A DNA stretch of 64,000 bases, taken from contig JACKFO010000002.1 of the NCBI GenBank assembly GCA_020632415.1, forward strand, positions 711,918 through 775,917, in the 5' to 3' direction. The translations under genes were made by a program, and so were the position numbers. Within the stretch, counting starts at the first letter, position 1; every line of letters starts with the position of its first letter. Origin of the DNA: Candidatus Nomurabacteria bacterium. GTDB lineage: Bacteria; Patescibacteriota; Patescibacteriia; UBA1558; GWA2-36-10. The notes beneath the pieces are model-generated. The model had not been told where the DNA came from and did not search any database. It worked only from the letters and a program-made list of their open reading frames with translations. This document shows, piece after piece, positions 1 through 64,000 of this stretch.

Positions 1-1
1 A

Positions 2-1000
2 GGTCACAATTCTTTGGTTAAATTAGGAACAGCAGTTGGCGTAGTTGCTGCGCAGAGTATTGGTGAGCCTGGTACTCAGCTAACCATGCGTACTTTCCAC
101 ACCGGCGGTGTAGCTTCCGAAGCGGACGTAACCCAAGGTTTGCCAAGAGTAGAAGAATTATTTGAAGCTCGTCCACCAAAGAAAAAGTCAATTTTGGCTC
201 CAGCTTCTGGAATTGTTGAAATCGGAGAAATGGGACAATTGGTCAGCAAGGACAATCGAATTATTAAGATCAAAACCCAAGATACCAGAATCGAAGAATA
301 TTTATTGGAAAAGAAAGCCCAACTAAAAGTAGAAGATGAGCAGGAAGTAAAACCAGGACAGACTTTATTTATCATCAACCAAAAAGAAGAGAAAACAGAG
401 CTAGGTGGTTTAGTGAAGATTGAAAAAGGAAAAATTAAAGTCATGCAAAAAGCTGGCGAAGAAATAGAAGTGATTATTCCGGCTGGCTATACTTTGTGGG
501 TCAAAGATCAAGAGATTGTTGAAGAAGGAAAAAATCTAACCGACGGTAGCGTTGATTTACACGAATTATTCCAACATCGAGGAATTTTAGAAACTCAAAA
601 ATACATCATCGCCGAAATTAAGCATATTTATTCTTCTCAAGGACAAAATTTAGACGACAAACACGTAGAATTAATTGTTAGACAAATGTTCTCTCGTATT
701 TTCATCAGAGACATTGGAGATACTGAATTATTGCCGGGTGAGATCATTACTCAAACTCAATTCAAAGAAGCAAATATAGAGAGCAAAGGAGATCAGGCAA
801 CTGGAGATATTTTACTTTTAGGTATTACCAAAGCCTCTTTAACCTCAGACTCTTTCTTGTCAGCAGCAAGTTTCCAAGAAACCGCTCGTGTCTTAATTGA
901 TGCTGCTATTACCGGCAAGGTAGATCACTTGAGAGGCTTGAAAGAAAATGTTATTATCGGACGTAAAATTCCAGCTGGTACTGGTTTTGAAGGAAGATAG
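2..1000 (+). CDS. rpoC: DNA-directed RNA polymerase subunit beta' (C-terminal part; 5' end lies outside the window)
   Basis: The frame is open from the window edge. It contains the conserved rpoC motif [28 protein letters not shown]. Confidence 0.9.
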
Positions 1001-1023
1001 TCAATAAAACAGCTTAAAAAGAA

Positions 1024-1058
1024 ACACCGTCAAGCACTTGATTTGACGGTGTTTTTTG
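1024..1058 (+). terminator. Rho-independent terminator after rpoC
   Basis: 10-bp stem acaccgtcaa/ttgacggtgt with a 9-nt loop, followed by TTTTTT. Confidence 0.6.
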
Positions 1059-1118
1059 GTTTCATTTTTCTTTTAGATATGTTAAAATATACTATATTTA
1101 GTGAAAGTTTATAAAAAT

Positions 1119-3389
1119 ATGGCAAGAAAAAGAAAAGTTGGTCGTCCTCGAAAAAGCAGGGTTTATGAAGAGGAAGAGTTTGCAAGTAGTTGGTCTTTGG
1201 ATCCGGAAACCAAAAAAGGAATAGTAATTGTGGTGATTTTTTTGATTGCTTTTTTGGGCATGCTATCAATGTTTAATTTAGCTGGGGCTTTTGGACACGC
1301 GCTTTCTTCGTCTTTATCTTATGTTTTTGGTTGGGGAGATTGGTTGTTTTTGTTAATTTTATTATTTTTAGGATATGTTTTATTAAATAGCGAAAGATAT
1401 TTAATAAAATTAAGTAATTATATCGGACTTTTTTTATTGGTCCTCGCTTATTCTGGTTTATTTGATTTTTTTAGCAAAAATCTTAGTTATCAAGAGATAA
1501 CTTCTTTAGGAAAAGGAGGCGGAGCTTTAGGTTATGCGGTTGGCAGTATTTTAGAGAACTTTTTAGGTCTTTGGGGAGCAATAGTTTTACTTTTAGCTTT
1601 ATTGATCGTTGGAATTCTTTTAGGATTTAATACATCTTTTCGAGCAATGGTTGATCGAGCAAAAGCTTTGGGAATTTTAAAAGAAAAAATATTACCATTA
1701 GAAAGCGAAGAAGAAGAGGACGATGAAGAATACTTTGAGTACGAAGAAGAATCTGCAGAAGAGTCAGAAGAAGACGAAGATGCTGAAGATGCGGAGCCTG
1801 AAGAAGAGGATGATGAAGAAATTGAAACAGAAGCAGACGAAGAAACAGAGCCCAAACCAGCGCGAAAACCAAGAAAAATAATCATTCCTCTTGAATTATT
1901 AACTCACTCTAATTCAAAACCAAACTCAGGAGACATCGAAGCTAACATGACTAAGATCCAAAAGACCCTAGAGAACTTTGGTATTGAAGTCACTATGGGC
2001 GATGTGAATGTTGGGCCAACGGTGACGCAGTATACTTTGCGTCCAGCAGAAGGCGTAAAATTATCACACATTTTGACTTTGCAAAATGATTTAGCTTTAG
2101 CTCTTGCTGCTCATCCGCTTCGTATTGAAGCGCCGATTCCAGGAAAATCTTTAGTTGGCATTGAAGTGCCAAATCAAACGGTCTCCATTGTAAAATTAAG
2201 AGAAATTTTGGAAGGCGAGGAATATAAGAAGCGCAAAAATAATCTGTTTATCGCTTTAGGAAAAGACGTTGCTGGATCTTCGCGAATGGCTAATTTAGCA
2301 GCCATGCCTCATTTGTTGATTGCTGGAGCAACTGGTTCCGGTAAATCAGTTTGCGTGAACAATATTATTTTAAGCTTGATTTATCAGAACTCTCCTGATG
2401 AATTAAAGTTCATCATGGTTGATCCAAAGCGCGTGGAACTTTCTGTTTACAATGATATTCCTCATCTTTTAACGCCAGTAATCAATGAGTCAGATAAGAC
2501 TATTAATGCTTTGAGGTGGGTAGTCAAAGAAATGGATGAGCGTTATAAACTTTTGCAAGCTGCTGGTAAAAGAAATATTGAAAGTTATAATTCATCGGTC
2601 ATTGTCAATAAAATGCCTTATATTATTGTGATTATCGATGAATTAGCGGACTTGATGCAGGTAGCTGCTAAAGAAGTTGAGGGGGCAATTATTCGTTTGG
2701 CTCAAATGGCTCGAGCCGTTGGCATTCATTTAGTTCTTGCCACTCAACGTCCTTCGACCAACGTTATTACCGGTTTAATTAAAGCGAACATTACTTCTCG
2801 TATTGCTTTTTCAGTCGCTTCAAATATTGACTCTAGAACAATCATTGATTCAGCTGGAGCTGAAAAGTTGTTGGGTAAAGGCGATATGTTGTTTATGACC
2901 TCTGAACTTCCACAGCCACGACGTATTCAAGGTGCTTATGTTTCAGACGAAGAAATTTCCGAGGTAGTAGAATACGTCAAGAGTCAAGCTGAGCCAGAAT
3001 ACAGAACAGAAATTACCGAAAAGGTTGGCGGAGCAAGTGTTTTGGGCGGAGCTTATTCTGGTGATGATTTTGGTGATGATTTAGCTCTTGATGCTAAAGA
3101 GATCGTGATTAAAGCCGGAAAAGCCTCAGCAACATTATTGCAACGTCGTTTACGCGTAGGCTATGCTCGAGCAGCAAGGCTTTTGGATATTTTAGAAGAA
3201 ATGGGAGTTGTTGGTCAGGCCGAAGGTTCAAAAGCAAGAGATGTTTTGATTTCCCAAGAAGAGCTTGAAGAAAACTTTTCTAGCGACTTAGATGAAGAAG
3301 AGCTTTCTGAGCTAGAAGAAGATGAAACGGAGGAAGAAAATCTTGAAGAAGACTTAGACGAAGAAGAGGAAGATGATGAAAGATTTTAA
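1119..3389 (+). CDS. ftsK: DNA translocase FtsK/SpoIIIE with an N-terminal TM domain, acidic linkers and a gamma winged helix
   Basis: Walker A GATGSGKSVCVNN, Walker B IIVIIDELADL and the gamma-domain motif LLQRRLRVGYARAARLLD. The ORF track starts at a GTG at 1101, but the ATG at 1119 (MARKRK) is preferred. Confidence 0.85.
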   Translation: MARKRKVGRPRKSRVYEEEEFASSWSLDPETKKGIVIVVIFLIAFLGMLSMFNLAGAFGHALSSSLSYVFGWGDWLFLLILLFLGYVLLNSERYLIKLSNYIGLFLLVLAYSGLFDFFSKNLSYQEITSLGKGGGALGYAVGSILENFLGLWGAIVLLLALLIVGILLGFNTSFRAMVDRAKALGILKEKILPLESEEEEDDEEYFEYEEESAEESEEDEDAEDAEPEEEDDEEIETEADEETEPKPARKPRKIIIPLELLTHSNSKPNSGDIEANMTKIQKTLENFGIEVTMGDVNVGPTVTQYTLRPAEGVKLSHILTLQNDLALALAAHPLRIEAPIPGKSLVGIEVPNQTVSIVKLREILEGEEYKKRKNNLFIALGKDVAGSSRMANLAAMPHLLIAGATGSGKSVCVNNIILSLIYQNSPDELKFIMVDPKRVELSVYNDIPHLLTPVINESDKTINALRWVVKEMDERYKLLQAAGKRNIESYNSSVIVNKMPYIIVIIDELADLMQVAAKEVEGAIIRLAQMARAVGIHLVLATQRPSTNVITGLIKANITSRIAFSVASNIDSRTIIDSAGAEKLLGKGDMLFMTSELPQPRRIQGAYVSDEEISEVVEYVKSQAEPEYRTEITEKVGGASVLGGAYSGDDFGDDLALDAKEIVIKAGKASATLLQRRLRVGYARAARLLDILEEMGVVGQAEGSKARDVLISQEELEENFSSDLDEEELSELEEDETEEENLEEDLDEEEEDDERF

Positions 3390-3391
3390 AG

Positions 3392-4060
3392 ATGTCCAAT
3401 TTTCAGAAAAAGACAATCAGCAAAGGGCAGACAGTTGCCAACCGTTTAAAAAATTCTAGATTAGAGAAGTCTTTGAGTTTAGATGATGTTAGTGAGCAGA
3501 TTAATGTTCAAAAAAAATATCTAGAAATTTTGGAAAGTGGAAATTATCAAGATTTGCCGGGAGATATTTATGTTCGTAATTGGATCAAGTTGTATGGAAA
3601 TTTTTTGTCAGTACCAGTCAATGAGCTTTTACTTGATTATAAGCTGGAAAAAACTTTAGGACAAAAGTTTACGGCAGTTCAAAATAAAAATAAAAAATAT
3701 CATTGGAAATTTTTAGGACCACATCTACTCAAACGCGCTCTTGTAGTTTTTGTCGTTTTGGTGGTTTTAGGTTATTTTGCTTGGGAGATTAATAACATTG
3801 TTAGTCCGCCACAGGTAAAAGTTTTTCAACCAGAAAATAATACCAAAACAACCGAAAGCGTGATTTTGATCTCTGGTCAAACAGAAAAAGAAATACAGTT
3901 GAGTATCAATGGCGAATTAATTTTACTTGATGCGGAAGGAAATTTTTCTAAGGAAGTAAATTTATCACTCGGCTTGAATAATTTAGTGATAAATGCTAAA
4001 AAGAAACATAGCAAGAAGCGAGTAATTGAGCTCAATATTTTGCGAGAATCAACAGAATAA
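3392..4060 (+). CDS. RodZ-like HTH (XRE) cytoskeleton/morphogenesis protein with one TM
   Basis: N-terminal HTH region LSLDDVSEQINVQKKYLEILESGNYQDLPGDIYVRNWIKLYGNFL, followed by a TM helix and an extracytoplasmic tail. Confidence 0.6.
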   Translation: MSNFQKKTISKGQTVANRLKNSRLEKSLSLDDVSEQINVQKKYLEILESGNYQDLPGDIYVRNWIKLYGNFLSVPVNELLLDYKLEKTLGQKFTAVQNKNKKYHWKFLGPHLLKRALVVFVVLVVLGYFAWEINNIVSPPQVKVFQPENNTKTTESVILISGQTEKEIQLSINGELILLDAEGNFSKEVNLSLGLNNLVINAKKKHSKKRVIELNILRESTE

Positions 4061-4119
4061 TTATTAAAGCAAACCTTAAACTTAAAATAGGCCGGGGATT
4101 GCTGTAAAAGGTAAATATT

Positions 4120-5133
4120 ATGGCAGAAAAAAAGAAATTGGAGGACAAATTTAGCGCAGAGACACTAAATGCGATTACTCAGATACGTAGCCGTTTTGGT
4201 GAAGGTTCGATTATGAAGTTGGGTGAGGCCAAGGCAATGAATGTTGGCGCGGTAACGACCGGCTGTCTATCTCTGGACATGGCTTTGGGTGTTGGTGGTG
4301 TGCCAAAAGGTAGAATTGTTGAAATTTATGGACCAGAATCTTCTGGAAAAACAACTCTTGCCCAGCATATTGCCGCTGAAGTTCAAAAAGAAGGTGGCGT
4401 TGCCGCCTTTGTGGACGCTGAGCATGCCCTTGATCCGGATTATGCTAAGAAAATCGGTGTTAATGTTGAAGAGCTTTTGATTTCTCAACCAGACACAGGT
4501 GAGCAAGCCTTAGAGATTGTTGAAGCTTTGGTTCGATCAAATGGCGTGGGAGTGGTTATTGTGGATTCAGTAGCAGCTTTGGTTCCCAAAGCAGAAATCG
4601 AAGGTGATATGGGTGATTCTCACATGGGCTTACAAGCTCGCTTAATGTCTCAAGCTCTAAGAAAACTTGCGGGCATTGTTCACAAGAGCAACACAATTGT
4701 AATTTTCATTAATCAGATTAGAATGAAAATAGGCGTTTTCTTTGGCAATCCAGAAACAACTTCTGGAGGAAATGCTTTGAAGTTTTATTCTTCAGTTAGA
4801 ATTGAAGTCAGACGTTCAGCGCAAATTAAACAAGGAGAAAAGATTATTGGTAATCAGGTCAAAGCTAAAATAGTAAAAAATAAAGTCGCAGCTCCATTTA
4901 AAGGCGCCACTTTTGACATTATGTATAACGAAGGAATTTCTATTTCTGGGGACACTTTGGATACAGGACTAGCCATGGGAGTGATTACTAAGGCTGGAAA
5001 CTCTTATAGTTATGGCGAGACAAAACTAGGTGTTGGCCGAGAGACAGTGAAAACCTTTTTGAAAGAAAATCCCAAATTAATTGCTGAAATCAAGAAAAAA
5101 GTTTGGCAGGAATATAAGGCTCAAGATATTTAA
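4120..5133 (+). CDS. recA: Recombinase RecA
   Basis: Walker [12 protein letters not shown] and full-length RecA-like sequence (337 aa). Confidence 0.95.
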
Positions 5134-5145
5134 ACCATTTTTAGT

Positions 5146-5179
5146 CCCCGCCTCGCTTAAGCGAGGCGGGGCTTTTTTT
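5146..5179 (+). terminator. Rho-independent terminator after recA
   Basis: GC stem ccccgcctcgc/gcgaggcgggg followed by a T-run. Confidence 0.7.
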
Positions 5180-5195
5180 ATCTGCTTTTTTCGGC

Positions 5196-5201
5196 TATAA
5201 T
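5196..5201 (+). promoter_or_regulatory. -10 box TATAAT six nt upstream of the ATG (leaderless-type promoter)
   Basis: ttttttcggcTATAATagacgcATG. The same ttttttcggctataat string recurs at 55844-55859. Confidence 0.4.
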
Positions 5202-5207
5202 AGACGC

Positions 5208-6635
5208 ATGTCTACGGCAAACAAAATTTTTTCCAACACAGTTTGGCAGATGGTTATTCGAGCTGTAAGTGTTTTGATTGGAGTTTTAAATTTGGCTTTA
5301 ATTACTCGTATTTTGGGAACAACAAATTTTGGTTTTTACACCACAATTTTTGCTTTTGTTCAGACTTTTATGATTTTTGCCGATCTTGGTTTGTATCTAA
5401 CTTTACTAAGAGAGGTTTCCGAAGCCAAAGATTGTAAGCAAGAATCAAGGGTAGTTAATAATATTTTTACAATTAGATTTTTTGCCTCATTATTTTTTTT
5501 AGGGCTCGCTCCTCTTTTGGTTTATTTTTTGCCTTATGACCAGGAAGTCAAAACACACATCACTTATTTCTTACTAGCCTTCTTTTTTCAAAGTTTAGTC
5601 TCAACTCTTTCTGCTGTCTTTGCTAAAAAACTAGAAATGCCAAAAGTAGCAATCGCTGATTTGGCCAATAAAGTAGTTTATTTTTTTGTTTTACTTTATT
5701 TATTTTTTGAATTTGGTAATTTAAAGCAGGTTTTATCTTGGCACTCAGCTACGCAAGCTTTTGGTTTTGTGATTTTGTTTTTCTTTTTAAGAAAACACGT
5801 ACATTTAAATTTTGCTTGGGATTTTAAATATTGGAAAAAAGTATTGATCGCCACTTGGCCACTAGCTTTGACCGTTGTTTTGAACCTGGTTTATTTTAAG
5901 GCAGACACTTTGATTTTATCCGCTTTTGCTAGCCCAGAAGACGTTGGTTTGTACGGCGCTCCTTATCGAATTTTAGAGGTTTTGGTGACTTTTCCGCACA
6001 TGTTTATGAGTTTGATCTTACCTTTATTTACAGCGGCTTATTTGACTGATAATTTAGGCAGACTAAAGGAAATTTGGCAAAATGTTCTTAATTTTTTTAT
6101 AGTTTTATCAGGAGCAATGCTTTTGGGGACTTGGCTGATCAGTAAACCCTTGATGATTTTATTAGCTGGATCGGACTTTGCTATTTCTGGACAAATTTTA
6201 AATATTTTAATTATTGCCACAGTAGCAATTTTTTTCGGCACCCTCTTTACTTACTTGGTTGTGGCGATTGCCGCTCAAAAAGAAATGGTCAAATATTTTT
6301 TGCTAGCCGCCATTTTTGGTTTGCTGGGCTATTTTCTTTTTATTCCATCTTTTGGCTATTGGGCCGCAGCTTGGATGACGGTTTTTGTAGAATTTTTGAT
6401 TGCCTTTTTTGCTTATTTAGTTTTAAGGAAACATCTTAAATTAAAAAGTGATTTAAATGTTTTATATAAAACTGCTGAAGCTTTTTTGCTAGCTTTTGCT
6501 TTTGGCTATTTGATTAGGAGTTGGCATTTTATTTTGGTCTTTGTTCTTTCTTTAACGGTTTACGCCTTGAGTTTATATTTATTAAAAGCTGTTGATTATA
6601 AAACCATTCAACAATTATTTAACAAGTCAGAATAA
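5208..6635 (+). CDS. Polysaccharide biosynthesis protein / oligosaccharide flippase (Wzx/MurJ-like MOP superfamily)
   Basis: 475 aa with about 12-14 TM helices; composition and topology are typical of the Polysacc_synt family. Confidence 0.6.
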   Translation: MSTANKIFSNTVWQMVIRAVSVLIGVLNLALITRILGTTNFGFYTTIFAFVQTFMIFADLGLYLTLLREVSEAKDCKQESRVVNNIFTIRFFASLFFLGLAPLLVYFLPYDQEVKTHITYFLLAFFFQSLVSTLSAVFAKKLEMPKVAIADLANKVVYFFVLLYLFFEFGNLKQVLSWHSATQAFGFVILFFFLRKHVHLNFAWDFKYWKKVLIATWPLALTVVLNLVYFKADTLILSAFASPEDVGLYGAPYRILEVLVTFPHMFMSLILPLFTAAYLTDNLGRLKEIWQNVLNFFIVLSGAMLLGTWLISKPLMILLAGSDFAISGQILNILIIATVAIFFGTLFTYLVVAIAAQKEMVKYFLLAAIFGLLGYFLFIPSFGYWAAAWMTVFVEFLIAFFAYLVLRKHLKLKSDLNVLYKTAEAFLLAFAFGYLIRSWHFILVFVLSLTVYALSLYLLKAVDYKTIQQLFNKSE

Positions 6636-7915
6636 TGTTAGAAATTTTAGCCATTTTTTTAGCCTTTTGTTTTGGAGCGCTAGCTTATCATAATTTGCTA
6701 AAAGCTTTAGCTCTATTGATTTTTTTATTGCCAAGCTACTTGTGGCGTTTAAGTTTTTTTGGCTTGCCCTCTAGCTTTTTAGAGTTATTAATTTTGGCTT
6801 TATTTTTGATTTTTTTAATTAAAGATCAAAACTGGCGTAAATTTAATTTTTTTCAGGCAAAGGAAAATTTGCTAAGTAAAAAATGGCAAGCTTTATTATT
6901 TTTGTGGCTATTGGCAAGTTTGTTTGCTTTGTTTGTTAATTTTAATTTTTCTAGCCTTGGTTTGTGGCGCGCTTATTTTTTGGAGCCGATGATGGTTTTT
7001 TTAGTTTTTATTTACGCTATCAATAAAGAAAAAGATTTAAAATTAATTTATTTATCCTTTTCTGCTTTATTATTTAGCCTTTTTGCTATTGCTCTATTTC
7101 AAGCTTTGACAGCTTGGAATTTACCGGCAGCTTATGACTTTCCTAATCCTAGAAGATTGACTACACTTTTTTCTTACCCCAATGCCCTGGCTCTATTTGT
7201 TGCTCCACTTGCTATTTTTTTATTGAGCTTAGCAAAAATAGTTCAAAATCAAAAAGAGAGAATTATTTATTTCATTTCAGCAATAATGGGTTTTTTATTG
7301 CTTATATTTGCTAGAAGTGAAGGGGCAATTTTAGCTTTAGTTATTGCTTTGTTTATTTTTATTTTTAAAAAATTAAGAAAAAATTTAGAACGGGCGATAA
7401 TATTTGCAGCCTCGGCATTTGTCTTATTTTTTACACCACTAAAAGTTTATTTTTACAAAATTTTTGGTGATTTACTTTGGCCAAACTCAGAATATTTTAC
7501 TAGTTCTTTGGCTGTACGTGGTTTGCAATGGCAGGAAACTTTTGCTCTGTTGCATGACCATTGGTTTTTTGGCGCAGGGATAAATGGCTATCAAAAAATG
7601 ATGGCAATTTACCATCAAATTACTTGGCTAGAAATCTTTTTGTACCCACATAATATCTTTTTAAATTTTTGGGTAGAATTAGGCCTCTTCGGCTTATTAA
7701 TTTTTATTGGTTTATTATTTTTTATTTTTAAAACTTGCTGGCAGTTAATTAAAAATCAAAATATTTTAGCCTGGCCCTTGACTTTAGCCTGGTTAACTAT
7801 TTTAATTCATGGTTTAGTTGATGTGCCTTATTTTAAAAATGATCTTAGTGTTTTATTTTTTATTTTTTTGGCTTTACTGATTATCGCGCAGAAGCAAGGC
7901 AAGGCTCAAGGCTAA
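6635..7915 (+). CDS. O-antigen ligase/polymerase-like (Wzy_C) membrane protein
   Basis: Multi-TM protein with a periplasmic-loop motif LHDHWFFGAGINGYQ and a later LTILIHGLVDVPYF. Confidence 0.55.
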   Translation: MLEILAIFLAFCFGALAYHNLLKALALLIFLLPSYLWRLSFFGLPSSFLELLILALFLIFLIKDQNWRKFNFFQAKENLLSKKWQALLFLWLLASLFALFVNFNFSSLGLWRAYFLEPMMVFLVFIYAINKEKDLKLIYLSFSALLFSLFAIALFQALTAWNLPAAYDFPNPRRLTTLFSYPNALALFVAPLAIFLLSLAKIVQNQKERIIYFISAIMGFLLLIFARSEGAILALVIALFIFIFKKLRKNLERAIIFAASAFVLFFTPLKVYFYKIFGDLLWPNSEYFTSSLAVRGLQWQETFALLHDHWFFGAGINGYQKMMAIYHQITWLEIFLYPHNIFLNFWVELGLFGLLIFIGLLFFIFKTCWQLIKNQNILAWPLTLAWLTILIHGLVDVPYFKNDLSVLFFIFLALLIIAQKQGKAQG

Positions 7916-9280
7916 ATAAACAATAATTAAAACGTGAAATAAGGCAGAGACAGTCAGATTTAATAAAAGCAAAGCTAGCAAAGAACTAAAAAGGCCTAAG
8001 TAAGCAGGTTCTTTTTTTATTTTTTGCCAAACTTTTTTTGTGAGCAAAAAGAAAAAGGTCAAAAAACTCAAAACACCAAAAATTCCCCATTTGATCCAGA
8101 TTTCAAAATAACCCCAATCAAAATAGCGTGTATTTTGTAAATTTCCTTGAGCATTGATCAGTTCCAGATTTTGTCCTAGGCCAGAGCCAAGCACAGGATT
8201 TTCCTTGATTAATTTTTTAATGGGTTTTAATAGCTCTAAACGATTAGTAGCACTTTGATCAGAGCTTGGTTCTTGCAAGCCATTGAGTCGTAGACCCAAA
8301 ATTGCTAAACCAGAGTCTTGTCCTTGGCTGGAAGCTAAATTTAGACCAACAAACAAACAGATAAAAATTAAAAGATTATAGAAAGCCAGTTTTAAGCAAG
8401 GTTTAAATTTGTCTCGAGAGAACAAAAATAAAAAACCAAAAATTAAACTTAAGAAATAAGCTCGAGAAACATTCAAGGCTAAAATTAGGTTTAAGAAAAC
8501 CAAAATTAAAAAATAAATTTTTTCTTTTTTGATTAAATAAAAGTTAGCTGCCAAAAAGAAGAAGGGAATGATTAAGATTTGTTCTGGAAAAACTACGCGC
8601 CAATAAAAAGGCGTGACTAGAGTAATTTTGGCCAAAGCAAAATCACGTAGCCAATTATAATAGGCTTGGTGAATAATCGTCGTTTCACTGACGAATAAAA
8701 AGAAATTTAGTAAAGCCCAGACAGCGCTACTTAATAAAAAAGCAATGATTAAATTTTTGAGGAAGGTTTTATTTTTTTCTGGTTTTAAAAATTCACTTGC
8801 TGGAATAAATAAAATTAAAAAAGCAAAAGGAATCAAATCTTGGTAAATATATTTTAGTTCATGACCAGCTTTGATTCCTAAAAAGGTGGCTAAAAATAAA
8901 AAGCAATAAAAAGTAATTAGAGAAAATAATATTTTTTTATCTATTTTAAAATTTTTGTATTTTTTATAAAATAAAAATTCGCTTAAATACAAAATTAAAA
9001 AAATAAGAGTCAGAGAGGTACGAAGGGAGAGACCGGAAAATTCAAAAAAATGTCCGGCGCCACCTAATAAATATTCACTAAGCAAAATCAACCAGGCTAA
9101 ATTTTTATTTTTTAAATAAATTAAAATAAAACCCAAGAGTAATAAAAAACTCAAAGTATTTGCTAGCAAAGAATGATTGATAAAAGCAAAAGAAAGTCCG
9201 CGGAGCAAAAAAAACCCCAGACTCAGTGATAAAATTTGTAGCCAAGAGATATTGGCTTTTGAGGTAGAAAATGATAACAT
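7874..9280 (-). CDS. O-antigen ligase/polymerase-like (Wzy_C) membrane protein, paralog
   Basis: Multi-TM protein with the motif NRLELLKPIKKLIKENPVLGSGLGQ. It is convergent with the previous gene and the 3' ends overlap by 42 bp. Confidence 0.5.
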   Translation of the reverse strand: MLSFSTSKANISWLQILSLSLGFFLLRGLSFAFINHSLLANTLSFLLLLGFILIYLKNKNLAWLILLSEYLLGGAGHFFEFSGLSLRTSLTLIFLILYLSEFLFYKKYKNFKIDKKILFSLITFYCFLFLATFLGIKAGHELKYIYQDLIPFAFLILFIPASEFLKPEKNKTFLKNLIIAFLLSSAVWALLNFFLFVSETTIIHQAYYNWLRDFALAKITLVTPFYWRVVFPEQILIIPFFFLAANFYLIKKEKIYFLILVFLNLILALNVSRAYFLSLIFGFLFLFSRDKFKPCLKLAFYNLLIFICLFVGLNLASSQGQDSGLAILGLRLNGLQEPSSDQSATNRLELLKPIKKLIKENPVLGSGLGQNLELINAQGNLQNTRYFDWGYFEIWIKWGIFGVLSFLTFFFLLTKKVWQKIKKEPAYLGLFSSLLALLLLNLTVSALFHVLIIVYLALSLALLLRDNQ

Positions 9281-9346
9281 AAGACTAGCTTATTTTAGCA
9301 TTTATTTGTGAATAAGGTAATATATTGGATTGTTTATTAAAAAGAC

Positions 9347-9589
9347 ATGGTTTTTGAGCAGGATTTTTTAGAACAAGCAGAGAGAAGAAGACAAGAAGAG
9401 ACCTTGTTTAATGAAAGAATTGGGGAGTTTAGCCCGGAAGATTTGGAATTAGATGATTCAAGTGCTCCTGATAATAGTGGAAATTATACCAAGTTTGATG
9501 AAAAAATAAGAAAAGTTTTTCCAGAAATTTCGGAAGATAGATTTCCTGCTATCAAAGCAGCTGTAACTATGCATCTTTGTGGTTTTTAG
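9347..9589 (+). CDS. Hypothetical small acidic protein
   Basis: ORF only; no recognisable motif. Confidence 0.25.
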   Translation: MVFEQDFLEQAERRRQEETLFNERIGEFSPEDLELDDSSAPDNSGNYTKFDEKIRKVFPEISEDRFPAIKAAVTMHLCGF

Positions 9590-9604
9590 ATTTATCAATT
9601 ACAC

Positions 9605-9692
9605 GGAGGCGTGCTAGAGTGGTTGAATAGGGCACTCTCGAAAAGTGTTGTCTCGCAAGGGACCGAAGGTTCGAATCCTTCCGCCTCCGCCA
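9605..9692 (+). tRNA. tRNA-Ser (anticodon CGA), type II with a long variable arm and encoded CCA
   Basis: Acceptor ggaggcg/cgcctcc, anticodon loop ctCGAaa, variable stem gtctc/gggac, T-arm gaagg-ttcgaat-ccttc. Confidence 0.8.
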
Positions 9693-9720
9693 ATGAGAAT
9701 TTATCATTAAATAAAAATAT

Positions 9721-10119
9721 ATGAAGGGATTTTTTGCAAACATCGAACAAGACACTCAAGATAATGATAATTTTCGCAAGGTTTTGTATACCGGAAAAAA
9801 TAGTCAGTTAGTTTTGATGTCTTTAAAACCAAAAGAAGAAATTGGAATGGAGATTCATGCTGAAAATGACCAGTTTTTTCGATTTGAAAAAGGAGTAGGT
9901 AAGTGTATTATCGATGGCAATGAGTACGAGCTTAAAGATGGCGTGGCGGTTGTTGTTCCGGCTGGAGCAGAGCACAACATTATCAATACTTCAGAAACTG
10001 AAAGCTTAAAATTATACACTATTTATTCACCGGCTCACCACAAAGATCAGATTGTGAGAGCTAGCAAAGAAGAAGCTGAGGCCAATGAAGAAGATTTTGA
10101 TGGACAGACTACGGAGTAA
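9721..10119 (+). CDS. Cupin domain protein
   Basis: Cupin-2-like motif VVPAGAEHNIINTSE with a beta-barrel sized core and an acidic tail. Confidence 0.55.
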   Translation: MKGFFANIEQDTQDNDNFRKVLYTGKNSQLVLMSLKPKEEIGMEIHAENDQFFRFEKGVGKCIIDGNEYELKDGVAVVVPAGAEHNIINTSETESLKLYTIYSPAHHKDQIVRASKEEAEANEEDFDGQTTE

Positions 10120-10140
10120 TTTTTAAAAAAAGCTTAAAAA

Positions 10141-10169
10141 GAAGCGAGTGTTTACTTGCTTCTTTTTTT
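10141..10169 (+). terminator. Rho-independent terminator after the cupin gene
   Basis: Stem gaagcgagt/acttgcttc (one G-U pair), loop gttt, then TTTTTTT. Confidence 0.55.
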
Positions 10170-10190
10170 GTTAAAGTTTAATATTTTAAT

Positions 10191-10703
10191 ATGCGTAAAA
10201 ATAAAATTAAAGTTGTTGTTAACGACAAAATGCAGAAAAAATATGTTTATTACTTAACTGAAGAGGAGGGTAAGAATTTTGATCCAGAATTTAAGCCAGA
10301 ATTAAGTCCACGAGAAATGTTGCGTCTAGGAGTATTTGGTGGAAAGTATCTATCAGATTGTCAAAAAGAATTTCCAGCTGCTTGGTTTAAAGATGTTCGT
10401 TTTTCAGAAAAATATCATCAAGCAGATTTAAATTTTTTTAAAGTCAATGCTTCTCAGTCTCTTTCGGTTTGGCAAAAAAATGGCTGGATTCATCCAGACG
10501 ATCCGCGCGGTTGGTTTCAGTGGTATTGTCGTTATTATCAAGGAAGGCGTCACCCTGATGATCAAAGACAAATCAAAAGATGGAAGGCCATCAGAAGGCA
10601 TATTGGGCAAGTTAAAAAAAATTGTTATTCTGGAGACCTAGCTTGTCGTCGAAAACAGCGGCAAGCAATTTTGCATTGGGCTTATGATTCAAGAAAGATT
10701 TAA
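10191..10703 (+). CDS. Conserved hypothetical protein (Trp/Arg-rich motif)
   Basis: ORF with the distinctive block GWIHPDDPRGWFQWYCRYYQGRRHPDDQRQIKRW. I could not assign a family. Confidence 0.4.
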   Translation: MRKNKIKVVVNDKMQKKYVYYLTEEEGKNFDPEFKPELSPREMLRLGVFGGKYLSDCQKEFPAAWFKDVRFSEKYHQADLNFFKVNASQSLSVWQKNGWIHPDDPRGWFQWYCRYYQGRRHPDDQRQIKRWKAIRRHIGQVKKNCYSGDLACRRKQRQAILHWAYDSRKI

Positions 10704-10730
10704 TTTTTTGTTTACGAAAAAAGCTATTTT

Positions 10731-10739
10731 TGTTATAAT
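10731..10739 (+). promoter_or_regulatory. Extended -10 (TGtTATAAT) six nt upstream of the galU ATG (leaderless)
   Basis: tgttataatatagttATG. Confidence 0.4.
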
Positions 10740-10745
10740 ATAGTT

Positions 10746-11606
10746 ATGAAAAAAATTCGTAAAGCAGTAATTGCTGTAGCTGGGTCTGGAACAAGGTTGT
10801 TGCCAGCTACCAAGTCTATGCCCAAAGAAATGTTGCCGGTTGTCGATAAGCCGATCATTCAATTAGTAGTCGAAGAGTTGGTTGCCGGAGGAATTGAAGA
10901 TATTATTTTGGTAACAAAATGGGACAAAAAGCCACTTGAAGATCATTTTGATCATTCTTGGGCCTTGGAGCACGATTTAGCAGAAAGCGGTAAAAAAGAA
11001 AAATTAGCCGAAATGAAAAGAATTTCAGAGATGGCTAATTTTATTTATGTCCGCCAGAAAGGACCATATGGTAATGGAACCCCAGTGTTATCAGCAGCTA
11101 GTTTAGTTCAAGACGAAGCATTTATGTATGTTTGGGGTGATGACTTGGTAAGATCAAAAGTTCCTTTTGCCAAGCAGATGATTGATGATTATCAAAAAAC
11201 AGGACATTTAATGATTGGTGTTCAGAAAGTTCCTCGTAACCAAGTTGATCGTTATGGAATTGTTAGTCTCAAAGATAAAAAAACAATGCAGTTAAATGGC
11301 ATTATTGAAAAACCAGAGATTAAATCTGCTCCTTCTCAGTTGGCAGATTTTGGACGAATGATTTTAAATCAAGAAATTGTCGATATTCTTAAAAAAACTA
11401 AACTTGGAAAAGGAAATGAACTTTGGATTGTTGACGCTATTCGTGATTACATCCAGGCCGGAGGAGAGTTTTATGCCAAGGAAGTAAAAGATGGCGAATG
11501 GCTCACCACCGGAGATCCTTGGAACTTGTTGAGAGCAAATTTAGAATACGCTCTTGAAAGAAAAGATTTAAAACAAGCTTTAAAAAAATATTTAAAAAAT
11601 ATTTAA
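10746..11606 (+). CDS. galU: UTP--glucose-1-phosphate uridylyltransferase
   Basis: Signature AVIAVAGSGTRLLPATKSMPKEMLPVVDKPIIQ. Confidence 0.85.
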   Translation: MKKIRKAVIAVAGSGTRLLPATKSMPKEMLPVVDKPIIQLVVEELVAGGIEDIILVTKWDKKPLEDHFDHSWALEHDLAESGKKEKLAEMKRISEMANFIYVRQKGPYGNGTPVLSAASLVQDEAFMYVWGDDLVRSKVPFAKQMIDDYQKTGHLMIGVQKVPRNQVDRYGIVSLKDKKTMQLNGIIEKPEIKSAPSQLADFGRMILNQEIVDILKKTKLGKGNELWIVDAIRDYIQAGGEFYAKEVKDGEWLTTGDPWNLLRANLEYALERKDLKQALKKYLKNI

Positions 11607-11608
11607 GT

Positions 11609-12973
11609 ATGAAAAGATTGCGTTTTTCTATTTTGATTATTTTGGCGATTTTTATAATCACCACTGGTTTTGGTTGTAAACAAAATATTATCAATCAAGC
11701 CCAGTTTGAACCGGTTGCTTTAGAATATTGGGGAGTTTGGGACACTCCGGAACAAATGCAAAAAATTATTGACGCTTATCAAGCTACTCACCCTACGATT
11801 AAAGTTAAATATCGCAATTTTCGTTATGATGAGTATGAACAAAAATTATTAGAAGCTGCTTGGGAAGATCGGGTACCGGATATTTTTATGATTCCGGCTA
11901 CTTGGCTCAAAAAATATCAAGACCGACTTTATCCAATGCCAGCGACAGTCAAGATTCCAGTCAAAGAAGTGCAAGGAACAATCAAACCAGAAGAGGTAAC
12001 AACCTTGAAGACTATCAATAGTTTAAGTAAGCAAGATGTCAAAGATCAATTTGTACAAGTTGTTTATGATGATGTGATTTTGGATGATCAGATTTACGGC
12101 CTGCCTTACTCAGTAGACACTTTAGTTACTTTTTATAATTTAGATTTATTAACTCAGAGTGGAATTCCTGAACCAATGGTAGATTTTCATGATTTAGTAG
12201 AGCATGTTCAGCAATATAAGTTATCAAAAATAGGGGCAGCTAATCAAGTTTTACAAGCAGGAGTTGCTTTGGGGACTGCTGATAATATTCCCCGTTTTTT
12301 CGATATTTTATCAAGCATCATGCTTCAAAATCAAGTCGAAGTTAAAGGAAAAAATTTCAGTCCACTACAAAGCAAAAGTTCAGCTACTAATTTAGCAGAA
12401 GTGTTTAATTTTTATACTGACTTTGCTGATCCGACCAAAGCAATTTATTCATGGAACGATGATCTGCCGAATGCCTTTGAAATGTTTACGCAAGGAAAGT
12501 TGGCTTATTTTTTTGGCTATAGTTATCATGCTGATGAATTACGCAAAAGAGGCGTTCAGTTTGATTGGGAGATTACTAATTTTCCAAAGACCAGAGGCTC
12601 AGAAGGAAGCGTCTATTATTCTAACTACTGGGTAAATGTAGTTCCGCAAAAATCAAAAAATAAGGATGCTGCTTGGAATTTTATTCAGAGCACAGTCAAT
12701 AAAAATATCGTGACAAATTATCTTAGTCCAAATAAAAAACCAACGGCCTTAAGATCTTTGATCAATGGCCAATTACAAGATGAAGATATTCGAATTTTCG
12801 CCTCACAAGTATTGACGGCTGATAATTGGTACGATGGTTATGATATTGATTTAGCTGAAAAATATACTGCGGATTTTATTAATTCTGTTTTAGCTGGAGA
12901 AATAGAAATAGACAATGAGGGTCTGGCATTTTTTGTCAGTCGAATCAATCAAACTTATAAAAAACAAGAATAA
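11609..12973 (+). CDS. ABC transporter extracellular solute-binding lipoprotein (family 1, sugar-type)
   Basis: Lipobox TTGFGC after the signal peptide; SBP-like length and composition. Confidence 0.55.
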   Translation: MKRLRFSILIILAIFIITTGFGCKQNIINQAQFEPVALEYWGVWDTPEQMQKIIDAYQATHPTIKVKYRNFRYDEYEQKLLEAAWEDRVPDIFMIPATWLKKYQDRLYPMPATVKIPVKEVQGTIKPEEVTTLKTINSLSKQDVKDQFVQVVYDDVILDDQIYGLPYSVDTLVTFYNLDLLTQSGIPEPMVDFHDLVEHVQQYKLSKIGAANQVLQAGVALGTADNIPRFFDILSSIMLQNQVEVKGKNFSPLQSKSSATNLAEVFNFYTDFADPTKAIYSWNDDLPNAFEMFTQGKLAYFFGYSYHADELRKRGVQFDWEITNFPKTRGSEGSVYYSNYWVNVVPQKSKNKDAAWNFIQSTVNKNIVTNYLSPNKKPTALRSLINGQLQDEDIRIFASQVLTADNWYDGYDIDLAEKYTADFINSVLAGEIEIDNEGLAFFVSRINQTYKKQE

Positions 12974-12981
12974 AGATAAGT

Positions 12982-13902
12982 ATGAAAAAATTTATTAGTT
13001 TGGCTTTTAGCTTTTCTTTACTGTTTGTGCCCTTTATTTCACATGCTGGCTTTTTAGATGACTTGAGCTGCATTCCTTCTGGTAACTGCGGCTTACTTGA
13101 TGTGGAGTTTGGCTTTGTTTTGCTGACTAAGTTTTTAATCGGCAGCGTTGGCGCTTTGGCCTTACTTTATTTTATTTGGGGCGGCATTCAGTGGCTAACC
13201 TCTTATGGAAACTTGGAAAAAGTCAGACACGGTAGAGAAATAATGTTGCAAACCATCGTAGCTATAGTGATTGCTTTTTTGAGTTTTATTTTGGTTGAAT
13301 TTTTTATCAACGATGTTTTGCAAGCCAGGCAGCCGGTAATTTCTACTGGTTGTGCTGGAAAAACAATGGGAGCTAGTTGCGGAGAAGACAAGCTTCATGT
13401 TTGTACTGGTCAAAAATTTACCGGAGAAGACTCAATTCATAATGAGCGTTGTGTGACAAAATGTGAGCTCAAAAATTTACAAGACAAGGCTAATGTTTGG
13501 ACTTGTTTAGCGCCAGAGATTGCCAGTCAGGCAGGAGTAGAAAAAGAATTGAATTTATGTCCAGGGACAGAAATTTGTGTCAATGCCAATACTATTCCTT
13601 TACGAAATATACCGGTTACCGAATTTAACGATCAAAATCGTTGTTGTGTTGGAGCACCGACTAACAGCGGTTCCGCTTGTCGATCAATTGGGATATTAGA
13701 CACTTGCTTGCCAGGAACAATTTTAAGTGAAAATACTTGTAGTTCTTTGGCGATGTGCGATAGTAATTGGCACACAGATCCAGGTTGCTGTATTGAGGTT
13801 GATCCTGATTCTTCTTTTACTTGTCAGCAACAAACCCCAGGGACTATTTGTGAGTTTAATTTTTCTGCTAATTTATTATGCAGTAGTGTTCCGGGGTGTT
13901 AA
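12982..13902 (+). CDS. VirB2/TrbC-like pilin-family protein fused to a large cysteine-rich C-terminal domain
   Basis: Signal peptide, then the pilin core LLYFIWGGIQWLTSYGNLEKVRHGREIMLQTIVAIVIAFLSFILVEF shared with the four downstream paralogs. This is followed by about 190 aa containing about 26 Cys. Confidence 0.6.
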   Translation: MKKFISLAFSFSLLFVPFISHAGFLDDLSCIPSGNCGLLDVEFGFVLLTKFLIGSVGALALLYFIWGGIQWLTSYGNLEKVRHGREIMLQTIVAIVIAFLSFILVEFFINDVLQARQPVISTGCAGKTMGASCGEDKLHVCTGQKFTGEDSIHNERCVTKCELKNLQDKANVWTCLAPEIASQAGVEKELNLCPGTEICVNANTIPLRNIPVTEFNDQNRCCVGAPTNSGSACRSIGILDTCLPGTILSENTCSSLAMCDSNWHTDPGCCIEVDPDSSFTCQQQTPGTICEFNFSANLLCSSVPGC

Positions 13903-13923
13903 TTAAATAGTTTTTTAAAGCTT

Positions 13924-14262
13924 ATGAAAAAAATAATTTTAGTATTTAGTATCTTATTGTTAGCGCCAATTCATTTCGCTTCAGCTGTCCAACTTTACAA
14001 TCCTTTGGGAAATGGTGTTAATAATTTTCCAGCTTTAGTTAACAATGTGATCAAAGGCGTCTTAGGGTTAACTGGCGCAGTTGCTTTGGTAATGATCGTC
14101 ATCGGTGGTGTGACCTGGATGACTTCTGCTGGTAATGCAGATCGAGTTAGACGTGGTAAAGATACTTTACTTTGGGCGATTTTAGGCTTGATTATCATTT
14201 TTATTAGTTACGCAGTAATTGATTTTGTTTTCAAGGCTTTGTTAAATGGTCAAGCTGCTTAA
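13924..14262 (+). CDS. VirB2/TrbC-like (T4SS-type) pilin family protein
   Basis: Signal peptide and two hydrophobic helices. The core VIGGVTWMTSAGNADRVRRGKDTLLWAILGLIIIFISYAV resembles the VirB2 ...IGISWMFGRAS... topology. Confidence 0.55.
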   Translation: MKKIILVFSILLLAPIHFASAVQLYNPLGNGVNNFPALVNNVIKGVLGLTGAVALVMIVIGGVTWMTSAGNADRVRRGKDTLLWAILGLIIIFISYAVIDFVFKALLNGQAA

Positions 14263-14342
14263 AGTTGATTGAAAAAAAACGTTCTTTGGTTTATAATGTA
14301 GCTATAATTATTAAAATATTTTAAATGAAAGGGGGTGGAAAA

Positions 14343-14690
14343 ATGAAAAAAATTTTGACAGCTTTATTACTAGTCGCTCCAATGATGGTTTCTGCTCAAG
14401 ATAATTTTGGTATTGATGATTTGACCAACACCGGTTTAGGTACTCGTGGTTTAAAATCAACAATTGCTCAATTACTTAACGTAGTTTTAAGTTTCTTAGG
14501 CATTATCGCCGTTTTAATCATCTTGTTAGGTGGTTTTAAATGGATGACTTCACAAGGCTCATCTGATAAAGTAGACGAAGCTAAAAAACTTATCGGCGCT
14601 GGCGTCGTTGGTTTAATCATCATCTTAGCTGCTTACGCTATTGTGCGTTTTGTCTTAACTGAGGTTTACTCTGCGACAACCGAGGCATAG
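14343..14690 (+). CDS. VirB2/TrbC-like pilin family protein (duplicate A)
   Basis: SD aaggggg lies 8 nt upstream of the ATG at 14343. The ORF-track start at 14325 merely translates the SD. Core LLGGFKWMTSQGSSDKVDEAKKLI. Confidence 0.55.
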   Translation: MKKILTALLLVAPMMVSAQDNFGIDDLTNTGLGTRGLKSTIAQLLNVVLSFLGIIAVLIILLGGFKWMTSQGSSDKVDEAKKLIGAGVVGLIIILAAYAIVRFVLTEVYSATTEA

Positions 14691-14797
14691 AGGCAGGGTA
14701 AGATGGGCTATTATAGTCTAGACTATAGTAGGCCAAAACTTGGCCTACTAAAGCGTAGATTATAAAAAATTGTTTTATAATGAAAGGGGGTGGAAAA

Positions 14798-15139
14798 ATG
14801 AAAAAAATTTTGACAGCTTTATTGCTAGTTGCTCCAATGGCCGCTTCTGCTCAAGCCAACTTTGGTATTAATGATTTAAATGGTACTGGTTTAGGTACCG
14901 CTGGTTTGAAGACAACAATCGGATCATTGCTTAATGTTGCTTTAAGTTTCTTAGGCATTATCGCCGTTTTAATCATCTTGTTAGGTGGTTTTAAATGGAT
15001 GACTTCACAAGGCTCATCTGATAAAGTAGACGAAGCTAAAAAACTTATCGGCGCTGGCGTCGTTGGTTTAATCATCATCTTAGCCGCTTACGCTATTGTT
15101 CGTTTCGTCTTAACCGAAGTTTATAACGCTACAACGTAG
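14798..15139 (+). CDS. VirB2/TrbC-like pilin family protein (duplicate B)
   Basis: The C-terminal half is near-identical to duplicate A at nucleotide level, while the N-terminal mature region has diverged. Same SD context. Confidence 0.55.
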   Translation: MKKILTALLLVAPMAASAQANFGINDLNGTGLGTAGLKTTIGSLLNVALSFLGIIAVLIILLGGFKWMTSQGSSDKVDEAKKLIGAGVVGLIIILAAYAIVRFVLTEVYNATT

Positions 15140-15226
15140 TTCGTAAACACAGCGTAACATAGGCTATTATAGTCTAGACTATAGTAGGCCAAGTTTTGGC
15201 CTACTAAAGCGTAGATTATAAATTTT

Positions 15227-15601
15227 ATGTATAAATTACTTTTTGCTTTTTTATTGTTAATGCCATTTCATTTTGCTTCAGCTTTGACCGCTGAAGAAGG
15301 CTTACGTAGCGCTGCTGAAGGTACTGGTTTGAGCATTGAAAAAAAGATTCCAGATTATATTGGAATGTTAATTCGCGGTGCTCTTGGTTTACTGGCTGCT
15401 ATTTTTTTGGTTTTGATTGTTTTGGCCGGATTTAAGTGGATGACCTCTGCTGGTAATTCTCAGAAGATAGAGAGCGCTAAAGAAACAATTCTTAACTCGG
15501 TTATTGGTTTGGTGATCGTTTTGGTTTCCTATGCGATTGTTGAGTTTGTTTTAAGAGCAATGAAAGGGGCAACTAATGCAGGTGGAGTAATTACGCAATA
15601 A
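15227..15601 (+). CDS. VirB2/TrbC-like pilin family protein
   Basis: Core VLAGFKWMTSAGNSQKIESAKETILNSVIGLVIVLVSYAIVEFV. Confidence 0.55.
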   Translation: MYKLLFAFLLLMPFHFASALTAEEGLRSAAEGTGLSIEKKIPDYIGMLIRGALGLLAAIFLVLIVLAGFKWMTSAGNSQKIESAKETILNSVIGLVIVLVSYAIVEFVLRAMKGATNAGGVITQ

Positions 15602-15616
15602 TTTTTTAAAAAATAG

Positions 15617-15653
15617 AGCCCTCTCGCAAGCTGATGCTGCGAGAGGGCTTTTG
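15617..15653. terminator. Bidirectional rho-independent terminator between convergent genes
   Basis: 12-bp stem agccctctcgca/tgcgagagggct flanked by T/A runs on both strands. Confidence 0.65.
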
Positions 15654-15668
15654 GTTCCAGAAGGATTA

Positions 15669-16280
15669 TCAGCGGAGCTCGACGTACCAGTCGACTGGCT
15701 TACCATTGAATTCCACCTTGTGACGATCGTCACGAATCGTCACCTTGGTGTAGTGGTTTTCTCCACGCGAAGTTTTCCAGTGAATGGTCATGGGGCCTGG
15801 GCTCAGGTAAAGCGCCTGACTAGCTTGACCGACTTCCAAGTGACCAACATTGCTGTAGCCACGGTAGGATACGATGTCAATTGGCTCTCGATAAGTATTG
15901 ATGAAGTAGCCTTCCAGTCGAGGCATGTTGTTTAGCAGGAAATCGTCTAGCTTAATTTCCTGAATTCCAGACCAGCGTCCGGTTCGCTGAATTGTGATCG
16001 CTTGTTCGTCTGAATATTGATCGATTTCGAGCCAGTACTTGACTCTCAGTCGAAGCTGGTCTTGGCGCGGCGTTTGAAAGCTGTGGCTTTGACCGGGCAG
16101 TAATTCAACGTAGGAGTTTCCCGAAGCTTCGGCCACGCTGAACATTACTCGCTCTCTGTCAGCTACGACTTTCCACTGACAAAACTCTTCGTTGTAATTC
16201 ATGCCACCATGGTAAGTGGCGCAGCCGGTCAGGAAGGCGACAAAGAGGATTGTCAGCCAGAGCAGTTTGTTGATCTTCAT
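15669..16280 (-). CDS. Hypothetical lipoprotein in a GC-rich island
   Basis: Signal peptide MKINKLLWLTILFVAFLTGC with lipobox. SD aggaaaag precedes the ATG at 16280. Local GC is about 50% against about 30% in the flanks. Confidence 0.55.
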   Translation of the reverse strand: MKINKLLWLTILFVAFLTGCATYHGGMNYNEEFCQWKVVADRERVMFSVAEASGNSYVELLPGQSHSFQTPRQDQLRLRVKYWLEIDQYSDEQAITIQRTGRWSGIQEIKLDDFLLNNMPRLEGYFINTYREPIDIVSYRGYSNVGHLEVGQASQALYLSPGPMTIHWKTSRGENHYTKVTIRDDRHKVEFNGKPVDWYVELR

Positions 16281-16392
16281 GGTCTTTTCCTTCTGCTTGT
16301 TTGATTGTCCAAGGTTCAAATCATTATATTATACTCTATTTTATCTATTTTGTCAATACACTTCGTCTTTTTGCATATGCTATAATTTAGCT

Positions 16393-18243
16393 ATGATTTT
16401 TTGGTCTAAAATGGGCTTATTTTTGGAAAAACACAGCAAGAAGCTATTAGTTCTGGCTATTGTCTTTTTTGCTCTATTTCTCGCCTTTTTGAGCCTCAGA
16501 AAGCTTGATTACTTTGCTTACAATGCCTTTGATTTGAGTATTTTTAATCAAGTTTTTTATAACACTCTGCATGGTCGTTGGTTTGAGATGACGATCAATC
16601 TTAATAGCTATTTAGCCGATCATTTTACACCAATCATTATTTTGTTTTTACCTTTTTATGCGCTGTGGCCCAAGGCCGAAGGATTGTTAATTTTGCAGTC
16701 TTTTATTTTAGCCTTTTCGGCTTGGCCGATTTACTTGATTAGCCGGCATGTTTTGGCTAACAAAAAAATTTCTTTTTTCATTGCCCTAGCTTGGCTATTC
16801 AATCCTTTTGTTCATAGCGCTCATTTTTATGAATTTCATCTATTGCCAATCGCAGTTTTATTTATTTTTTGGGCTTTTTATTTTTATCAAAAAGAAAAAT
16901 TTAAATATTTTATTTTATTTTTCATTTTAAGTTTATTAGTTAGAGAAGATGTTGCTTTGATTTTGTTAGGCTTCCCTTTTTTGGCTATTTTGGAACAGAG
17001 AAAAAAATTTTGGGTTATTCCAAGTTTGGTTTTGGCGCTATGTTATTTCTTTTTAAGTTTAAAAATTATTGGTCATTTTGATCCCAGCGGTTCTTATAAA
17101 TTTTTTATTTATTATTCTTGGCTAGGCGGACATAGTTTGGGCGAAATTATTTTTTCTTTTTTAATCCATCCTTTAAAAGTTTTACAACATATTTTTAGTT
17201 TGCAAAATATGTTTAATTTGGCAATAATTTTTTGGCCATTTTTATTTTTTCCATTTTTAAAACCAAAGTATTTTATCTTTTTTCTTTTACCATTGTTACA
17301 AATCATTATGACTGGTGGAGGATTTTCTTCAATGGTTTATCAGAGTCATTATATTTTATTTTTTTTACCTGGCTTATTTTTTGCTTTTATTTTTTCTTTT
17401 CAAAAAATCATTAAATTTAAGAATAAAAGTTTTATTTATTTACTCTTGTTTGTGACTGTAATTTATTTAGATTTATTTTTATCACCAGTTAAACAAGTTT
17501 TTCTTTATCCAAAACAGGAGAGCTTTATTACAGCAAAACAAGAAATGATCAAAACACTTGGCAGCGACAAAACATTGGCAGTGAGCGCTTCTTTTTTGCC
17601 GGCCTTAAGCACTAGAGAAAAAATTTACGCAGTTAATTATAGCTATTTTGCCAAAAGTCAGTTTGCTAAAAAAGATTTTATTTTACCAGATGTAGATTAT
17701 ATTTTGCTTGATTATAGCGACTTTATTGCTGATTTGCTAGAAAAGGAAACTAACAATCTTTTAGCTAGTCAAAGACCAAAGATGAATGATCGCTGGAAAG
17801 CCTTACTAGATAATTATCATTTAGAAAAAATAGATCATGATTTATTTTTATTCAGTAAAAAAACAGCAGAGGATCAAGAAAAATATCGGTTATTAGATTT
17901 CATTGAGCGTCCTGACAATCTACCAAATAAACTGATCTTAAATCAAGAATATATAGTAGATAAAGATGTTTTGAGCTTGGAGTTTAATCCTGATTTTTTT
18001 GCCGAAAATTATTTGATTCGTTTTTATGCTCAAGATTTTTTTTATGATTTACCGCTTGACTATGCTCTGATTTCCAAGGCTTTTCTAGACAAGCAGAAAG
18101 TGATTAAATTAAATTATTATCTCAGCTCAGAAATAAAAGCTTATCAGGTATTTTCTTGGAGCGGAGAAAACAAATTAGGATTGATTGGCGAGGTTGTTCC
18201 AGATTTGCAAATAAAAACTCTAAACGAAAAAATAAGCCTATGA
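16393..18243 (+). CDS. DUF2079-like polytopic membrane protein (putative envelope glycan-modifying enzyme)
   Basis: N-terminal motif AYNAFDLSIFNQVFYNT and many TM helices. TATAAT at 16381-16386 lies 6 nt before the ATG. The longer ORF from 16216 overlaps the convergent lipoprotein and was rejected. Confidence 0.5.
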   Translation: MIFWSKMGLFLEKHSKKLLVLAIVFFALFLAFLSLRKLDYFAYNAFDLSIFNQVFYNTLHGRWFEMTINLNSYLADHFTPIIILFLPFYALWPKAEGLLILQSFILAFSAWPIYLISRHVLANKKISFFIALAWLFNPFVHSAHFYEFHLLPIAVLFIFWAFYFYQKEKFKYFILFFILSLLVREDVALILLGFPFLAILEQRKKFWVIPSLVLALCYFFLSLKIIGHFDPSGSYKFFIYYSWLGGHSLGEIIFSFLIHPLKVLQHIFSLQNMFNLAIIFWPFLFFPFLKPKYFIFFLLPLLQIIMTGGGFSSMVYQSHYILFFLPGLFFAFIFSFQKIIKFKNKSFIYLLLFVTVIYLDLFLSPVKQVFLYPKQESFITAKQEMIKTLGSDKTLAVSASFLPALSTREKIYAVNYSYFAKSQFAKKDFILPDVDYILLDYSDFIADLLEKETNNLLASQRPKMNDRWKALLDNYHLEKIDHDLFLFSKKTAEDQEKYRLLDFIERPDNLPNKLILNQEYIVDKDVLSLEFNPDFFAENYLIRFYAQDFFYDLPLDYALISKAFLDKQKVIKLNYYLSSEIKAYQVFSWSGENKLGLIGEVVPDLQIKTLNEKISL

Positions 18244-19976
18244 CAAGTAATTTTAATTTTTTAAAAAAAGTTTTTGCAGCCAATATTTTTATTGTGTGTT
18301 TTTTTGGTTATTTAAGTCTTTATTTTTTGCTTTATCAGGGTAATTATTTTTTCTTTTTTGATCTTTTAAAAATAATCGCGATTTTATTTTTGTTTTTAGT
18401 GGGGGCCATCTTTGTCCCCCAAAGACACATCAAATATCTAGCCGCGCTATTAGCAGGGTTTTTTGTTTTAGATTTTGCTTTGCTTTTGTTTCATTTATTG
18501 CGACATGCATCTTTTAATTGGTTTTACTTTTGGTACAATCGACAAGAAGCTTGGCAGACCATTGATTTAGTTTTTCAGGGTGCGTGGTGGTATTTGTTGG
18601 CAGCTTTATTTTTTATTTTTACTTTTTTTTATTTTATTAAGCATTTGTTTGTGTTTTTTAAAAATAAGTTTAAGCTAAAGAGTGAAAAATATTTTTTTCT
18701 ATTTTTAGTGATACTGCTGCTGAGCCTTTCTTTTATCTCTACAAACAATCTTGAGCTGGTCAAAGTTATCAAGGAGGCATTTAGTAGTAATTCCGAGATT
18801 GTTAATCTGTATCAAGACTATTATCAAAAAATAATCAAAGATTATACTGTCAAGAATCAGAGAATTTTAGATAATTCAATCTTGAATTCGGAAGCTAATA
18901 TTTTTTTCTTGCATTTAGAAAGTTTAAATGGTGAATTTTTAAGTTCAGAAATTACGCCAAATTTTCAAGGGTTAGAAAACAAGGGCCTGGTTTTTAAAAA
19001 CATGCAGACCAACAATGTTCAGACAATTCGTGGTGAAGAAAATATCCTTTGCCCGGTTTTAGCCTCTATTGACCAAGACTTGCATCGCTCTGGCTTGAGC
19101 TCCCAGGCTCTTTGTTTGCCAAAAGTTTTAAAATCATTGGGCTACAAAACAATTTTTTTTAAAAGTCATGATTTATCTTTTGCGGACACCGGTGAATTTA
19201 TGAAAAACATCGGCTTTGATGAGGTTCATAGCTCAGATATCATGTCTCCAGAAGATCAAGAGTTGGCTTGGGGCTATCGAGAGGATCTTTTTTATCAAAG
19301 AGTTTTAGAGTATTTAAAGCAATATCAAGATCAAAAGATTTTTGCTTATATTGCTGTCAGCACCACTAATCACGTGCCTTTTGTTTTGGGTCAGAATTAT
19401 CAAGATTTAAATCTACAATTGCCATCCACTGGAGATAGTTTTTTGGCGCGTCTAAAAAATACTACTTTTGTTCAAGATTATTTTTTTGGAAACTTTTTAG
19501 AGCGATGGCAAGAAAAATATCAAAGCAATTCTCACCTTTTTGCTTTTGGTGATCAGGCTTGGCCAGTTGGCAAGCATGATAATTATTACAATGAAGCCTA
19601 TGCTTATCAAGAGAATTTTTTGTCCAGCTTGGCTGTGTTATCTCCAGAATTAAAAACTTTTGGCTTAAAAGAAAATTATCTTAGTCAAAATGATATTTTT
19701 CTTAGTATTTTGTCATTGCTTGGCCTAGATAGTTTTCAAAGTCCTGGCAAAAATATTTTTACTACAGATAATAAATGTATTATTGCTGTGCAGCCTTATT
19801 CGCGTCGTTATATCACGGCGATTAATTATCCAGAAAAATATATTTATAATATTTTAGATAATATTTTAGAAATTTATAATTTAGCAGATGATCCAGCAGA
19901 AAAAAATCCACTGTTTGTTGGAACAGCAGACGATTTGTCTTATTTAGAAAATTGTTTAGAAAATATCGCTAATTAA
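18240..19976 (+). CDS. LtaS/MdoB-like membrane-anchored sulfatase (alkaline phosphatase superfamily, phosphoglycerol-transferase-like)
   Basis: N-terminal TM helices plus a C-terminal sulfatase-like domain. Its start overlaps the upstream stop by 4 nt (ATGA), indicating translational coupling. Confidence 0.55.
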   Translation: MTSNFNFLKKVFAANIFIVCFFGYLSLYFLLYQGNYFFFFDLLKIIAILFLFLVGAIFVPQRHIKYLAALLAGFFVLDFALLLFHLLRHASFNWFYFWYNRQEAWQTIDLVFQGAWWYLLAALFFIFTFFYFIKHLFVFFKNKFKLKSEKYFFLFLVILLLSLSFISTNNLELVKVIKEAFSSNSEIVNLYQDYYQKIIKDYTVKNQRILDNSILNSEANIFFLHLESLNGEFLSSEITPNFQGLENKGLVFKNMQTNNVQTIRGEENILCPVLASIDQDLHRSGLSSQALCLPKVLKSLGYKTIFFKSHDLSFADTGEFMKNIGFDEVHSSDIMSPEDQELAWGYREDLFYQRVLEYLKQYQDQKIFAYIAVSTTNHVPFVLGQNYQDLNLQLPSTGDSFLARLKNTTFVQDYFFGNFLERWQEKYQSNSHLFAFGDQAWPVGKHDNYYNEAYAYQENFLSSLAVLSPELKTFGLKENYLSQNDIFLSILSLLGLDSFQSPGKNIFTTDNKCIIAVQPYSRRYITAINYPEKYIYNILDNILEIYNLADDPAEKNPLFVGTADDLSYLENCLENIAN

Positions 19977-21507
19977 TTTGATAAATTTCGACTTCCTGAT
20001 CTTCATAAACTAAAGAAATGTTTTGGTCAGCGACTAAAGCATTTTTTAATTCTTCTTTTTTATTTTCTTTTTCTAATAAAATATAATTACTATGAAATTT
20101 TTCTTTGATTGTCGTAGCCAAGTCATCGGTCTCTTGGCCAGAGCCCAAATCTAAATACAATTGATGTAGATCAAGGCTGTAATTATGCATAAAGGTTGGA
20201 TCCAGGCCAATGAGATAATAATTTTTTTGGTTGTGATAAAAAAGCATCGGCCACTGATCCCAGTCATCGTGAAAAACAATGCTTTGTTCTGGAGTATTAT
20301 TTTTAAGCCAAGCACTTGCAGCAGCAAATCTGTCGAAAGCTAGTCTTTGTGGCAGATTAAAAGTAAGCGCTTTGTTCAAAATCAAAGGGATGACCACGAT
20401 CAGCAAAATGCTCAAACTGATCGCAGTGTATGTTTTTAAATAAATATTTAATTTAAGCCAAAAATTTTTAATATTTTGGCGATTAAAAATACTTTTTAGA
20501 TCATTGGCGGCAAAGCTCACAAAAAGCAACAAGAAAGGTAAAAAATATTCAATATAACGACTAGATTTGATCGTTAATAACAAAAAACCAAAGCTTAACA
20601 AAAGACTAAAAGTTGTTTTTTGTGTTAATTTTTGGTAATTAAAGACCAATAAGATGATAAAAAGCCAACTTAAGATAAATAAATGTGGAGCAGAAGATAA
20701 GATTTTGAAAAAACTTGCCCCATACCATTCTCCGCCAACAGCAAACTGATTGCCAAGATTGATTAGTCCGATTTGGATCACTTGCTGCCAATAGAAATAA
20801 AGATTTTCTGGCCAATAAGGATGAGAAATTAGTCCAGCTAATATTCCTCCTAGGCTCCAGATTATTTTTTGCCAATGATAATGTATTTTGACTGAACTTA
20901 TTTTATTGTTGAGCCAAATACTGACAAAATAAGCCAAGAGGATTGGGAAAATAATTGGCCAGCCACCATAAAGCCAAACAAATAACCAGCTCAAAGCAAA
21001 GAGTAATTTATTTTTATTTTTTAAGAGAGCATAAATAAAAAATAAGCAAAGAATAAAGCTCAAAGAATTTGTTTTGATCAAGCTCCAGCGGAAGTTTAAA
21101 TTTGGCAGGGTCAGAATCAAGAGGCTAAAAAGCCAGGCAAAGGTTATGTTTAGTTTTTTTAGAAGCCAATAGAAGCTCAAAACTGCTAAAGTAGCAAATA
21201 AAACAGCAGCAATTTTGACGCCCCACAAAGGATCAGAAAATCTGACAAAAGGAATGAGAAAAATATGATACAAAAAGTGATGATCAGTAAAATTTTCAGC
21301 CAAAGTGCTGAATTGCATCCAAGGTAGTGCGTGTAAGATCTTTCCTTGGCCTAAAATTTGAGCTATTTTAGCATGATAAAAGCCATCAGGGTCACCGATG
21401 ACGGGATTTTTTTGCCAAAGCCAATAAAAGCTCAAAAAAATAAAAAACAAAGACCAGTAGTCAAATCGCCAGGCTTGAATTTTATTTTTTAGGGAGTCTG
21501 ATTTCAT
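19969..21507 (-). CDS. GT-C-like polytopic membrane glycosyltransferase candidate (ArnT/PMT-like)
   Basis: 512 aa, more than 10 TM helices, and a first-loop acidic motif GDPDGFYHAKIAQ. On the minus strand TGCTACAAT lies 9 nt upstream of the ATG. Confidence 0.4.
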   Translation of the reverse strand: MKSDSLKNKIQAWRFDYWSLFFIFLSFYWLWQKNPVIGDPDGFYHAKIAQILGQGKILHALPWMQFSTLAENFTDHHFLYHIFLIPFVRFSDPLWGVKIAAVLFATLAVLSFYWLLKKLNITFAWLFSLLILTLPNLNFRWSLIKTNSLSFILCLFFIYALLKNKNKLLFALSWLFVWLYGGWPIIFPILLAYFVSIWLNNKISSVKIHYHWQKIIWSLGGILAGLISHPYWPENLYFYWQQVIQIGLINLGNQFAVGGEWYGASFFKILSSAPHLFILSWLFIILLVFNYQKLTQKTTFSLLLSFGFLLLTIKSSRYIEYFLPFLLLFVSFAANDLKSIFNRQNIKNFWLKLNIYLKTYTAISLSILLIVVIPLILNKALTFNLPQRLAFDRFAAASAWLKNNTPEQSIVFHDDWDQWPMLFYHNQKNYYLIGLDPTFMHNYSLDLHQLYLDLGSGQETDDLATTIKEKFHSNYILLEKENKKEELKNALVADQNISLVYEDQEVEIYQIN

Positions 21508-21727
21508 CTATTTGGTATTGTAGCAAAACAAGAAATCTCCGCCAAGCATGGGGGCGGAGATTCAGATATTTTTCCTGTTGGTATCTTATTATGGAAAGAG
21601 AAAGTCGTCAAGTTTTCTCTGGCCTCAGAGCAATGATTTAGGTTGATTTTTGTCTGCATTTTTGCTACAATAGTTTTATCAACCGAGCATAAATATCTTT
21701 TATTTATGCTTTTTAAATAAAAAATAT

Positions 21728-22432
21728 ATGAGTGGACATTCCAAGTGGGCGACAACTAAACGAGCCAAAGAGGCCAAGGATTCAAAGCGGAGCAGTCTTT
21801 TTACCAAGCTTTCAAAAAACATTACCATCGCTGCTCGTGATGGGCAAGATCCAGATGCTAATTTTAAATTGAGAATGGCCGTTGATAAGGCCAAGGCTCT
21901 GAGTATGCCAAAAGATAATATCGAAAGAGCGATTAAGCGTGGCGGCGGAACTGGTGAGGGAGACAATATCGAAAGTCTGGTTTACGAAGCTTATGGACCA
22001 GAAGGCGTGGCGATTATCCTTGAGGTTTTGACTGATAATAAAAATCGAACCGTTGGCAATTTAAAACATGTTTTGAGTAAGGCCGGTGGAAATTTAGGTT
22101 CAAGCGGTAGTGTTTTGTGGATGTTTGAGATGAAAGGACAAATTATTTTAAAAAATTCTAGCCTTTCAGAAGAAGAGGAATTAAAAATTATCGAATCTGG
22201 TGCCGAAGACATTGTCCGAGATGAACAAATTCAAGTGCTTACCAATAAAGAAGACTTAGCGTTAGTCAGAGAAAATTTAGCTAAAAGTAATTTTGAAATT
22301 GAGGATTCGGACATCATTTATTTGGCCAAAGATAAAGTTTCAGTTAGCGATGAAGAAAAACTTTTACGCTTACTTGATGCCTTAGATGACGATGACGATG
22401 TAAACAATATTTATACTAACGCCGACATTTAA
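21728..22432 (+). CDS. yebC: YebC/PmpR family transcriptional regulator
   Basis: MSGHSKWATTKRAKEAKDSKRS...NIERAIKRG. Confidence 0.9.
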   Translation: MSGHSKWATTKRAKEAKDSKRSSLFTKLSKNITIAARDGQDPDANFKLRMAVDKAKALSMPKDNIERAIKRGGGTGEGDNIESLVYEAYGPEGVAIILEVLTDNKNRTVGNLKHVLSKAGGNLGSSGSVLWMFEMKGQIILKNSSLSEEEELKIIESGAEDIVRDEQIQVLTNKEDLALVRENLAKSNFEIEDSDIIYLAKDKVSVSDEEKLLRLLDALDDDDDVNNIYTNADI

Positions 22433-22935
22433 TGTCTAAACAAATTAAAAAACAAATTATTTTAGGCTTAGATCCAGGATTTGCTGATACCGGCTTTGGT
22501 GTTTTGGAAAAAAACGGCAATCAGCTGACTTTTTTGGAAGCAGGGAGCATCAAAACTAAGGCGAAGACTGATTTTAGTGAACGCTTGGAAATAATTTATC
22601 AAGAAATAAACAAACTAGTTCTTAAGTGGCAGCCAGATTTAGTGGCAATTGAGAAATTATATTTTGCTCGTAATGTGACCAATGCTCTAGACGTTGGTCA
22701 AGCTAGAGGAGTTGTCTTGTTGGCCTTGATTCAAAATCATTGTCAAATTTTGGAATTCACTCCTCTGCAAATTAAACAGGCTTTGACTGGCTCAGGAGCA
22801 GCTAGTAAACGTCAAGTTGGCCTGATGGTCAAGAGTTTATTGAAGATCAAAGAAGTGCCTAAACCAGATGACGCAGCTGACGCAGTTGCAACGGCAATTT
22901 GTGGCGCTTTTTTTAATAAGAGGTTATCATTATAG
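22432..22935 (+). CDS. ruvC: Crossover junction endodeoxyribonuclease RuvC
   Basis: IILGLDPGFADTGFGVL at the N-terminus; length is RuvC-like. Confidence 0.85.
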   Translation: MSKQIKKQIILGLDPGFADTGFGVLEKNGNQLTFLEAGSIKTKAKTDFSERLEIIYQEINKLVLKWQPDLVAIEKLYFARNVTNALDVGQARGVVLLALIQNHCQILEFTPLQIKQALTGSGAASKRQVGLMVKSLLKIKEVPKPDDAADAVATAICGAFFNKRLSL

Positions 22936-22955
22936 TATAATTAATATTTAGTGGA

Positions 22956-24443
22956 ATGAAATCTTTAAAAATTGTTTCCATTTCAGCAGAACTTGATCCT
23001 TTTTCTAAAACGGGTGGTCTAGCTGACGTCTCACGTTCTTTGGCTAGGAGTTTGCATCGTTTAGGACATGATATTATTGCGATTACGCCTTTGTATAGCA
23101 AAGTGATTGATCGTGATAAGTTTAAATTAAAAATAATTTATCGAGACGTTCAGTTAAATTTAGATAAAGAAAACACAGTTAAGGTTAGCTATTATCAGGG
23201 GGAGCTAATGCCTGGTTTGCCGGTTTATTTTGTTAGATGCGATAAATATTTTGGTCGTAAAAAATGGCCCTATGGATCGTCACGAGAAGGGGCGCGTTTT
23301 TATTTGTTTGACGTTGCTGCTTTAAAATTAATTTCTTTATTAAAATTTAAAGCGGACGTTATTCATTGTCATGATTGGCATACGGGCCTGATTCCTTATT
23401 TAAAGAAAAAACGTTTTTATCGTAGCAAAACCTTAGCTTCGGCTGCAACTGTATTTACTATCCATAATCTTACTTTTCAAGCAGGCATGAATTGGTGGGA
23501 AATACCAGTTAAATATCGAGATAAAGGTAAGGGTGTTTTGCCCTTATTTAAAGATGAAAAGATAAATTATATTAATTTTTCTAAAAGAGCCATTCTAAAC
23601 GCGGATGTTATTAATACAGTTTCCGAAACTTATGCCGATGAAATTATTAAGAAAAATTTTGGGCAAGATTTACATCGTATTTTAGTTAATCGCCGGCACA
23701 AACTTTTTGGAGTAGTCAATGGCATTGATTATAATGACTATAATCCAAGGACAGATCAGGGATTAAAAAAGAGATACTCGATTGAAACAATTCATCGTAA
23801 GATTGTCAACAAACGTCATTTGCAAAAAATGTTTAAATTACCCACTGATGATCGCATTCCAATCATTAGTTTTACTTCACGTATTGCTGAACAGAAAGGG
23901 TTTGATTTATTATTGGATATTTTACCTACGGTATTATTACGCGATGTTCAATTGATAATTATGGGTGATGGCGATAAGAATTTGATTGATAGAATTAACA
24001 AAATAAAAAAACTTTTTCCAGGAAAGATACATCAGTTTCCATTTTATGAAAATCGTAAAATGGAAACCCTACTTTATGCGGGTGGTGATTTGGTATTAGT
24101 CCCTTCTAGATTTGAGCCGTGTGGTATTACTCAAATGAAAGCTTTTCGTTATGGCTGTGTGCCGATCGTCAGATCAACAGGAGGCTTGTCTGATACGGTA
24201 GATAATTTCGATCCGGTAGATTATGATAATGGCAATGGCTTTACTTTTAAGAATTATAAATCACAAGAATTGTTAGTAGCAATTACTCGCGCTTTGGAAA
24301 CTTATAAATATAAAAATGTTTGGAAAGATTTAATGCGTCGAGGAATGCGCGCTTCTTTTTCTTGGGAGCTGCCAGCTAAAAAATATTTAGAATTATATAA
24401 AAAAGCCAAAAAATTTCAAAATGAAGAAAATAACTTGGATTAA
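22956..24443 (+). CDS. glgA: Glycogen/starch synthase-like GT5 glycosyltransferase
   Basis: KIVSISAELDPFSKTGGLADVSRSL (KxGGL motif) and a C-terminal GT-B fold. Confidence 0.75.
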   Translation: MKSLKIVSISAELDPFSKTGGLADVSRSLARSLHRLGHDIIAITPLYSKVIDRDKFKLKIIYRDVQLNLDKENTVKVSYYQGELMPGLPVYFVRCDKYFGRKKWPYGSSREGARFYLFDVAALKLISLLKFKADVIHCHDWHTGLIPYLKKKRFYRSKTLASAATVFTIHNLTFQAGMNWWEIPVKYRDKGKGVLPLFKDEKINYINFSKRAILNADVINTVSETYADEIIKKNFGQDLHRILVNRRHKLFGVVNGIDYNDYNPRTDQGLKKRYSIETIHRKIVNKRHLQKMFKLPTDDRIPIISFTSRIAEQKGFDLLLDILPTVLLRDVQLIIMGDGDKNLIDRINKIKKLFPGKIHQFPFYENRKMETLLYAGGDLVLVPSRFEPCGITQMKAFRYGCVPIVRSTGGLSDTVDNFDPVDYDNGNGFTFKNYKSQELLVAITRALETYKYKNVWKDLMRRGMRASFSWELPAKKYLELYKKAKKFQNEENNLD

Positions 24444-25578
24444 TTTTTTACATATTTATCAACCTCCTTGGCAAGAGCGAGGGATTATTGAACAAGCTGC
24501 TAATGAGAGCTATGAATATTTATTTCGTTTGTTCGAAAAACATAAAAAATTTAGAGCGACGATAAACATCAGCGGCTCTTTAGTTGATCAGTTAGCAGAA
24601 TTTCGTCCGGAGCTGTTAAAAAAATTACAAAATCTAGTCAAGAAAAACAAGCTTGAATTAACAGGTTCGGCTAAATATCACGCGCTCTTACCCCTTTTGT
24701 CTGTAAGTGAAATAAAAAGACAAATTATTTTAAATCAAGAGACTTTAAATAAATATTTTCCAGATGCTGAGATCAAAGGTTTTTATTTACCAGAAATGGC
24801 TTTTGCTCCTTTTTTAGGAAAAGTGATTAAAAACTTTGGCTATCAATATTTAATTGTTGATCCGATTATCTGTTCTGATAAAATAAACAATAAATTTAGT
24901 TATTTTTTAAAAGATTCTGGCTTGCAAATTATTTTTCGCAATCGAGAAATTTCAAAAGCTTATCCAGCGGAAATTATTTTTGAAAAATTAAAAGTAGCAG
25001 AAGACGAGAGAGAGCTCATTATCACTGGTACCGATGGTGAAATGTATGGCCATCGACATGAAGATTGGCAAGGACATTTGGAGCAGATTTTGCAAAATAA
25101 GAATTTGGAGGTTTTGCAAATTAGAGATTATTTAAGTTTATCAGAAGATAAAAAGATAATTAGTTTAAGTTCTGGTTCCTGGGAGAGTACTAAAAACGAA
25201 CTAAAAAAAGGCATTCCCTTTGCTTTGTGGAATGATCCTAAAAATGCAATCCATCAGTTTTTGTGGGATTTAGTCAATTTAAGCACGGAGCTGCTTACTA
25301 AGTATAAAAAAGATCCGAATTTTTATTGGGCTCGACAGCATTTGGATCGAGGTTTAGCTTCTTGTACTTTTTGGTGGGCCTCTGCCAAAAAACCGTCAGA
25401 TTTTTCTCCACTAACTTGGAATCCAGACATGATTGATAATGGTTCTGAGGAATTAGTGCGTAGCATTCGTTCTCTGAATCGCGCCTCAGTTCAAGAGAGG
25501 ATAAAAGCCGAACGTTTATACATTGAGATCAAAAAAAATACTTGGGAAAAACATTGGAAAAAATATCATAAACAATAA
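24421..25578 (+). CDS. Glycoside hydrolase family 57 protein (alpha-glucan branching / glucanotransferase-like)
   Basis: FLHIYQPPWQ (GH57 region I), LPEMAF (region III Glu nucleophile) and GTDGEMYGH (region IV Asp). Confidence 0.6.
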   Translation: MKKITWINFLHIYQPPWQERGIIEQAANESYEYLFRLFEKHKKFRATINISGSLVDQLAEFRPELLKKLQNLVKKNKLELTGSAKYHALLPLLSVSEIKRQIILNQETLNKYFPDAEIKGFYLPEMAFAPFLGKVIKNFGYQYLIVDPIICSDKINNKFSYFLKDSGLQIIFRNREISKAYPAEIIFEKLKVAEDERELIITGTDGEMYGHRHEDWQGHLEQILQNKNLEVLQIRDYLSLSEDKKIISLSSGSWESTKNELKKGIPFALWNDPKNAIHQFLWDLVNLSTELLTKYKKDPNFYWARQHLDRGLASCTFWWASAKKPSDFSPLTWNPDMIDNGSEELVRSIRSLNRASVQERIKAERLYIEIKKNTWEKHWKKYHKQ

Positions 25579-25582
25579 AATC

Positions 25583-26656
25583 ATGAATTCAAGATCAATT
25601 TTAGATGACAAAATAAAAGAACAAGTCGCTCAAGTGGCTAATCATGATTTTGTCAGAGAAATTTTGGACGCTAATTTAAACAAATATTATCCAGACTTTC
25701 AAAAAATAGAAGAATTGACACTTAAGGCCTACAAGAAACACATTGGTAAGACTAGTGCAGTTTTTGTAATTGGTTATAAAATAAAATATTTAAATACTGA
25801 TAACAAGATTGGTAAATTAGAGCTATTTGCCACAGCTCATTCTGATGACTCACGAAAAGCTGCTTTTGAGAAATTAAATTTTTTGTATCAAAATGGTTTT
25901 AATCAAGGAAAATTTCAAGTTACTCGACCATTATTTTTTTTGAGCGAGCAAAAAGGATTTTTTTATGAATCATCAGTTGGCCGTAGTTTGTTTAGTTTTT
26001 TTAAAGAAGATAGTTTTGTTGATTTGGGAAATGCTTTGGACTTAGCTGCTGGTTGGGTTAGAGAATTGCATTCTTTGAAGGACAAAAGTACATTTTCTTG
26101 GCCAAAATTTTCAGTGAGCAACATGATTCCTTCGCCACAGCAATTTTTACCAGACTTTATTGAGCATGATCAGCTTTTGGGCTCAAAAATAAAGAGAATA
26201 GTTTCTCAAATTCAAAATTGGGAAAAAGAATTAAAGAAAACTTTTCAAGAGACTTTAATTTATGGTGACTATCATCCAGAAAATATAATCATTACCGATT
26301 TGCAGGCCCAGAACTTAAAAATGATTGATTTTACAGATGTGGCCTTAGGTGATCCAATGACAGATTTAGGTACTTTTTTGCAGCAATTTGATTTCATGGG
26401 GCATCGTTTTTTCTCAAGAGAAAAAATAAATCAAGATAAAGAATATTTTTTTAATAGTTATTTTCAAAAAAGTTTGTCAGAAGTAGAAGAAAATTATTTT
26501 CAAAGAATAAATCTTTATCAAGCCTGGACAGCTTTGCGTACTGCGGTATTCTTATTTTATATGCATCGAGATGATTCAGTAAAAGAGTTGTTAAGAGAAG
26601 TTGAAAGTTATATTCTCTTGATAGACAATAAAGAAAAAAGAATTAACATACACTAG
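25583..26656 (+). CDS. APH/choline-kinase-fold putative sugar kinase
   Basis: Catalytic-loop motif GDYHPENIIITD (HGDxxxxN). The start was reassigned to the ATG at 25583, after the upstream stop. Confidence 0.5.
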   Translation: MNSRSILDDKIKEQVAQVANHDFVREILDANLNKYYPDFQKIEELTLKAYKKHIGKTSAVFVIGYKIKYLNTDNKIGKLELFATAHSDDSRKAAFEKLNFLYQNGFNQGKFQVTRPLFFLSEQKGFFYESSVGRSLFSFFKEDSFVDLGNALDLAAGWVRELHSLKDKSTFSWPKFSVSNMIPSPQQFLPDFIEHDQLLGSKIKRIVSQIQNWEKELKKTFQETLIYGDYHPENIIITDLQAQNLKMIDFTDVALGDPMTDLGTFLQQFDFMGHRFFSREKINQDKEYFFNSYFQKSLSEVEENYFQRINLYQAWTALRTAVFLFYMHRDDSVKELLREVESYILLIDNKEKRINIH

Positions 26657-26659
26657 TTT

Positions 26660-27232
26660 ATGAAAGCTCATAAAATTATTTTTGAAGGAGCAGAGTTAAC
26701 GGGTAAAAGTTGGTTGATGAGCCAGGTTTATGATTTTTTGGAACCAAAATATAATAGTGGCGGAAAAATTTTGGATGGCTGTCATTGGTTTAACTGCGAT
26801 GTTGGAATTTTTGGAACAAAGTATGGCAAAGTGGCAATAGAAAAATATTTGGAATTAGCAGAATCTTTGCCAAAATCAAATGTTATGTTAGAGAAATTTC
26901 ATTTGAGCGAAGCTGTTTATCAAAAATTGTATAATCAAAAAAATTTTAATTTTATAAAAATTGAAAAACGCTTAAAAAAACTTGGTGCCAAAATAGTCTT
27001 GGTCACTTTTCCAGAGGATAAAAAATTGATCAGCAAAAGAATTGAAGATCGCCTCCGGCTTTATCCTCATTATTCTCGAATCGTCCAAAAACCCGAAGAT
27101 TATATTAAACAACAAAGACTATTTATTAGCTTGTTAAAGAAAAGTAAACTAGAAAATATTATTATTGAAACAGAGCATTTGCCTGATGAAAAAAAAGTTC
27201 AAGAGATCCTGGACTTCTTAGAAGAAAAATAA
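26660..27232 (+). CDS. P-loop nucleoside/nucleotide kinase-like protein
   Basis: Walker A GAELTGKS; 190 aa. Confidence 0.45.
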   Translation: MKAHKIIFEGAELTGKSWLMSQVYDFLEPKYNSGGKILDGCHWFNCDVGIFGTKYGKVAIEKYLELAESLPKSNVMLEKFHLSEAVYQKLYNQKNFNFIKIEKRLKKLGAKIVLVTFPEDKKLISKRIEDRLRLYPHYSRIVQKPEDYIKQQRLFISLLKKSKLENIIIETEHLPDEKKVQEILDFLEEK

Positions 27233-27303
27233 AAACGCTCTCGATAAAAAGGGTGTTTTTTGTTATAATGATTCTATATTTTATAATAAAATAACAAATA
27301 AAA

Positions 27304-28779
27304 ATGATAAATAAAATGAAAGTTTTGTTCGTTGGCGCAGAACTTGCTCCCTTAGTTAAAGTGGGCGGGTTAGGAGACGTGATGGGTTCTTTGCCAAAAG
27401 CCTTGATAAGAAATAAAGTAGATTTGAAAATAATTATTCCTTTTTATGGAGCGATAGATAAGAAAAAATTTTTAATAAAATTATTTAAGAAAAATATAAA
27501 ATTAGAAATTGATCAGCAGAAATTAAATTTTGATCTCTACCAAACATATCTACCAGGAAGCAAGATTAAGGTTTTTTTAATAAAGCACAAATTATTTGAT
27601 CATAAAGAAATTTATGTAGGGCACCGTAAATATTTAAAGGGCAGGGTTTATTCTCGTTCCCTTGGCGACATTGAACGTTTTGTCTTTTTTTCCAAGGCTG
27701 TTGTCGAAACAATCAAACAATTAAATTGGCAATTAGACATTGTTCATTGTCATGATTGGCACACAGCTTTGATCCCAACCTTGATTGATGAATATAGTTT
27801 AGAAGATCAGAATTTTAAAAATATTAAAACTGTTTTTACCATTCACAATTTAGCTAATCAAGGAGTGGCTCCTTTAGACATTGTTGACTATGGAGGTTTA
27901 CACCATGATCTGACGCCTGCTTTGATGGAAGATTATTATGATCGCGATGGTGATAAGATTGACATGATGAAAGTTGGTATTTTGTCAGCAGATTTAGTTA
28001 ACACTGTTAGCCCAAATTATGCCAAAGAGATTTTAAGCAAAGAATACGGAGAAAAATTAGAAGCATATTTATTAAGGCGTAAGAAACATTTGTTTGGGAT
28101 TGTTAATGGCATTGATCTGGATTTTTTTAATCCTCAAAAAGATCAGTTGATTTACAAAAAATATAATTTAAAAAATTATAAAAGTGGCAAGCTAGCCAAT
28201 AAGCAAGCTTTGCAGAAAGAATTAAAATTACCGCTTGTTGACGTTCCTGTTTTTGGCTTGGTTTCTCGCTTGGTCAGACAAAAAGGATTAGACATTTTGA
28301 TTCCGACTCTCCAGAAGCTATTACACAAAACAGAAATGCAGATAATTATTTTAGGAACCGGCCAAGAAGAATACGAGGATGACTTCAAAGCTTTAGAAAA
28401 AAAATATCCAAGCAAAGTAAAAGCAAAAATTACTTTTGATATTAAATTAGCCCAAAAAATTTATGCTGCTTCCGATTTCTTTTTAATGCCTTCTAGTTTT
28501 GAGCCTTGCGGTTTAGGACAAATGATTGCGATGCGTTATGGAAGTTTGCCGATCGTTAGGGCAACCGGGGGCTTAAAAGACACGGTCAAGCATAAAAAAA
28601 CAGGCTTAGTATTCAAAAATTATAAAGCCTCAGAATTACACAAGGTGTTTTTACAAGCTTTAAAGCTTTATCGTCATAAATCAGCTTTTGATGTTATAAT
28701 AAAAGCAGCGATGAAAGAAGATTTTTCTTGGGCTAAATCGGCAGCAGATTATATAAAATTATATAAAAAATTGATTTAA
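27304..28779 (+). CDS. glgA: Glycogen/starch synthase-like GT5 glycosyltransferase (second copy)
   Basis: MKVLFVGAELAPLVKVGGLGDVMGSLPKAL. Confidence 0.75.
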   Translation: MINKMKVLFVGAELAPLVKVGGLGDVMGSLPKALIRNKVDLKIIIPFYGAIDKKKFLIKLFKKNIKLEIDQQKLNFDLYQTYLPGSKIKVFLIKHKLFDHKEIYVGHRKYLKGRVYSRSLGDIERFVFFSKAVVETIKQLNWQLDIVHCHDWHTALIPTLIDEYSLEDQNFKNIKTVFTIHNLANQGVAPLDIVDYGGLHHDLTPALMEDYYDRDGDKIDMMKVGILSADLVNTVSPNYAKEILSKEYGEKLEAYLLRRKKHLFGIVNGIDLDFFNPQKDQLIYKKYNLKNYKSGKLANKQALQKELKLPLVDVPVFGLVSRLVRQKGLDILIPTLQKLLHKTEMQIIILGTGQEEYEDDFKALEKKYPSKVKAKITFDIKLAQKIYAASDFFLMPSSFEPCGLGQMIAMRYGSLPIVRATGGLKDTVKHKKTGLVFKNYKASELHKVFLQALKLYRHKSAFDVIIKAAMKEDFSWAKSAADYIKLYKKLI

Positions 28780-28782
28780 ATT

Positions 28783-29718
28783 ATGTCTAAAAAAATACAA
28801 TCAGAAATTCGCAAAGACTATATTCAGGAAAAATACGTCATTATTGCCCCTAAGCGTGGTAAGCGACCACATGACACTATCAAGCCCAAGCAATATCATA
28901 AACCATTAGAGACTTGTGTTTTTTGTCCAGATAATTTAAAAAATACCAAAAGTTTGTACCAACAAGGAAAAGGGAATAACTGGAATATTAAAATAATTGC
29001 CAATAAATTTCCAGCTGTTTCTTTGGATAATCCCAAGGCCTACGGACAACAAGAAGTAGTAGTGGAAACTCCAGATCACACGAAAGAATTAGAGGATTTG
29101 TCAGTGACACACATTGCTAATTTATTAACTGCTTATCAAGAACGAACCAAGGCAATCTCTAAAAATAAAAAAATCGAATATATCTTGATTTTTAAAAATG
29201 ACGGCGGTGTTGCTGGCGCTAGTTTGCAACATTCTCACTCTCAGATTTTTGCTACTCAATTTTTACCACCGCATCTTTTTGATAAATCACAGCGTCAGCA
29301 AGCCTATAAATTAGAGCATGGTAATTGTGTTTATTGTGACGTGATCGCTAAAGAATCAAAAAACAAACGTTTGGTTTACAAAGATAAACATATTATTGCT
29401 TTTACACCTTATGCTTCAACTTTTAATTATGAGATTTGGATCATGCCCTTAAAGCACCGTGATAATATTACCGAGCTCACTGCCCCAGAAAAGACAGCCT
29501 GGGCAAAAATATTGAAACACATTCTTACGAAGATTAGCTTATTAGATTTACCGTATAATTTTTATTTTCATCAAGTAATCAATGACAATGACCAGCATTT
29601 ATACATGAAGGTTGTGCCTCGTGGTTCAGTTTGGGCCGGTGTTGAAATCGGATCTGGTTTGATTATTAATCCTATTTTACCAGAAGATGCAGCTGAGTTT
29701 TATCGTCAAGGTTTGTAG
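28783..29718 (+). CDS. GalT-like HIT-superfamily hexose-1-phosphate (or NDP-sugar) uridylyl/nucleotidyltransferase
   Basis: Zn-site CVFCPDN and active-site LQHSHSQIF (HxHxQ). Confidence 0.6.
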   Translation: MSKKIQSEIRKDYIQEKYVIIAPKRGKRPHDTIKPKQYHKPLETCVFCPDNLKNTKSLYQQGKGNNWNIKIIANKFPAVSLDNPKAYGQQEVVVETPDHTKELEDLSVTHIANLLTAYQERTKAISKNKKIEYILIFKNDGGVAGASLQHSHSQIFATQFLPPHLFDKSQRQQAYKLEHGNCVYCDVIAKESKNKRLVYKDKHIIAFTPYASTFNYEIWIMPLKHRDNITELTAPEKTAWAKILKHILTKISLLDLPYNFYFHQVINDNDQHLYMKVVPRGSVWAGVEIGSGLIINPILPEDAAEFYRQGL

Positions 29719-29736
29719 ATAAATTAAAATAATTTT

Positions 29737-30372
29737 ATGTTTAAAAAAATTGCATTTTATAACGCATTTGCACTCATAAATTTTATACTTTATGTGATTT
29801 ATTTTTCTGCTGGTTACAAAGGGCAAGCTTTAGAAATTTATTCTTATGTTGCGTTGGCAATTGGCGCTGTGTCTCTAGGCATCATATTTATTTTGGCTAG
29901 AAATTTTAGTCTGCTATCTTTTAAAAAAAAGATTTTATTAATAATATTTAATATATTAGCATATTTTCCTTTTATGTTTTTTGTATCTCATGTGTATGAC
30001 AGGATTGTCGGCCTAGAATCAATGACTTCAGATGAATCTGGCTTTGCTCTGCTTAGTACTTATTTTATAATAACAATGATCGCAGGAGCAACAACGGCTC
30101 TTTTTAATATTATTAGCATTATGAGAAACGATCAAATTAAATTTTTAACCGTTGTTGTTTTAGTAGTAATACCCATTGTGTTTGCGGCGTTGTATTATGG
30201 GTATGCGTATTTAGCAAGCGTTATTTTTAGTCAACAATATACTGCTTCTGCCTTTTTTATGATATTTTGTGTACCATTTATATCTGGAATTATCTTTGGA
30301 TTTATCGCTAGCTTTGTTTTAACTTGGTGTATATCACTATTAGTTAAGCTCGGAAGATATGTAGCTAAATAA
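29737..30372 (+). CDS. Hypothetical polytopic membrane protein
   Basis: ORF with 5-6 predicted TM helices. Confidence 0.4.
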   Translation: MFKKIAFYNAFALINFILYVIYFSAGYKGQALEIYSYVALAIGAVSLGIIFILARNFSLLSFKKKILLIIFNILAYFPFMFFVSHVYDRIVGLESMTSDESGFALLSTYFIITMIAGATTALFNIISIMRNDQIKFLTVVVLVVIPIVFAALYYGYAYLASVIFSQQYTASAFFMIFCVPFISGIIFGFIASFVLTWCISLLVKLGRYVAK

Positions 30373-30409
30373 AAAAACACCCTTTTAAAGTGGCGTTTTT
30401 TTATTTGAA

Positions 30410-31624
30410 TTATTTTATCTTAGCAAATTTTCTTTTACCGGCTTGAATGATATCATTAGGCTTGAGATTCAAGTCTTTTTCCCAGGACGAAACTTTTTCT
30501 TTGTTTAGTTTCATGCCATTGCCTTCGATTAAACGCCGAGCTTCATTTTTAGAATTAACAAATTTTAAAGTTATTAATAAATCAACTGGATTTATCTTTT
30601 TGTTTGTTAAATTAAATTCTTGAATTTGATCAGGATTTTTTTTGTTTTTAAAAATTTGTTCAAAATTTTCTCCAGCCTGTTTTGCCTGTTTTACTGAATA
30701 GTAAATAGAAACTATTTCTGTAGCTAGTCTAAATTTTAAATCACGTGGGTTTGTATCTTTTTCTAATTCTTTTTTTATTTCTTTTAATTCTCGATCATCT
30801 ATTTTTGTGCAAAGTTCAAATCCTGGTAAAATCATACCATCAGTCCAGGACATTACTTTGCCAAACATTTCATTTGCTGAATCAGAAAAGCTTAACATAT
30901 TGCCTTCTGATTTACCCATTTTTAGACCAGAGCTGTCAGTCAAAAGTTTCATGGTCAAGACAAATTTTTCTTGATTTAACAATTGCTTCATTAGAGTTCT
31001 GCCAGCCAGCATGTTAAAAGTTTGATCATTGCCACCGATTTCCCCATCTACTTTTAGCATTACTGAGTCATAAGCTTGCATCACAGGATACATTAGTTCG
31101 TGTAAGCTAATTGGCTTTTCTTCTTTAAGACGTTTTTGGAACATATCTCTTTCCAAAAGTTGTTGAGTAGTAAATTTTGATGACAAGTCTAAAATCTCAG
31201 CGAACTTCATTTTAGCAAACCATTTGCTGTTATAGCGGTACTCAGCTTTGTTTGAGCCGGTGAATTTGATAAATTTAGCCGCTTGGTTTTTATAGTCTTT
31301 AGCATTTTTTAAAACCTGCTGGCGAGTCAGTGGTTTGCGTGTGGCGTTTTTATCAGTCGGATCGCCAATTGTTGCTGTGAAATCACCGATTAAAATAATT
31401 ATTTTATGACCCAGTTCTTGCCATTGACGCAATTTTTCTAGTTCAATAGCATGTCCTAAATGTAGGCTTGGTCCGGTTGGGTCGATGCCATAGTAGATGC
31501 TTAGTTGTTTTCCAGATTTTAGTTGTTTTTCAAGGAAATCTCTTTTAGGGTAGATATTTTCTATTCCTCTTGACAAAAAGTGTTGAATTTTGTCTGAATC
31601 TGTATTAATCTTAGGCATAAACAA
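30410..31624 (-). CDS. tyrS: Tyrosine--tRNA ligase
   Basis: HIGH-motif region PTGPSLHLGHA, KMSKS-like KMGKSEGN and a C-terminal S4 domain. Confidence 0.9.
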   Translation of the reverse strand: MFMPKINTDSDKIQHFLSRGIENIYPKRDFLEKQLKSGKQLSIYYGIDPTGPSLHLGHAIELEKLRQWQELGHKIIILIGDFTATIGDPTDKNATRKPLTRQQVLKNAKDYKNQAAKFIKFTGSNKAEYRYNSKWFAKMKFAEILDLSSKFTTQQLLERDMFQKRLKEEKPISLHELMYPVMQAYDSVMLKVDGEIGGNDQTFNMLAGRTLMKQLLNQEKFVLTMKLLTDSSGLKMGKSEGNMLSFSDSANEMFGKVMSWTDGMILPGFELCTKIDDRELKEIKKELEKDTNPRDLKFRLATEIVSIYYSVKQAKQAGENFEQIFKNKKNPDQIQEFNLTNKKINPVDLLITLKFVNSKNEARRLIEGNGMKLNKEKVSSWEKDLNLKPNDIIQAGKRKFAKIK

Positions 31625-31667
31625 TAAATTTCTAATTTCTTATATTCAAATTATAGCGTATTTTTGC

Positions 31668-31673
31668 TATAAT
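31668..31673 (+). promoter_or_regulatory. -10 box TATAAT nine nt upstream of the PBP1A ATG (leaderless-type)
   Basis: tttttgcTATAATtcaaatactATG. Confidence 0.4.
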
Positions 31674-31682
31674 TCAAATACT

Positions 31683-34625
31683 ATGTCTACAAACTTTTCT
31701 CGTCGCAAAATCAATGAAAATTCGAGTTTTCAAAGACACAAAATTAGCGACATCAAACCAATAAAGATTTTGGTCAAAAAACCAAAATTTAAAAAAGAAA
31801 AAATCCAAGCTTTTTGGAAATTTTTTTCTTCTCGAAAAACAAATAGTGACCCCAAGGACTTTTGGCTCAAGAGATTGTTTAAGCGTTTTTGGCGCCAAGC
31901 TTTAGCATTATTTTTTATTGGTGGTATTTTTTTTGTTGGTTTGGTCGCTTGGTATTCAAAAGACTTACCAGATCCTTATAAAATCATGGATAGGTCAGTG
32001 CCATTGAGCACTAAAATTTATGACCGGACAGGAGAAGTTTTATTGTATGAAATTCATGGCCCAGAAAAAAGGACCTTGGTTAATTTAGAAGACATTCCAG
32101 ATTATGTAGTCAATGCTACGATCGCTGTAGAAGATAAAAATTTTTATAACCACGGAGGAGTTTCTATCTGGGGAATTTTGCGTGGGCAAATTGTTCCTCG
32201 TTTACAAGGCAAAAGATCACAAGGTGGTTCGACTTTGACTCAGCAGTTTGTCAAAAATGCTATTTTGACTAACGAGCGCGCTTTGTCTCGTAAGATTAAA
32301 GAATGGATCTTGTCTTTTCGTTTGGAACAAAAATTTACTAAGCAAGAAATTTTACAATTATATTTCAATGAAATTCCTTATGGTAGCTCTGCCTATGGAA
32401 TCGAATCAGCGGCTAATTATTATTTTGATAAATCAGCCAAAGATTTGACTTTAGCCGAAGCTGCGGTACTTGCTGCTTTGCCGCAAGCCCCTTCTTACTA
32501 CTCTCCTTATGGTTCTAATCTGGATGGTTTAATAGCCAGACAAAATGTCATCTTGGATTTGATGTTTGAACAGGGTTATATTACCGAGCTCGAGGCTGAA
32601 AACGCTAAGAGCGAGGAGTTAACTTTTAAAAAACGACAAGAAAATATTAAGGCGCCACATTTTGTGATGTATATCAGGCAGTTGTTGGCAGAAAAATATG
32701 GCGAAGCAGTTATTGAGCAGAGTGGTTGGAAAATCATCACTACTTTGGATTGGGATAAACAACAAAAAGCAGAAGAAATAATTTTGGAAGCAGCACCAGC
32801 TAATCAAGAAAGGTTTAATGCATCTAACGCCGCTGCTGTTGCCTTGGATACTCAAAATAGTGAAGTCTTGGTCATGGTCGGTTCGGCAGATTATTTTAAT
32901 GATGATATTGATGGCCAAGTAAACGTTGCTTTGGCGGAGCGTCAGCCAGGTAGTTCACTTAAGCCTTTGACTTATCTGACAGCTTTTAATCAAGGCTATC
33001 GACCAGAAACAATTTTGTTTGACTTGAGCACTAACTTTGCTGCTTCAGGACAAGCTTATCAGCCAAAAAATTATGACTTAGGGGAGCGCGGACCAATTAG
33101 CATGCGTCAGGCTTTAGCGGGTTCTTTAAATATTCCAGCAGTTAAGACTTTGTATTTAGCTGGGGTTTATAATGTTTTAGATTTAGCTGATGGTTTTGGC
33201 TATACAACCTTAAAAGATCGTGACCGTTATGGATTATCTTTGGTTTTGGGCGGTGGCGAAGTAAAGCTTTTGGATCACACCAATGCCTATGCTAGTTTTG
33301 CTCGCGAGGGTGTCTACAAAGAAGTAATGCCAATTTTAAGAATCGAAGATTCTAAGGGCAAAGAAATTGAAAATAATGAAAATAACAAAGGCCGCCGAGT
33401 TTTAGAAAAAGAGCCGGTTAGATTGCTAAACAATGTTTTGTCAGATAATGCTGCTCGTTCTTATGTTTTTGGTGAGAGCAATTATCTTACTCTGCCAGAT
33501 AGGTCAGTTGCTGCTAAAACCGGCACGACCAACGACTATCGCGATGCTTGGACCATGGGCTATACACCACAGGTTGCTTTGGGCGTTTGGGCTGGCAATA
33601 ATGACAACAGTGAAATGTCCGGTGCTGCTGGTGGCTCGGCAGTCGCTGCGCCGATTTGGAATAAAATCATGAGAGACTTGGTTAAGGATTTGCCTGTTGA
33701 GTCTTTTAAAACAACAGAATTAGAGCCCTGTACCAAGCCAATGGTTTGTGGTTCTTTGGGCGCAGAACAAATTGTAAAGATTGACAAAATGTCAGGTAAG
33801 TTAGCCACTGAGTACACGCCATATACTCAGATTGAAGAAAAGAAATTTTTACAAGTTCATAATATTTTACAATATGTAAATACTAATGATCCTTTGGGCG
33901 ATCCTTTGGCTGATCCGAATAATGATCCGCAGTATGCACTTTGGGAAGGGCCAGTTCGAGCTTGGGCGGAAAAAGAGGGTTATACCAATGATTTGGTGCC
34001 GACGGAATTTGACGATGTGCATTTAGCAAATTTACGACCAAGTATAAACTTTGTCTACCCACAAAGCAATCAGACAATCAGGGATAATAATTTTACTTTA
34101 CAAGTCCAAACTTCGGCACCACGGGGTGTACGTAGAGTGGAGTATTTTATTGACGGACAGAAGATTGGTCAAAGCACCAACGAGCCATTTTCTTTTTCTT
34201 ATCAAGTTAATCCTTTGTTAAATAACGGACGTCATGAGCTCAAAGCAATTGCCTTTGATGATCTTGATAACTTTCAAGAAAGCAAAATAAATTTTGATTT
34301 GCAAAGTGATCGTTCTTCTAGTAATTTTAATGTGATTTGGTTGAATCCGGAAAATGGTCAAAATTTAAATCTAAATAATTTACCATTAGAAACGAGATTA
34401 GCGATTACTAATCCAGGTAATATCAAAAAAATAGATTTTTATTATCTTGATCCAGCAGACTCTTCTAATTGGTTTGGTTTTTTAGAATACCCAGGAGAAA
34501 GTGTAGCGGTTAATTGGGGAAGCAATGTCTCTCAGCCCGGTGTTTATAAATTGTATTTAGTAATTAACGATATTTATAATAACGTGATTACTTCTCCTCC
34601 AGTGATTGTCAATATTAATCAATAA
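31683..34625 (+). CDS. Penicillin-binding protein 1A (bifunctional GT51 transglycosylase / transpeptidase) with a roughly 290-aa C-terminal extension
   Basis: GT51 motif EDKNFYNHGGV and TP motif SSLKP. The start was moved from the ORF-track 31590 (which overlaps tyrS) to the ATG at 31683. Confidence 0.85.
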   Translation: MSTNFSRRKINENSSFQRHKISDIKPIKILVKKPKFKKEKIQAFWKFFSSRKTNSDPKDFWLKRLFKRFWRQALALFFIGGIFFVGLVAWYSKDLPDPYKIMDRSVPLSTKIYDRTGEVLLYEIHGPEKRTLVNLEDIPDYVVNATIAVEDKNFYNHGGVSIWGILRGQIVPRLQGKRSQGGSTLTQQFVKNAILTNERALSRKIKEWILSFRLEQKFTKQEILQLYFNEIPYGSSAYGIESAANYYFDKSAKDLTLAEAAVLAALPQAPSYYSPYGSNLDGLIARQNVILDLMFEQGYITELEAENAKSEELTFKKRQENIKAPHFVMYIRQLLAEKYGEAVIEQSGWKIITTLDWDKQQKAEEIILEAAPANQERFNASNAAAVALDTQNSEVLVMVGSADYFNDDIDGQVNVALAERQPGSSLKPLTYLTAFNQGYRPETILFDLSTNFAASGQAYQPKNYDLGERGPISMRQALAGSLNIPAVKTLYLAGVYNVLDLADGFGYTTLKDRDRYGLSLVLGGGEVKLLDHTNAYASFAREGVYKEVMPILRIEDSKGKEIENNENNKGRRVLEKEPVRLLNNVLSDNAARSYVFGESNYLTLPDRSVAAKTGTTNDYRDAWTMGYTPQVALGVWAGNNDNSEMSGAAGGSAVAAPIWNKIMRDLVKDLPVESFKTTELEPCTKPMVCGSLGAEQIVKIDKMSGKLATEYTPYTQIEEKKFLQVHNILQYVNTNDPLGDPLADPNNDPQYALWEGPVRAWAEKEGYTNDLVPTEFDDVHLANLRPSINFVYPQSNQTIRDNNFTLQVQTSAPRGVRRVEYFIDGQKIGQSTNEPFSFSYQVNPLLNNGRHELKAIAFDDLDNFQESKINFDLQSDRSSSNFNVIWLNPENGQNLNLNNLPLETRLAITNPGNIKKIDFYYLDPADSSNWFGFLEYPGESVAVNWGSNVSQPGVYKLYLVINDIYNNVITSPPVIVNINQ

Positions 34626-34684
34626 AAAAACACCCCGCGCCTCTCTCGCTTTTTGCTGAGAATGATGATAGGGGTGTTTTTTAA
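34624..34684. terminator. Bidirectional terminator (long-loop hairpin acacccc...ggggtgt flanked by A- and T-runs)
   Basis: aaaaaaacaccccgcgcc...ataggggtgtttttt. Confidence 0.45.
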
Positions 34685-34932
34685 TAGCCTTCGTGAGCGT
34701 GTAGCCTAGCTGATTGCTCTTGATCTAAGTTTTTGGCTTCCAGATAGCCGTAGTTTAAGAGATTAAGGATGATTAATAATAAACCTAAAATTGCCGTGAT
34801 AATAATTAGCCAATTTGGCATGCTAACTGCAAATAATTTGAAGAGGGCACAAAATGAAAGTGCCAAAAGAAAGAAGCCGATAAAAATATTGAAATGTATT
34901 GGGCAAGAACAGCGTTTTTGCATAGTATCCAC
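34681..34932 (-). CDS. Hypothetical small membrane protein
   Basis: ORF with two TM helices. Confidence 0.3.
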   Translation of the reverse strand: MDTMQKRCSCPIHFNIFIGFFLLALSFCALFKLFAVSMPNWLIIITAILGLLLIILNLLNYGYLEAKNLDQEQSARLHAHEGY

Positions 34933-35048
34933 CTCCTTTCCTAGTTTGATTAAACTTAATTTTATTGTAGTTTTTTTTAGGAATTTTGTAAAATAGGGAT
35001 TTTAAAGAGAATTGATTTTTAAGGATTTTTTTGTTAAGATAGCTACTT

Positions 35049-37019
35049 ATGGATTTTCAATTAGTTTCAAAATTTAAACCAGCCGGTGACCAAGAACAGG
35101 CAATTAAAAAGCTCTATCAGGGCTTAAAAAATGGTCATCAGGCTCAGACTTTATTAGGGGTTACTGGTTCTGGTAAAACTTTTACGGCTGCAAATTTAAT
35201 TGCGCAAGTAAATAAGCCGACTTTGGTGATCTCGCACAATAAAACTTTGGCTGCGCAACTTGCTTCAGAATTTCAAGATTTTTTTCCGCATAATGCTGTG
35301 CACTATTTTGTTTCTTATTATGATTATTATCAACCAGAGGCTTATCTGCCAGCTTCGGACACTTATATTGAAAAAGAAACACAGATCAACGAAGAGATTG
35401 ATCGTTTGCGTCACGTTTCCACTCAAAGTTTACTTACTCGTTCTGATGTTTTGATCGTTGCTTCTGTTTCTTGCATTTATAACTTAGGTAGTCCAACAGA
35501 GTATCAGAATTATAAATTAGAATTAAAAGTTAATAATATTTATAATCGTCCGCAAATCTTAAAGCAACTAAATGATTTGCAATATCAACGTAATGATTTA
35601 AATCTAGTTCGTGGCACTTATGCAGTACGTGGTGAAATAGTAGAGATATTTGCTTCTGGACAAGAGGATCAATTTTATCGTTTAGTTTTTTTTGGTGATC
35701 ATTTAGAGATGATTGAATTAGTTGATTTATTAAATAAAAAAGTTCAAGAAAAATTAACGGAAATAGAAATTTATCCAGCAAAGCATTTCATGACCAACAA
35801 AGAGGATTTACTTGAAATAATCAAAGAAATTCGTCGGGACTTAAAAAAGGAGGTAGCTGCTTTTGAAAAACAAGGAAATTTAGTTGAGGCACAAAGACTT
35901 GATACTAGAGTTCGTCATGATTTAGAAATGATTTCAGAAACAGGGTATTGTAATGGCATTGAAAATTATTCCCGTTATTTTTCTAAAAGAAAAATTGGTG
36001 ATCCGCCAATTAGTTTGCTGGAGTATTTTCCAGATGATTTTTTAGTTTTTATCGATGAGTCACACATGACCATTCCACAGATCAGAGGAATGTACGCTGG
36101 TGATCGTGCTCGCAAAGAGAATTTAGTTAGATTTGGGTTTAGACTTAGCGCCGCTTTTGATAATAGGCCCTTGAAGTTTGCAGAATTTTCAAAGTATTTA
36201 AAAAAAGTCATCTACGTTTCAGCAACACCAGCTGATTATGAGTTTGAAAATTCTCAAGATGTAGTAGAGCAATTGATTCGTCCAACTTTTATTCTCGATC
36301 CAAAGATTGAGATTAGAAGCAGCGCTGGACAGCTAGACGATTTGAGTCAAGAAATTGTCAAAACCGTAGCCAAAAAACAAAGAGTTTTAGCAACAGTTTT
36401 GACTAAGCGTTTAGCAGAAGATTTGGCTGAGCTTTTGCAAGAACGAGGAATCAAAGTTCAGTATTTGCACTCAGAAGTAAAAACTTTGGATCGAATTCAA
36501 ATTTTACAAGATTTAAGAAGCGGTAAATATGATGTTTTGGTGGGGGTAAATTTATTAAGAGAAGGTTTAGATTTGCCGGAAGTCTCTCTAGTTGCTATTT
36601 TGGATGCTGACAAAGAGGGCTTTTTGCGCTCCAAATCAGCCTTTATTCAGCTAATGGGCCGTGCTGCTCGTCATCAAGATGGTAGGGTGATTATGTATGC
36701 TGATAAGACTACAGGCTCGATGAGTGAGGCGATCAAAGAAACTACTCGTCGTCGTAAAGCTCAAGAAAAATATAACCAAGAACACAAAGTTTCCCCGCTC
36801 TCAATTCAAAAAGACCTCAAAGAAAAAAGTCTAAAAGAGCTTGATCGTCAAAAGACTTTTGCTGAGCAGATTAAAGATTTTGATCAAAAAACTTTAAAAC
36901 TTTTAGAAAAAGAATTAAATCAAAAGATGAATTTGGCTGCCGAGAATTGGCAGTTTGAACAAGCGATACTTTATCGTGATCAATTAGCAGAAATTAGTAA
37001 ACAAAAAAATCGTGATTAA
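35049..37019 (+). CDS. uvrB: Excinuclease ABC subunit B
   Basis: Walker A GVTGSGKTFT, helicase motifs and a C-terminal UvrB-UvrC interaction region. Confidence 0.95.
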   Translation: MDFQLVSKFKPAGDQEQAIKKLYQGLKNGHQAQTLLGVTGSGKTFTAANLIAQVNKPTLVISHNKTLAAQLASEFQDFFPHNAVHYFVSYYDYYQPEAYLPASDTYIEKETQINEEIDRLRHVSTQSLLTRSDVLIVASVSCIYNLGSPTEYQNYKLELKVNNIYNRPQILKQLNDLQYQRNDLNLVRGTYAVRGEIVEIFASGQEDQFYRLVFFGDHLEMIELVDLLNKKVQEKLTEIEIYPAKHFMTNKEDLLEIIKEIRRDLKKEVAAFEKQGNLVEAQRLDTRVRHDLEMISETGYCNGIENYSRYFSKRKIGDPPISLLEYFPDDFLVFIDESHMTIPQIRGMYAGDRARKENLVRFGFRLSAAFDNRPLKFAEFSKYLKKVIYVSATPADYEFENSQDVVEQLIRPTFILDPKIEIRSSAGQLDDLSQEIVKTVAKKQRVLATVLTKRLAEDLAELLQERGIKVQYLHSEVKTLDRIQILQDLRSGKYDVLVGVNLLREGLDLPEVSLVAILDADKEGFLRSKSAFIQLMGRAARHQDGRVIMYADKTTGSMSEAIKETTRRRKAQEKYNQEHKVSPLSIQKDLKEKSLKELDRQKTFAEQIKDFDQKTLKLLEKELNQKMNLAAENWQFEQAILYRDQLAEISKQKNRD

Positions 37020-37770
37020 AAAATTAAGCTCAGAAAAAATAGCTAATATTTTAAATGATCCTCAAGCTGGGTTTTATCTTGTCGACAAAGAAAAAGATGT
37101 TAATTCTTTTCGGGCTGTTTCGACTTTTAGAAAGATTTTGAATCAGCAGAGCATTGGTTTTTCCGGGACTTTAGATCCTCTTGCCTCTGGATTATTGATC
37201 CTTGCTTCCGGCAAAGCAACGAAATTATTAGACGCCTTTCATCTTTTGCCAAAGACTTATCAGGCAGAAATTTTATTTGGCTATACTTCGGATACTTATG
37301 ACTTAGAAGGAGACTTGATAAAAAATAAAAAATCTTCTGAATTTTCAAAAGTTGAATTAGAGCAAGCTTTAAAATTTTTTTTAGGAAAAAGTTTACAAAC
37401 TGTACCAGCTTTTTCTGCAGTCAAGGTTAATGGTCAGAAGTTATACAAGCTGGCACGTCAAAAGAAAGAAATAGATTTACCGCAAAAGCCTATCGAGATA
37501 TTTTCTTTAAAAATAAAAAACTTTGCTTATCCAAAATTATTTCTGGAAGCAAAAGTTTCGGCTGGCACTTATATTCGTAGTTTAGTTTCTGATCTGGGAG
37601 AAAATTTAAAGACGGGAGCAGTTTTGACAGATTTAAGAAGAACAGCGATTGGTGAATTTTCCATTGAAAAAGCCCTGCCTTTAGCAGAGCTCAAACAAAG
37701 TAATTTAAAAAATTGCGCTTTGGATTTAGCAGAGACTACACGGTATCTAAATCAACTTCTTGACCAGTAA
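37012..37770 (+). CDS. truB: tRNA pseudouridine(55) synthase
   Basis: GFYLVDKEKDVNS and GTLDPLASGLLIL. Confidence 0.85.
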   Translation: MIKKLSSEKIANILNDPQAGFYLVDKEKDVNSFRAVSTFRKILNQQSIGFSGTLDPLASGLLILASGKATKLLDAFHLLPKTYQAEILFGYTSDTYDLEGDLIKNKKSSEFSKVELEQALKFFLGKSLQTVPAFSAVKVNGQKLYKLARQKKEIDLPQKPIEIFSLKIKNFAYPKLFLEAKVSAGTYIRSLVSDLGENLKTGAVLTDLRRTAIGEFSIEKALPLAELKQSNLKNCALDLAETTRYLNQLLDQ

Positions 37771-37981
37771 CTTCTTTGGTAAATCTCTCGACATAAAGAT
37801 CAGAAAAATCAGTTTGTCGCATTTTACGACAGAAATCACTCATTAGCATTTGATGATCGCCCATTTTCCCTATTTTATCTTGGTATTTTTCGTTAAATTT
37901 TTTAGTGGAAGACATAGCATCATAGGATCGATAAAGTTTCTTAATTATCTGCATTTGTTCTTCTCGAGAAATGTCGTACAT
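37736..37981 (-). CDS. Hypothetical small protein
   Basis: AT-rich ORF whose 3' end overlaps truB on the opposite strand. No SD. Confidence 0.2.
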   Translation of the reverse strand: MYDISREEQMQIIKKLYRSYDAMSSTKKFNEKYQDKIGKMGDHQMLMSDFCRKMRQTDFSDLYVERFTKEVTGQEVDLDTV

Positions 37982-38123
37982 ATTTCTTTATTTTTAGTTA
38001 ATTTTAGCCAAAATTTATTCTTGACAGTTAAGGTTCTTTATGTTAATATAAGCCTACTTTTTCCCAAGACTTTTGGGGATAGATAAAATCTGACACTTAT
38101 TATTTTAAACGAAATCATAGATT

Positions 38124-38429
38124 ATGCCAAATAAGAAAGCTGCAATTAAGTATTTGCGTCAAAGCGTAAAACGCCAGACAGCTAATAACTTGATGAAACG
38201 CAAAATCAAAGAACTTGTCAAACAAGGCAAAAAAGCCGTTGTTGATGGTACTATTGAAACTAAAGCTAAGGAATTAGCTCACGATTTACAAAAAGCTGTT
38301 GATAAAGCGGTTAATTCTGGTGTGCTAAAAGCTAATACTGCTAATCGTCGAAAATCGCGTTTTATGGCGATGATTCAAAAAACAGAAAAAGCTCCAGCTG
38401 CAGAAAAAACTGAAAAGAAGACAGAATAA
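38124..38429 (+). CDS. rpsT: 30S ribosomal protein S20
   Basis: MPNKKAAIKYLRQSVKRQTANNLMKRKIK. Confidence 0.85.
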   Translation: MPNKKAAIKYLRQSVKRQTANNLMKRKIKELVKQGKKAVVDGTIETKAKELAHDLQKAVDKAVNSGVLKANTANRRKSRFMAMIQKTEKAPAAEKTEKKTE

Positions 38430-38487
38430 TTTTTTTAAATTTTATTTTAATAAAACCTCGTTTTTGAATATAATCAAGAGCGAGGTT

Positions 38488-39441
38488 TTATAGTTGTTCA
38501 ATCATTTGTAGGAAAAGAATTTTTTCGTTTACGCTTTCTCTTTTTAGCTTAGCGTCAATTTGCAGGAGGAGTTGGTAAATTTTTTTCAAATCTTTTAGTT
38601 CATAGAATTTACTTTGCTCCAAGGTTTTTTTGGCGACAAAACTATGAATCTTAAGAGCTTGGGAAATAGCAAAAGAATTGTTTATTTTTTCGCTTAATAG
38701 CTTTACTTTGATTAAAATTCTAAACTGTCTAGTAATCATTGATAAAATATAAAGCGCATTAACTCCGCTATCTAGCTGTTGTTCTAATAAGAGTAAAGCA
38801 TTTTTTTTATCTTTTTTTCCGATTAGATCGACTAGCTTAAAAATATTATCATCAGTTTTTGCTTGGACCAATAGCCTGACTTCTGCAGCGGAAATTTCTT
38901 CAGCTTGAGTGAAGTTAATCAATTTGCTAAGCTCTTGTTCTAGCTGCCAGAGATTTTCCCCGACATAAGCCAAAAGTAAATTAAGGGCAGTGGGGTCAAT
39001 TTTTTTGTTTTTGTTACTTAGTTCTTTTTTGATCCAGTTGCTTACTTTGTCAGGAGTAAGTTTTTCAAACTCTTCGGTGTATTTGAATTTTTTTAAAGTT
39101 TTGTATAATTTATTTTTTAGATTTGGCTTTGAAGTTTGCCAAAAGATTAGGTAATTTTCTTCAGTAGTATCTTGTTGTTTTTCTAAATAATTAATCAAGG
39201 GTTCTTCCAGACTCTTTAGTTTTTTATTGTCAAAAATATTTTTGATTACTACTAGTTTTTTGCTAGCCAAAAAACCACCAGCAGTGACAGTTTGAAAAAA
39301 ATCATCCAAATTTAGATTTTCACCATCTAAACTTTCAATACTGTGTCCGCTAGGGTCAACTGTAGTTTTAAACTTTTCTTTGATCGCTGCTATTTTATTT
39401 TTAGCGCGAAAAGAATCTTCACCGTAAAAGAAAAAAATCAT
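38488..39441 (-). CDS. holA: DNA polymerase III subunit delta
   Basis: N-terminal MIFFFYGEDSF...; HolA-like length and helical C-terminus. It is adjacent to polA. Confidence 0.6.
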   Translation of the reverse strand: MIFFFYGEDSFRAKNKIAAIKEKFKTTVDPSGHSIESLDGENLNLDDFFQTVTAGGFLASKKLVVIKNIFDNKKLKSLEEPLINYLEKQQDTTEENYLIFWQTSKPNLKNKLYKTLKKFKYTEEFEKLTPDKVSNWIKKELSNKNKKIDPTALNLLLAYVGENLWQLEQELSKLINFTQAEEISAAEVRLLVQAKTDDNIFKLVDLIGKKDKKNALLLLEQQLDSGVNALYILSMITRQFRILIKVKLLSEKINNSFAISQALKIHSFVAKKTLEQSKFYELKDLKKIYQLLLQIDAKLKRESVNEKILFLQMIEQL

Positions 39442-39443
39442 AA

Positions 39444-42164
39444 TTAAATTTTTTCTAGACTATTCCAATTTTTACCAAGCTCAAGGTCAACGACCAAAGG
39501 AACGCTGAGTCGATAAACTTCCTCCATGGTTTTTTTGATGAATTTAGCTACTTTTTTTGCCTCAGCCTCTGGAACTTCCAAGACCAATTCATCGTGAACC
39601 TGTAAGACCATCTTAGAGTCTTTGCTAATCTTTGGCAAGTCACGACTTATTTTGATCATTGCTAATTTTAGTAAATCTGCTGCTGTGCCTTGCAAGGGCA
39701 TATTGATCGCCATTCTTTCCGCAGAAGCAACTAGCATGGGCATAGAGGAATTAATTTCCGGTAAATATCTACGTCGACCAAAGATGGTTTGGGCGTAGCC
39801 ATATTGATGAGCAAATTTTTTGGTTTTTTCGATATAGTCTTTAATTTTTTTGTAGATTGTAAAATATTTCTCGATAAAGTTTTTGGCCTCTTGGCGGTTC
39901 ATATCTGTTCGCTGGGAAAGTCCCAATGAGCCTAGGCCATAAAGGACGCCAAAATTTACTTCTTTAGCCGTGCGACGAATATCTTTGGTCACATCTTTTA
40001 GATCAATGTTGTGAATTTCGGCAGCGGTTCTAGCATGAATGTCTTCGCCATTTAAAAAACTTTCGGTCATTTTTGGATCTTTAGAAATTGCCGCAGCCAG
40101 TCTCAGTTCAATTTGCGAATAATCAGCAGCAAGTAATAAATAACCCTTTGGCGCCACAAAAGCTTGACGAATTTTGCGACCAAGTTCCGTACGGATTGGA
40201 ATATTTTGTAAATTTGGATCAGAAGAAGAAAGTCTACCAGTAGCGGTGATTGTTTGGTTGTAGCTGGTGTGGATTCTTTTGTCTTTCGGATTTACTAGTT
40301 CTGGCAAGGCTTTGATATAAGTTGATTGTAGTTTACTTAATTCTCTGAATTCGATAATCAAAGGAATGATCGGGTGCTCTTTTTTCATTTTTTCAAGTTC
40401 TGAGGCTGCGGTAGAGAGTCCGGTTTTAGTTTTTTTGATTCCTTTGCTTTGGATTGCTAGTTTTTCAAAAAGAATTTCTTTGAGCTGAAGAGGCGAGGCA
40501 ATATTAAATTCTTGGCCAGCAATCTGATAAATTTTTTTTGTTAACTTTTTAAGCTCTTGAGCAAATTCTTTTTCCATCTTTTTTAAAAATGGAATATCTA
40601 AGATAATTCCCTTTAGCTCCATTTCAGCCAAAATAGGAATCAAAGGAATTTCCATCTTAATCAACAGTTCATAATTTTTCTTTTCCTGACTTTCTGGTAA
40701 TAATTTTTGGTATAGACGCCAGGTAATGTCAGCGTCTTCAGCGGCATACCAGGCTAATTTTTCTTCAGGGATTTCGCTAATCTTAATTTCTTTTTTGCGA
40801 GATTTTTCTTCTTCTGGTAACAAGTCAGCGAGTTTTAATTTTTTATAACCCAAATAAGCAAAAGCTAATTCTTCTAACTTTAAGCCACGATCAGGATTGC
40901 TTAAATAAGCAGCCAACATTGTATCAAAGGCAATGCCGCGCAAGCTAATATTTAAAACTTTTAAGACTTTATAATCAAATTTTAAATTATGTCCAACTTT
41001 GGCAATTTTTTCGTTTTCTAAAATTGGCTTTAATTTCTCTAGAGCATATTTTTGAAAATCTTCATTTTCTAGTTGGACAAAATAAGCTTCTTCTGCCTGC
41101 CAGGAAAAAGAAAGGCCAATAATTTTTTCTTGCAGAACATCGAGTCCAGTGGTTTCGGAGTCTATGGCAAATATTTTTTGTTGAGCTAAAATTTTTAAAA
41201 ATTGATCAAAAGATTTTTTTTCTTTAATTTTTTGATATTTTTCTTTTGCGGTATTTATTGTTTGATGTTGTTGAATGGCTTGTTTTAGTGGGATTTTATT
41301 TAAGAGAGAATTAAATTCTAATTTTTGAAAAATTTGATAAACTTCTTCGGCATCAAAATCACCAAATTTTGCTTGTTCTAAATTCCAGTCAAGTTTCAAG
41401 TCATTGACAATTGTTACCAGCTCTTTACTGTCCAGAGCTGCTTGATGGTCGGCTTTTAGTAGTTCTCTAGTTCGATCTTTTATTTTTGGGCTATCGATAT
41501 TTTGATAAATATTTTCGACTGAGCCAAATTCTCGGATTAAATCACTAGCTCCTTTTTGGCCAATTCCCTTAACGCCTTTAATGTTATCAGAAGAGTCGCC
41601 CATCAAAGCCTTGAGATCGATAATTTGTTTTGGTTCTAGATTAAATCTTTCTCTGACAGCTTGAGGGTCATAAATCATTATTTCGTTGAAGCCTTTTTTT
41701 AAGGTTACTACTTTGACGCGGTCGTTGACTAGTTGTAGAGCATCTAAATCTCCAGTAACAATATAGACTTCGATATTTTTGTGTTTTTCATAGACTTCTT
41801 TGGCGATGCTGCCCAAGACATCATCAGCTTCAAAGCCGCCTTTAGATAAAACGGGGATTTTGAACGTAGCCAAAACATCTTCAGCTAGAGGAATTTGTTG
41901 ATAAAACTCATCAGCTTGTTTGACTCGCTGGGCCTTGTAAGTTTCGGTTTTTTTATGACGAAAAGTCTCCTCAGCCAAGTCAAAGGCAGCTAGCATATAA
42001 TCAGGCTTTGTTTCCTTGATAATGTTTAAGATCAAAGAACTGAAGCCAAAAACAGCATTGACCATCAAGCCTTCTTTATTATGTAAAGGAGGGACAGCGT
42101 GCCAGGCTCGATGCAAGAGCGCATGGGAGTCGATAATTACTAATTTTTCTTTTTTATTAGCCAT
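39444..42164 (-). CDS. polA: DNA polymerase I
   Basis: 5'-3' exonuclease N-terminus (IIDSHALLHRAWHA), a 3'-5' exo-like middle and polymerase motifs (RRTAKEVNFGVLYG, QVHDELVLE). Confidence 0.95.
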   Translation of the reverse strand: MANKKEKLVIIDSHALLHRAWHAVPPLHNKEGLMVNAVFGFSSLILNIIKETKPDYMLAAFDLAEETFRHKKTETYKAQRVKQADEFYQQIPLAEDVLATFKIPVLSKGGFEADDVLGSIAKEVYEKHKNIEVYIVTGDLDALQLVNDRVKVVTLKKGFNEIMIYDPQAVRERFNLEPKQIIDLKALMGDSSDNIKGVKGIGQKGASDLIREFGSVENIYQNIDSPKIKDRTRELLKADHQAALDSKELVTIVNDLKLDWNLEQAKFGDFDAEEVYQIFQKLEFNSLLNKIPLKQAIQQHQTINTAKEKYQKIKEKKSFDQFLKILAQQKIFAIDSETTGLDVLQEKIIGLSFSWQAEEAYFVQLENEDFQKYALEKLKPILENEKIAKVGHNLKFDYKVLKVLNISLRGIAFDTMLAAYLSNPDRGLKLEELAFAYLGYKKLKLADLLPEEEKSRKKEIKISEIPEEKLAWYAAEDADITWRLYQKLLPESQEKKNYELLIKMEIPLIPILAEMELKGIILDIPFLKKMEKEFAQELKKLTKKIYQIAGQEFNIASPLQLKEILFEKLAIQSKGIKKTKTGLSTAASELEKMKKEHPIIPLIIEFRELSKLQSTYIKALPELVNPKDKRIHTSYNQTITATGRLSSSDPNLQNIPIRTELGRKIRQAFVAPKGYLLLAADYSQIELRLAAAISKDPKMTESFLNGEDIHARTAAEIHNIDLKDVTKDIRRTAKEVNFGVLYGLGSLGLSQRTDMNRQEAKNFIEKYFTIYKKIKDYIEKTKKFAHQYGYAQTIFGRRRYLPEINSSMPMLVASAERMAINMPLQGTAADLLKLAMIKISRDLPKISKDSKMVLQVHDELVLEVPEAEAKKVAKFIKKTMEEVYRLSVPLVVDLELGKNWNSLEKI

Positions 42165-42264
42165 ATTTCTTCTTTGATTTTAGCATTTTTACCCAAGAAT
42201 TGAAAGTTGCTCTAGACTTGAAAAATATGTCAAAATCTGTTAAATTTTAGTAGTTATTTTTTAG

Positions 42265-42338
<74 letters not shown>

Positions 42339-42697
42339 GAGACTAGAGTTTTTTAAAAAGACTCTTTTTTTGTTAAAACAAAAACCCTGTCAGGGTTTCC
42401 AACAGAGCTTGCTATTTTAGTCCGTATTGTTTGAGATTGTGATTTTTGTTTGTATGCATTTTATTCCCCAGTGGTTTAATCAGAGAATGGTGAATAAAAT
42501 AGCTACTAACAATACCCAAGACAAAAGGACTGACCAAAATCATTTCTGGCATATTTTGTTTTTGCTTTTAATGATAACCTCCTTTAAATGTACGAGAGAA
42601 TCATTGTAGCACAAATGAAAAATTTTGTCAGGGTTAAATTTGTGGATAATTTTTTAAAAACAAAAAAACAGCGTTTTAAGCTGATCTTTTAATAATA

Positions 42698-42783
42698 TGG
42701 TACCGGCGATCGGACTTGAACCGATACGGCCAAAGGCCACAGGATTTTAAGTCCTGCGTGTCTACCAATTCCACCACGCCGGC
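42698..42783 (-). tRNA. tRNA-Leu (anticodon TAA), type II, CCA encoded
   Basis: Reverse-complement anticodon loop ctTAAaa and a long variable arm ggcc-ttt-ggcc. Confidence 0.75.
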
Positions 42784-42817
42784 ACAATAAACAACAATCC
42801 CGAAAATCGAGATAAAC

Positions 42818-42894
42818 TGGAGCGAGTGACCGGACTCGAACCGGCGACCTTTTCCTTGGCAAGGAAACGTTCTAGCCAACTGAACTACACTCGC
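42818..42894 (-). tRNA. tRNA-Gly (anticodon GCC), CCA encoded
   Basis: Reverse-complement anticodon loop ttGCCaa and acceptor gcgagtg/cactcgc. Confidence 0.75.
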
Positions 42895-42958
42895 ATTAAA
42901 TTAAAATGAACATAAGTATTATACTGAAAAATGACAAAAAGTCAAGGATGAGGAGCTC

Positions 42959-43762
42959 TTATATTTTTAGTTTGTTTAGTTGATTTTTGAGTGTCTGATG
43001 GATTTTTTTGTTAGCAGCTAATAAGGTTTTTGATTTTAAATTCCATTCTTTGCCTTGAAAGTCAGTGACCTTTCCACCGGCCTCACGAATTAAAATTATT
43101 CCTGCTGCAATATCCCAAATCTTTGCTTGCGCTACTATCAAGGCCTCGGTATTGCCGGCAGCCACCATGGCTAGTTCTAAAGTTGTGCTGCCAAAGTGTC
43201 GGCAATCACGCGCAACTTCATGAAAGTGTTCGTAAACTTTGTAAGCTTGTCGATGAGTCTTTAGGGTCTGTCCATGACAGTAAGTAATGAAACTTTTTTT
43301 CAGTAAATTAATTTCAGAAACTTTAATTTTTTTATTGTTTCTAAAGGCGCCAGCCCCAGAAACAGCATGGTACAACTCGTTTAAAACAGGCATGTAAGTC
43401 ACACCCAAGACAATTTGATCTTTATAAAGCAGACTAACCGAAACAGTAAACAGGGGATTGTGAATCGTAAAATTACTAGTGCCATCCATTGGATCGATAA
43501 CCCATGAATAGTCACTACTTTTATTATTCTTGCCACTTTCTTCAGACAAAACAGCGTAATCGGGAAAGTTTTTGTTTAGAATATTTAAAATAGTGCCTTC
43601 AGATTTTTTATCGCACCAAGTGACAATTTCATCGTGTTTTTTGTAAGTTGCCTTACCGCGTTGCCATTTCTTAAATTCTTTTTCCAAAGCTTCGCCAGCT
43701 TTGATTACGGCTTGTTTAACAATTTTTAATTCTTTTTGGTAGTTCATTTTTATGCTTGACAT
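42959..43762 (-). CDS. Inositol monophosphatase family protein (SuhB-like)
   Basis: WVIDPMDGTSNF and IMPase-like length. Confidence 0.75.
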   Translation of the reverse strand: MSSIKMNYQKELKIVKQAVIKAGEALEKEFKKWQRGKATYKKHDEIVTWCDKKSEGTILNILNKNFPDYAVLSEESGKNNKSSDYSWVIDPMDGTSNFTIHNPLFTVSVSLLYKDQIVLGVTYMPVLNELYHAVSGAGAFRNNKKIKVSEINLLKKSFITYCHGQTLKTHRQAYKVYEHFHEVARDCRHFGSTTLELAMVAAGNTEALIVAQAKIWDIAAGIILIREAGGKVTDFQGKEWNLKSKTLLAANKKIHQTLKNQLNKLKI

Positions 43763-44274
43763 TTATTACTTGTTCCACAATTATAGCTGCAGCAATCAGA
43801 ATCAGAGGAACATCCTGAATCATTTGCCACACAAGATTGACAAAAATCTACGCCATCGTTATGTTCAAAACATTTTTCATCGGTACAAACAATTAGTTCA
43901 TTTGGATTTGATGTTTTTTGAATTTCTAGACAAAATTTTTGTTTTTGGTAATTTGATCTTATTTTTCGATAAGAATAATTTTCTATAGTTGGCCAACGCC
44001 AATTATTCAAAAAATTATAGCAAAGAAATTCTGGAGGCGTCGGAACACTTAAAGAACATTGAAGCCCTGTGCATTGTAAATTTGCACCAGAGTCTAAACA
44101 CAAAATAGCTTCGGTTTGCAGAGCTTTGATCTCTCCTAGTGCAGCGGCATTTTTAGCATCTTCGCGTGCTGAATTTAAATTGATTACCGCCACAGAAGAT
44201 AGTATGCCAATAATTGAAATTACTACTAATAATTCCACTAAAGTAAAACCTTTTTTGTTTTTCTTTTTGATCAT
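43750..44274 (-). CDS. Type IV pilin (prepilin) with a Cys-rich C-terminal domain
   Basis: Class III leader MIKKKNKKG|FTLVELLVVISIIGIL. The start at 44274 abuts the upstream stop. About 13 Cys in the last 90 aa. Confidence 0.7.
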   Translation of the reverse strand: MIKKKNKKGFTLVELLVVISIIGILSSVAVINLNSAREDAKNAAALGEIKALQTEAILCLDSGANLQCTGLQCSLSVPTPPEFLCYNFLNNWRWPTIENYSYRKIRSNYQKQKFCLEIQKTSNPNELIVCTDEKCFEHNDGVDFCQSCVANDSGCSSDSDCCSYNCGTSNKCQA

Positions 44275-44780
44275 TTTATTTCGTTTAATAAAATTAACCT
44301 TGCTTTGAGAGTGGACATTTCTATTATAGCAAATGTTGGGGCACAACGGATATTGGCAACATTGCCAGAGTTTAAAATTTTGGTTTTTTCCCAAATTTGT
44401 TCCCAAGGTTGATGAGTGTGTCCGTGTAGAGCTAAATCGTATTTAATTTTTGATTTTGCAAATATTTTTTTTAAGGTTGTTGGGTAATGAGTGAAAATGA
44501 TTTTTTTATTCTCAATTTCTGCTGTGCCGACATTAGCAAATAGTTTTATATTTTTTAGTTGTTTTTGTAAATTTTCAAAACCTAAAATATCGTGGTCAAC
44601 ATTACCAAATACTGCCCAGGAAGGAATTTTTAATTCATCTAATAAAAGCCAAGCTTCTAAACTTTGAACGTCGCCAGTACAAATCAGATAATCTATTTTT
44701 TCTTTTTTGATTAGTGCCAGGGCTTTGTTTAGATTAGGAATGTTATCATGAATGTCAGAAATGACAGCGAGTTTTGACAT
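44271..44780 (-). CDS. Metallophosphoesterase (YfcE/MJ0936-like)
   Basis: DIHDN...GDV...GNVDH...HGHTH calcineurin-like motifs. Confidence 0.7.
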   Translation of the reverse strand: MSKLAVISDIHDNIPNLNKALALIKKEKIDYLICTGDVQSLEAWLLLDELKIPSWAVFGNVDHDILGFENLQKQLKNIKLFANVGTAEIENKKIIFTHYPTTLKKIFAKSKIKYDLALHGHTHQPWEQIWEKTKILNSGNVANIRCAPTFAIIEMSTLKARLILLNEIK

Positions 44781-44793
44781 AACTATATTATAG

Positions 44794-44836
44794 CAAAAAA
44801 AGTGAAAACCCCGCCATCCTTGTCGGACGACGGGGC
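44794..44836 (-). terminator. Rho-independent terminator of the GC-rich hypothetical gene
   Basis: ccccgcc...gacgggg hairpin followed on the minus strand by a T-run. Confidence 0.5.
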
Positions 44837-44846
44837 AAATTGCTGT

Positions 44847-45248
44847 TCAGCCTCTAAGTAGAGCCATGATCCTTCCCATTGCTGCGAGCTCGTCTTCTCC
44901 CTTGGCCTTGATCAAGGGGAAGAATGACCGACAAAAACGAGTATGGTTGTCGTTCCACCAAGAATCAACAAAGCCGTTGAGCATATTTCTCGCGCAAGAT
45001 GTTTTTTCTTGCTCGAATAAGCTAAGGCAATACAGGACTTCCAAGATGAGCAACTTATCGATTTCTTCGGCGCTGATTTCTACCCCTTCTTCTCGGAGCA
45101 CGTCTGCGCTTTTGAAGTACACAATTAACTGTAAAAAGCCGAGGACGTTTTCTCGATAGTTTAGAGCGCACCTTAAGCCGAAGTATTGCTCTTGGGTTTT
45201 TCTGTCAAAGGGATCGCTGATGACTAGCTCTATCTCGTTGATCTTCAT
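44847..45248 (-). CDS. Hypothetical protein in a GC-rich island
   Basis: 133 aa; SD GGAGG 8 nt before the ATG; GC about 48%. Confidence 0.45.
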   Translation of the reverse strand: MKINEIELVISDPFDRKTQEQYFGLRCALNYRENVLGFLQLIVYFKSADVLREEGVEISAEEIDKLLILEVLYCLSLFEQEKTSCARNMLNGFVDSWWNDNHTRFCRSFFPLIKAKGEDELAAMGRIMALLRG

Positions 45249-45322
45249 TGCTTTTTCCTCCCCTCAAAGGTGCTGTGTTTAGTCAAAAATTACCTTATCA
45301 TTTCTCAGATTTTTGGTCAAGA

Positions 45323-46531
45323 TTAGAAATATTGTTGAGGCTTTAAGTCATCTGGCCAGTGTTGCTGATTTTTAATGTCCTCAGATTTTGAGTCAGGAGC
45401 ATATTTATAGCCTTGTCCATAGCCTAGGTCTTTCATTAGTTTACTTGGGGCATTGCGTAAGACTAAGGGCACGCCTAAGTGACTGGTTTTTTGAGCATCT
45501 TGAGCGGCTCTTTGGTAAGCAGCGTACAAAGCGTTAGATTTTTTGGTTTTAGCAAGATAGATGACTGCTTCGGCTAGAGCAAGTTTACACTCTGGCAAGC
45601 CAACAAAATGAACCGCTTCCTTGGCAGCAACAGCAAGTAGTAAAGCATGGCTGTCAGCAATTCCGACATCTTCAGAGGCAAAGCGGATTAGACGTCGGGC
45701 AATGTACAGTGGATCTTCACCAGCCTCCAGCATTCGGGCTAGCCAATAAAGCGCTGCATCAGGATCAGAGTCGCGTAAGCATTTGTGTAGGGCCGAGATA
45801 ATATTGTAGTGTTCTTCACCATTTTTGTCGTAATACAAAATTGAACTATGAATCGCTTCTTTGATCACTTTTTCATTAATTGTTTTAGCGGTGGTATTGG
45901 TCGCTATTTCTAAGGCAGTTAATAATTTACGAGCATCACCTTGAGCAAAGTCTAATAAAATATTTTTTGCCTGATCGTTAATTTTTATTTTTTTAGAACC
46001 TAAGCCGCTTTCTTTATCTTGTAAAGTAAGATCCAGGATTTTTTCTAAATCTTTTTTCTTTAAATGTTCTAAAGTTAAAACTCGACAACGAGAAAGTAGA
46101 GCGGAATTAATACTAAAAGAAGGATTTTCAGTCGTTGCTCCGATCAAAATCAAAATGCCTTTTTCAACATAAGGCAACAAAACATCTTGTTGAGCTTTAT
46201 TGAAACGATGAATTTCATCCAAGAATAAAATTGTTTTAGTTTGAAAAAAGTTTAAGTCTTGTTCCGCGGTTTTGGCTAACACTTTAATTTCTGGTACACC
46301 AATTAAGACTGCGCTGCTTTCAATAAAATTTGCTTTGATATTTTGAGCGATAATTTTAGCTAGAGTAGTTTTTCCAACTCCTGGTGGTCCCCAAAAGATC
46401 AGAGAATTCAAAGCTTGATTGGCTAGCATTTGGCTTAAGATTTTTTTGGGGCCCAAAAGATGCTCTTGGCCAACGTATTGTTCAAGTTTGCTTGGGCGCA
46501 TTCGATCAGCTAGGGGCTGGTTATTACTCAT
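45323..46531 (-). CDS. rarA: Replication-associated recombination protein A (MgsA)
   Basis: AAA+ Walker A GPPGVGKTTLAKII. Confidence 0.9.
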   Translation of the reverse strand: MSNNQPLADRMRPSKLEQYVGQEHLLGPKKILSQMLANQALNSLIFWGPPGVGKTTLAKIIAQNIKANFIESSAVLIGVPEIKVLAKTAEQDLNFFQTKTILFLDEIHRFNKAQQDVLLPYVEKGILILIGATTENPSFSINSALLSRCRVLTLEHLKKKDLEKILDLTLQDKESGLGSKKIKINDQAKNILLDFAQGDARKLLTALEIATNTTAKTINEKVIKEAIHSSILYYDKNGEEHYNIISALHKCLRDSDPDAALYWLARMLEAGEDPLYIARRLIRFASEDVGIADSHALLLAVAAKEAVHFVGLPECKLALAEAVIYLAKTKKSNALYAAYQRAAQDAQKTSHLGVPLVLRNAPSKLMKDLGYGQGYKYAPDSKSEDIKNQQHWPDDLKPQQYF

Positions 46532-46559
46532 ATAGTTTATCTTAGCAGATTTTTAGCAA

Positions 46560-46592
46560 ACAAAAAATCCCCAATTTCTTGGGGATTTTGTG
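46560..46592. terminator. Bidirectional terminator after tig
   Basis: Stem aaatccccaa/ttggggattt, loop tttc, T/A runs on both sides. Confidence 0.6.
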
Positions 46593-46596
46593 GTTT

Positions 46597-47877
46597 TTAT
46601 TTAACGATTTTGTCAGTAATAAATTTAACGATTTTCTGGTTGGTTAAAAAGTTATTTAAATATTGACGGTAGTTAGGAGTTTTAATGTCTTTTAAGGCTT
46701 GAGGATTATCTTGGTAACTTAGTTCTTGTTTCTTGACTTCGGTATCAATTTCTTCTTCAGTGGTTTCTATTTTTTCAGTTTCAGCCAATTTTCTTAAAAC
46801 CAAAGAAGCTTTGATTCTTTCCTCAGCTTGTGGCTTGAATTCTTTTTCTAAGTCAGCGTGAGTTTTGTTGATTGACTTTAGGTAGCCGACAAAATCCATG
46901 CCTTGTTGTTGGACGCTGTGTTGTAATTCATGAATCATTTTATGAATTTCAGCATGAATCAAACCTTCAGGAAGATCTTCGACGGTACTTGCTTTGACCA
47001 CTGCTTCAATCGCTGCTCTTTCTAAACGTTGTTGTTCTTTTGCAGATTTTTCTTTTTCAATATTTTCAGTGATTTGTTTTTCTAAAGCTTTTAAATTTTC
47101 AAAACCAATATTTTTGGCAAATTCGTCATTGAGCTCTGGTAAAGTTCTTTCAAAAACTGTTAATACTTTTACTTTGAAAGTAGCTAGTTTTCCAGCTAAG
47201 TTAGTTTGAAAATATTTGTCAGGAAATTTTAAGTCAAATGTTAATTCATCGTTAGCTTTGCTACCAACAATTTTCTCTTCAAAGCCAGGAATCATTTTTC
47301 CTTCTCCCAAGACTATTGGATATTTAGAGCTTTTACCACCCTCAATAACTACCTTGTCAATTGAAACTTCAAAATCAAGCTCAACCTTATCGCCGTTATT
47401 TGCTACGCGGTCAACGACAGCTTCTTTGACCTGCATTTCTTGTAAATGTTTGTAAGTTTGCTCTAAGTCTTTTTTTTCAATTTTAACTTCATTTTTTTTG
47501 ACCTCAGCTTTTTGCCAGTCACCCAAAACAACTTCTGGTAATAAAGAGACAGTAGCTGTATAGACGATTGGGTTGCCAGGAGCAAGCTTTTCTACTTTGA
47601 TATCTGGTTGGCCAACTGTTTCTAATTTTTCTTTAGTCACTGCTTGATAAAAAGTTTGGCTTAAAATTTCGTTTAAAGCTTCTTGCCAAATAGTCATTTC
47701 TCCTAGTTTTGCTTTGATTAAGTCAAAAGGAGCCTTGCCGGGCCTAAATCCTGGAATAGAAGTTTTGCTGCTCAAGCGAGAAGCGGTTTTTTCTAGATGA
47801 GGCTTTATTTCTTCCAAAGAAACTTCAATTTTTAATTCCAGCTGATTTTTACTTAGTTCTTTTTTCTCAATTTTCAT
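46597..47877 (-). CDS. tig: Trigger factor
   Basis: N-terminal ribosome-binding region with GFRPGKAP, a central FKBP PPIase domain and a C-terminal arm. Confidence 0.9.
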   Translation of the reverse strand: MKIEKKELSKNQLELKIEVSLEEIKPHLEKTASRLSSKTSIPGFRPGKAPFDLIKAKLGEMTIWQEALNEILSQTFYQAVTKEKLETVGQPDIKVEKLAPGNPIVYTATVSLLPEVVLGDWQKAEVKKNEVKIEKKDLEQTYKHLQEMQVKEAVVDRVANNGDKVELDFEVSIDKVVIEGGKSSKYPIVLGEGKMIPGFEEKIVGSKANDELTFDLKFPDKYFQTNLAGKLATFKVKVLTVFERTLPELNDEFAKNIGFENLKALEKQITENIEKEKSAKEQQRLERAAIEAVVKASTVEDLPEGLIHAEIHKMIHELQHSVQQQGMDFVGYLKSINKTHADLEKEFKPQAEERIKASLVLRKLAETEKIETTEEEIDTEVKKQELSYQDNPQALKDIKTPNYRQYLNNFLTNQKIVKFITDKIVK

Positions 47878-47931
47878 GTGATTTTGATCAAGGATAAAGT
47901 AGGGGGATTATAGTCAAAATGTGCTTTTTTG

Positions 47932-47972
47932 TCAATGAAAAAGACCCGGACGCACCAAGTGGTGGCCGGGTC
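47932..47972 (-). terminator. Rho-independent terminator of the GC-rich island gene
   Basis: Stem gacccgg...ccgggtc followed on the minus strand by a T-run. Confidence 0.55.
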
Positions 47973-47994
47973 AAAGATTGTGCAATCAATGCAA

Positions 47995-48936
47995 TTAGGA
48001 AGTGATCGCTTCGGGTTTCGTTTTCGTGGGTTTCTTGAAGATGGCTTTCCACACCAGAAGCAGGAGCCAGGCGCTCAGCTTGCCACAGGCGATGTAGCTG
48101 ATGAGCAGGACGTTGAGGTGGAGGTAGTTGAGGTCTAGTTGTGGCAAGAGCAGACCTTTCATGATGACGCCATAGCAGGCAAAGAAAATTAGTAAATGGA
48201 ACGCAGAGATAATAAGTCTCCAGTCTTCGCTCCAACGTTTCTTTCCTCGCACGGGAGAGAAATGGCCAAGTAAGACAGAAGCAACTACTATCATGATCAT
48301 GTACGATAGAAAAAGTTTGTCATAAATGACCGTCAGATTGAGAAAGCCCAGAGCCAGCAGGTAGTAGCCGAAGCTAAACCAGCCAAAGGGATGAAACTTG
48401 TTTTCCTTCGCTTTCACTCGAATCAGCCAGAAGAACCAAAAGCCCAGAGCAAAGAGGGGCCAGAACAACCAAGCTATCACTGGCGCTTTTTGATTGGCTG
48501 GTGTTTTTCCGCTCTGGTCAACGAAAGATCGATTCAGATCGTCAATGGTGATGATGTGCGTTGTTCTCTCACCGTGGAGCAATGGCACTGACCAGGGAGG
48601 AAAGAGTTTGATGCCTTGCCAATGATTGGTTTCGATTTGGATCGTGTCTCGTTGGCCATTGGTCAGGCCATAGAGCCAGTATTGGTGAACCAAGTTTTGA
48701 TCTAGTAGCTTCTGAACGCTTTCCGGAATTTGATAGCTCGCCTTCCGTTGCATCGGCTTAACGATTTTGATTTCGATGATCTCCTGTTGGTCGATGACCA
48801 TCGACTGGCCGACGATGTTGAAGTCTTGTTCTGTTCTTGCGTTGTAGCTGCTATCTGCTTCGGCCATCGGATAAGCCAGGGCAGTGGCGCTGGCTAGCAG
48901 AAGGCTGAGCCAAAAGGCGCAAAAGAGGTTCTTCAT
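47995..48936 (-). CDS. Hypothetical secreted/membrane protein in a GC-rich island
   Basis: Signal peptide, a periplasmic domain of about 150 aa, then 4-5 TM helices. SD GGAGA; GC about 48%. Confidence 0.5.
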   Translation of the reverse strand: MKNLFCAFWLSLLLASATALAYPMAEADSSYNARTEQDFNIVGQSMVIDQQEIIEIKIVKPMQRKASYQIPESVQKLLDQNLVHQYWLYGLTNGQRDTIQIETNHWQGIKLFPPWSVPLLHGERTTHIITIDDLNRSFVDQSGKTPANQKAPVIAWLFWPLFALGFWFFWLIRVKAKENKFHPFGWFSFGYYLLALGFLNLTVIYDKLFLSYMIMIVVASVLLGHFSPVRGKKRWSEDWRLIISAFHLLIFFACYGVIMKGLLLPQLDLNYLHLNVLLISYIACGKLSAWLLLLVWKAIFKKPTKTKPEAITS

Positions 48937-49057
48937 GGGAATTTCTCCGGTCTGTGTGTGATGATTGCATTGTTGTTAAAAGAGCTTGGATTTTGTAGTT
49001 TTTAGGCTACAAAAAGCAATATTTTATATTAGCATATTCTAAGTATTTTGTCAAGGT

Positions 49058-49090
49058 TAAATAAAAAACACCCTAACTTAATAAGGTGTT
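49058..49090 (-). terminator. Candidate terminator downstream of hppA
   Basis: Stem aacacc/ggtgtt followed on the minus strand by a T-run. Confidence 0.35.
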
Positions 49091-49112
49091 TTTTGTATAC
49101 TAGAGAGTAATT

Positions 49113-51146
49113 TTACAATAAAGCAGCGATAAGTAATAAAGCAACGACATTCAAGATTTTGATCATTGGGTTGATCGCTGGGCCAGCAGTATCTTTGTAT
49201 GGATCGCCGACTGTATCACCGGTCACAGCTGCTTTGTGAGCATCTGAGCCCTTTCCGCCATGATGTCCGCTTTCGATATATTTTTTGGCATTGTCCCAAG
49301 CGCCACCACCAGTGGTCATAGAAATGGCGACGAAAATACCAGTAACAATACTGCCCATCAAAGTTCCTCCTAAGACTAACCAACCATTAGTTTTGCCAAA
49401 AACTAATAAGATTAAAATTGGCACGACTACTGGAATCAAAGCAGGAACAGTCATTTTTTTCAAAGCGCCCATTGTGACGATATCAACGGCTTTGTCGTAT
49501 TCTGGTTTTTCAGAACCATCCATAATGCCTGGTTTTTCTTTGAATTGACGACGAACTTCTTGAACAATGGCGCCAGCAGTTTTACCAACTGCTTCCATGG
49601 ACATCGCTCCAAAAATATAAGGCAAAAGTCCACCAATAAATAAACCACCGATGACATAAGGATTGTCTAAGGCAAAGATAATTTCTTTTCCAACAGCAGC
49701 CAAATCTTCAGTGTAAGCAGCAAACAAAACTAAAGCGGCAAGTCCAGCGGAGGCAATGGCATAGCCTTTGGTCACAGCTTTGGTGGTGTTTCCAACGGCG
49801 TCTAATTGATCAGTAATCTTACGAACATCTTCTGGCATTTGAGCCATTTCAGCAATTCCGCCAGCATTGTCAGTGATCGGACCATAAGCATCTATGGTGA
49901 CAATAATGCCAGCTAAAGAAAGCATGCTGACTGCAGCAATAGCAATGCCATAAAGACCAGCAAAACTGAAAGCGGCAATAATACCAGCAACAATGACGAC
50001 GATTGGCAAGGCAGTAGCTTTCATACTGATTGCTAGTCCTTGAATAATATTTGTACCATGACCAGTCTCAGAAGCTTTAGCAATACTTTTGACTGGACCG
50101 TATTTGGTAGAGGTATAGTATTCAGTGAGCCAGACAATACAAGCAGTAACAACTAAGCCGACTAAACTAGCATAGTAAATATTTAAATAACTATAATCGA
50201 TCAAGTCATTCATTAAATATTTTGTGACAAAGAAGAAAGCAATTGCTGATAAAATTCCGGCAGCAATTAAGCCTTTGTACAAAGCTTTCATGATGCCATC
50301 ATTTTTCTCAACTTGCTCTATGCTTTGTCCTTTTTTCAAACGGATAAAACTTAGGCCGATCAAAGAAGTGAAGATGGCTGCAGCACCTAAAGCAATTGGA
50401 TATAAAATTGCTGACTCCATATTAACAAAAGTTAAAGAGCCCAAAAGCATCGCAGCAACTAAAGTAACGGCATAAGTTTCGAATAAATCAGCGGCCATAC
50501 CAGCACAATCGCCAACATTATCACCAACATTGTCGGCAATCACAGCGGGGTTGCGAGGATCATCTTCGGGAATTCCAGCTTCTACTTTTCCGACTAAATC
50601 AGCGCCAACGTCAGCAGCTTTGGTAAAAATTCCACCACCTAAACGAGCGAATACAGAAATCAAAGACCCACCAAAACCCAAGCCGATTAAATGTTTGACC
50701 GTAAAGGCTGGGATAATATAAAGTCCGGCAACGCCTAGTAAGGCTAGACCAACTACTAGCATGCCCGTGACCGCTCCGCCTAAGACAGCAAGATTCATGG
50801 CTGGTTCGATGCCCTTGCTAGCTGCTTGAGCAGTACGGACATTGGTGCGAACAGAAATGTTCATGCCGATAATACCAGCGGCAGCTGAGAAAGCAGCGCC
50901 GATCACAAAGGCTAGGGCTGTCCACCAATCAATCAAGAAGCCCAAAATTAAAAATAAAGGTAAAGCCAAATAAGCAATAGTTTTGTATTGGCGAGTAAGA
51001 TAAGCTTTGGCGCCACTTTGAATGGCGTTGGCAATTTCTTTCATTTTGTCATTGCCGCGAGATTTTTTTAAAATCATTTGGATCATTACTGCTCCAGAGA
51101 TGATTGAGGCTAAAGCGGCAAGGATCGCAATTAATGTTACGTTCAT
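49113..51146 (-). CDS. hppA: K+/Na+-stimulated membrane-bound H+/Na+-translocating pyrophosphatase
   Basis: [22 protein letters not shown] and other V-PPase signature blocks. Confidence 0.95.
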
Positions 51147-51181
51147 AAGCTTTTGTTAATTATTTAGAATTTTATTAATTA

Positions 51182-52420
51182 TTATTCTTTTGTTTCTTCA
51201 CTTGGAGTTTCTTCAACAACTTCTTCGTTTGTTTCATTCAACTCTTCTTCGACTTCTTCGCTTTCTTCAAGATCTTCAGTTTTTTCAACTTTAGGTTTTG
51301 GATTGTTAGAAAGAATATCTATTTTCCAGCCCACAAGCTTAGCGGCTAAACGAACGTTCTGTCCGCTTTTGCCAATTGCTAAAGATAATTGATCATCAGC
51401 AACTGTTACTTCAGCAGTTTTATCGTCTTCATTTAACTCAATCTTTTCTACTTTAGCAGGAGACAAGGCATTGGCAATGAATTTTTTTGGATCTTCTTCC
51501 CATTCAATGATGTCAATTTTTTCTCCACCTAGTTCACTGATGATGGTTTGAATGCGAGCGCCTTTTTGACCAACGCAAGAACCAATTGGATCAATGCTTT
51601 CGTCTTCGGTATAGACAGCAATTTTTGAGCGACTTCCTGCTTCACGAGAAATGCCTTTGATCTCAACATTGCCAGAAGCAATTTCTGGTACTTCCATGGC
51701 AAATAATTCTTTGACAATATCTGGATGAGTACGAGAAAGGACAATCTCTGGTCCTTTGTTAGTCATGTGAACTTTAACGACATAGAAATTTAAACGAGCA
51801 CCAGCATTGTATCCTTCGCGGGGGATTTGTTCCTCTGGTGGCAAGACGGCAGTTGCTTGTCCTAGATCGATTAAATAACGGCGTCCTTCGCGACGAGAAA
51901 CGGTTCCCAAAACCAAAGTTCCTTCTTTGTCCTGGTATTCATTGAAGACATGATCGCGTTCAGCTTCACGAAGTCTTTGAATAATCACCTGTTTAGCGGT
52001 TTGAGCAGCCATGCGCCCATATTCTTCTGGTACTTCTAATTTAGTTTCAATTACATCACCAATTTTATAATCAGAATTTATTTCTCTTGCTTCAGAGAGC
52101 ATAATTTCAGAGCGAGGATTAAAGCGTTTAACTTCCTCGTCTTCATCTATTTCCTCGCCAGCTTCACGACGTTCACGTAAGGCTTCTAGCTCTTTTTCTT
52201 GTTCTTCTAAGTCAACATCCTCAACAACAGTTTTGACATCAAAAACTGCAGTGTGAGCATTGTCAGCATTGAAGACGACCTTAATATTTTGGTTTTTATC
52301 ACCAAAATCTTTACGATAGGCAGCAGCTAAGGCTGCTTCAATGGCACCGATCACAGCATCTAAAGGGAGGTTTTTTTCCTCACAAATATGCTTGATGGCG
52401 GCGTTAATTTCATTGGCCAT
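51182..52420 (-). CDS. nusA: Transcription termination/antitermination factor NusA
   Basis: N-terminal domain, S1 and tandem KH domains, and an acidic C-terminus. Confidence 0.9.
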   Translation of the reverse strand: MANEINAAIKHICEEKNLPLDAVIGAIEAALAAAYRKDFGDKNQNIKVVFNADNAHTAVFDVKTVVEDVDLEEQEKELEALRERREAGEEIDEDEEVKRFNPRSEIMLSEAREINSDYKIGDVIETKLEVPEEYGRMAAQTAKQVIIQRLREAERDHVFNEYQDKEGTLVLGTVSRREGRRYLIDLGQATAVLPPEEQIPREGYNAGARLNFYVVKVHMTNKGPEIVLSRTHPDIVKELFAMEVPEIASGNVEIKGISREAGSRSKIAVYTEDESIDPIGSCVGQKGARIQTIISELGGEKIDIIEWEEDPKKFIANALSPAKVEKIELNEDDKTAEVTVADDQLSLAIGKSGQNVRLAAKLVGWKIDILSNNPKPKVEKTEDLEESEEVEEELNETNEEVVEETPSEETKE

Positions 52421-52440
52421 TTATTTATGTTTAATAATAA

Positions 52441-52490
52441 TTTCTTAAAAAATAGGCTAGTCTACGATCAGTAAACTAGCCTTAACTATT
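52441..52490 (-). terminator. Candidate terminator after yraN
   Basis: Stem aggctagt/actagcct followed by a minus-strand T-run. Confidence 0.4.
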
Positions 52491-52555
52491 TTTAGTATAT
52501 TGTTTTTTGAGTTTTTTGTCAAGGTTGATCAAATCTTGGGTTTAAATATTTTATC

Positions 52556-52897
52556 TTAAAGATAAAAACGGTAAATTTTAGCTTTTTTATTTTTGATTTC
52601 AATCACGCAGATTTCTAAGTCACAATTAATTGTGATTTTATTTTTCATTTTAAAAATTTGCCAAGCAGCTTTCAAATTTTTTATTTTTTTATTTGAAACA
52701 CTTTCTTCGCCAAAACCAAAGTTAGTGTTATTTCTAGTTTTTACTTCAACGATGAGTATTTTTTGATTTTTTTCTAAAACTAAATCTAATTCGCCGTAAC
52801 GAGTGTAAAAATTTTGTATTAAAACTTTCCAGCCCAAGCTTTGATAATATTGACGAGCTATTTTTTCTCCTAATTTGCCAAGATTTTTTTTGAACAT
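52556..52897 (-). CDS. yraN: YraN family (UPF0102) endonuclease
   Basis: GEKIARQYYQSLGWKVLIQNFYTRYGELDLV...VEVKTR. Confidence 0.7.
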   Translation of the reverse strand: MFKKNLGKLGEKIARQYYQSLGWKVLIQNFYTRYGELDLVLEKNQKILIVEVKTRNNTNFGFGEESVSNKKIKNLKAAWQIFKMKNKITINCDLEICVIEIKNKKAKIYRFYL

Positions 52898-52962
52898 AAA
52901 ACAGACCTTTGGCCTGTTTTATTTTTTTAATTAGATCCTGAAATAAATTCGGGATAGCTACG

Positions 52963-53370
52963 CTATTTTTTAGCTTTTGGTAACCATTTTTCAAATTCTT
53001 CTTTTTCTTTTTGGGTCTGGATTTTTAATGGTAATTTAATTTTCCAATAATAGATAATAAATCCCAGCCAGATTAAGGCAATGATAATCCAAAGTAAAAG
53101 CCAGATTCTTGATCCCAAATAAACGGCTCGGACTTCTCTAAAAAACATTAGCAGTAAACCAATTGGGCCAACGGAAAATCCCCAAAGTTGTAATTTTTTC
53201 CAAGTACTTTTTGGGCCATGAATATTTTTTATTTTATTGATTGAAAGTAAGGCAATAAAAATACTTCCTAAAAATAAGATTAAGAGTGTAATTCTGATTG
53301 GCCAAGAAAAGCCATTTAAGGCGTAAGGGGCAACTAAATAGTGCCAGTCAAATAGTTTTGTTAAATTCAT
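52963..53370 (-). CDS. Hypothetical membrane protein
   Basis: ORF with 3-4 TM helices. Confidence 0.4.
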   Translation of the reverse strand: MNLTKLFDWHYLVAPYALNGFSWPIRITLLILFLGSIFIALLSINKIKNIHGPKSTWKKLQLWGFSVGPIGLLLMFFREVRAVYLGSRIWLLLWIIIALIWLGFIIYYWKIKLPLKIQTQKEKEEFEKWLPKAKK

Positions 53371-53465
53371 ATTTTGTCTAATTAAAACAGTAGTATCTTA
53401 AAAGAAAGAAGATTAAAAGTCAACCTTTTAATCTTATTCTAGACTTTGTCTTATGGGCAGTTAAA

Positions 53466-54044
53466 TTATTTGATGAAGATTAAACCAAAATGATAGTTTC
53501 CAGCTACGAACTCTTCTTCTAGACTGAGGCTTAAGTTTTGGGCAATTTGCAAGACCTCCTCTTTATTGACTTGTAGATTTTGCGGAGGAGCAAATCCAGG
53601 AGTATTATCTGACCAGTCAATAATCGTCAATTTTCCGCCTGGCTTCAAAAGACGAATTGCCTCAGTAATCATCTCAGATTTTTTTTGTGATTGAAATAAA
53701 ATATTTATTAGCATTGCATGATCTAAACTTGCTTCTGGAATTTTTGTTGCGCCCAAAATCTCTAAGTTGCTCCAAATAGTTTTGACATTATAAAGACCAG
53801 ACATTTTTGCCTTGGAATCAATGCTAGATAAAACATTTTTTACAACATCAACAGCATAAACCTGTCCTTGATCGCCGACAATTTTTGCTGCTTGCATTGT
53901 AAAATAAGCAGCACCACCAGCGCCTAAGTCAGCAACTACTTCTCCAGCTTGAATTTTTACTTTTTGAGTTAAAATATATTGAGCATCTAGAAGATTGTTG
54001 CCACCGGAAAATTTATTTATTTTCTGCGCTTCAATGTTTTCCAT
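53466..54044 (-). CDS. Class I SAM-dependent methyltransferase
   Basis: Motif I VADLGAGGAAYF. Confidence 0.65.
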   Translation of the reverse strand: MENIEAQKINKFSGGNNLLDAQYILTQKVKIQAGEVVADLGAGGAAYFTMQAAKIVGDQGQVYAVDVVKNVLSSIDSKAKMSGLYNVKTIWSNLEILGATKIPEASLDHAMLINILFQSQKKSEMITEAIRLLKPGGKLTIIDWSDNTPGFAPPQNLQVNKEEVLQIAQNLSLSLEEEFVAGNYHFGLIFIK

Positions 54045-54101
54045 ATTTTTATAATTACTTATTAAGTATACAAAAAAAATAGCTTTTGTGCTACTATTAG
54101 T

Positions 54102-55334
54102 TTGAAAAATAATAAAAATATGAATTTATTAAAAAAATTTTTTAGCAAAGAAGAAGAGTCAGATTTTGAAGAAATTTCAGAGAAAAAGACTTCAACAATG
54201 GGTTATGTTTTGTTGCTGTTGATGTTCTTTTTTATTTTGATTATTGGTAATACCATTATTAGTGATTTAAAAAGTATTCCCGACAGACCAAATAGACCAG
54301 CTAGTTGTTTGAGCTCTTTGATGAGAACCGATCTTGGATCTAGCTCATATCTAAAATCTTTTAGGTCTAACACTTGTCATTTTTCAGAAATTGATGCTAG
54401 ATTTGGTTTGGATTCTTTGCTGGCATCTTTACAAAATAATTTTGATAAATTAACAGAATTAAATAGTAAACTTTCTCAAATAGAAGTACAGATTAGGGAT
54501 AATAATAGTCAAATTAGTAAAGCTGAAAAAACCTTAGATAACTTGGCCAAGCAGTACAATTTAAGTTTGCAAGAAATCATGGCTGGTGTGCCAGTTATTT
54601 TGGACAATCAAAACATCGTTCAGCAAATTCAGACCAGCCGAAGTCAGCTTCAGAATTTTGAAAGCCAAGGTGATTCTTTGCAGAATCAAAAAAATTCTAA
54701 AAATGAGGAGATTAATCAAGAGATTAATCAGATTGCCTCAAGTAATAATTTTAGTAAACTAAAAAAAGCTTACGCAGATGCCAATGATTATTACAATCGT
54801 AAACATGCAATTTATAATTTCATTTTGTTTTTGCTAGAGCTGATATTTGTCTTACCATTCTTTTTGTTTGCTCTTTATTTTTATTTAAAATTAAAAAGAA
54901 AAAATAGTCCCCACACCATTATTTGGACTTCTATTTTTTCAGCTGCTTCCCTATTGTTTTTGGAAAGTGTCTTAAAATTTTTATACCATATTTTACCTTT
55001 TGAATGGCTTCAGAAGATATTTAAATTTTTATTAGAAATTCCTGCTTTGAGATATATCATTTATTATGGTAGCGTAATTTTGGTTATCATTATTTTTGGA
55101 GGGATCGTTTATTATTTGCAAAAGAAAGCTTTTAGTCCTAAAAAAATTGCTTTAAGAAGATTAAAAGATAATAAATGTCCCAACTGTTCTTTTCTTCTTA
55201 ATTCAGATCATAATTTTTGTCCAAAGTGTCGGCAACAATTAAAAACAAGATGTTCTAATTGTGGACAGGCTAGAATTATGTATTTAGACTATTGCCCGTC
55301 TTGTGGTAGCAAGGAGGCAGAAAAAGCAAGTTAA
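54102..55334 (+). CDS. Membrane protein with a coiled-coil region and a C-terminal double zinc ribbon
   Basis: TM1, a Q/N-rich coiled coil, three more TM helices, then CPNCSF...CPKCRQ and CSNCGQ...CPSCGS. Confidence 0.5.
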   Translation: MKNNKNMNLLKKFFSKEEESDFEEISEKKTSTMGYVLLLLMFFFILIIGNTIISDLKSIPDRPNRPASCLSSLMRTDLGSSSYLKSFRSNTCHFSEIDARFGLDSLLASLQNNFDKLTELNSKLSQIEVQIRDNNSQISKAEKTLDNLAKQYNLSLQEIMAGVPVILDNQNIVQQIQTSRSQLQNFESQGDSLQNQKNSKNEEINQEINQIASSNNFSKLKKAYADANDYYNRKHAIYNFILFLLELIFVLPFFLFALYFYLKLKRKNSPHTIIWTSIFSAASLLFLESVLKFLYHILPFEWLQKIFKFLLEIPALRYIIYYGSVILVIIIFGGIVYYLQKKAFSPKKIALRRLKDNKCPNCSFLLNSDHNFCPKCRQQLKTRCSNCGQARIMYLDYCPSCGSKEAEKAS

Positions 55335-55353
55335 TTTTAAAGTAAAATAGCTC

Positions 55354-55395
55354 AAATAAAAAACACTCCACAAGAAGTGGAGTGTTTTTTATTTT
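55354..55395. terminator. Bidirectional terminator between the zinc-ribbon gene and cspA
   Basis: Stem acactccac/gtggagtgt flanked by A- and T-runs. Confidence 0.6.
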
Positions 55396-55408
55396 TTAAC
55401 TTAAAGAA

Positions 55409-55606
55409 TTAAGCTAAAGTTACTTTTGTAGCAGCTTCACCCTTTGGGGTATCAGCGATTTCAAAAGTTACATTATCACCTTCACGAAGATCGTCAAAAT
55501 TAGCATCTACTAATTCGTTGGCGTGAAAGAATAAATCTTTACCGTCACCTTCAGGAGTGATAAAACCAAAATGTTTATTGGTTAATTTTTTGATTGTTCC
55601 TTGCAT
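55409..55606 (-). CDS. cspA: Cold-shock protein (CspA family)
   Basis: MQGTIKKLTNKHFGFITPEGDGKDLFFH. Confidence 0.9.
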   Translation of the reverse strand: MQGTIKKLTNKHFGFITPEGDGKDLFFHANELVDANFDDLREGDNVTFEIADTPKGEAATKVTLA

Positions 55607-55679
55607 AATATAGAAATCAAAGTTAATTAGATATAGAAGCTTGAAACCCGACTTTGATTTCTCTACTTGCTATATTGAT

Positions 55680-55754
55680 TGGTGACCCCACGGGGAATCG
55701 AACCCCGCTTGCCAGGATGAAAACCTGATGTCCTAACCACTAGACGATGGGGCC
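55680..55754 (-). tRNA. tRNA-Glu (anticodon TTC), CCA encoded
   Basis: Reverse complement ggccccatcgtctagtggttaggacatcaggttTTCatcctgg...ggggtcacca. Confidence 0.75.
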
Positions 55755-55892
55755 TTATTAAAAAGGCCTTTTTTCTTAATAACGCTCAGTATCATAGCCA
55801 AAATTTGATAAATTGTCAAGGTGAGCTTGATTTGTTTTTTTGTTTTTTTCGGCTATAATTAAGGCATTGTTAATTCATTAAAGAATAAAATC

Positions 55893-56126
55893 ATGAAAAA
55901 GCTAATTAAAATTCAATTTGCTGTCCTCTTGTTAGGCACTGTTTTTGCTTGGGGCAACTTTATTTGGGAGCTAGTTTACTATTTACAAGAAAAAGCTTGT
56001 CCAACCGGCTGCGTGGTTGGTTTGGTTAATCCATTTTTGACCCCTTGTTTTTATGGGGCTTGTTTTTTCTTAATTGCCTTTGTTTTAAGTGCAATGATTT
56101 TGAAAGAAAATAAAAAAGAAAATTAA
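55893..56126 (+). CDS. Hypothetical small Cys-containing membrane protein
   Basis: 77 aa with two TM helices; CPTGC...C...C. Confidence 0.35.
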   Translation: MKKLIKIQFAVLLLGTVFAWGNFIWELVYYLQEKACPTGCVVGLVNPFLTPCFYGACFFLIAFVLSAMILKENKKEN

Positions 56127-56710
56127 TGCAAATTGAATACGAAGCAACTTATTTAGATGTTGATAAAGACGAGGTAAGGAATCGATTAAAAAAAGCTCAT
56201 GCTAATTTAGTAAAACCAGAATTTTTGCAGCGACGTTGGGTTTGGCATCTACCTCAAGGACATGAAATTCCCGGCTCTTGGGTTAGAGTACGAGATGAAG
56301 GTGGTCAAATTACCATGAGCGTCAAAATTGTTGATGGCCGTGATCTAGAAGATCAAAAAGAAGTGATGATTAAAGTAGATGATTTTGAAAAAGCGCGAGA
56401 AATTTTAAATTTACTTGGTTGCCAAGAACGAGCTTATCAAGAAACTAAGAGGGAGTTATGGAATTTAAACGGTGTAGAAATCACTATTGATGAATGGCCG
56501 TTTTTAGAACCATTTGTGGAAATTGAAGGAAATTCAGAAAAACAAATCAAAGAAATTTCTGAAAAAATTGGCTTTGATTATAATCGAGCTCAATTTGGCT
56601 CAGCGGATTATTTTTATGCGGAGAAATATAATATTTCGATTGATGTTTTTAATAAAAAAACGCCTCGTTTAACTTTTGAAATGCAAAATCCTTTTATTAA
56701 AAAATCTTAG
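56126..56710 (+). CDS. CYTH-domain protein (triphosphate tunnel metalloenzyme / class IV adenylyl cyclase-like)
   Basis: N-terminal MQIEYEATYLDVD and size typical of standalone CYTH proteins. It is a paralog of the downstream convergent gene. Confidence 0.45.
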   Translation: MQIEYEATYLDVDKDEVRNRLKKAHANLVKPEFLQRRWVWHLPQGHEIPGSWVRVRDEGGQITMSVKIVDGRDLEDQKEVMIKVDDFEKAREILNLLGCQERAYQETKRELWNLNGVEITIDEWPFLEPFVEIEGNSEKQIKEISEKIGFDYNRAQFGSADYFYAEKYNISIDVFNKKTPRLTFEMQNPFIKKS

Positions 56711-56711
56711 G

Positions 56712-57290
56712 CTAAGGCCTAAGATTTTTTTCATCGTCAAAAGTAAAATATAATTTCGGCTGTTCAAAAGGTAATTGATTTTCTTTACAGTATTCCAAAA
56801 ATATTTCGGTACAATTTTTTTGTAAAGCTTGATTTAAATCAAGCTGATATTTTTGGCAAAATTGTTCAATCTCTTCTTCATTTCCTTCGATTTCTAAAAA
56901 GTCTTTGATAAATGGATATTGGTCAATCGTGATTTGTAGTTTTGGAAAGTATTTATTTTTTAAATAAATTCTAGTTTTTTCAGCTTTGGCTTGGGGGATA
57001 AAGCCTAAAGCCAAGATAAATTTTTCCGCGATCTCATCTTGGCTAATTGGAAATTCTAGCTCTTCGCGAACCAAAAGACTCTGGTGTTTTTCTCGGGGTC
57101 CTTTGTAGGTCAAAAAATATTGCGCATTTTCTTTTCTGAGACGCAATACTTTATCGTCTTTGGAAAAATCTAGTTTCGGATGATCAAAGTAAATGTCTAA
57201 GATTTTTTTCTTAGTCAAAATTTTAAAGTCAGAATTTTCCTGATAAAGATCAGGATCTTTAAGTTTAAATTTTGCTTCAATTTCTTTCAT
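56712..57290 (-). CDS. CYTH-domain protein (class IV adenylyl cyclase / triphosphatase-like)
   Basis: N-terminal MKEIEAKFKL (the EIExKF hallmark). Confidence 0.6.
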   Translation of the reverse strand: MKEIEAKFKLKDPDLYQENSDFKILTKKKILDIYFDHPKLDFSKDDKVLRLRKENAQYFLTYKGPREKHQSLLVREELEFPISQDEIAEKFILALGFIPQAKAEKTRIYLKNKYFPKLQITIDQYPFIKDFLEIEGNEEEIEQFCQKYQLDLNQALQKNCTEIFLEYCKENQLPFEQPKLYFTFDDEKNLRP

Positions 57291-57698
57291 TTATTTTTTG
57301 TATTTTCTTAAAAATTCTTTTTGATCATCATATTTGGTAAAATTTTTATGATGTTTTGGTGGAATAAAGTTTTGACCTGGCTTATGTTGGATACCACACC
57401 AATAGCTTTCTGTTTCGGCTGCGATCATAACCCAATAATTAAAAAGTCCATTAGCATAACCACAGTACATACAATTTATTTTCTGCCAGTTTTCTAAATA
57501 AGAAAGTTTTTGTCGATCAATTCGAATATATTGTTTGCGATCAACATATTCTAAGCCATACAGAGCAAAACAAGCATGATGATAAATTTCGATCACCACG
57601 TCTAGTATGAATAAAAATGGCAAAACTCCCCAAATAAAAGGCAGAGATAAAACGTGATACAAATCTTTAAATGATCTTTGGTCTTTAAAATATTCCAT
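57291..57698 (-). CDS. Hypothetical TM/Cys protein
   Basis: ORF with HHAC and CMYCGY motifs. Confidence 0.35.
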   Translation of the reverse strand: MEYFKDQRSFKDLYHVLSLPFIWGVLPFLFILDVVIEIYHHACFALYGLEYVDRKQYIRIDRQKLSYLENWQKINCMYCGYANGLFNYWVMIAAETESYWCGIQHKPGQNFIPPKHHKNFTKYDDQKEFLRKYKK

Positions 57699-57759
57699 AG
57701 CCTAAAATTTTTTAGTAATCAATAATTTAATGCTTTAATAATAACATATTTTTTTGCAG

Positions 57760-57800
57760 AAAAGAAAAAGCCCGCTACTCTCAAGAGAGAGCGCGGGCTA
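57760..57800 (-). terminator. Rho-independent terminator of the SemiSWEET-like gene
   Basis: agcccgc...gcgggct hairpin followed by a minus-strand T-run. Confidence 0.55.
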
Positions 57801-57819
57801 CGGGTGCGTGGAGATTTGT

Positions 57820-58107
57820 TCACGAGAAGTGTCGATAGTAGAAGATGAGCATGATCACGGTTGTGGTGACAAGCGCGCTCAATGTCATGCAGACCACAAG
57901 GACATTGCTTCTCTTGATGTAGCCCTCGAAAGCAAAGGCGATCTGAATGAGAAAATAGATCGCAAACATTTCGATGGCTAGTCCCTCGGTTTGCTTTGTC
58001 TGGATGAGGCGGATGAGCTGAGGAATCATTGCCATTACATTGACCAATCCCGCTATCCAGATGATGAATGACCAACGAATTTTGGCCGCGAATTCTTCGC
58101 GTGTCAT
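57820..58107 (-). CDS. PQ-loop / SemiSWEET-like three-TM protein (GC-rich island)
   Basis: AMIPQLIRLIQTK PQ-loop motif in 95 aa with three TM helices. SD AGGAGAAGG precedes the ATG at 58107. Confidence 0.55.
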   Translation of the reverse strand: MTREEFAAKIRWSFIIWIAGLVNVMAMIPQLIRLIQTKQTEGLAIEMFAIYFLIQIAFAFEGYIKRSNVLVVCMTLSALVTTTVIMLIFYYRHFS

Positions 58108-58127
58108 GGCCTTCTCCTGTCCGTGGA

Positions 58128-58736
58128 TTATACCCATTCAGTAATAGGCAATCGGTTCCTGATGCGATAAACGCACAGAACGCCACATATCATACTTGCG
58201 GCAATGAGCATGTACACTGGCAGTGCGTAGTTAGCGAAAGTGTGCTCAGTGATGGCGAGGATCGACAGGCCATAGCCGATGCCGAACATGCCCCAGGCGA
58301 ATGGACGATCTTCATGTGGGTTTTTCCAAACAAACTTAAGTATTGGAATTCCAGCACAGGCATCGGCTATAATTGCTAAGTATAGTGCGAATTGGACTTT
58401 TGATGGCTCGTTGCGCACTAAGATCCATGATGCGATTGCGATGATGCCGATTAACCCGCAAGCGATGTCCCAGCCGTCAATCTTTTTACTTGATCCGCGC
58501 CACCACGCAAGTACGGTGATGATTGTGGGGTTTGCCGCTCCCAGTATTGCGGGCCAGATATTGCTAGTTGCACCGGAGGCATCATAAGTGGCTAGTAGCG
58601 CCCAACCAATAATTGACCAGATGATCCAACTGATTAAGTTCAGCGTAATTTTTCTCTGATACACTCTGATTGCGTATGGCATTGCACTTACCATAACAAT
58701 CAGGCCAGAGATTTGACCGATCGTCTCTGCTTTCAA
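58128..58736 (-). CDS. Hypothetical polytopic membrane protein (internally repeated; possibly PnuC/SWEET-fold-like), GC-rich island
   Basis: TTG start with SD AGGAG. Two similar halves (AMPYAIRVYQRK... and AGIPILKFVWKNP...) and Trp-rich helices. Confidence 0.45.
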   Translation of the reverse strand: MKAETIGQISGLIVMVSAMPYAIRVYQRKITLNLISWIIWSIIGWALLATYDASGATSNIWPAILGAANPTIITVLAWWRGSSKKIDGWDIACGLIGIIAIASWILVRNEPSKVQFALYLAIIADACAGIPILKFVWKNPHEDRPFAWGMFGIGYGLSILAITEHTFANYALPVYMLIAASMICGVLCVYRIRNRLPITEWV

Positions 58737-58915
58737 GGTGGTTCTCCTCGTTTTATTCTCAATGTTCCATTAAGCTTTGTTAGCCTAAATATCATATTAT
58801 AATATCATATTTCTAGAATTTTGTCAATATTAAGTAAAACCTGTTTATTATTGACATTTTAGCTATTTTTCTTTATATTTATTAATCTTTTCTTAAGTAT
58901 GTTATAATAAAAAAG

Positions 58916-59962
58916 ATGCGAATTTTAGCCCTAGAATCCTCTTGTGACGAAACAGCCTTGGCCATTATTTCTGGCTCTGGTTCAGATTGGGTTTTGGAAA
59001 AAGATATTGTTTACTCGCAAATTGCTATACATCAAAAATACGGTGGCGTTGTCCCAGAAGTAGCAGCTCGCAAACACGCGGAAACTATTTTTCCTTTACT
59101 TACAGAAACTCTAGGTGAAGAAAAATTGGCAACAATAGATTATTTAGCAGTGACTGCTGGCCCAGGTTTAGTTGCTTCTTTGCTTTTGGGAGTAACTGCG
59201 GCTAGAAGTTTAGCTTACGCTGCCGCTAAACCTCTTTTACCGGTAAATCATATGGAAGGTCATATTTATTCTAACTGGCTTTCTAATTCAGAGCTTAAGA
59301 ATAATGATCAAAAATATTTTCCTAGTCTAGCCTTAGTTGTTTCCGGTGGGCATACTGAATTAGTGTTAATGAAAAATCATGGTGATTATCAGCTGCTAGG
59401 CACAACTCAAGATGATGCAGTCGGTGAGGCTTTTGATAAAGTGGCAAAAATTTTGAATCTTGGCTATCCAGGCGGACCAATAGTTTCTAAGGAAGCTTTA
59501 GAAGGTGATGATCAGGCCTATAAATTGCCACGTCCAATGTTAAATTCCGGAGATTATAATTTTTCTTTTTCCGGATTAAAAACTGCGGTGCTTTATACTT
59601 TGGAACGAGAGAAAAATATTTCCCAAGCCGCAGTCAAAAATATCTGTGCCAGCTTTCAAGCAGCAGCAGTTGAATTATTAGTTAAAAAAACTATCAAAGC
59701 AGCGCAAGAGTTTCAAGTAAAATCAATCATGATCGCTGGCGGAGTCTCAGCTAATCAACTTTTACGTGAAGAATTAAAAAAAGAAAGCACAAAAATATCT
59801 TTGCCCTTATTTTATCCAGAATTAAAATATACCGGAGACAACGCGGCAATGATTGCAGTAGCAGCTTATTATGGTTTACAGAACAAAAATAAAAAAATAT
59901 TAAAAGGAGAAGAAATTTTTAGCGCTAAACCTCTTTCTAATTGGCAAATTTTTTTAAAATAA
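58916..59962 (+). CDS. tsaD: tRNA N6-adenosine threonylcarbamoyltransferase
   Basis: MRILALESSCDETALAII and HMEGHI. Confidence 0.9.
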   Translation: MRILALESSCDETALAIISGSGSDWVLEKDIVYSQIAIHQKYGGVVPEVAARKHAETIFPLLTETLGEEKLATIDYLAVTAGPGLVASLLLGVTAARSLAYAAAKPLLPVNHMEGHIYSNWLSNSELKNNDQKYFPSLALVVSGGHTELVLMKNHGDYQLLGTTQDDAVGEAFDKVAKILNLGYPGGPIVSKEALEGDDQAYKLPRPMLNSGDYNFSFSGLKTAVLYTLEREKNISQAAVKNICASFQAAAVELLVKKTIKAAQEFQVKSIMIAGGVSANQLLREELKKESTKISLPLFYPELKYTGDNAAMIAVAAYYGLQNKNKKILKGEEIFSAKPLSNWQIFLK

Positions 59963-59978
59963 AAAGCGATTTAAATTT

Positions 59979-60404
59979 ATGAGAGAATATATTTCTAATA
60001 ATCTTCAAGAGACAAATGAATTGGCAAAAAAAATTATTGCTGATTTACAAGATAAGCGTTTGATTGCTTTATCGGGTAATCTTGGTGCTGGTAAAACTGC
60101 CCTGGTTAAAGCGATTGCTGAAAATCTAGGAATCAAAGAAGCGATCACTAGTCCGACTTTTGTTTTGTTAAAAGTTTATAATTTAAATTTTAAAAATTTA
60201 AAAAAATTGGTCCACATTGATTGTTATCGTTTGGATGGCGAGGAAGATTTGCAGGATTTGGGGCTAGAGGATTATATCGCTGATCCAGAAGCTTTGGTTT
60301 TGATCGAGTGGGCAGAAAAGATCAAGAATTTACCAGAAGCTAATTTGTTAAAAATAAAGATTGAAATTTTAGGAAATAAGGAAAGAAAAATAATAATTTC
60401 ATAA
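59979..60404 (+). CDS. tsaE: tRNA threonylcarbamoyladenosine biosynthesis ATPase
   Basis: LSGNLGAGKTALVK...SPTFVLLKVY. Confidence 0.85.
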   Translation: MREYISNNLQETNELAKKIIADLQDKRLIALSGNLGAGKTALVKAIAENLGIKEAITSPTFVLLKVYNLNFKNLKKLVHIDCYRLDGEEDLQDLGLEDYIADPEALVLIEWAEKIKNLPEANLLKIKIEILGNKERKIIIS

Positions 60405-60417
60405 TATATCATATTAT

Positions 60418-60452
60418 TGACTTTTTTATCTTTTTGGTGTATAGTATCAAAA
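60418..60452 (+). promoter_or_regulatory. Near-consensus sigma-70-type promoter (TTGACT, 17 nt spacer, TATAGT)
   Basis: ttgacttttttatctttttggtgtatagtat. Confidence 0.45.
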
Positions 60453-60555
60453 TCGTCGGGTACATTGATGAAACCAAGTAAACTGACAAGGGGTCAGTTT
60501 TTGGTTTAAAGTAACGTGAGAAAGATTGACTCACGTTAGCACGGAGGGAAGTTTC

Positions 60556-60816
60556 GTGAGTGCAGCAGCAGGCAAACAGAAGAAGCCGACAGCCTTCGAG
60601 AGACGGTCGCAGTTTCGCAAGGGCAAGACCTTGGATCAACTGAGCGAGGAGCAGATTTCGAACTTGCTCAGGGATTCCAAGACTTGCACCAACGCTCATC
60701 TGCGCGTCGACGGAAAGTGTATCTGGATTTCGTCAATCAACGGCACGGTCACCGGCTACGATTGTCGACGTCAGACACGTCAGTTCCGTCGGGAAGAATG
60801 CGAAGTCCTGATCTGA
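60556..60816 (+). CDS. Small basic Cys-containing protein encoded in a GC-rich island (GTG start)
   Basis: GGAGGG lies 7 nt before the GTG. The ORF is 87 codons at about 55% GC with GC3-rich codon usage, and a strong terminator follows. Confidence 0.35.
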   Translation: MSAAAGKQKKPTAFERRSQFRKGKTLDQLSEEQISNLLRDSKTCTNAHLRVDGKCIWISSINGTVTGYDCRRQTRQFRREECEVLI

Positions 60817-60841
60817 ACTTCTGGCCTCACGAGCGCGTCAC

Positions 60842-60878
60842 ACACTGTCGATCTTCGGGTCGACAGTGTCTTTTTTTT
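60842..60878 (+). terminator. Strong rho-independent terminator (UUCG tetraloop hairpin followed by T8)
   Basis: acactgtcgatc-ttcg-gggtcgacagtgt then tttttttt. Confidence 0.75.
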
Positions 60879-60934
60879 GACAAAATGAAGAAAATAGATT
60901 ACTTTTATAGTACAAGTAAATAAAAAACATTTGA

Positions 60935-61112
60935 TCCAAGATTTAATGTCCCTTGGAGAGTTGCTGAAAGAAATCTAAAGTTTAGAAAGTAGACTCAGTC
61001 GGGGTGCGCCCGTTATTGCGCTAAAATTAAGTGTCTCTTAGTTCAAGAGAAATTAAGGTGGTACCGTCAAGTTTTGACTTGACCCTTAAACGCAAATTAA
61101 TGCGTTTTTTAT
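60935..61112 (+). promoter_or_regulatory. T-box riboswitch leader of valS
   Basis: T-box core aaattaaGGTGGTACCGtc at 61051-61070, against the consensus AAUUAGGGUGGUACCGCG. A downstream terminator aaacgcaaattaatgcgtttttt sits at 61088-61110. Stem-I-like agagttgctgaaag and a candidate GUA specifier lie upstream. Confidence 0.5.
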
Positions 61113-61126
61113 TTTAAATAAAATTT

Positions 61127-63667
61127 ATGGATAAACAAGATAATTTTAATTTAGCCAAAGCTTACGAGCCACAAGAGTATGAGGCAGAGATTTATCGTCT
61201 TTGGGAGGAGTCAGGATTTTTTAATCCAGACAATTTATCTGAAGGCAAAGAGTCTTTTACTATTTCTATGCCACCACCAAATGCAACTGGAATTTTGCAC
61301 TTGGGTCATGCTTCGACCTTGGCTTATCAAGATTTAATGATTCGTTATCAGCGTTTACGTGGTAAAAAAACCTTGTGGCTACCAGGCACTGATCACGCGG
61401 CCATTGCTACACAAACTAAGGTTGAAAAAATTTTGGCTGAAAAAGGGGTGGATCGACATAGTTTAGGTCGCGAAAAATTTTTGGAAAAAGTCAAAGAGTA
61501 CGTGGCAGACTCTCAAGGCACCATTCGTAATCAAATTAGAAAAATAGGGTCTAGTTGCGATTGGTCTCGTGAGGCCTATACTTTTTCAGATAGTTTGTCT
61601 GTCGCGGTTAACGAAGCTTTTGTGCGCATGTATAACGATGGCTTGATTTATCGTGGCTATCGGATAGTAAATTGGTGTCCACGTTGCGCTTCGACTTTAG
61701 CTGATGATGAAGTGGAATACCAAGAACAGCTTGGTAAATTATATTACATCAAATACGGACCATTTGTTGTGGCAACAACTAGACCAGAAACAAAATTAGC
61801 CGATACTGGCGTAGCTGTAAATCCCGAAGACACTCGTTATCAAGATTATCTAGGACAAGTTTTAGAAATTGATCTAGCTGGTCATAAAATCAAAGTCAAA
61901 GTTTTTGCCGATGCGCAGGTAGATTCAGAATTTGGCAGCGGTGTAGTTGGAGTTACGCCAGCTCATAGCGCTGTTGACTATGATTTCGCTCAAAAAAATG
62001 ATTTAGAGATTATCAAATTAATTGATGAACAAGGAAAAATAATGTCTACTGGCGGTAAATATGCTGGTTTGACAGTTTTAGAAGCTCGTGAAAAATTTGT
62101 CAAAGATTTGGAAGCAGCAGGACAAATTGAAAAGATTGAAGATTTAGAAAATAATTTGTCCATTTGTTATCGTTGTGATACTCCGATCGAGCCTCTGACT
62201 TCTGAGCAATGGTTTGTGGCGGTAGACAAAAAAATTCCCGGTCGCGATCAGACTTTGAAAGAGTTGGCTATTCAAGCGGTTAAAAATAAAGAAATAAAAA
62301 TTGTTCCTGATCGTTTTTCCAAAGTTTATTATCATTGGATGGAAAATTTACACGACTGGTGTATTTCTCGACAAATTTGGTGGGGTCATCAGATTCCAGT
62401 TTGGTACAGCGAAGATCAAAAAATGATCGTGGCTATTTCTGAAGAAGATGCCTTAAAAAAAGCAGGTGGCCAAAAGATTGCTCGCGATCCAGATACTTTG
62501 GATACTTGGTTTTCTTCTTCTTTGTGGACTTTTTCAACTCTTGGTTGGCCAGAAAAAACAAAAGATTTAGATTTATTTCATCCGACAAGTGTGATGGAAA
62601 CGGGTTATGATATTTTATTTTTTTGGGTAGCACGCATGATTTTGATGTCAGAGTATTTACTTGAAAGTAAGCCTTTTGAAACTGTTTATCTTCATGGCAT
62701 GATCAGAGATAAAGAAGGTAAGAAAATGTCTAAGTCTTTGGGCAACGGCATTGATCCGATTGAGATGATCGAAAAATTTGGCACCGATGCCTTACGTCTT
62801 TCTTTGATTATCGGTTCAAGCCCTGGGGCAGATTTAAGGCTTTACGAAGAGAAAATTGAAGGCTACCGTAATTTTGTAAATAAACTTTGGAATATTTCTC
62901 GTTTTGTTTTTTCACAAGTTGGAGAAATAAAAATAACTGAAAATTTACCAAAAACAGAGACTCTAGCGGACGCTTGGATTTTAGCGGAGTTTAATTTATT
63001 GATTAAAGAAGTGACTGAAAATCTAGAAACATTCAAGTTTTCTTTAGCTGGTGAAAAACTTTATGAATTTACTTGGTCAAAATTCGCTGATTGGTATTTA
63101 GAGGTTGCTAAAATAGAAAAAAATAAAGATGAGATTTTGTTGTATATTTTGCCAAGGCTGTTAACTATTTGGCATCCTTTTACGCCATTTGTAACAGAAG
63201 TAATTTGGGAGCAATTTAAGTCTGATAAATTTTTGATGATTAATCAATGGCCAAAAGCAGATGAGTCAAATCAAGAAGCTCAGGAAAATTTTAAAGATTT
63301 TATTGACTTAGTAACTCAAATTAGAAATATTAAGGCGGAAAATAAGATTCCACCAGTTGAGTTTGTAGATTGTTATCTAGAAAGTCAAGTTTTGAGCTCT
63401 GCTGACTTAGAGGTTGTAGCAAAATTAGGACGAGTTAATTTAAAAACAGAAGAAATAACAGGGGAGAACTTTGCTTCTTTTAAGTCCCGTGGTCAAATCA
63501 AGGCTGCAAAGGCGATGACTGAAAAGGAGAAAGAGGATTTAGAAAAATATATTAAGTCCCTGGAAGCAAAGCTTGGTAACAAGGCTTTTGTTGAAAATGC
63601 TCCGCCAGAGGTAGTAGCAGATAATCAAAAGCGTCTTGAAGAAGCAAAACAAAAATTAGCGAATTAA
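61127..63667 (+). CDS. valS: Valine--tRNA ligase
   Basis: HIGH region PPPNATGILHLGHA, KMSKS, and a C-terminal coiled coil. Confidence 0.95.
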   Translation: MDKQDNFNLAKAYEPQEYEAEIYRLWEESGFFNPDNLSEGKESFTISMPPPNATGILHLGHASTLAYQDLMIRYQRLRGKKTLWLPGTDHAAIATQTKVEKILAEKGVDRHSLGREKFLEKVKEYVADSQGTIRNQIRKIGSSCDWSREAYTFSDSLSVAVNEAFVRMYNDGLIYRGYRIVNWCPRCASTLADDEVEYQEQLGKLYYIKYGPFVVATTRPETKLADTGVAVNPEDTRYQDYLGQVLEIDLAGHKIKVKVFADAQVDSEFGSGVVGVTPAHSAVDYDFAQKNDLEIIKLIDEQGKIMSTGGKYAGLTVLEAREKFVKDLEAAGQIEKIEDLENNLSICYRCDTPIEPLTSEQWFVAVDKKIPGRDQTLKELAIQAVKNKEIKIVPDRFSKVYYHWMENLHDWCISRQIWWGHQIPVWYSEDQKMIVAISEEDALKKAGGQKIARDPDTLDTWFSSSLWTFSTLGWPEKTKDLDLFHPTSVMETGYDILFFWVARMILMSEYLLESKPFETVYLHGMIRDKEGKKMSKSLGNGIDPIEMIEKFGTDALRLSLIIGSSPGADLRLYEEKIEGYRNFVNKLWNISRFVFSQVGEIKITENLPKTETLADAWILAEFNLLIKEVTENLETFKFSLAGEKLYEFTWSKFADWYLEVAKIEKNKDEILLYILPRLLTIWHPFTPFVTEVIWEQFKSDKFLMINQWPKADESNQEAQENFKDFIDLVTQIRNIKAENKIPPVEFVDCYLESQVLSSADLEVVAKLGRVNLKTEEITGENFASFKSRGQIKAAKAMTEKEKEDLEKYIKSLEAKLGNKAFVENAPPEVVADNQKRLEEAKQKLAN

Positions 63668-63671
63668 AAAA

Positions 63672-63701
63672 ATCACTCCTCAATTCGGGGAGTGATTTTT
63701 T
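63672..63701. terminator. Bidirectional terminator between valS and pilB
   Basis: Stem atcactcc/ggagtgat with flanking A- and T-runs. Confidence 0.65.
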
Positions 63702-63713
63702 ATTTTTTTAAGT

Positions 63714-64000
63714 TTACTCGGCGGCTTTATCAAAAACTTCTTCCAAAGAAGTCAGTCCGTCCATAGCTTTTAATACGCCATCTTGGAACATTGTCACCAT
63801 GCCTTCTTCGATCGCTATTTTTTCAATATCGTATTCTGAAACATCACCAGATAAAATAATTTTTTCAATGCTTGGACTCATGGTCATGATTTCATAAATT
63901 CCCAGTCTTCCTTTGTAGCCCAAATCATTACATTCAGGGCAACCAACAGCTTTATAAAATTTTAGATTAGCTAAATTATCTACTTTAGCTCCCGATTTAG
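63714..64000 (-). CDS. pilB: Type IV pilus / type II secretion assembly ATPase (PilB/GspE family), C-terminal fragment; continues beyond the window
   Basis: Manual translation upstream of the ORF-track start gives ...KFYKAVGCPECNDLGYKGRLGIYEIM..., the GspE zinc-finger/C-terminal signature. The frame is open to position 64000. Confidence 0.7.
   Translation of the reverse strand, partial: KSGAKVDNLANLKFYKAVGCPECNDLGYKGRLGIYEIMTMSPSIEKIILSGDVSEYDIEKIAIEEGMVTMFQDGVLKAMDGLTSLEEVFDKAAE

Follow-up and report, generated by a model that had tools for sequence, protein, structure and literature searches.

Do the -10 hexamers that lie immediately before several start codons in this locus direct the synthesis of leaderless mRNAs? 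Leaderless mRNAs have been mapped by experiment in Mycobacterium, Streptomyces, Corynebacterium, Deinococcus and Caulobacter, and it is established for Actinobacteria, Deinococcus, Caulobacter and archaea that the ribosome and initiator tRNA bind the 5' AUG of such mRNAs directly. In the 64,000-nucleotide stretch of Candidatus Nomurabacteria DNA analysed here (the window), the first-pass annotation noted TATAAT or TACAAT 6-9 nt before several ATGs that lack a Shine-Dalgarno (SD) sequence, and proposed that transcription starts at the AUG or within 1-3 nt of it. Judging from sequence, we consider it highly probable that these sites are real promoters of the sigma-70 type, in most cases with an extended -10, which would give leaderless or near-leaderless mRNAs.

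All of the strings quoted for this pattern are in place, and their excess is beyond chance: 7 of the 59 gene starts in the window have TATAAT or TACAAT at a spacer of 6-9 nt, compared with 0.8 expected from shuffled upstream regions, and none of 20000 shuffles attained seven starts (P<5e-5). Twenty such hexamers are located within 60 nt upstream of starts, seven of them in 4 of the 55 possible positions (P=3.6e-4). Among non-start ATGs, a hexamer at this distance was found for 4 of 1525 (Fisher P=2e-8 vs gene starts). The string TATAATN6ATG occurs four times in the window (0.92 expected), each time at a gene start. The seven sites have spacers of 6, 7, 8 and 9 nt in the ratio 4:1:0:2, and the -10-to-start spacers in the window are bimodal (6-9 vs 28-48 nt). 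Two of the strong sites, ATG 44780 (-) and ATG 58916 (+), were not on the earlier list. Predicted leaderless heads would make up about 18% of transcription units when the strong sites are counted, and up to about 32% with the weaker and short-leader cases. The coordinates are collected in Table 1. Pfam supports the proposed gene identities (Polysacc_synt for the flippase-type gene, NTP_transferase for the galU-like gene, DUF2079, and Transgly plus Transpeptidase for PBP1A); the 512-aa membrane protein starting at ATG 21507 had been labelled 'GT-C-like', for which there is no Pfam match.

Table 1. Candidate promoters and contrasting features in the window.
Feature	Coordinates	Strand	Elements
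Intrinsic terminator	5146..5179	+	11-bp GC-rich stem and T-run; ends the upstream recA-like unit
Flippase promoter	5186..5210	+	T-tract, TATAAT 5196-5201, 6-nt spacer, ATG 5208 (Polysacc_synt)
galU promoter	10711..10748	+	-35 TTTACG, 17 bp, TGTTATAAT 10731-10739, 6 nt, ATG 10746 (galU-like NTP transferase)
DUF2079 promoter	16378..16395	+	TGCTATAAT 16378-16386, 6 nt, ATG 16393 (DUF2079 membrane protein)
Promoter divergent from the DUF2079 one	16356..16328	-	Perfect TTGACA-17-TATAAT
512-aa membrane protein promoter	21505..21545	-	-35 TTGGCG, 17 bp, TGCTACAAT 21525-21517, 9 nt, ATG 21507
PBP1A promoter	31665..31685	+	TGCTATAAT 31665-31673, 9 nt, ATG 31683
Metallophos_2 phosphoesterase promoter	44778..44795	-	TGCTATAAT, 6-nt spacer ATAGTT, ATG 44780
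tsaD promoter	58900..58918	+	TGTTATAAT, 7 nt, ATG 58916
Weaker candidate	46529..46544	-	TAAGAT, 7 nt, ATG 46531 (mgsA-like AAA+)
Weaker candidate	35032..35051	+	T-tract, TGTTAAGAT, 8 nt, ATG 35049 (uvrB)
Weaker candidates	starts 29737 and 10191		
Short-leader case	42162..42185	-	TGCTAAAAT, 12 nt, ATG 42164 (polA)
Short-leader case	9278..9300	-	TGCTAAAAT, 11 nt, ATG 9280
Leadered contrast	55844..55895	+	TTTTTTCGGCTATAAT core 33 nt from ATG 55893; SD-less small ORF
SD contrast	14303..14345	+	TATAAT ~35 nt upstream, SD GGGGGTGG 14331-14338, 4 nt, ATG 14343 (T4SS-pilin-like)

The hexamers are accompanied by other promoter marks, which played no part in selecting the sites. TGn precedes six of the seven, the flippase site being the sole one without it, compared with 15 of the 127 TATAAT/TACAAT hexamers in the whole window; it is also present at 9280, 42164 and 35049. 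The -35 region is weak in five of the seven promoters. Its match to TTGACA is 4/6 for galU, 21507 and 31683 and at most 3/6 for the others, and a generic scan pairs -35 and -10 elements for galU and for 21507. All seven sites are heads of transcription units; a hexamer at spacer 6-9 is found at 7 of 38 unit heads vs none of 21 operon-internal genes (Fisher estimate P about 0.04). Terminator hairpins are located directly upstream of three sites (5208, 21507 and 44780): only ~16 nt separate the terminator of the recA-like unit from the flippase -10, a terminator-like hairpin lies just 5' of the ATG 21507 promoter, and a GC-rich hairpin with a T-run immediately precedes the ATG 44780 promoter. 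The PBP1A promoter is back-to-back with the tyrS -10 (CGCTATAAT, minus strand, 31657). The ATG 44780 spacer is identical to that of galU. The start codon is ATG in all seven cases. The reported lack of an SD is borne out, in that no SD-like core was found within 18 nt upstream at any of the seven sites; a leader of only 0-3 nt would leave no room for one. An Rfam search over the window returned five tRNAs only; around the candidates it found neither a leader RNA element nor a riboswitch.

From the anatomy, statistics and conservation of these sites we infer where transcription starts and how translation begins. In the proposed mechanism, extended -10 promoters (TGnTATAAT) with a weak or absent -35 would recruit a sigma-70-type polymerase at the ATG. 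Transcription start sites (TSSs) centre 7 bp downstream of the -10, with a Y-1 R+1 Y+2 start element (PMC12641261). With a 6-nt spacer, the 7th base after the -10, which is the canonical TSS, coincides with the A of the start codon, and the polymerase would initiate there; at ATG 5208 this A is the predicted TSS and the -1 base is C. With a 7-nt spacer, initiation would fall on the A or on the base preceding it, and with a 9-nt spacer (21507 and 31683) 2-3 nt before the ATG, with a predicted leader of 2-3 nt for the 512-aa membrane protein. The 5'-terminal AUG would be bound directly by the ribosome and initiator tRNA. The window would represent a mixed system, with leaderless operon heads, SD-less A/T-rich leaders for most other genes, and a strong SD for a few, namely T4SS-pilin-like paralogues and GC-rich ORFs.

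Comparison with orthologues in related Parcubacteria genomes provided insights into which part of the arrangement is conserved. For galU, the flippase, DUF2079, the 512-aa membrane protein, Metallophos_2, tsaD and PBP1A, the spacing is kept and the spacer sequence has diverged. The flippase orthologues in L004 and L005 retain TAGTATAAT, 6 nt and ATG with unrelated spacer sequences, and TTTAC-17-TAGTATAAT-6-ATG is retained for galU in six related genomes. The DUF2079 orthologues have spacers of 6 (L001), 7 (L006 and L004) and 9 nt (L014), and those of the 512-aa protein have TAAAAT at spacers of 7 (L001) and 6 nt (L004 and L006). TATAAT, 6 nt and ATG are found for Metallophos_2 in both L162 and L163. 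The tsaD promoter has TGTTATAAT at 6 nt in L081, L082 and L084 and at 7 nt in L085, and many of the more distant tsaD genes have TGnTAnnnT at 6 nt. The uvrB orthologue in L163 has ttttttgcTAACCT, 6 nt and ATG. The PBP1A promoter block is nearly invariant across four genomes, and close spacing holds in three of them (9 nt in the window, 9 in L164 and 6 in L163); in L162, AAG replaces the ATG and the start is 32 nt further downstream. The polA promoter in relatives is 6, 12, 24 and 24 nt from the ATG. Since some relatives have the same promoters 12-41 nt from the ATG (polA, L162 PBP1A), the leaderless state is labile. Leadered genes in relatives retain a distant -10 (g1119). The galU loci of other Patescibacteria (L008-L036, Moranbacteria-like and others) show little or no signal, with four at spacer 6; the phylum is therefore not uniform in this feature.

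A tally over 847 kb of contigs with tsaD relatives, tsaD itself excluded, showed the same preference; one of the contigs (L127) was checked taxonomically and belongs to Parcubacteria. TGnTAnnnT is found 45, 18, 6 and 9 times at 6, 7, 8 and 9 nt from ATG, respectively, over a background of ~2 per position, whereas a reversed-motif control and non-CPR loci are flat. The unconstrained hexamer positions read TAtaaT, and TTG is enriched at the -35 position, at 17 bp, in the pooled spacer-6 class. The -1 base is a pyrimidine in 87% of leaderless-type starts vs 61% of other starts (P=1.3e-5) and is never G, and the start codons are ATG in 74 cases, GTG in 4 and TTG in none. In the relatives, 12% of leaderless-type genes have an upstream gap of less than 25 nt vs 24% of the others (P=0.006). 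The median dGunfold is 0.70 for leaderless-type genes vs 1.60 kcal/mol (P=4e-5), a difference confounded by GC content (0.358 vs 0.383); the leaderless-type genes in the window range from 0 to 3.3 kcal/mol. We considered and rejected a stop-codon artefact, in which TATAAT plus 6 nt gives an in-frame TAA and biases the choice of the first ATG: no peak of similar size is seen at spacers 3, 9 and 12, which share the frame, strong enrichment is seen at spacer 7, which does not, and the TGnTAnnnT set need not hold a stop. A degenerate set of eight -10 hexamers without TG was also discarded, being too noisy in AT-rich DNA and separable from the reversed control only in the closest relatives. The first-pass prediction of a transcription start at the AUG or 1-3 nt from it agrees with every computational test that we ran, based on TGn, the -35 TTG 17 bp away in relatives, a -1 pyrimidine followed by A at +1, unit-head position, upstream terminators, orthologue spacing, a spacer peak at 6 then 7, and near-exclusive ATG.

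A possible variant, to which we give clearly less weight, is that the promoters are real and produce leaders of 1-5 nt, at least for spacers of 7-12 nt, with translation by another 5'-proximal mechanism. The window contains spacers of 7, 9, 9, 11 and 12 nt, spacers of 7-9 nt are enriched in the relatives too, and TSS position shifts by 1-2 nt in known promoters (PMC12641261). The 9-nt-spacer genes are less favourable to a leaderless reading because leaders of 2-3 nt, as predicted for them, lower leaderless translation in tested species (PMC8459731). However, 6 nt is the dominant spacer, both in the window (four of seven) and in the relatives, and the spacer pattern mirrors the leader lengths in mapped species, where 0 nt dominates, followed by 1 nt and few of at least 2 nt (PMC8459731). 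Short leaders are a refinement of the leaderless explanation for a subset of genes and not an alternative to it.

The hexamer could instead act in RNA, as a non-SD ribosome-binding motif within a longer 5' UTR like that of Bacteroidota 'group B'. Most genes in the window have no SD and have A/T-rich upstream regions; in Parcubacteria, only 48% of 16S genes had a detected anti-SD motif, and bS21 is frequently missing (PMC9297842). Group B motifs are found before internal genes as well (PMC6028130), whereas the hexamer here is missing from all 21 operon-internal genes. Marks at the DNA level, including TG at -15/-14, a -35 TTG at 17 bp and Y-1 R+1, also argue against an RNA motif, as do the terminators immediately upstream at three sites, the same core at 55844 serving a gene 33 nt away, and the existence of a functional SD in the clade. 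We regard this explanation as unlikely.

Even less likely, in our estimate, is that the starts are mis-assigned, the real start lying downstream so that the N-terminus as annotated is the leader of an ordinary mRNA. Starts in the window were assigned by ORF logic and homology, and conservation is poor in the N-terminal tails of both PBP1A and the 512-aa membrane protein. However, the nucleotide-binding loop of galU and the ESSCDE motif of tsaD start no more than 6-8 residues from the ATG, and initiation at the next in-frame ATG in either gene would remove an essential conserved motif. Pfam models align from residues 3-9 in the flippase, galU and Metallophos_2. N-termini align with those of orthologues, with third-position changes; in the flippases they are conserved in protein and the changes are synonymous. 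In-frame stops are located 3-180 nt upstream of the seven starts (33-99 nt in five of them), and no SD is present downstream of the ATGs. Chance placement of functionless TATAAT-like hexamers in AT-rich DNA is the least credible reading: at 35% G+C such hexamers are common, a generic promoter scan gives 72 sites vs 54.5 in shuffles, composition-matched permuted hexamers are found near starts as well and a 16-mer repeat (below) is within chance, but these do not account for seven starts vs 0.8, a peak at exactly 6 nt, TGn at six of seven sites, spacing kept for seven genes, and flat controls.

The leaderless reading places these genes close to known systems. Genomes are classed as leaderless 'group C' when a Pribnow box lies 6-8 nt from the start (Lomsadze et al., 2018, GeneMarkS-2, PMC6028130), and 'TA-led' leaderless genes of bacteria were described by Zheng et al., 2011 (PMC3160421). 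Like these, the window has such a box before first-in-operon starts, no SD and near-exclusive AUG; the corresponding non-AUG fraction in Caulobacter leaderless mRNAs is 4.4% (PMC8459731). As in group C, the leader lengths implied by the spacers are dominated by 0 nt, and ~20-30% of transcription units are concerned, a share near the 25-50% given for such genomes. Unlike group C and TA-led genomes, the promoters here are mostly of the extended -10 TGn type. They resemble E. coli and Gram-positive extended -10 promoters in having TG one base upstream of a near-consensus -10, a weak or missing -35, upstream T/A-tracts, and a Y-1 R+1 start context 7 bp after the -10; the difference is that the A initiated by the CPR RNA polymerase is predicted to be the first base of the start codon. 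The likeness to the group B motif is confined to low SD use and A/T-rich sequence upstream of starts; that motif acts in leader RNA, whereas the hexamer here is found only at unit heads, with promoter features.

Most clades documented as rich in leaderless genes belong to the high-GC Actinobacteria and Deinococcus-Thermus, and the host here is a member of Parcubacteria/Patescibacteria (CPR) with 35% G+C. Our literature search on leaderless genes in Patescibacteria, CPR, Parcubacteria or Saccharibacteria yielded no relevant paper. The finding is a known leaderless architecture in a new lineage, with no novelty of mechanism; to specialists in bacterial translation it would seem plausible more than surprising. 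The initiation apparatus of the group is reduced, and a shortened bS1 is among the reported features. Others are an anti-SD motif that escaped detection in about half of Parcubacteria and the frequent absence of bS21 (PMC9297842). With only modest confidence, we suggest that leaderless initiation from extended -10 promoters may well be conserved lineage-wide in Parcubacteria, involving, in the sampled contigs, ~10% of genes and ~40% of the extended -10 promoters that can be recognised close to genes, and that it coexists with, and perhaps compensates for, this reduction. Whether ribosome reduction (anti-SD, bS21, bS1) goes together with dependence on leaderless translation is testable. If true, a deep-branching, low-GC, small-genome radiation would join the leaderless-rich clades, which bears on the idea of ancestral leaderless initiation. 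Annotation of gene starts and operons in CPR needs the right initiation model, and SD-tuned finders will mis-call starts. The rule of TGnTAnnnT, 6-7 nt and ATG would predict promoters and exact 5' ends in mostly uncultured organisms, and it could supply SD-independent expression signals for emerging Patescibacteria genetics.

Other starts in the window illustrate the remaining modes. Strong SDs had been claimed for all pilin paralogues and GC-rich island genes. This is true of two of the four T4SS-pilin-like paralogues, 14343 and 14798, the latter duplicating the TATAAT and SD arrangement of the former; the other two do not conform. Among the GC-rich ORFs, SD strength varies, from strong at 45248 to weak at 48936. 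The SD AAAGGGGGTG(G/A) is conserved in L001, L004, L006 and L013, and a functional SD exists in this clade. The 16-mer TTTTTTCGGCTATAAT, described as a verbatim repeat, is present at 5186-5201 (previously given from 5185) and at 55844-55859. We rejected the repeat itself as meaningful: it is within chance, as the window has 22 exact direct repeats of at least 16 nt, of which many are rich in T, and an average of 5.6 repeated 16-mers is found in Markov-1 simulated windows. The best interpretation of the pair is that both are promoters of one type, the first leaderless and the second with a 33-nt leader.

Start codons in the window are preceded by closely spaced -10 hexamers more often than expected by chance. 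The first-pass annotation had noted TATAAT or TACAAT 6-9 nt upstream of several ATGs without a Shine-Dalgarno (SD) motif, and had proposed leaderless mRNAs. Each hexamer and start codon it quoted was found in place, and Pfam agrees with its assignments of flippase-type Polysacc_synt, NTP_transferase (galU), DUF2079 and PBP1A domains; its 'GT-C-like' protein of 512 aa has no Pfam match. A scan for exact TATAAT or TACAAT followed by a long-ORF start 3-12 nt on recovered its five genes and added Metallophos_2 and tsaD. On a provisional map of 59 genes, seven have such a hexamer at a spacer of 6-9 nt versus 0.8 expected from shuffled upstream regions, and at least seven were reached in none of 20,000 shuffles. 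The annotation was correct on this point. The spacer distribution is bimodal (6-9 and 28-48 nt). Twenty hexamers lie within 60 nt upstream of genes, seven of them within 4 of the 55 possible positions (P=3.6e-4) and four at exactly 6 nt (P=4e-4). The same arrangement occurs at 4 of 1,525 non-start ATGs (Fisher P=2e-8), and TATAATN6ATG occurs four times (0.92 expected), always at a gene start. A 16-mer also reported as a verbatim repeat (5186 and 55844) belongs to a length class expected by chance and is not meaningful: exact direct repeats of at least 16 nt number 22 in the window, simulation of Markov-1 windows gives a mean of 5.6 repeated 16-mers, and the same core at 55844 lies 33 nt from its ATG.

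Start-proximal motifs and other features of the window and of related metagenome loci (L numbers). +6, hexamer 6 nt before the start codon; (-), minus strand
Feature	Window position	Motif or spacer	Relatives
Flippase	5208	spacer agacgc	TAGTATAAT+6 in L004, L005 (spacers ttgaat, agccct)
galU	10746		TTTAC-17-TAGTATAAT-6-ATG, six genomes
DUF2079	16393		spacers 6, 7, 7, 9
512-aa membrane protein	21507(-)		TAAAAT at 7, 6, 6
PBP1A	31683		
tyrS/PBP1A 37-bp block	31640-31685		L162-L164, around 10001
Metallophos_2	44780(-)	TGCTATAAT+6	TATAAT+6 in L162, L163
tsaD	58916(+)	TGTTATAAT+7	TGTTATAAT+6 or +7 in L081, L082, L084, L085
Weaker hexamers, same geometry	46531(-), 35049, 29737, 10191		
Longer spacers	9280(-), 42164(-)	TGCTAAAAT, 11-12 nt	
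polA promoter core	42162-42185(-)	AAAATGCTAnnAT; ATG at 12	L162 20067(-), 6; L163 20324(-), 12; L164 21159(-), 24; L165 19414(-), 24
Pilin-like tandem duplication	14324-15222		
Small GC-rich ORFs	15669-16280(-), 44847-45248(-), 47995-48936(-), 57719-58694(-), 60409-60923		
Promoter of ORF 16280	16356..16328(-)	TTGACA-17-TATAAT	
Promoter before ATG 47877	47907-47935(-)	TTGACA-17-TATAAT	
TTCTAACGGG(G/A) sites			L165 9989, 14153, 14605(-), 9820(-); L162 1815, 1769(-); L008 17952-18629; L017 14117-19703; L020; L105; L122

All seven sites lie at the heads of transcription units, and the arrangement is found at none of the 21 window genes that start less than 25 nt behind a same-strand neighbour. 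Because the motif is absent before internal genes, it does not fit the 'group B' class of non-SD ribosome-binding sites. TGn, the extended -10 element, precedes six of the seven hexamers, compared with 15 of all 127 TATAAT/TACAAT in the window. A generic promoter scan returned TTTACG-17-TATAAT for galU and TTGGCG-17-TACAAT for 21507; the -35 regions are poor at the remaining sites, as is usual in extended -10 promoters. At 5208, 21507 and 44780 the promoter follows a GC-rich hairpin and its T-run by a few nt, so a longer leader would need terminator read-through.

The -10-to-ATG distance is kept in related genomes while the bases between have changed, and many more distant tsaD homologues carry TGnTAnnnT at 6 nt. 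The back-to-back -10 elements of tyrS (-) and PBP1A (+) form a 37-bp block that is near-invariant across four genomes, in which PBP1A proteins share only 63-70% identity. The PBP1A ATG lies 9, 9 and 6 nt away in three of them; in L162, AAG replaces ATG, the start must lie 32 nt downstream, and the gene has become leadered through a 32-nt insertion. The polA promoter core is common to five genomes. Conservation of both promoters with a shifting ATG distance suggests that promoters are stable and leader length evolves. The predicted recurrent state is a zero leader. In a leadered control gene (g1119), the -10 stays ~25-30 nt away in three genomes.

In eighty metagenome contigs with tsaD relatives (847 kb in all), tsaD itself being excluded, we also counted TGnTAnnnT before the first ATG of each ORF of at least 100 codons. 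Spacers of 6, 7, 8 and 9 nt occurred 45, 18, 6 and 9 times, and other positions ~2 times each; the reversed motif and 645 kb of non-CPR loci gave flat controls. The peak at 6 nt is not an artefact of the TAA that TATAAT places in frame, since spacers 3, 9 and 12 share its frame without a comparable peak and the out-of-frame spacer 7 is enriched. Among the 70 spacer-6 cases, the hexamer positions that the motif leaves free give TAtaaT, with TTG at 17-bp spacing. The -1 base is never G and is T/C in 87%, versus 61% at other starts (P=1.3e-5). Start codons of the leaderless-type class are ATG (74) or GTG (4), with no TTG. The first 50 nt of these genes show less structure (P=4e-5), GC content being a minor confounder. 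In the leaderless-rich L127, the one contig placed taxonomically, LepA is 85-92% identical to proteins labelled Candidatus Paceibacterota/Nomurabacteria. The galU loci of other Patescibacteria show little signal and TATAAT at 6-9 nt occurs in 0 of 18 genes of L165, suggesting that the trait is lineage-dependent.

In 49 bacteria, transcription start sites (TSSs) centre 7 bp downstream of the -10, with a 'start' element Y-1 R+1 Y+2 (PMC12641261). With a 6-nt spacer and (T/C)ATG after it, +1 would fall on the first base of the start codon, A, and YAT is a YRY start element in its own right. A 7-nt spacer would allow initiation at the A or one base earlier, and the two 9-nt cases would have leaders of 2-3 nt. 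The mRNA would begin with AUG, which the ribosome and initiator tRNA would recognise directly. The leaderless pathway favours AUG and a 5' end that is unstructured and carries no additional nucleotides (PMC8459731). For the window genes, we infer both the TSS and how the ribosome is recruited. Most other window genes have A/T-rich leaders without SD.

The sites share their anatomy with 'TA-led' leaderless genes (Zheng et al. 2011, PMC3160421) and with the 'group C' genomes of GeneMarkS-2, whose first-in-operon genes have a Pribnow box 6-8 nt from the start and 25-50% of whose operons are leaderless (PMC6028130). With TSSs predicted, the window fits this pattern in every sequence-level respect tested, and the leaderless interpretation is well supported computationally. 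Genomes of this type are common among Actinobacteria and Deinococcus-Thermus and seldom found among Proteobacteria and Firmicutes (PMC6028130). G+C of the window is ~35%. From sequence similarity, the source organism belongs to the Parcubacteria, one of the groups of the candidate phyla radiation (CPR): its galU-like gene shares 79-86% identity with genes of metagenome-assembled genomes (MAGs) labelled Candidatus Komeilibacteria, Parcubacteria group or Patescibacteria, and its TsaD and PBP1A match NCBI proteins on one contig at 100% identity. MAG labels are inconsistent; the nearest species representatives for galU and PBP1A are labelled Komeilibacteria, Parcubacteria or Patescibacteria, the source MAG protein (the PBP) is labelled 'Candidatus Nomurabacteria bacterium' at NCBI, and one LepA homologue, 92% identical to the L127 protein, bears the label 'Bacteroidetes bacterium'. 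A study of CPR ribosomes detected an anti-SD motif in only 48% of Parcubacteria and reported that bS21 is frequently absent (PMC9297842), so SD-independent initiation there is unsurprising. Our literature search found no paper tying leaderless genes to Patescibacteria, CPR, Parcubacteria or Saccharibacteria. The mechanism is not new; the novelty is a well-known architecture in a new lineage, one of low GC.

The SD pathway is predicted still to work in the organism. Two T4SS-pilin-like paralogues have AAAGGGGGTG(G/A)AAAA-ATG at their start, a sequence kept in four related genomes. The tandem duplication comprises the pilin-like gene (PF18895), its upstream region and a downstream hairpin, with exact repeats of 45, 144, 31 and 27 nt offset by 455-456 nt; its SD-like AAAGGGGGTGG is kept in relatives, one a genome of 49% G+C. 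The small GC-rich ORFs (46-50% G+C versus ~33% for the genome) bear SD-like GGAGG/AGGA, and Pfam gives them no significant families; they may be mobile, transferred or hypervariable. ORFs 16280 and 45248 both start ATGAAGATCAAC and thus may be paralogues. The promoter of ORF 16280 is perfect. So is a consensus promoter 29 nt ahead of ATG 47877, where syntenic relatives have the trigger-factor gene; its leader is C-rich without SD.

TTCTAACGGG(G/A) recurs in several Patescibacteria loci and is absent from the window. Its copies often face each other as inverted pairs 50-100 nt apart, and often stop 0-2 nt short of an annotated ATG (in L165 those of PBP1A and S20, in L162 that of GT5). L165 carries it yet has no TATAAT-at-6-9 genes; the motif may be a different start-proximal signal of other Parcubacteria lineages.

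Follow-up and report, generated by a model that had tools for sequence, protein, structure and literature searches.

What does a run of envelope-glycan genes build in an ultra-small bacterium of the CPR/Parcubacteria? We examined such a block at positions 5208 to 21507 of a 64-kb window (the whole stretch of DNA analyzed, 64,000 nucleotides) from a Candidatus Nomurabacteria genome. An earlier note had read it as a coherent set for the synthesis and surface ligation of a glycopolymer, next to filament subunits that could be its substrate. Families were assigned from Pfam and NCBIfam matches judged against curated cut-offs. By ORF coordinates, which agreed with those of the note, and by family matches, all of the genes listed were found, and the domain guesses were all correct, including "GT-C-like" for a 512-amino-acid (aa) protein of no known family.

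Gene order of the block in related genomes

The left boundary of the block is an intrinsic-terminator-like hairpin 3' of recA (5146 to 5171, plus strand; 11-bp stem with 10 GC pairs, then a T run). The order recA–Wzx–Wzy_C–galU–solute-binding protein (SBP)–VirB2-like fusion–VirB2-like array–lipoprotein–(DUF2079/sulfatase)–GT-C–yebC recurs in Parcubacteria. It was kept in loci L005, L006, L007, and L012 at 44 to 50% identity of the ligase-like protein WzyC1, and largely kept in L002 and L003. Within the block, neighboring genes overlap at stop and start codons or lie a short spacer apart: Wzx and Wzy_C; galU, the SBP gene, and the pilin fusion gene; and DUF2079 and the sulfatase gene. The set is coherent in this sense, but it is built from modules: L002 has no DUF2079/sulfatase/GT-C trio, and in L003 Wzx and Wzy_C are missing upstream of galU. 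In L011, which is differently arranged, a pilin array adjoins PMT, YfhO, and a DUF2079-sulfatase pair. The DNA retrieved for L008, L009, L013, and L014 contained yebC-side GT-C clusters and no pilin gene. Because housekeeping genes (rpoBC-ftsK-recA ... yebC-ruvC-glgA) are also part of the conserved order, proximity by itself argues only weakly for a common function, and the order may reflect generally frozen gene order. Immediately downstream of the block is a glycogen cluster that includes GalT.

A Wzx-type flippase and two unlike Wzy_C proteins

The first gene (5208 to 6635, plus strand) encodes a Wzx-type MOP-family lipid-linked glycan flippase of 475 aa with 13 hydrophobic segments. Of the "Wzx/MurJ-like" assignment made earlier, the Wzx half stands (Polysacc_synt, 94 bits against a cut-off of 28, E = 1.3e-26; Polysacc_synt_3, 6e-17), with weak NCBIfam matches to Wzx_EPS, HfsF, and Oglyco_Wzx, but MurJ was absent from its NCBIfam matches. 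The TAA stop shares 1 nt with the ATG of WzyC1, and a Wzx gene also lies 5' of WzyC1 in L002, L005, L006, L007, and L012.

WzyC1 (6635 to 7915, plus strand; 426 aa; Wzy_C, 65.8 bits against a cut-off of 31.7, E = 4.9e-18), a WaaL/O-antigen-ligase-like GT-C(B) en-bloc glycan transferase, is a conserved core gene of the block. We found 1820 homologs; among the 120 listed, source labels were all Patescibacteria-group, "bacterium," or generic. The family profile had a sole match, to CmWaaL (7TPG; E = 5.8e-6). R295 aligns with CmWaaL R265 and H339 with H313, residues whose roles are described in PMC10920833, and both are invariant across 30 sequences. In contrast, CmWaaL R191 has no conserved equivalent in WzyC1.

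The second protein, WzyC2 (7874 to 9280, minus strand; 468 aa), is polymerase-like and accessory. It matches Wzy_C at 42.3 bits against the same cut-off of 31.7 (E = 8.2e-11) and has a weak NCBIfam match to the repeat-unit polymerase TIGR04370. Its relationship to the WzyC1 family is distant (hhalign probability, 82%; identity, 21%). In that alignment, R273 and R347 fall on both Arg sites of the family, and WzyC2 has no counterpart of the YPHN His segment; D388 and E393 lie close by. Both Arg kept without a His is the pattern of inverting polymerases (PMC10920833), which WzyC2 resembles. It was found only in the window and L002 and was absent from all four more distant block-bearing relatives. 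The proposal of two ligases thus fails for WzyC2: the catalytic Arg and His are both invariant in WaaL-like WzyC1, whereas WzyC2 has Arg and no His. A Pfam scan detected the PglL_A motif in neither protein.

A variable slot, galU, and an orphan solute-binding protein

A variable slot (9347 to 10703, plus strand) holds an 80-aa ORF, a Cupin_2 protein (9721 to 10119; 6e-15), and a family-less 170-aa ORF. The slot contains a CMAS methyltransferase and an AAA_28 protein in L002 and a DUF6498 protein in L005, and it is empty in L006, L007, and L012. The cupin, previously listed as a possible sugar epimerase or isomerase, does have its Cupin_2 domain, but the slot is variable and the cupin is not kept in related loci; a match to the mannose-6-phosphate isomerase C terminus falls under threshold.

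The next gene (10746 to 11606, plus strand) encodes a GalU-like UTP-glucose-1-phosphate uridylyltransferase (NTP_transferase, 7e-30). TIGR01099 was its best NCBIfam match (276 bits, 2.5e-82), under the 327-bit equivalog cut-off. Only 2 nt separate galU from the gene of a family-1 sugar-type SBP (11609 to 12973, plus strand; SBP_bac_8, 2e-25; SBP_bac_1, 3e-21), and in L005 and L006 the pair shares 4 nt. The nearest solved chains of the SBP are sugar and maltose binding proteins, and its N-terminal signal and Cys indicate that it is likely a lipoprotein. No permease or ATPase gene that would make a transporter partner was found in the window or in L005, L006, L007, or L012.

VirB2-like proteins and a divergent lipoprotein position

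Pilin-like genes are present as the earlier note held, but as VirB2/TrbC-type genes: five proteins encoded between 12982 and 15601 match T4SS_pilin, each at or above the gathering score, and we rejected a type IV pilin identity. No type IV secretion machinery was found in the 64-kb window. The first of the five (12982 to 13902, plus strand; 306 aa) fuses a VirB2-like domain (5e-6; 26.9 bits against 26.6) to an extracytoplasmic C-terminal domain with 22 Cys. It is 41% identical to its L005 counterpart, the Cys-rich part included, and its gene abuts or overlaps the SBP gene in every locus. Four small VirB2/TrbC-like proteins follow on the plus strand in an array at 13924 to 15601 (13924 to 14262, 14325 to 14690, 14780 to 15139, and 15227 to 15601; 33 to 41 bits against 26.6); each carries a signal peptide plus a pair of hydrophobic helices. 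Two copies, of 121 and 119 aa, share 90% identity. In their mature form, the VirB2-like proteins begin with segments rich in Gly/Ser/Thr, and no N-x-S/T sequon is common to the four array pilins. A promoter-like site inside the array (14269 to 14297) scores 11/12.

A terminator-like hairpin (15617 to 15649, scored on the minus strand; 13-bp stem, T run) separates the array from a convergent gene for a predicted lipoprotein of 203 aa (15669 to 16280, minus strand; to 16356 with its promoter). This gene call had no Pfam match, and its sigma-70-like promoter (16328 to 16356, TTGACA-17-TATAAT) scores 12/12. All relatives have a minus-strand gene of 203 to 256 aa at this point, and the L005 counterpart has no detectable sequence similarity.

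GT-C enzymes and a sulfatase-fold protein beside yebC

The DUF2079 protein (16393 to 18243, plus strand; 616 aa; 211 bits) is a membrane glycosyltransferase of GT-C(A) fold whose C-terminal domain is beta-rich. A GTG at 16216 was considered as its start; the gene call favors 16393, most likely the true one. Its ATGA stop/start overlap with the sulfatase gene, reported earlier, is in the sequence at 18240 to 18243 and recurs in L003.

The LtaS/OpgB-like membrane phosphotransferase (18240 to 19976, plus strand; 578 aa; Sulfatase, 70.8 bits, 1.6e-19) combines five hydrophobic segments with an extracytoplasmic domain of sulfatase fold, and an identical protein is named "LTA synthase family protein" at NCBI. 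Among solved structures, the LTA primase LtaP (4UOP) is its best relative, and matches to OpgB are weak. T262 (the nucleophile Thr), H378, and D438 do not vary, and 18/19 sequences keep E227. Position 439 carries Gln in this protein and His in 11/19 sequences; in the clade of the window, the metal-binding His is replaced by Gln. Where LtaP has the His and Arg that bind glycerol phosphate, the aligned residues of the protein are Lys and Thr. Its 21 homologs include one fused to a GDPD (glycerophosphodiesterase) domain and one, in L011, that adjoins a CDP-alcohol phosphatidyltransferase and a PS decarboxylase. This gene is the least conserved part of the block and is absent from L002, L005, and L007.

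The last gene (19969 to 21507, minus strand) encodes the 512-aa protein, a Patescibacteria-specific GT-C(A) enzyme with no Pfam family, STT3 included. High-confidence models of this protein and of the DUF2079 protein had only GT-C enzymes as top structure matches, and the 512-aa enzyme is structurally closest to the polypeptide-glycosylating enzymes STT3, AglB, PglB, and DPY19. Its "DWD(E/Q)W" is WWDYG-like but only partly conserved, and it is lost in a distant homolog. In L010, the gene of a distant homolog overlaps a sulfatase gene, and in other lineages homologs stand at the head of clusters with GT2 and further GT-C genes.

What the block may assemble

Among the Pfam and NCBIfam matches in the 64-kb window, neither a priming phosphoglycosyltransferase nor a GT2 polyprenyl-phosphate-sugar synthase was found, and the glycogen GT5 enzymes (glycogen synthases) were the sole GT-A or GT-B enzymes. 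The pathway therefore cannot be closed from the window sequence, and the claim that the locus encodes synthesis of the glycopolymer does not hold; the glycan-building enzymes must be encoded outside the window.

It is possible, if somewhat unlikely, that there is no common pathway and that independent envelope genes stay neighbors because gene order is generally conserved in small Parcubacteria genomes. In that case, GalU and the binding protein would serve sugar uptake and glycogen metabolism, Wzx/WzyC1 and the GT-C genes separate wall polymers, and the VirB2-like array a type IV secretion system encoded elsewhere. The order running from rpoBC, ftsK, and recA through yebC, ruvC, and glgA favors this, as do the independent loss or relocation of modules, which argues against shared assembly (L002 and L003), the strong promoter- and terminator-like sites that divide the pilin array, lipoprotein gene, and DUF2079 operon, the adjacent glycogen cluster, which GalU could equally serve, and the 441 VirB2-like arrays already reported in these bacteria (bioRxiv 10.1101/2025.01.22.634366). 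However, glycogen metabolism poorly explains the tight coupling of galU, the SBP gene, and the pilin fusion; the pilin/GT-C/DUF2079-sulfatase neighborhood recurs in the other arrangement of L011; and the binding protein lacks a transporter partner in every locus.

Two narrower explanations concern the acceptor. We think it unlikely that the product is a lipid-anchored, lipoteichoic acid-like polymer, in which the LtaS-like enzyme builds or decorates a glycolipid-borne polyol-phosphate chain, the GT-C enzymes add sugars to it outside the cell, GalU supplies anchor glucose, and the pilin array is a mere neighbor. The LtaS architecture and nucleophile Thr, the NCBI name, the GDPD fusion, and the phospholipid head-group enzymes in L011 point this way. 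YfhO-type enzymes glycosylate lipoteichoic acid outside the cell, and YfhO, PMT_2, GT87-like, and GT2 genes are present in related clusters; mycobacterial LpqW, a binding-protein-like lipoprotein of a GT-C glycolipid pathway, is a precedent for the orphan SBP. Against it stand the poor conservation of the sulfatase-fold gene, the Lys/Thr and Gln substitutions, and the lack of a glycolipid-anchor glycosyltransferase in the window. Rather improbable, in our judgment, is that WzyC1 acts as an O-oligosaccharyltransferase and the STT3-/PMT-like GT-C enzymes glycosylate the VirB2-like proteins, the Cys-rich fusion, or the binding protein. The structural neighbors of the 512-aa protein and the Gly/Ser/Thr-rich segments suggest such targets, pilin arrays adjoin such enzyme types in two arrangements (the window type and L011), and pglL genes adjoin their own pilin targets in 21/31 cases (PMC3643930). 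Yet PglL_A, an STT3 Pfam match, a fully conserved WWDYG-like motif, and a common sequon are all missing, four yebC-side GT-C clusters lack pilin genes, and GT-C folds by themselves cannot tell protein from lipid or glycan acceptors.

We favor, with a probability of about 0.55, a Parcubacteria-conserved block of three separable modules that assembles a cell-surface glycoconjugate at the outer face of the cytoplasmic membrane. Its parts are of known kinds, and their combination, including an unclassified STT3-shaped enzyme, is undescribed in the literature searched. From gene content, folds, conserved residues, order, and coupling, we infer donors, an order of steps, and an acceptor as follows. 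In module A, the Wzx flippase would move a polyprenyl-diphosphate-linked glycan to the outer leaflet, and WaaL-like WzyC1 would hand it en bloc to the acceptor, the invariant Arg holding the diphosphate and the invariant His activating the acceptor; in this genome and one relative, WzyC2 probably polymerizes the repeat unit before transfer. Module B, a putative single operon, would make UDP-glucose available through GalU, followed by the orphan sugar-type SBP, the VirB2-like protein with its Cys-rich ectodomain, and the VirB2-like array. Module C would be the local form of a variable GT-C hot spot at yebC: the DUF2079 enzyme, translationally coupled to an LtaS/OpgB-type phosphotransferase that would take a head-group phosphate ester from a membrane phospholipid, and last the convergent STT3-like enzyme. 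With polyprenyl-phosphate sugars as donors, these enzymes may decorate or lengthen that surface acceptor or a second one; candidates for the acceptor are the co-encoded secreted proteins (VirB2-like or binding protein) or a lipid-anchored, lipoteichoic acid-like polymer.

Gene content and organization of the locus

The locus at 5208-21507 lies in a chromosomal segment of low GC content (about 31 to 44%) from Candidatus Nomurabacteria, a member of the Parcubacteria group of Patescibacteria. Three proteins of the window matched NCBI entries from this bacterium at 100% identity, and a Logan assembly contig carries the same DNA. Elsewhere in the window, the gene of a membrane H+-translocating pyrophosphatase (49113-51146, minus strand; 888 bits) lies in DNA of higher local GC content (0.40 to 0.44). 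Every gene that the earlier note had named in the locus was found, with the ORF map and the family scans in agreement, and a Pfam scan matched Wzy_C, DUF2079, and Sulfatase in the genes for which these domains had been proposed. We treated the locus as three modules. The first consists of a Wzx-type flippase (5208-6635) and two Wzy_C proteins, WzyC1 (6635-7915, plus strand) and WzyC2 (7874-9280, minus strand; 468 amino acids [aa]). The second contains galU, a solute-binding protein gene (11609-12973), a gene for a VirB2-like fusion protein (12982-13902), and a VirB2-like array (13924-15601). The third contains the genes of a DUF2079 protein, a sulfatase-fold protein (18240-19976, plus strand; 578 aa), and a 512-aa polytopic protein (19969-21507, minus strand).

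The Wzx stop codon overlaps the next ATG by 1 base, and spacers of 2 and 8 nt separate galU from the binding-protein gene and the binding-protein gene from the first pilin-like gene, respectively. The ATGA overlap noted earlier, between the end of the DUF2079 gene and the beginning of the sulfatase gene, was located at 18240-18243 and was seen again in a relative, L003. Transcription signals were taken from consensus scans only. By these, recA is followed by a strong terminator-like hairpin, the second pilin gene is preceded by a promoter-like site (11/12), a hairpin separates the convergent pilin array and lipoprotein gene, and a perfect sigma-70-like TTGACA-17-TATAAT (12/12) precedes the lipoprotein gene. 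Because of these promoter-like and terminator-like sites, the predicted organization suggests several transcription units rather than one.

The earlier note read the locus as directing synthesis and surface ligation of a glycopolymer, and this interpretation as a whole was supported in part. Flipping and extracytoplasmic transfer are encoded. Glycan synthesis is not encoded in the window, since ORF and family scans of the 64 kb found neither a priming phosphoglycosyltransferase nor, besides two glycogen-type GT5 enzymes, any GT-A or GT-B enzyme. The flippase has 13 hydrophobic segments and matched Polysacc_synt (PF01943; 94.1 bits against a cutoff of 28.2). It reached no characterized NCBIfam equivalog, the best being Wzx_EPS at 50 bits against a cutoff of 800, and in the same scan it had no MurJ match, so we rejected a MurJ identity. 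The GalU-like protein scored 276.4 bits against TIGR01099 (equivalog cutoff, 326.8), by far the best of 33 nucleotidyltransferase matches. The binding protein exceeded the cutoffs of SBP_bac_1 and SBP_bac_8, and neither the window region nor any of the related loci showed permease or ATPase genes to accompany it. Directly downstream of ruvC, and kept in relatives, is a glycogen/alpha-glucan cluster (22956-29718) that encodes a GT5 synthase, a GH57 enzyme, an APH-family kinase, a second GT5 enzyme, and a galactose-1-phosphate uridylyltransferase; this cluster could be an alternative user of the UDP-glucose made by GalU.

Conservation and modularity of the locus

The neighborhoods of WzyC1 homologs with 44 to 50% identity (L005, L006, L007, and L012, the protein of the last being labelled Komeilibacteria) share an order that starts with rpoB, rpoC, ftsK, an HTH_25 protein gene, recA, Wzx, and WzyC1 and continues with galU, the binding protein, the VirB2-like fusion, three VirB2-like proteins, and a minus-strand gene for 217 to 256 aa. 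DUF2079 comes next in L005, L006, and L012 and is missing from L007; L006 and L012 carry the sulfatase-fold gene, on the opposite strand, and L005 and L007 lack it. All of these loci have a minus-strand gene at the position of the 512-aa gene, and homology to the 512-aa family was shown for those of L005 and L007. We saw yebC in L005 and L007, and ruvC and glgA in L007; the DNA read ends earlier in the other loci. In the relatives, stop/start overlaps connect Wzx with WzyC1, galU with the binding-protein gene, and the latter with the fusion-protein gene. The HTH_25 protein of the window (3392-4060), encoded between ftsK and recA, has a Glucodextran_B-like C-terminal domain, and an HTH_25 protein occupies that place in all relatives examined.

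Synteny with L002 to L004 was assessed from ORF lists and pairwise BLASTP. Among closer relatives, L002 (binding-protein identity, 72%) keeps the Wzx, WzyC1, and WzyC2 genes as well as galU and the binding-protein and pilin genes, and then passes from the lipoprotein gene straight to yebC, without DUF2079, sulfatase, or GT-C genes. L003 (78% identical) retains galU through ruvC with the trio of DUF2079, sulfatase, and GT-C genes and has unrelated genes upstream of galU. The block is thus modular, as L002 and L003 show.

The interval between WzyC1 and galU was variable: the window has a Cupin_2 gene and two ORFs there, L002 has genes for a methyltransferase and an AAA protein, and L005 has a DUF6498 gene; in L006, L007, and L012 the interval is empty. 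The cupin, which had been proposed as a possible sugar epimerase or isomerase, was rejected as a pathway enzyme because it is not conserved across the related loci. Beside it in this variable slot is an ORF for a basic, Trp/Arg-rich protein of 170 aa (10191-10703) that matched neither Pfam nor NCBIfam. In every relative, the place of the minus-strand lipoprotein gene (15669-16356) is taken by a gene of comparable size and the same orientation. We rejected the lipoproteins as a conserved family because those of the window and L005 have no detectable similarity, and the position may be a slot for a fast-evolving surface protein.

Homologs of the 512-aa or sulfatase-fold protein at 36 to 39% identity lie beside yebC-ruvC in L008, L009, L013, and L014. 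Their clusters are larger, with GT2 enzymes sized like polyprenyl-phosphate-sugar synthases, methyltransferases, and GT87/MptA-like, PTPS-related, and YfhO-like membrane proteins, together with DUF2079 or the sulfatase. GT-C genes thus have a variable hot spot beside yebC, of which the window holds a minimal version. The GT2 and GT87-like context of the 512-aa gene in these other lineages points to polyprenyl-phosphate monosaccharide chemistry. Independently of the main arrangement, the parts are also linked in two further loci. L011 has a T4SS_pilin array and, after it, a PMT gene, a YfhO gene, and an overlapping DUF2079-sulfatase pair; in L010, the gene of a distant 512-aa homolog (hhalign, 93.7%) overlaps a gene for a sulfatase-GDPD fusion, which is followed by GT2, PMT_2-like, and GT4 genes.

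The two Wzy_C proteins

Both proteins exceeded the Wzy_C gathering score of 31.7 (WzyC1, 65.8 bits; WzyC2, 42.3 bits). We detected 1,820 homologs of WzyC1, and among the 120 listed, all those with a source name carried a Patescibacteria-group name, "bacterium," or a generic label. Solved-structure searches with the single WzyC1 or WzyC2 sequence gave no matches; a profile of 30 WzyC1 sequences had CmWaaL (7TPG) as its sole match (E value, 5.8e-6). In that alignment, R295 and H339 of WzyC1 fall on R265 and H313 of CmWaaL (R288 and H338 of EcWaaL) and are invariant in all 30 sequences. R191 and R265 of the ligase bind undecaprenyl diphosphate, and H313 activates the acceptor (PMC10920833). Unlike WaaL, WzyC1 does not conserve the equivalent of R191 (R215 in EcWaaL): the aligned residue, at position 229, is Glu, Asp, or Gln, and only 14 of the 30 sequences have Arg or Lys at position 227.

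WzyC2 is distant from WzyC1 (hhalign probability, 82%), and with identity of only 21% we rejected the two as recent ligase paralogs. It has Arg at both Arg sites, R273 at the R191 site (by a two-step alignment) and R347 at the R265 site, and it lacks the YPHN His segment, with Asp388 and Glu393 close by. Inverting polymerases of the same clan have Asp or Glu where the ligase has His (PMC10920833). With Arg and His in WzyC1 and the Arg/Arg/acidic pattern without His in WzyC2, the pair reads as one putative ligase-like and one putative polymerase-like protein, not as two ligases. The earlier description of two ligase-like Wzy_C proteins thus holds for WzyC1, which has the catalytic Arg and His, but not for WzyC2, which lacks the His.

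A MOP flippase followed by a Wzy_C protein with Arg-265 and His-313 equivalents, together with the polymerase pattern of WzyC2, resembles Wzx/Wzy/WaaL assembly of O antigen and capsule (with GT121 O-antigen ligases), but the locus lacks a lipid A-core pathway, a priming transferase, and repeat-unit glycosyltransferases. The host is a Parcubacterium, and this group is generally regarded as single-membrane; LPS therefore cannot be assumed as the acceptor, and the window showed no LPS genes. The locus also resembles PglL/TfpO (PilO) loci in that a Wzy_C enzyme gene lies near genes for small secreted filament-type proteins, and pglL genes usually adjoin their pilin targets (PMC3643930). The PglL_A motif flanking Wzy_C marks PglL-type O-oligosaccharyltransferases (PMC3643930). 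The comparison with PglL/PilO that the earlier note had proposed did not extend to family membership, which we rejected: PglL_A (PF15864) is missing from both proteins, in which Wzy_C was the only match at E values of 0.01 or less. Further differences are that the neighbors are VirB2-like proteins rather than type IV pilins and that three to four genes lie between the enzyme and the array.

The sulfatase-fold protein and the GT-C enzymes

The sulfatase-fold protein has five hydrophobic segments (residues 7 to 169) and a Sulfatase domain (residues 263 to 523 of a 606-aa ORF; 70.8 bits). The name LtaS-like proved apt for this membrane anchor with an extracytoplasmic sulfatase-fold domain, for which the Listeria lipoteichoic acid primase is the nearest relative of known structure. 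The protein shares with LtaS, LtaP, and OpgB the five N-terminal segments and the ectodomain, together with a putative nucleophile Thr and putative Glu/Asp metal ligands. T262, at the nucleophile position, aligns to the LtaP Thr; across an alignment of 19 sequences, T262, H378, and D438 never vary, and 18 sequences have E227. However, it scores only ∼41 bits against LtaP and 43 bits against OpgB (NCBIfam cutoff, 574), far under the family cutoffs, and its partner is DUF2079. The residue after D438, at the position of a metal-binding His, is His in 11 of the 19 and Gln in 6, with Gln in the clade of the window. H347 and R356 of SaLtaS, which we take to be the His and Arg that bind glycerol-phosphate, correspond to Lys and Thr in the LtaP alignment. 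The protein probably works like LtaS or OpgB, and because the glycerol-phosphate-binding positions of LtaS are not conserved, we do not class it as an LTA synthase.

Its homologs hint at the donor lipid. In L010 (2012-4465), a homolog is fused to a GDPD glycerophosphodiesterase domain, and in L011 (8001-10527), the gene of another overlaps one for a CDP-alcohol phosphatidyltransferase; the following gene, on the opposite strand, encodes a phosphatidylserine decarboxylase. Because of this fusion and these phospholipid-enzyme neighbors, the genes fit an enzyme that would take a head-group phosphate ester from a phospholipid. Like LtaS in systems with YfhO-type GT-C glycosylation, the protein is paired with GT-C enzymes, and YfhO itself is a neighbor in L011.

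The DUF2079 guess was borne out by a match far over the gathering score (PF09852; 211.5 bits against 28.2; E value, 3e-62), and the family has 8,623 representative clusters at E values of 0.001 or less. Our literature search found no paper on DUF2079. For the 512-aa protein, 274 homologs were detected, none with a Pfam domain, and those named by their source were all called "hypothetical protein." When all 43 family members were scanned against Pfam at E values of 1 or less, no consistent family emerged. None of the 43 matched STT3, and one had an AglB_core-like match (E value, 0.12). A single-sequence search with the protein against solved structures gave no matches, profile searches with the 512-aa and DUF2079 families returned nothing or mere noise, and hhalign found no relationship between the two families.

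An AlphaFold2 model of the 512-aa protein, built on these 43 sequences (pLDDT, 92.4), has the GT-C fold that had been guessed for this polytopic protein without a family match. GT-C(A) enzymes combine this membrane fold with an acidic residue that is conserved in their first external loop, as is seen here. In a Foldseek search with the model, eleven STT3 chains ranked on top (E values, 7e-10 to 1e-7), followed by DPY19, AglB, and PglB, with ALG12, AftD, and ArnT weaker; the closest predicted fold, including the C-terminal globular domain, is thus that of STT3/AglB/PglB (GT66). Like those enzymes, the protein carries a D-x-D (D39/D41) on its first external loop; a later loop has an invariant Glu, and the C-terminal domain opens with a W-D. 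Invariant residues of the family include D41, E260, R317, and W416, and D39 and D417 are present in at least 90% of sequences. In contrast to STT3/AglB/PglB, it is 512 aa long rather than about 590 to 870, its family has no sequence-level match to STT3/AglB profiles or to any solved chain, and WWDYG is not conserved as such: the DWD(E/Q)W segment is an imperfect WWDYG-like motif and is lost in the distant L010 homolog. In our literature search, no paper linked oligosaccharyltransferases with Patescibacteria.

The VirB2-like proteins

Small filament-type proteins are present where the earlier note had placed pilins, but they are VirB2/TrbC-like and not type IV. Five proteins matched T4SS_pilin (26.9 to 40.8 bits against 26.6, in a test for VirB2/TrbC with PF18895 and PF04956), each with a signal peptide and two hydrophobic helices. 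We rejected type IV pilins since the array proteins are of VirB2 type and the true N_methyl pilin is elsewhere. That type IV pilin-like protein is encoded at 43750-44406 (minus strand), about 22 kb from the locus. A type IV secretion locus was also rejected because the machinery genes are absent: VirB4, VirB6, and VirD4 were found neither among the large ORFs of the 64-kb window nor in the related loci.

The array resembles those of other Patescibacteria, of which 441 with 2 to 11 genes each have been reported (bioRxiv 10.1101/2025.01.22.634366), in being a chromosomal tandem of divergent T4SS_pilin/TrbC genes (five here, counting the fusion). It differs in lying between the flippase/ligase pair and the GT-C enzymes, in lacking VirB4, VirB6, and VirD4 within 64 kb, and in its predicted cotranscription with the GalU and binding-protein genes. 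One pair (within 14325-15139; 121 and 119 aa) is 90% identical in protein and 86% identical in DNA over 398 nt and is a recent tandem duplication, whereas the highest within-array identity reported is 54% (bioRxiv 10.1101/2025.01.22.634366). A term search of that report found no mention of O-antigen ligase, flippase, or binding protein. In the fusion protein, a VirB2-like domain is joined to an extracytoplasmic domain that has 22 cysteines in ∼200 aa. This Cys-rich part is 41% identical in L005, whose ligase-like protein is ∼50% identical, and the fusion protein could be an adhesin or tip-like module.

Discussion

The best-supported reading of this locus is an extracytoplasmic glycoconjugate-assembly block of three modules. 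The analysis establishes which genes are present, their folds, the conservation of catalytic-type residues, the order of the genes, and their coupling, whereas the donors, the sequence of steps, and the acceptor are inferred. Two kinds of acceptor are suggested. The acceptors may be proteins, either the VirB2-like proteins or the binding protein; in favor of this are GT-C folds closest to protein-glycosylating enzymes, the recurrent neighborhood of pilins and enzymes, and the PglL precedent. Alternatively, the LtaS-like enzyme and its phospholipid-enzyme neighbors suggest a lipid-anchored polymer. The view that these are independent envelope genes in a frozen neighborhood keeps substantial weight because the conserved order also spans housekeeping genes and the modules separate in close relatives.

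A glycoconjugate-assembly block could also take a more specialized form, which we consider unlikely: the 512-aa family would be a miniature, Patescibacteria-specific offshoot of STT3/AglB/PglB that, with WzyC1 and a PMT-like DUF2079 protein, glycosylates the VirB2-like proteins whose genes lie between theirs, making the recA-to-yebC block a dedicated "glyco-pilus" locus. If true, such a locus would shape the surface that epibionts present to their hosts.

A looser parallel is found in mycobacterial lipomannan and lipoarabinomannan, which are made by polyprenyl-phosphate-sugar-dependent GT-C enzymes and involve LpqW, a binding-protein-like lipoprotein. Here, too, several putative GT-C enzymes accompany an orphan solute-binding-fold lipoprotein without a transporter; the phylum and the lipid anchor differ, and the likeness is an analogy only.

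Surface contact is believed to be the means by which Patescibacteria rely on host cells, and to our knowledge very little has been learned about the glycans that they display. A PNAS perspective on these bacteria made no mention of teichoic acid, glycosylation, or VirB2, and a 2024 study of the Saccharibacteria pilus called glycosylation processes "unexplored" (PMC11623550). The parts described here are of known kinds; what is new is that they are conserved in this combination, that folds could be assigned, and that one family is STT3-like. DUF2079, with its thousands of members, and a Patescibacteria-specific family resembling the catalytic subunit of oligosaccharyltransferase now each have an assigned fold and likely activity; both previously had neither. 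The block is a concrete and widely conserved surface-glycan candidate, with a flippase, a ligase-like enzyme, two to three GT-C enzymes, and a phosphotransferase around a VirB2-like array. Compact new enzymes for use in glycoengineering would be a further yield of the locus. Should the acceptors be the pilin-like proteins, it would link the pilin arrays of Patescibacteria with their surface glycans.

Follow-up and report, generated by a model that had tools for sequence, protein, structure and literature searches.

What role could five consecutive pilin-like genes have in an envelope-glycan locus that encodes no T4SS machinery of its own? The question is raised by a 64,000-nucleotide stretch of DNA (the window) from Candidatus Nomurabacteria, an ultrasmall Patescibacteria bacterium, in which a first-pass annotation had pointed out a tandem array of VirB2/TrbC-like paralogs. 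Patescibacteria account for a sizeable part of bacterial diversity and spend their lives attached to other microbes. So far, the need for their T4SS and its pilins has been tested in one species, where they proved essential. Southlakia epibionticum requires its pilin array (Wang et al. 2023, PMC10633639; PMC12857230), and in methanogen-parasitising Paceibacteria, T4SS pilins rank among the most strongly expressed genes for secreted proteins (PMC10936435). A survey of Patescibacteria (Quiñonero-Coronel et al. 2025, PMC12102498) counted 441 VirB2-like arrays with 2–11 genes each, where PF18895/PF04956 genes count as an array if at least two of them lie in tandem or have one non-pilin gene between them; the five consecutive genes described here form such an array. 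Work published between 2020 and 2025 already covers this gene family and its tandem arrays, so the locus is a further case of a published class and leaves the general picture unchanged. On balance, we favour the view that it is a chromosomal Patescibacteria VirB2-like pilin operon, an ancient conserved module (galU-like gene, carbohydrate-type solute-binding (SBP) lipoprotein gene, pilins A-B-C-D), and that its products form a heteromeric filament or conduit.

Family membership and fold of the five proteins

Five open reading frames lie in a row on the plus strand (H6761_03765–03785; Table 1), where the first-pass annotation had placed them. By hydropathy, each protein has an N-terminal signal-type segment and two helices of ~30 residues, in agreement with the signal peptide and two hydrophobic helices described earlier, and signal-peptide cleavage is predicted from A-x-A sites. 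The annotation had also described a conserved sequence block and a common ending of helix 2. The block exists, with the invariant residues G..W.TS.G, but its uniformity was overstated: GGxxWMTS is exact in g2–g4 only, with g1 reading WLTS and g5 AG. Likewise, helix 2 ends in SYA[IV] in g2 and g5 but in AYAI in g3 and g4 and SFIL in g1. Pairwise identity among the five pilins is 29–43% in nine of the ten pairs and 88% between g3 and g4, a duplication that Tandem Repeats Finder missed and pairwise alignment revealed. The published survey, which describes arrays as highly divergent internally, found a mean within-array identity of 25% and a maximum of 54% (PMC12102498), a limit that the g3/g4 pair exceeds.

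Table 1. Coordinates of the array, its neighbours and its candidate expression signals in the window
Feature	Position	Strand	Details
GalU-like UTP-glucose-1-phosphate uridylyltransferase gene	10746-11606	+	Pfam NTP_transferase; conserved 5' neighbour
Orphan carbohydrate-type SBP lipoprotein	11609-12973	+	Pfam SBP_bac_8, SBP_bac_1; 8 nt gap to g1
g1, class A pilin, H6761_03765	12982-13902	+	306 aa; signal peptide, VirB2-like hairpin, Cys-rich tail
g2, class B pilin, H6761_03770 (by position)	13924-14262	+	112 aa; PF18895 and TrbC matches
Sigma-70-like promoter candidate, 5' of g3	14269-14297	+	TTGAAA-17-TATAAT, 11/12 consensus positions; consensus match only
Shine-Dalgarno site of g3, GAAAGGGGGTGGA	14327-14339	+	second copy for g4 at 14782-14794
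g3, class C pilin copy 1, putative major subunit	14343-14690 (ORF from 14325)	+	115 aa
RNA stem-loop copy 1, after g3	14715-14761 (whole element ~14706-14773)	+	fold energy, covariation
g4, class C pilin copy 2	14798-15139 (ORF from 14780)	+	113 aa; tandem duplicate of g3
RNA stem-loop copy 2, after g4, just 5' of g5 start	15171-15217	+	fold energy, covariation
g5, class D pilin, H6761_03785, last gene of the array	15227-15601	+	124 aa
GC-rich hairpin, between array and convergent gene	15617-15649	.	13-bp stem, 8 GC pairs, T-run
Convergent lipoprotein, family without Pfam or NCBIfam match	15669-16280	-	lipobox LTGC

All five proteins scored above the gathering score of 26.6 bits for T4SS_pilin (PF18895), g1 by a narrow margin (g1 26.9, g2 40.8, g3 33.7, g4 33.5 and g5 40.0 bits). 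Because every one of them exceeds this curated threshold, chance can be excluded. For TrbC (PF04956, cut-off 27.9), g2 alone passed with 28.4, followed by g3 (23.5), g4 (22.7) and g5 (14.4), and g1 gave no match. When array pilins from five loci were searched, 19 of 19 matched PF18895 and 14 of 19 matched TrbC at E ≤ 0.01. A profile of the array aligned by hhalign with that of eight annotated VirB2/TrbC proteins, in register over 66 columns (probability 71%, E = 3.6e-5, score 33.2). Reversed controls scored 12–15 (E 0.08–0.27) and 30 local shuffles gave 15.3 ± 3.8 with a maximum of 28, so that none reached 33.2. With moderate confidence, this profile comparison suggests that the array pilins are homologous to VirB2/TrbC. 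The earlier assignment to the VirB2/T4SS_pilin family was thus borne out by the HMM searches recommended with it, which returned significant matches for all five proteins (PF18895) and for g2 (PF04956), and by the in-register profile alignment.

The annotation had set these proteins apart from type IV (PilA) pilins, rightly, as none of the five matched the prepilin motif (PF07963, TIGR02532) and no G/FxxxE prepilin leader was found in them with these models; the type IV pilin reading was rejected on this ground. A genuine type IV pilin gene that matches the prepilin motif is present elsewhere in the window (43750–44406, minus strand). Holins and other small membrane protein families were also rejected, since all other Pfam and NCBIfam matches were below cut-off and weaker than PF18895; the literature gave no lead on one sub-threshold NCBIfam match, 'FILTED'.

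AlphaFold (AF2) models of g1 and mature g5 showed the helix-loop-helix hairpin that had been anticipated, with helices at residues 38–73 and 78–116 of g1 and 21–53 and 58–98 of mature g5; the mature class D protein (g5) was modelled as alpha1, alpha2, loop and alpha3. Fold searches ranked generic helical hairpins above solved conjugative pilins, with no match at E < 0.1, and comparison of two family profiles with all PDB chain sequences returned chance eIF2B matches and no VirB2 or TraA. Natural single polypeptides made of 4–17 concatenated pilin modules also exist.

Flanking genes, synteny and secretion machinery

The surroundings of the array are those of an envelope-glycan locus, as annotated. 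Directly 5' lie the SBP lipoprotein and GalU-like genes, preceded by a Wzx-like gene and two Wzy_C genes, and on the 3' side are genes for a DUF2079 protein and a sulfatase/phosphoglycerol-transferase-like protein. The GalU-like product scored 276 bits against NCBIfam galU, under the cut-off of 326.8, and a homolog of its gene is found on the same strand within 2.5 kb 5' of the array in 42 of 62 related loci. The SBP lipoprotein has weak similarity to GanS/MalE and an N-terminus ending ...GFGC. In 57 of 71 loci, a homolog of its gene in the same orientation comes immediately before the array, mostly with a gap of -3 to +14 bp, and a Pfam search of the adjoining genes found no ABC permease or ATPase gene beside it. 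We know of no characterised T4SS pilus with such tight coupling to an SBP gene. The convergent lipoprotein gene beyond g5 has orthologs in the same place in five loci of closer relatives, and a homolog is detectable in 8 of 64 wider loci. Between the two, the hairpin at the end of the array (MFE -31 kcal/mol, with UUUU next on the plus strand) is probably a bidirectional terminator.

Further out, the neighbourhood is housekeeping DNA on both sides (rpoC, ftsK, recA, ruvC, polA and nusA). Together with synteny that recurs across many Patescibacteria lineages, this fits the proposal that the array is chromosomally fixed and non-conjugative. The annotation had also stated that the window lacks VirB4, VirB6, VirD4 and relaxase genes, and a Pfam scan of its ORFs of at least 100 aa found none; the few ORFs outside the scan either lie inside annotated genes of the other strand or overlap them for the most part. 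Of VirB4, VirB6 and VirB3, none was found in the window, nor at a distance of up to 10 kb from any of 80 orthologous arrays. No VirB4 was seen near 90 pilin loci, where large or Walker-A ORFs proved to be PPDK, PBP1, SMC, FtsK, IF2, PilB or members of unassigned families.

This context bears on whether the array derives from an integrated conjugative element, as a remnant or as cargo, or is a set of unrelated small membrane proteins, such as holins, that are alike in composition. Spurious matches are common for short hydrophobic proteins, and g5 reaches 45.6 bits with NCBIfam NF045849, a model that takes its name from a pilin-like protein of Mycoplasma ICEs and has its cut-off at 40 (the other four proteins, at 9.9–33, stay below it). 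Against this stand the housekeeping genes on both sides, a synteny repeated in dozens of species-level lineages, the lack of any integrase, relaxase or coupling protein gene in the window, the predicted cleavable signal peptides, the five curated HMM matches and a profile score above composition-preserving controls, and we regard both ideas as effectively refuted.

The same context raises the possibility of a T4SS-independent envelope complex, in which the pilin-like proteins and a co-translated SBP would form an uptake conduit or host-glycan receptor, embedded in the membrane or spanning the wall, with no extruded pilus. Such a complex would be consistent with the SBP gene, which has no ABC permease partner and in 57 of 71 loci lies next to the array, mostly with an overlap or a gap of up to 14 bp; with the lack of VirB4 within 10 kb of all 80 arrays; and with the GalU-like and envelope genes around the array. 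Polypeptides with 4–17 concatenated pilin modules would be multi-spanning membrane proteins. However, a filament could still be built from such modules, given that the hairpin topology places both termini outside, and adjacency of the SBP gene is no proof of physical interaction. The homology to VirB2/TrbC also argues against it, as characterised relatives are pulled from the membrane by VirB4-type machines. Moreover, VirB4 is encoded in 2,417 of 3,035 Patescibacteria assemblies (~80%), often near dnaA in Paceibacteria, and pilins distant from virB4 are common (PMC12102498). We consider a T4SS-independent complex unlikely, and favour a pilin operon served by a machine encoded at a distance.

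Positional classes and the signals of class C

Five diverged paralogs in a row could be specialised subunits or interchangeable versions of one. Phylogenetically, the pilins fall into four ortholog clades that track gene position, classes A to D, and the order (Cys-tailed pilin)-B-C-D is repeated across 80 species-level genomes. Because these four positional classes are conserved, the paralogs appear to be specialised subunits and not free antigenic variants. Class B is the most conserved and most TrbC-like class and forms its own ortholog clade. Class A orthologs from different lineages are only 40–50% identical, yet keep their position. In g1, the hairpin (residues ~38–116) is followed by a Cys-rich C-terminal region with 20 Cys and two subdomains (~122–208 and 218–306), which AF2 modelled at a pLDDT of ~85. 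Eleven class A orthologs have 24 invariant Cys columns. Cys positions in the class A tail are invariant and Cys counts even, and the first pilin bears a Cys-rich tail in 32 of 80 loci. Judged from these sequences, the class A tail is a conserved disulfide-type ectodomain; a structure search gave no relative of it among solved structures.

Class C differs from the other classes in its expression signals. The likely true starts of g3 and g4 are their second ATGs (14343 and 14798), each directly preceded by GAAAGGGGGTGG. The anti-Shine-Dalgarno duplex energy is about -12.0 kcal/mol for class C and no stronger than -1.1 kcal/mol for classes A, B and D, and class B (g2) has no Shine-Dalgarno site. 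In each of five loci that were compared, the first class C gene has a strong site in front of it; the second class C gene has one in the window and in locus L004 but lacks it in L001.

Class C is also followed by an RNA stem-loop. The g3–g4 intergenic region has an MFE of -34.6 kcal/mol, and in the alignment the stem-loop has 18 pairs, with 98.6% of cells paired and four compensatory pairs, and none of 500 shuffles reached its covariation score. Its G.U pairs fit the sense strand. Within the window, its invariant 19-mer occurs after g3 and after g4 only, and in metagenomes the exact 19-mer lay directly 3' of a pilin ORF at 39 of 39 sites, with a class C signature in 38 of these 39 ORFs. The stem-loop matched no Rfam family and has no U-tract. 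From its position, covariation and specificity, we infer that it probably makes the upstream transcript more stable or limits read-through, and in either way it would set the subunit ratio. Class C (g3/g4) is probably the major subunit, because it alone has a strong Shine-Dalgarno site, a promoter-like site and a covarying downstream hairpin. The first-pass annotation had offered major and minor subunits as one explanation for the divergence of the paralogs, and the conserved positional orthology and the restriction of strong expression signals to class C support it.

The tandem duplication of g3 and g4 takes in the Shine-Dalgarno site and the downstream hairpin. The two genes have an identical tract of 144 nt in common (14486–14629 in g3), and pS is 0.08 in the core and 0.64–0.75 in the flanks; the low core and high flank values point to gene conversion between them. 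Most of their differences are in the exposed N-terminal segment and the C-terminal tail, around the conversion tract. L001 has a comparable near-identical pair (86%).

These differences speak for the other explanation that the annotation had offered, antigenic variation, in the form of a cassette for antigenic or host-range variation whose alternative versions of one pilin would be swapped or differentially expressed to escape host defences or to suit different host strains. The published survey suggests such a role for arrays and cites virB2 paralogs of Bartonella and Anaplasma that had been interpreted as versions of a single subunit differing in antigenicity or host range (PMC12102498). Pilin number also varies between close relatives (7 in L007 and 9 in L008; 3–4 short pilins in syntenic loci), as a cassette would allow. 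Set against this, A–D positional orthologs are kept across lineages despite class A identities of 40–50%, class B is very strongly conserved, strong expression signals are found in class C alone, and the window contains no invertible element, recombinase or silent-cassette arrangement. Because every position is a conserved ortholog class, antigenic variation is mostly unsupported; what remains of the idea is the duplicated class C, with its differing exposed N-terminal segment flanking the conversion tract. We find a variation cassette improbable and retain the reading of specialised subunits.

A working model and its relation to known systems

In the pilin operon that we favour, the precursors would be exported by Sec and lose their signal peptides, leaving membrane hairpins with both termini outside. 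The subunits may then build a heteromeric surface filament or conduit for contact or exchange with host cells, probably assembled by the VirB4-type T4SS of Patescibacteria, with its genes at another site in the genome. Class C would be the abundant major subunit and classes B and D minor ones, and class A, displaying a disulfide-bonded ectodomain of ~190 residues, could serve as a low-copy tip, adhesin or initiator. Gene conversion would keep the polymerisation core of class C identical as its exposed N- and C-terminal segments diverge. More speculatively, and in our estimate doubtful, the SBP-coupled A-B-C-D module may be an ancient envelope machine in its own right in Paceibacteria and ABY1-type Patescibacteria, separate from virB4-linked pilins, in which the SBP and the disulfide-rich lead pilin capture glycans of the host surface at the tip or base of the polymer and a structured, operon-specific RNA of a kind not described before sets the subunit ratio. 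The four-class architecture, the candidate major subunit C, the candidate adhesin or tip A, the linked SBP lipoprotein and the RNA at the class C junction offer experimental handles.

In the literature that we searched, we did not find descriptions of the A-B-C-D positional classes; of a strong Shine-Dalgarno site, promoter-like site and covarying RNA hairpin confined to class C, or of the g3/g4 conversion tract; or of the disulfide-type ectodomain of the lead pilin, the abutting SBP gene (57 of 71 loci) and the absence of VirB4 within 10 kb (0 of 80). The closest known systems are other arrays of the same phylum, including those in the T4SS locus of Southlakia epibionticum ML1 (SEML1_0006-0019) and of Nanosynbacter lyticus TM7x (Sec-secreted), which likewise consist of PF18895/PF04956 proteins encoded by tandem same-strand paralogs of low identity, on the chromosome and without a relaxase. 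The ML1 array, however, lies inside a virB4 cluster, whereas around the present array no T4SS gene occurs for at least 13 kb in one direction and 48 kb in the other, and the present array is set apart by its coupling to an SBP gene, Cys-rich lead pilin, dedicated RNA hairpin and 88% identical g3/g4 pair.

Agrobacterium VirB2 and TrbC (PF04956) have in common with the array pilins a leader, two hydrophobic helices, a short polar loop and a mature length of ~70–100 residues, and the W motif at the end of helix 1 is in register (GISWMFGR in VirB2, GFKWMTSxG in the array). Unlike Gram-negative VirB2/TrbC, the array belongs to a monoderm host, has a loop ~7 residues longer and includes only one protein, g2, above the TrbC cut-off. 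The reference virB2 genes are, without exception, flanked by virB1 and virB3, whereas no virB1, virB3 or virB4 adjoins the array, and where a Gram-negative T4SS uses one major pilin and VirB5, the array encodes several specialised paralogs. Similar to the virB2 loci of Bartonella and Anaplasma, as these are described in the survey that cites them, the array has diverged VirB2 copies in a row that vary mainly in exposed parts; it differs from them, on that description, in that its copies are conserved positional classes with different architectures and expression signals.

In some pilus operons with major and minor subunits, such as E. coli pap, a stem-loop after the major-subunit gene raises the relative expression of that gene. 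The array has the same arrangement of one subunit gene with a strong ribosome-binding site followed by a stable hairpin before a minor-subunit gene, but the protein families and assembly pathway are unrelated, and a like function of the array hairpin is a proposal from sequence. Finally, the Mycoplasma ICE Mbov_0395 family (NF045849) and the array both consist of small pilin-like proteins with two helices, from bacteria that are wall-less or monoderm; in contrast to that family, the array lies in chromosomal housekeeping DNA, and four of its five proteins score below the NF045849 cut-off.

An array of VirB2-like pilins in chromosomal DNA

All five proteins encoded by the array (g1 to g5, H6761_03765 to H6761_03785; see the table below) scored above the gathering threshold of the Pfam T4SS_pilin family PF18895 (26.9-40.8 bits against 26.6), and this HMM check bears out the VirB2/TrbC-like pilin call of the first-pass annotation. 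In addition, g2 exceeded the cut-off of the TrbC/VirB2 family PF04956 (28.4 against 27.9), and g5 that of NCBIfam NF045849 (Mbov_0395 pilin-like conjugal transfer protein). In all five products a hydrophobic N-terminal segment of signal type comes before two hydrophobic helices of about 30 residues, and AlphaFold models of g1 and g5 gave the helix-loop-helix fold that the annotation had expected. Pairwise identity among the five is 29-43%, except for g3 and g4, which are 88% identical. The motif G..W.TS.G is an invariant core, but the longer motifs described earlier as common to the whole array do not hold strictly in every gene: an exact GGxxWMTS is present in g2-g4, and SYA[IV] only in g2 and g5. 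We infer that the precursors are exported by the Sec pathway and that their signal peptides are cleaved.

Coordinates of the array genes and other features in the window
Feature	Position	Strand	Remark
Solute-binding lipoprotein gene (SBP)	11609-12973	+	ends 8 nt upstream of g1
g1	12982-13902	+	ORF
g2	13924-14262	+	ORF
g3	14325-14690	+	ORF; second ATG (14343), after GAAAGGGGGTGG, is the probable true start
Conserved stem-loop copy 1	14715-14761	+	after g3
g4	14780-15139	+	ORF; second ATG (14798), after GAAAGGGGGTGG, is the probable true start
Conserved stem-loop copy 2	15171-15217	+	after g4
g5	15227-15601	+	ORF
True type IV pilin gene	43750-44406	-	prepilin-type, N_methyl motif
CYTH-domain gene	56126-56710	+	adjacent to and convergent with the next
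CYTH-domain gene	56712-57290	-

For comparison with conjugative pilins we used eight virB2/trbC genes annotated in plasmid records, all of them located between virB1 and virB3. In hhalign the array pilin profile aligned with them in register over 66 columns (probability 71%, E = 3.6e-5, score 33.2), whereas reversed profiles scored 12-15 and thirty local shuffles 15.3 +/- 3.8, none of them reaching the real score. Fold searches with the pilin models were non-discriminating, because generic helical hairpins ranked above solved conjugative pilins, and PDB sequence searches returned no relevant match. The family is large, with 63,392 representatives at 50% identity matching at E <= 1e-3. Many members are single polypeptides of 4-17 concatenated pilin hairpin modules or giant proteins in which a pilin module at the N terminus is followed by a long Cys-rich tail. 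Examples of these two forms are P0034 (820 aa), P0038 (386 aa) and P0037 (1775 aa, 17 matched stretches); P0034 and P0038 proved on inspection to be continuous ORFs rather than merged genes. A giant protein of 2311 aa with 91 cysteines is encoded at L028:2505-9440.

Tandem VirB2-like pilin arrays in Patescibacteria are a kind of feature already published, so their novelty had been overestimated. Quiñonero-Coronel et al. (2025, PMC12102498), who applied PF04956 and PF18895 to 3,035 Patescibacteria genomes, detected VirB2-like pilins together with VirB4 in 1,948 assemblies, with the pilin gene near virB4 in 1,135 of these. They reported 441 arrays, each of 2-11 pilin genes, from 383 assemblies; identity averaged 25% and reached at most 54%. 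Our literature search, which was incomplete in coverage, found no description of the SBP linkage, the four-class architecture or the hairpin reported below.

The window is ordinary chromosomal DNA, carrying a rpoC fragment, ftsK, recA, Wzx/Wzy-like genes, a galU-like gene, ruvC, glgA, PBP1, uvrB, polA, trigger factor, H+-PPase, nusA, tsaD, valS and five tRNAs. As first noted, no VirB4, VirB6, VirD4 or relaxase was found among the window genes, nor was VirB3 or an integrase. For practical purposes, an ICE remnant and a holin are excluded. A genuine type IV pilin gene is also present, and the organism thus encodes both pilin systems; upstream of this gene on the same strand lie an overlapping ORF annotated as a metallophosphoesterase and an ORF without a known family. 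The two CYTH-domain genes are followed by three small ORFs without a family match.

A four-class module coupled to a binding lipoprotein

Orthologs of the long first gene, g1, are rare, with 19 matches in 5.8 billion proteins. They are full-length and share 24 invariant cysteine columns, and the Cys-rich tail had no recognisable relative in our searches. Their contigs carry, in order, a galU-like gene, the SBP gene, the long pilin, three to four short pilins and a convergent gene of about 210 aa, beyond which lie yebC, ruvC and glgA, in some cases preceded by DUF2079. All array pilins of five loci, placed in one tree, fell into four clades that follow gene position, which we call A (g1), B (g2), C (g3 and g4) and D (g5); class C is duplicated within genomes. 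This positional orthology disfavours antigenic variation, which the first-pass annotation had offered as one explanation for the paralogs. Both pilin termini probably lie outside the cell, which would make the Cys-rich domain of class A extracellular. Two further invariant cysteines of class A, C30 and C36 of g1, fall in the mature N-terminal segment, and one class B ortholog, g2 of locus L004, has a similar CxxxxxxxC insertion there; these sequences suggest a small disulfide loop within the exposed N-terminal segment.

In species-representative genomes we detected 403 related stretches, of which we fetched the best 80, chosen by similarity to g5; they therefore represent the orthologous module, not pilin arrays at large. 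Among these 80 loci, 78 had at least three pilins, most often five or six and up to 12, always on one strand, and the order Cys-tailed pilin, B, C, D was common. All 32 first-position tails of at least 60 aa were Cys-rich, with even cysteine counts. Two related contigs, L007 and L008 (loci of P0033), have the last three pilin genes in common, at identical coordinates, but total 7 and 9 pilins, respectively; array size thus changes between close relatives. For many of the 80 loci the source MAG, from a binchicken co-assembly, bears the label ‘uncultured Gammaproteobacteria bacterium’, yet the gene content is that of Patescibacteria; the labels look like placeholder or wrong taxonomy.

Of the 71 loci with sufficient sequence, 57 had an SBP homologue directly upstream on the same strand, in most cases overlapping the array or separated from it by at most 14 bp. 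In the window, the SBP is an orphan carbohydrate-type binding lipoprotein, with no ABC permease or ATPase partner there, and no VirB4-like ATPase was found within 10 kb of any array in the best 80 loci. The coupling of the SBP gene to the array, the consistent absence of VirB4 nearby and the natural polypeptides of 4-17 fused modules all leave room for our main rival reading, that these pilin-like proteins form an envelope complex that is independent of a T4SS and works with the SBP. We nevertheless prefer the reading that a VirB4-type T4SS, with its genes elsewhere in the genome, assembles the pilins into a surface polymer that may serve host contact. VirB4 occurs in 2,417 of 3,035 Patescibacteria assemblies, in Paceibacteria often near dnaA (PMC12102498). 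In Southlakia epibionticum the pilin array of the T4SS locus is essential (PMC10633639, PMC12857230), and in methanogen-parasitising Paceibacteria the genes for T4SS pilins rank among the secreted-protein genes with the highest expression (PMC10936435).

Expression signals, an RNA hairpin and gene conversion at class C

Class C alone has a strong Shine-Dalgarno site, at about -12 to -13 kcal/mol; the values for A, B and D are -1.1 or weaker. In each of the five loci compared, the first class C copy is preceded by this site; second copies have it in the window and in L004 and lack it in L001. Upstream of g3 there is also a promoter-like TTGAAA-17-TATAAT site. These class-specific signals, read from sequence, suggest that class C may be the major subunit and that A, B and D may be minor subunits.

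In the window, each class C gene has a highly stable stem-loop on its 3' side (-31 to -35 kcal/mol). The element also occurs in L001, L003, L004, L006, L009, L012, L014-L022, L027, L046, L087 and L099-L137; in other lineages its place is after the final class C copy, or, in L001, after the first. Across 20 distinct copies, the 18 pairs are 98.6% paired, four of them with compensatory changes, and the covariation score was higher than in 500/500 shuffles and in any slid register. On the sense strand G.U pairs are frequent, which points to an element that acts as RNA. It is not a canonical terminator, because it lacks a U-tract, and it matched no Rfam family. Its invariant 19-mer occurs in the window only after g3 and after g4. 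In an independent metagenome collection, all 39 exact 19-mer sites lay directly downstream of a pilin ORF (38 of these ORFs with the class C signature), and of the 34 sites whose downstream sequence was long enough, 33 were followed by another pilin gene. Almost no variation is seen in the 5' arm TAGTCTAGACTATAGTAGG, within which lies the palindrome TATAGTCTAGACTATA; the 3' arm is less conserved and varies by G.U-compatible changes. Because the 5' arm is the more conserved, a second constraint on it is suggested, for example protein binding or an alternative fold.

The two class C genes also carry the mark of gene conversion. From helix 1 through the loop to helix 2 they share an identical run of 144 nt. 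Synonymous divergence in this run is 0.08, compared with 0.64 for the mature N-terminal segment and 0.75 for the C-terminal tail. With divergence low in the core and high in the flanks, the duplication is old and the core recently homogenised. The class C pair of L001 shows the same pattern. In L010, an independent read-archive assembly of the same sequence, the contig ends about 90 nt after g2, just before g3, as expected from a near-identical g3/g4 repeat in short-read assembly.
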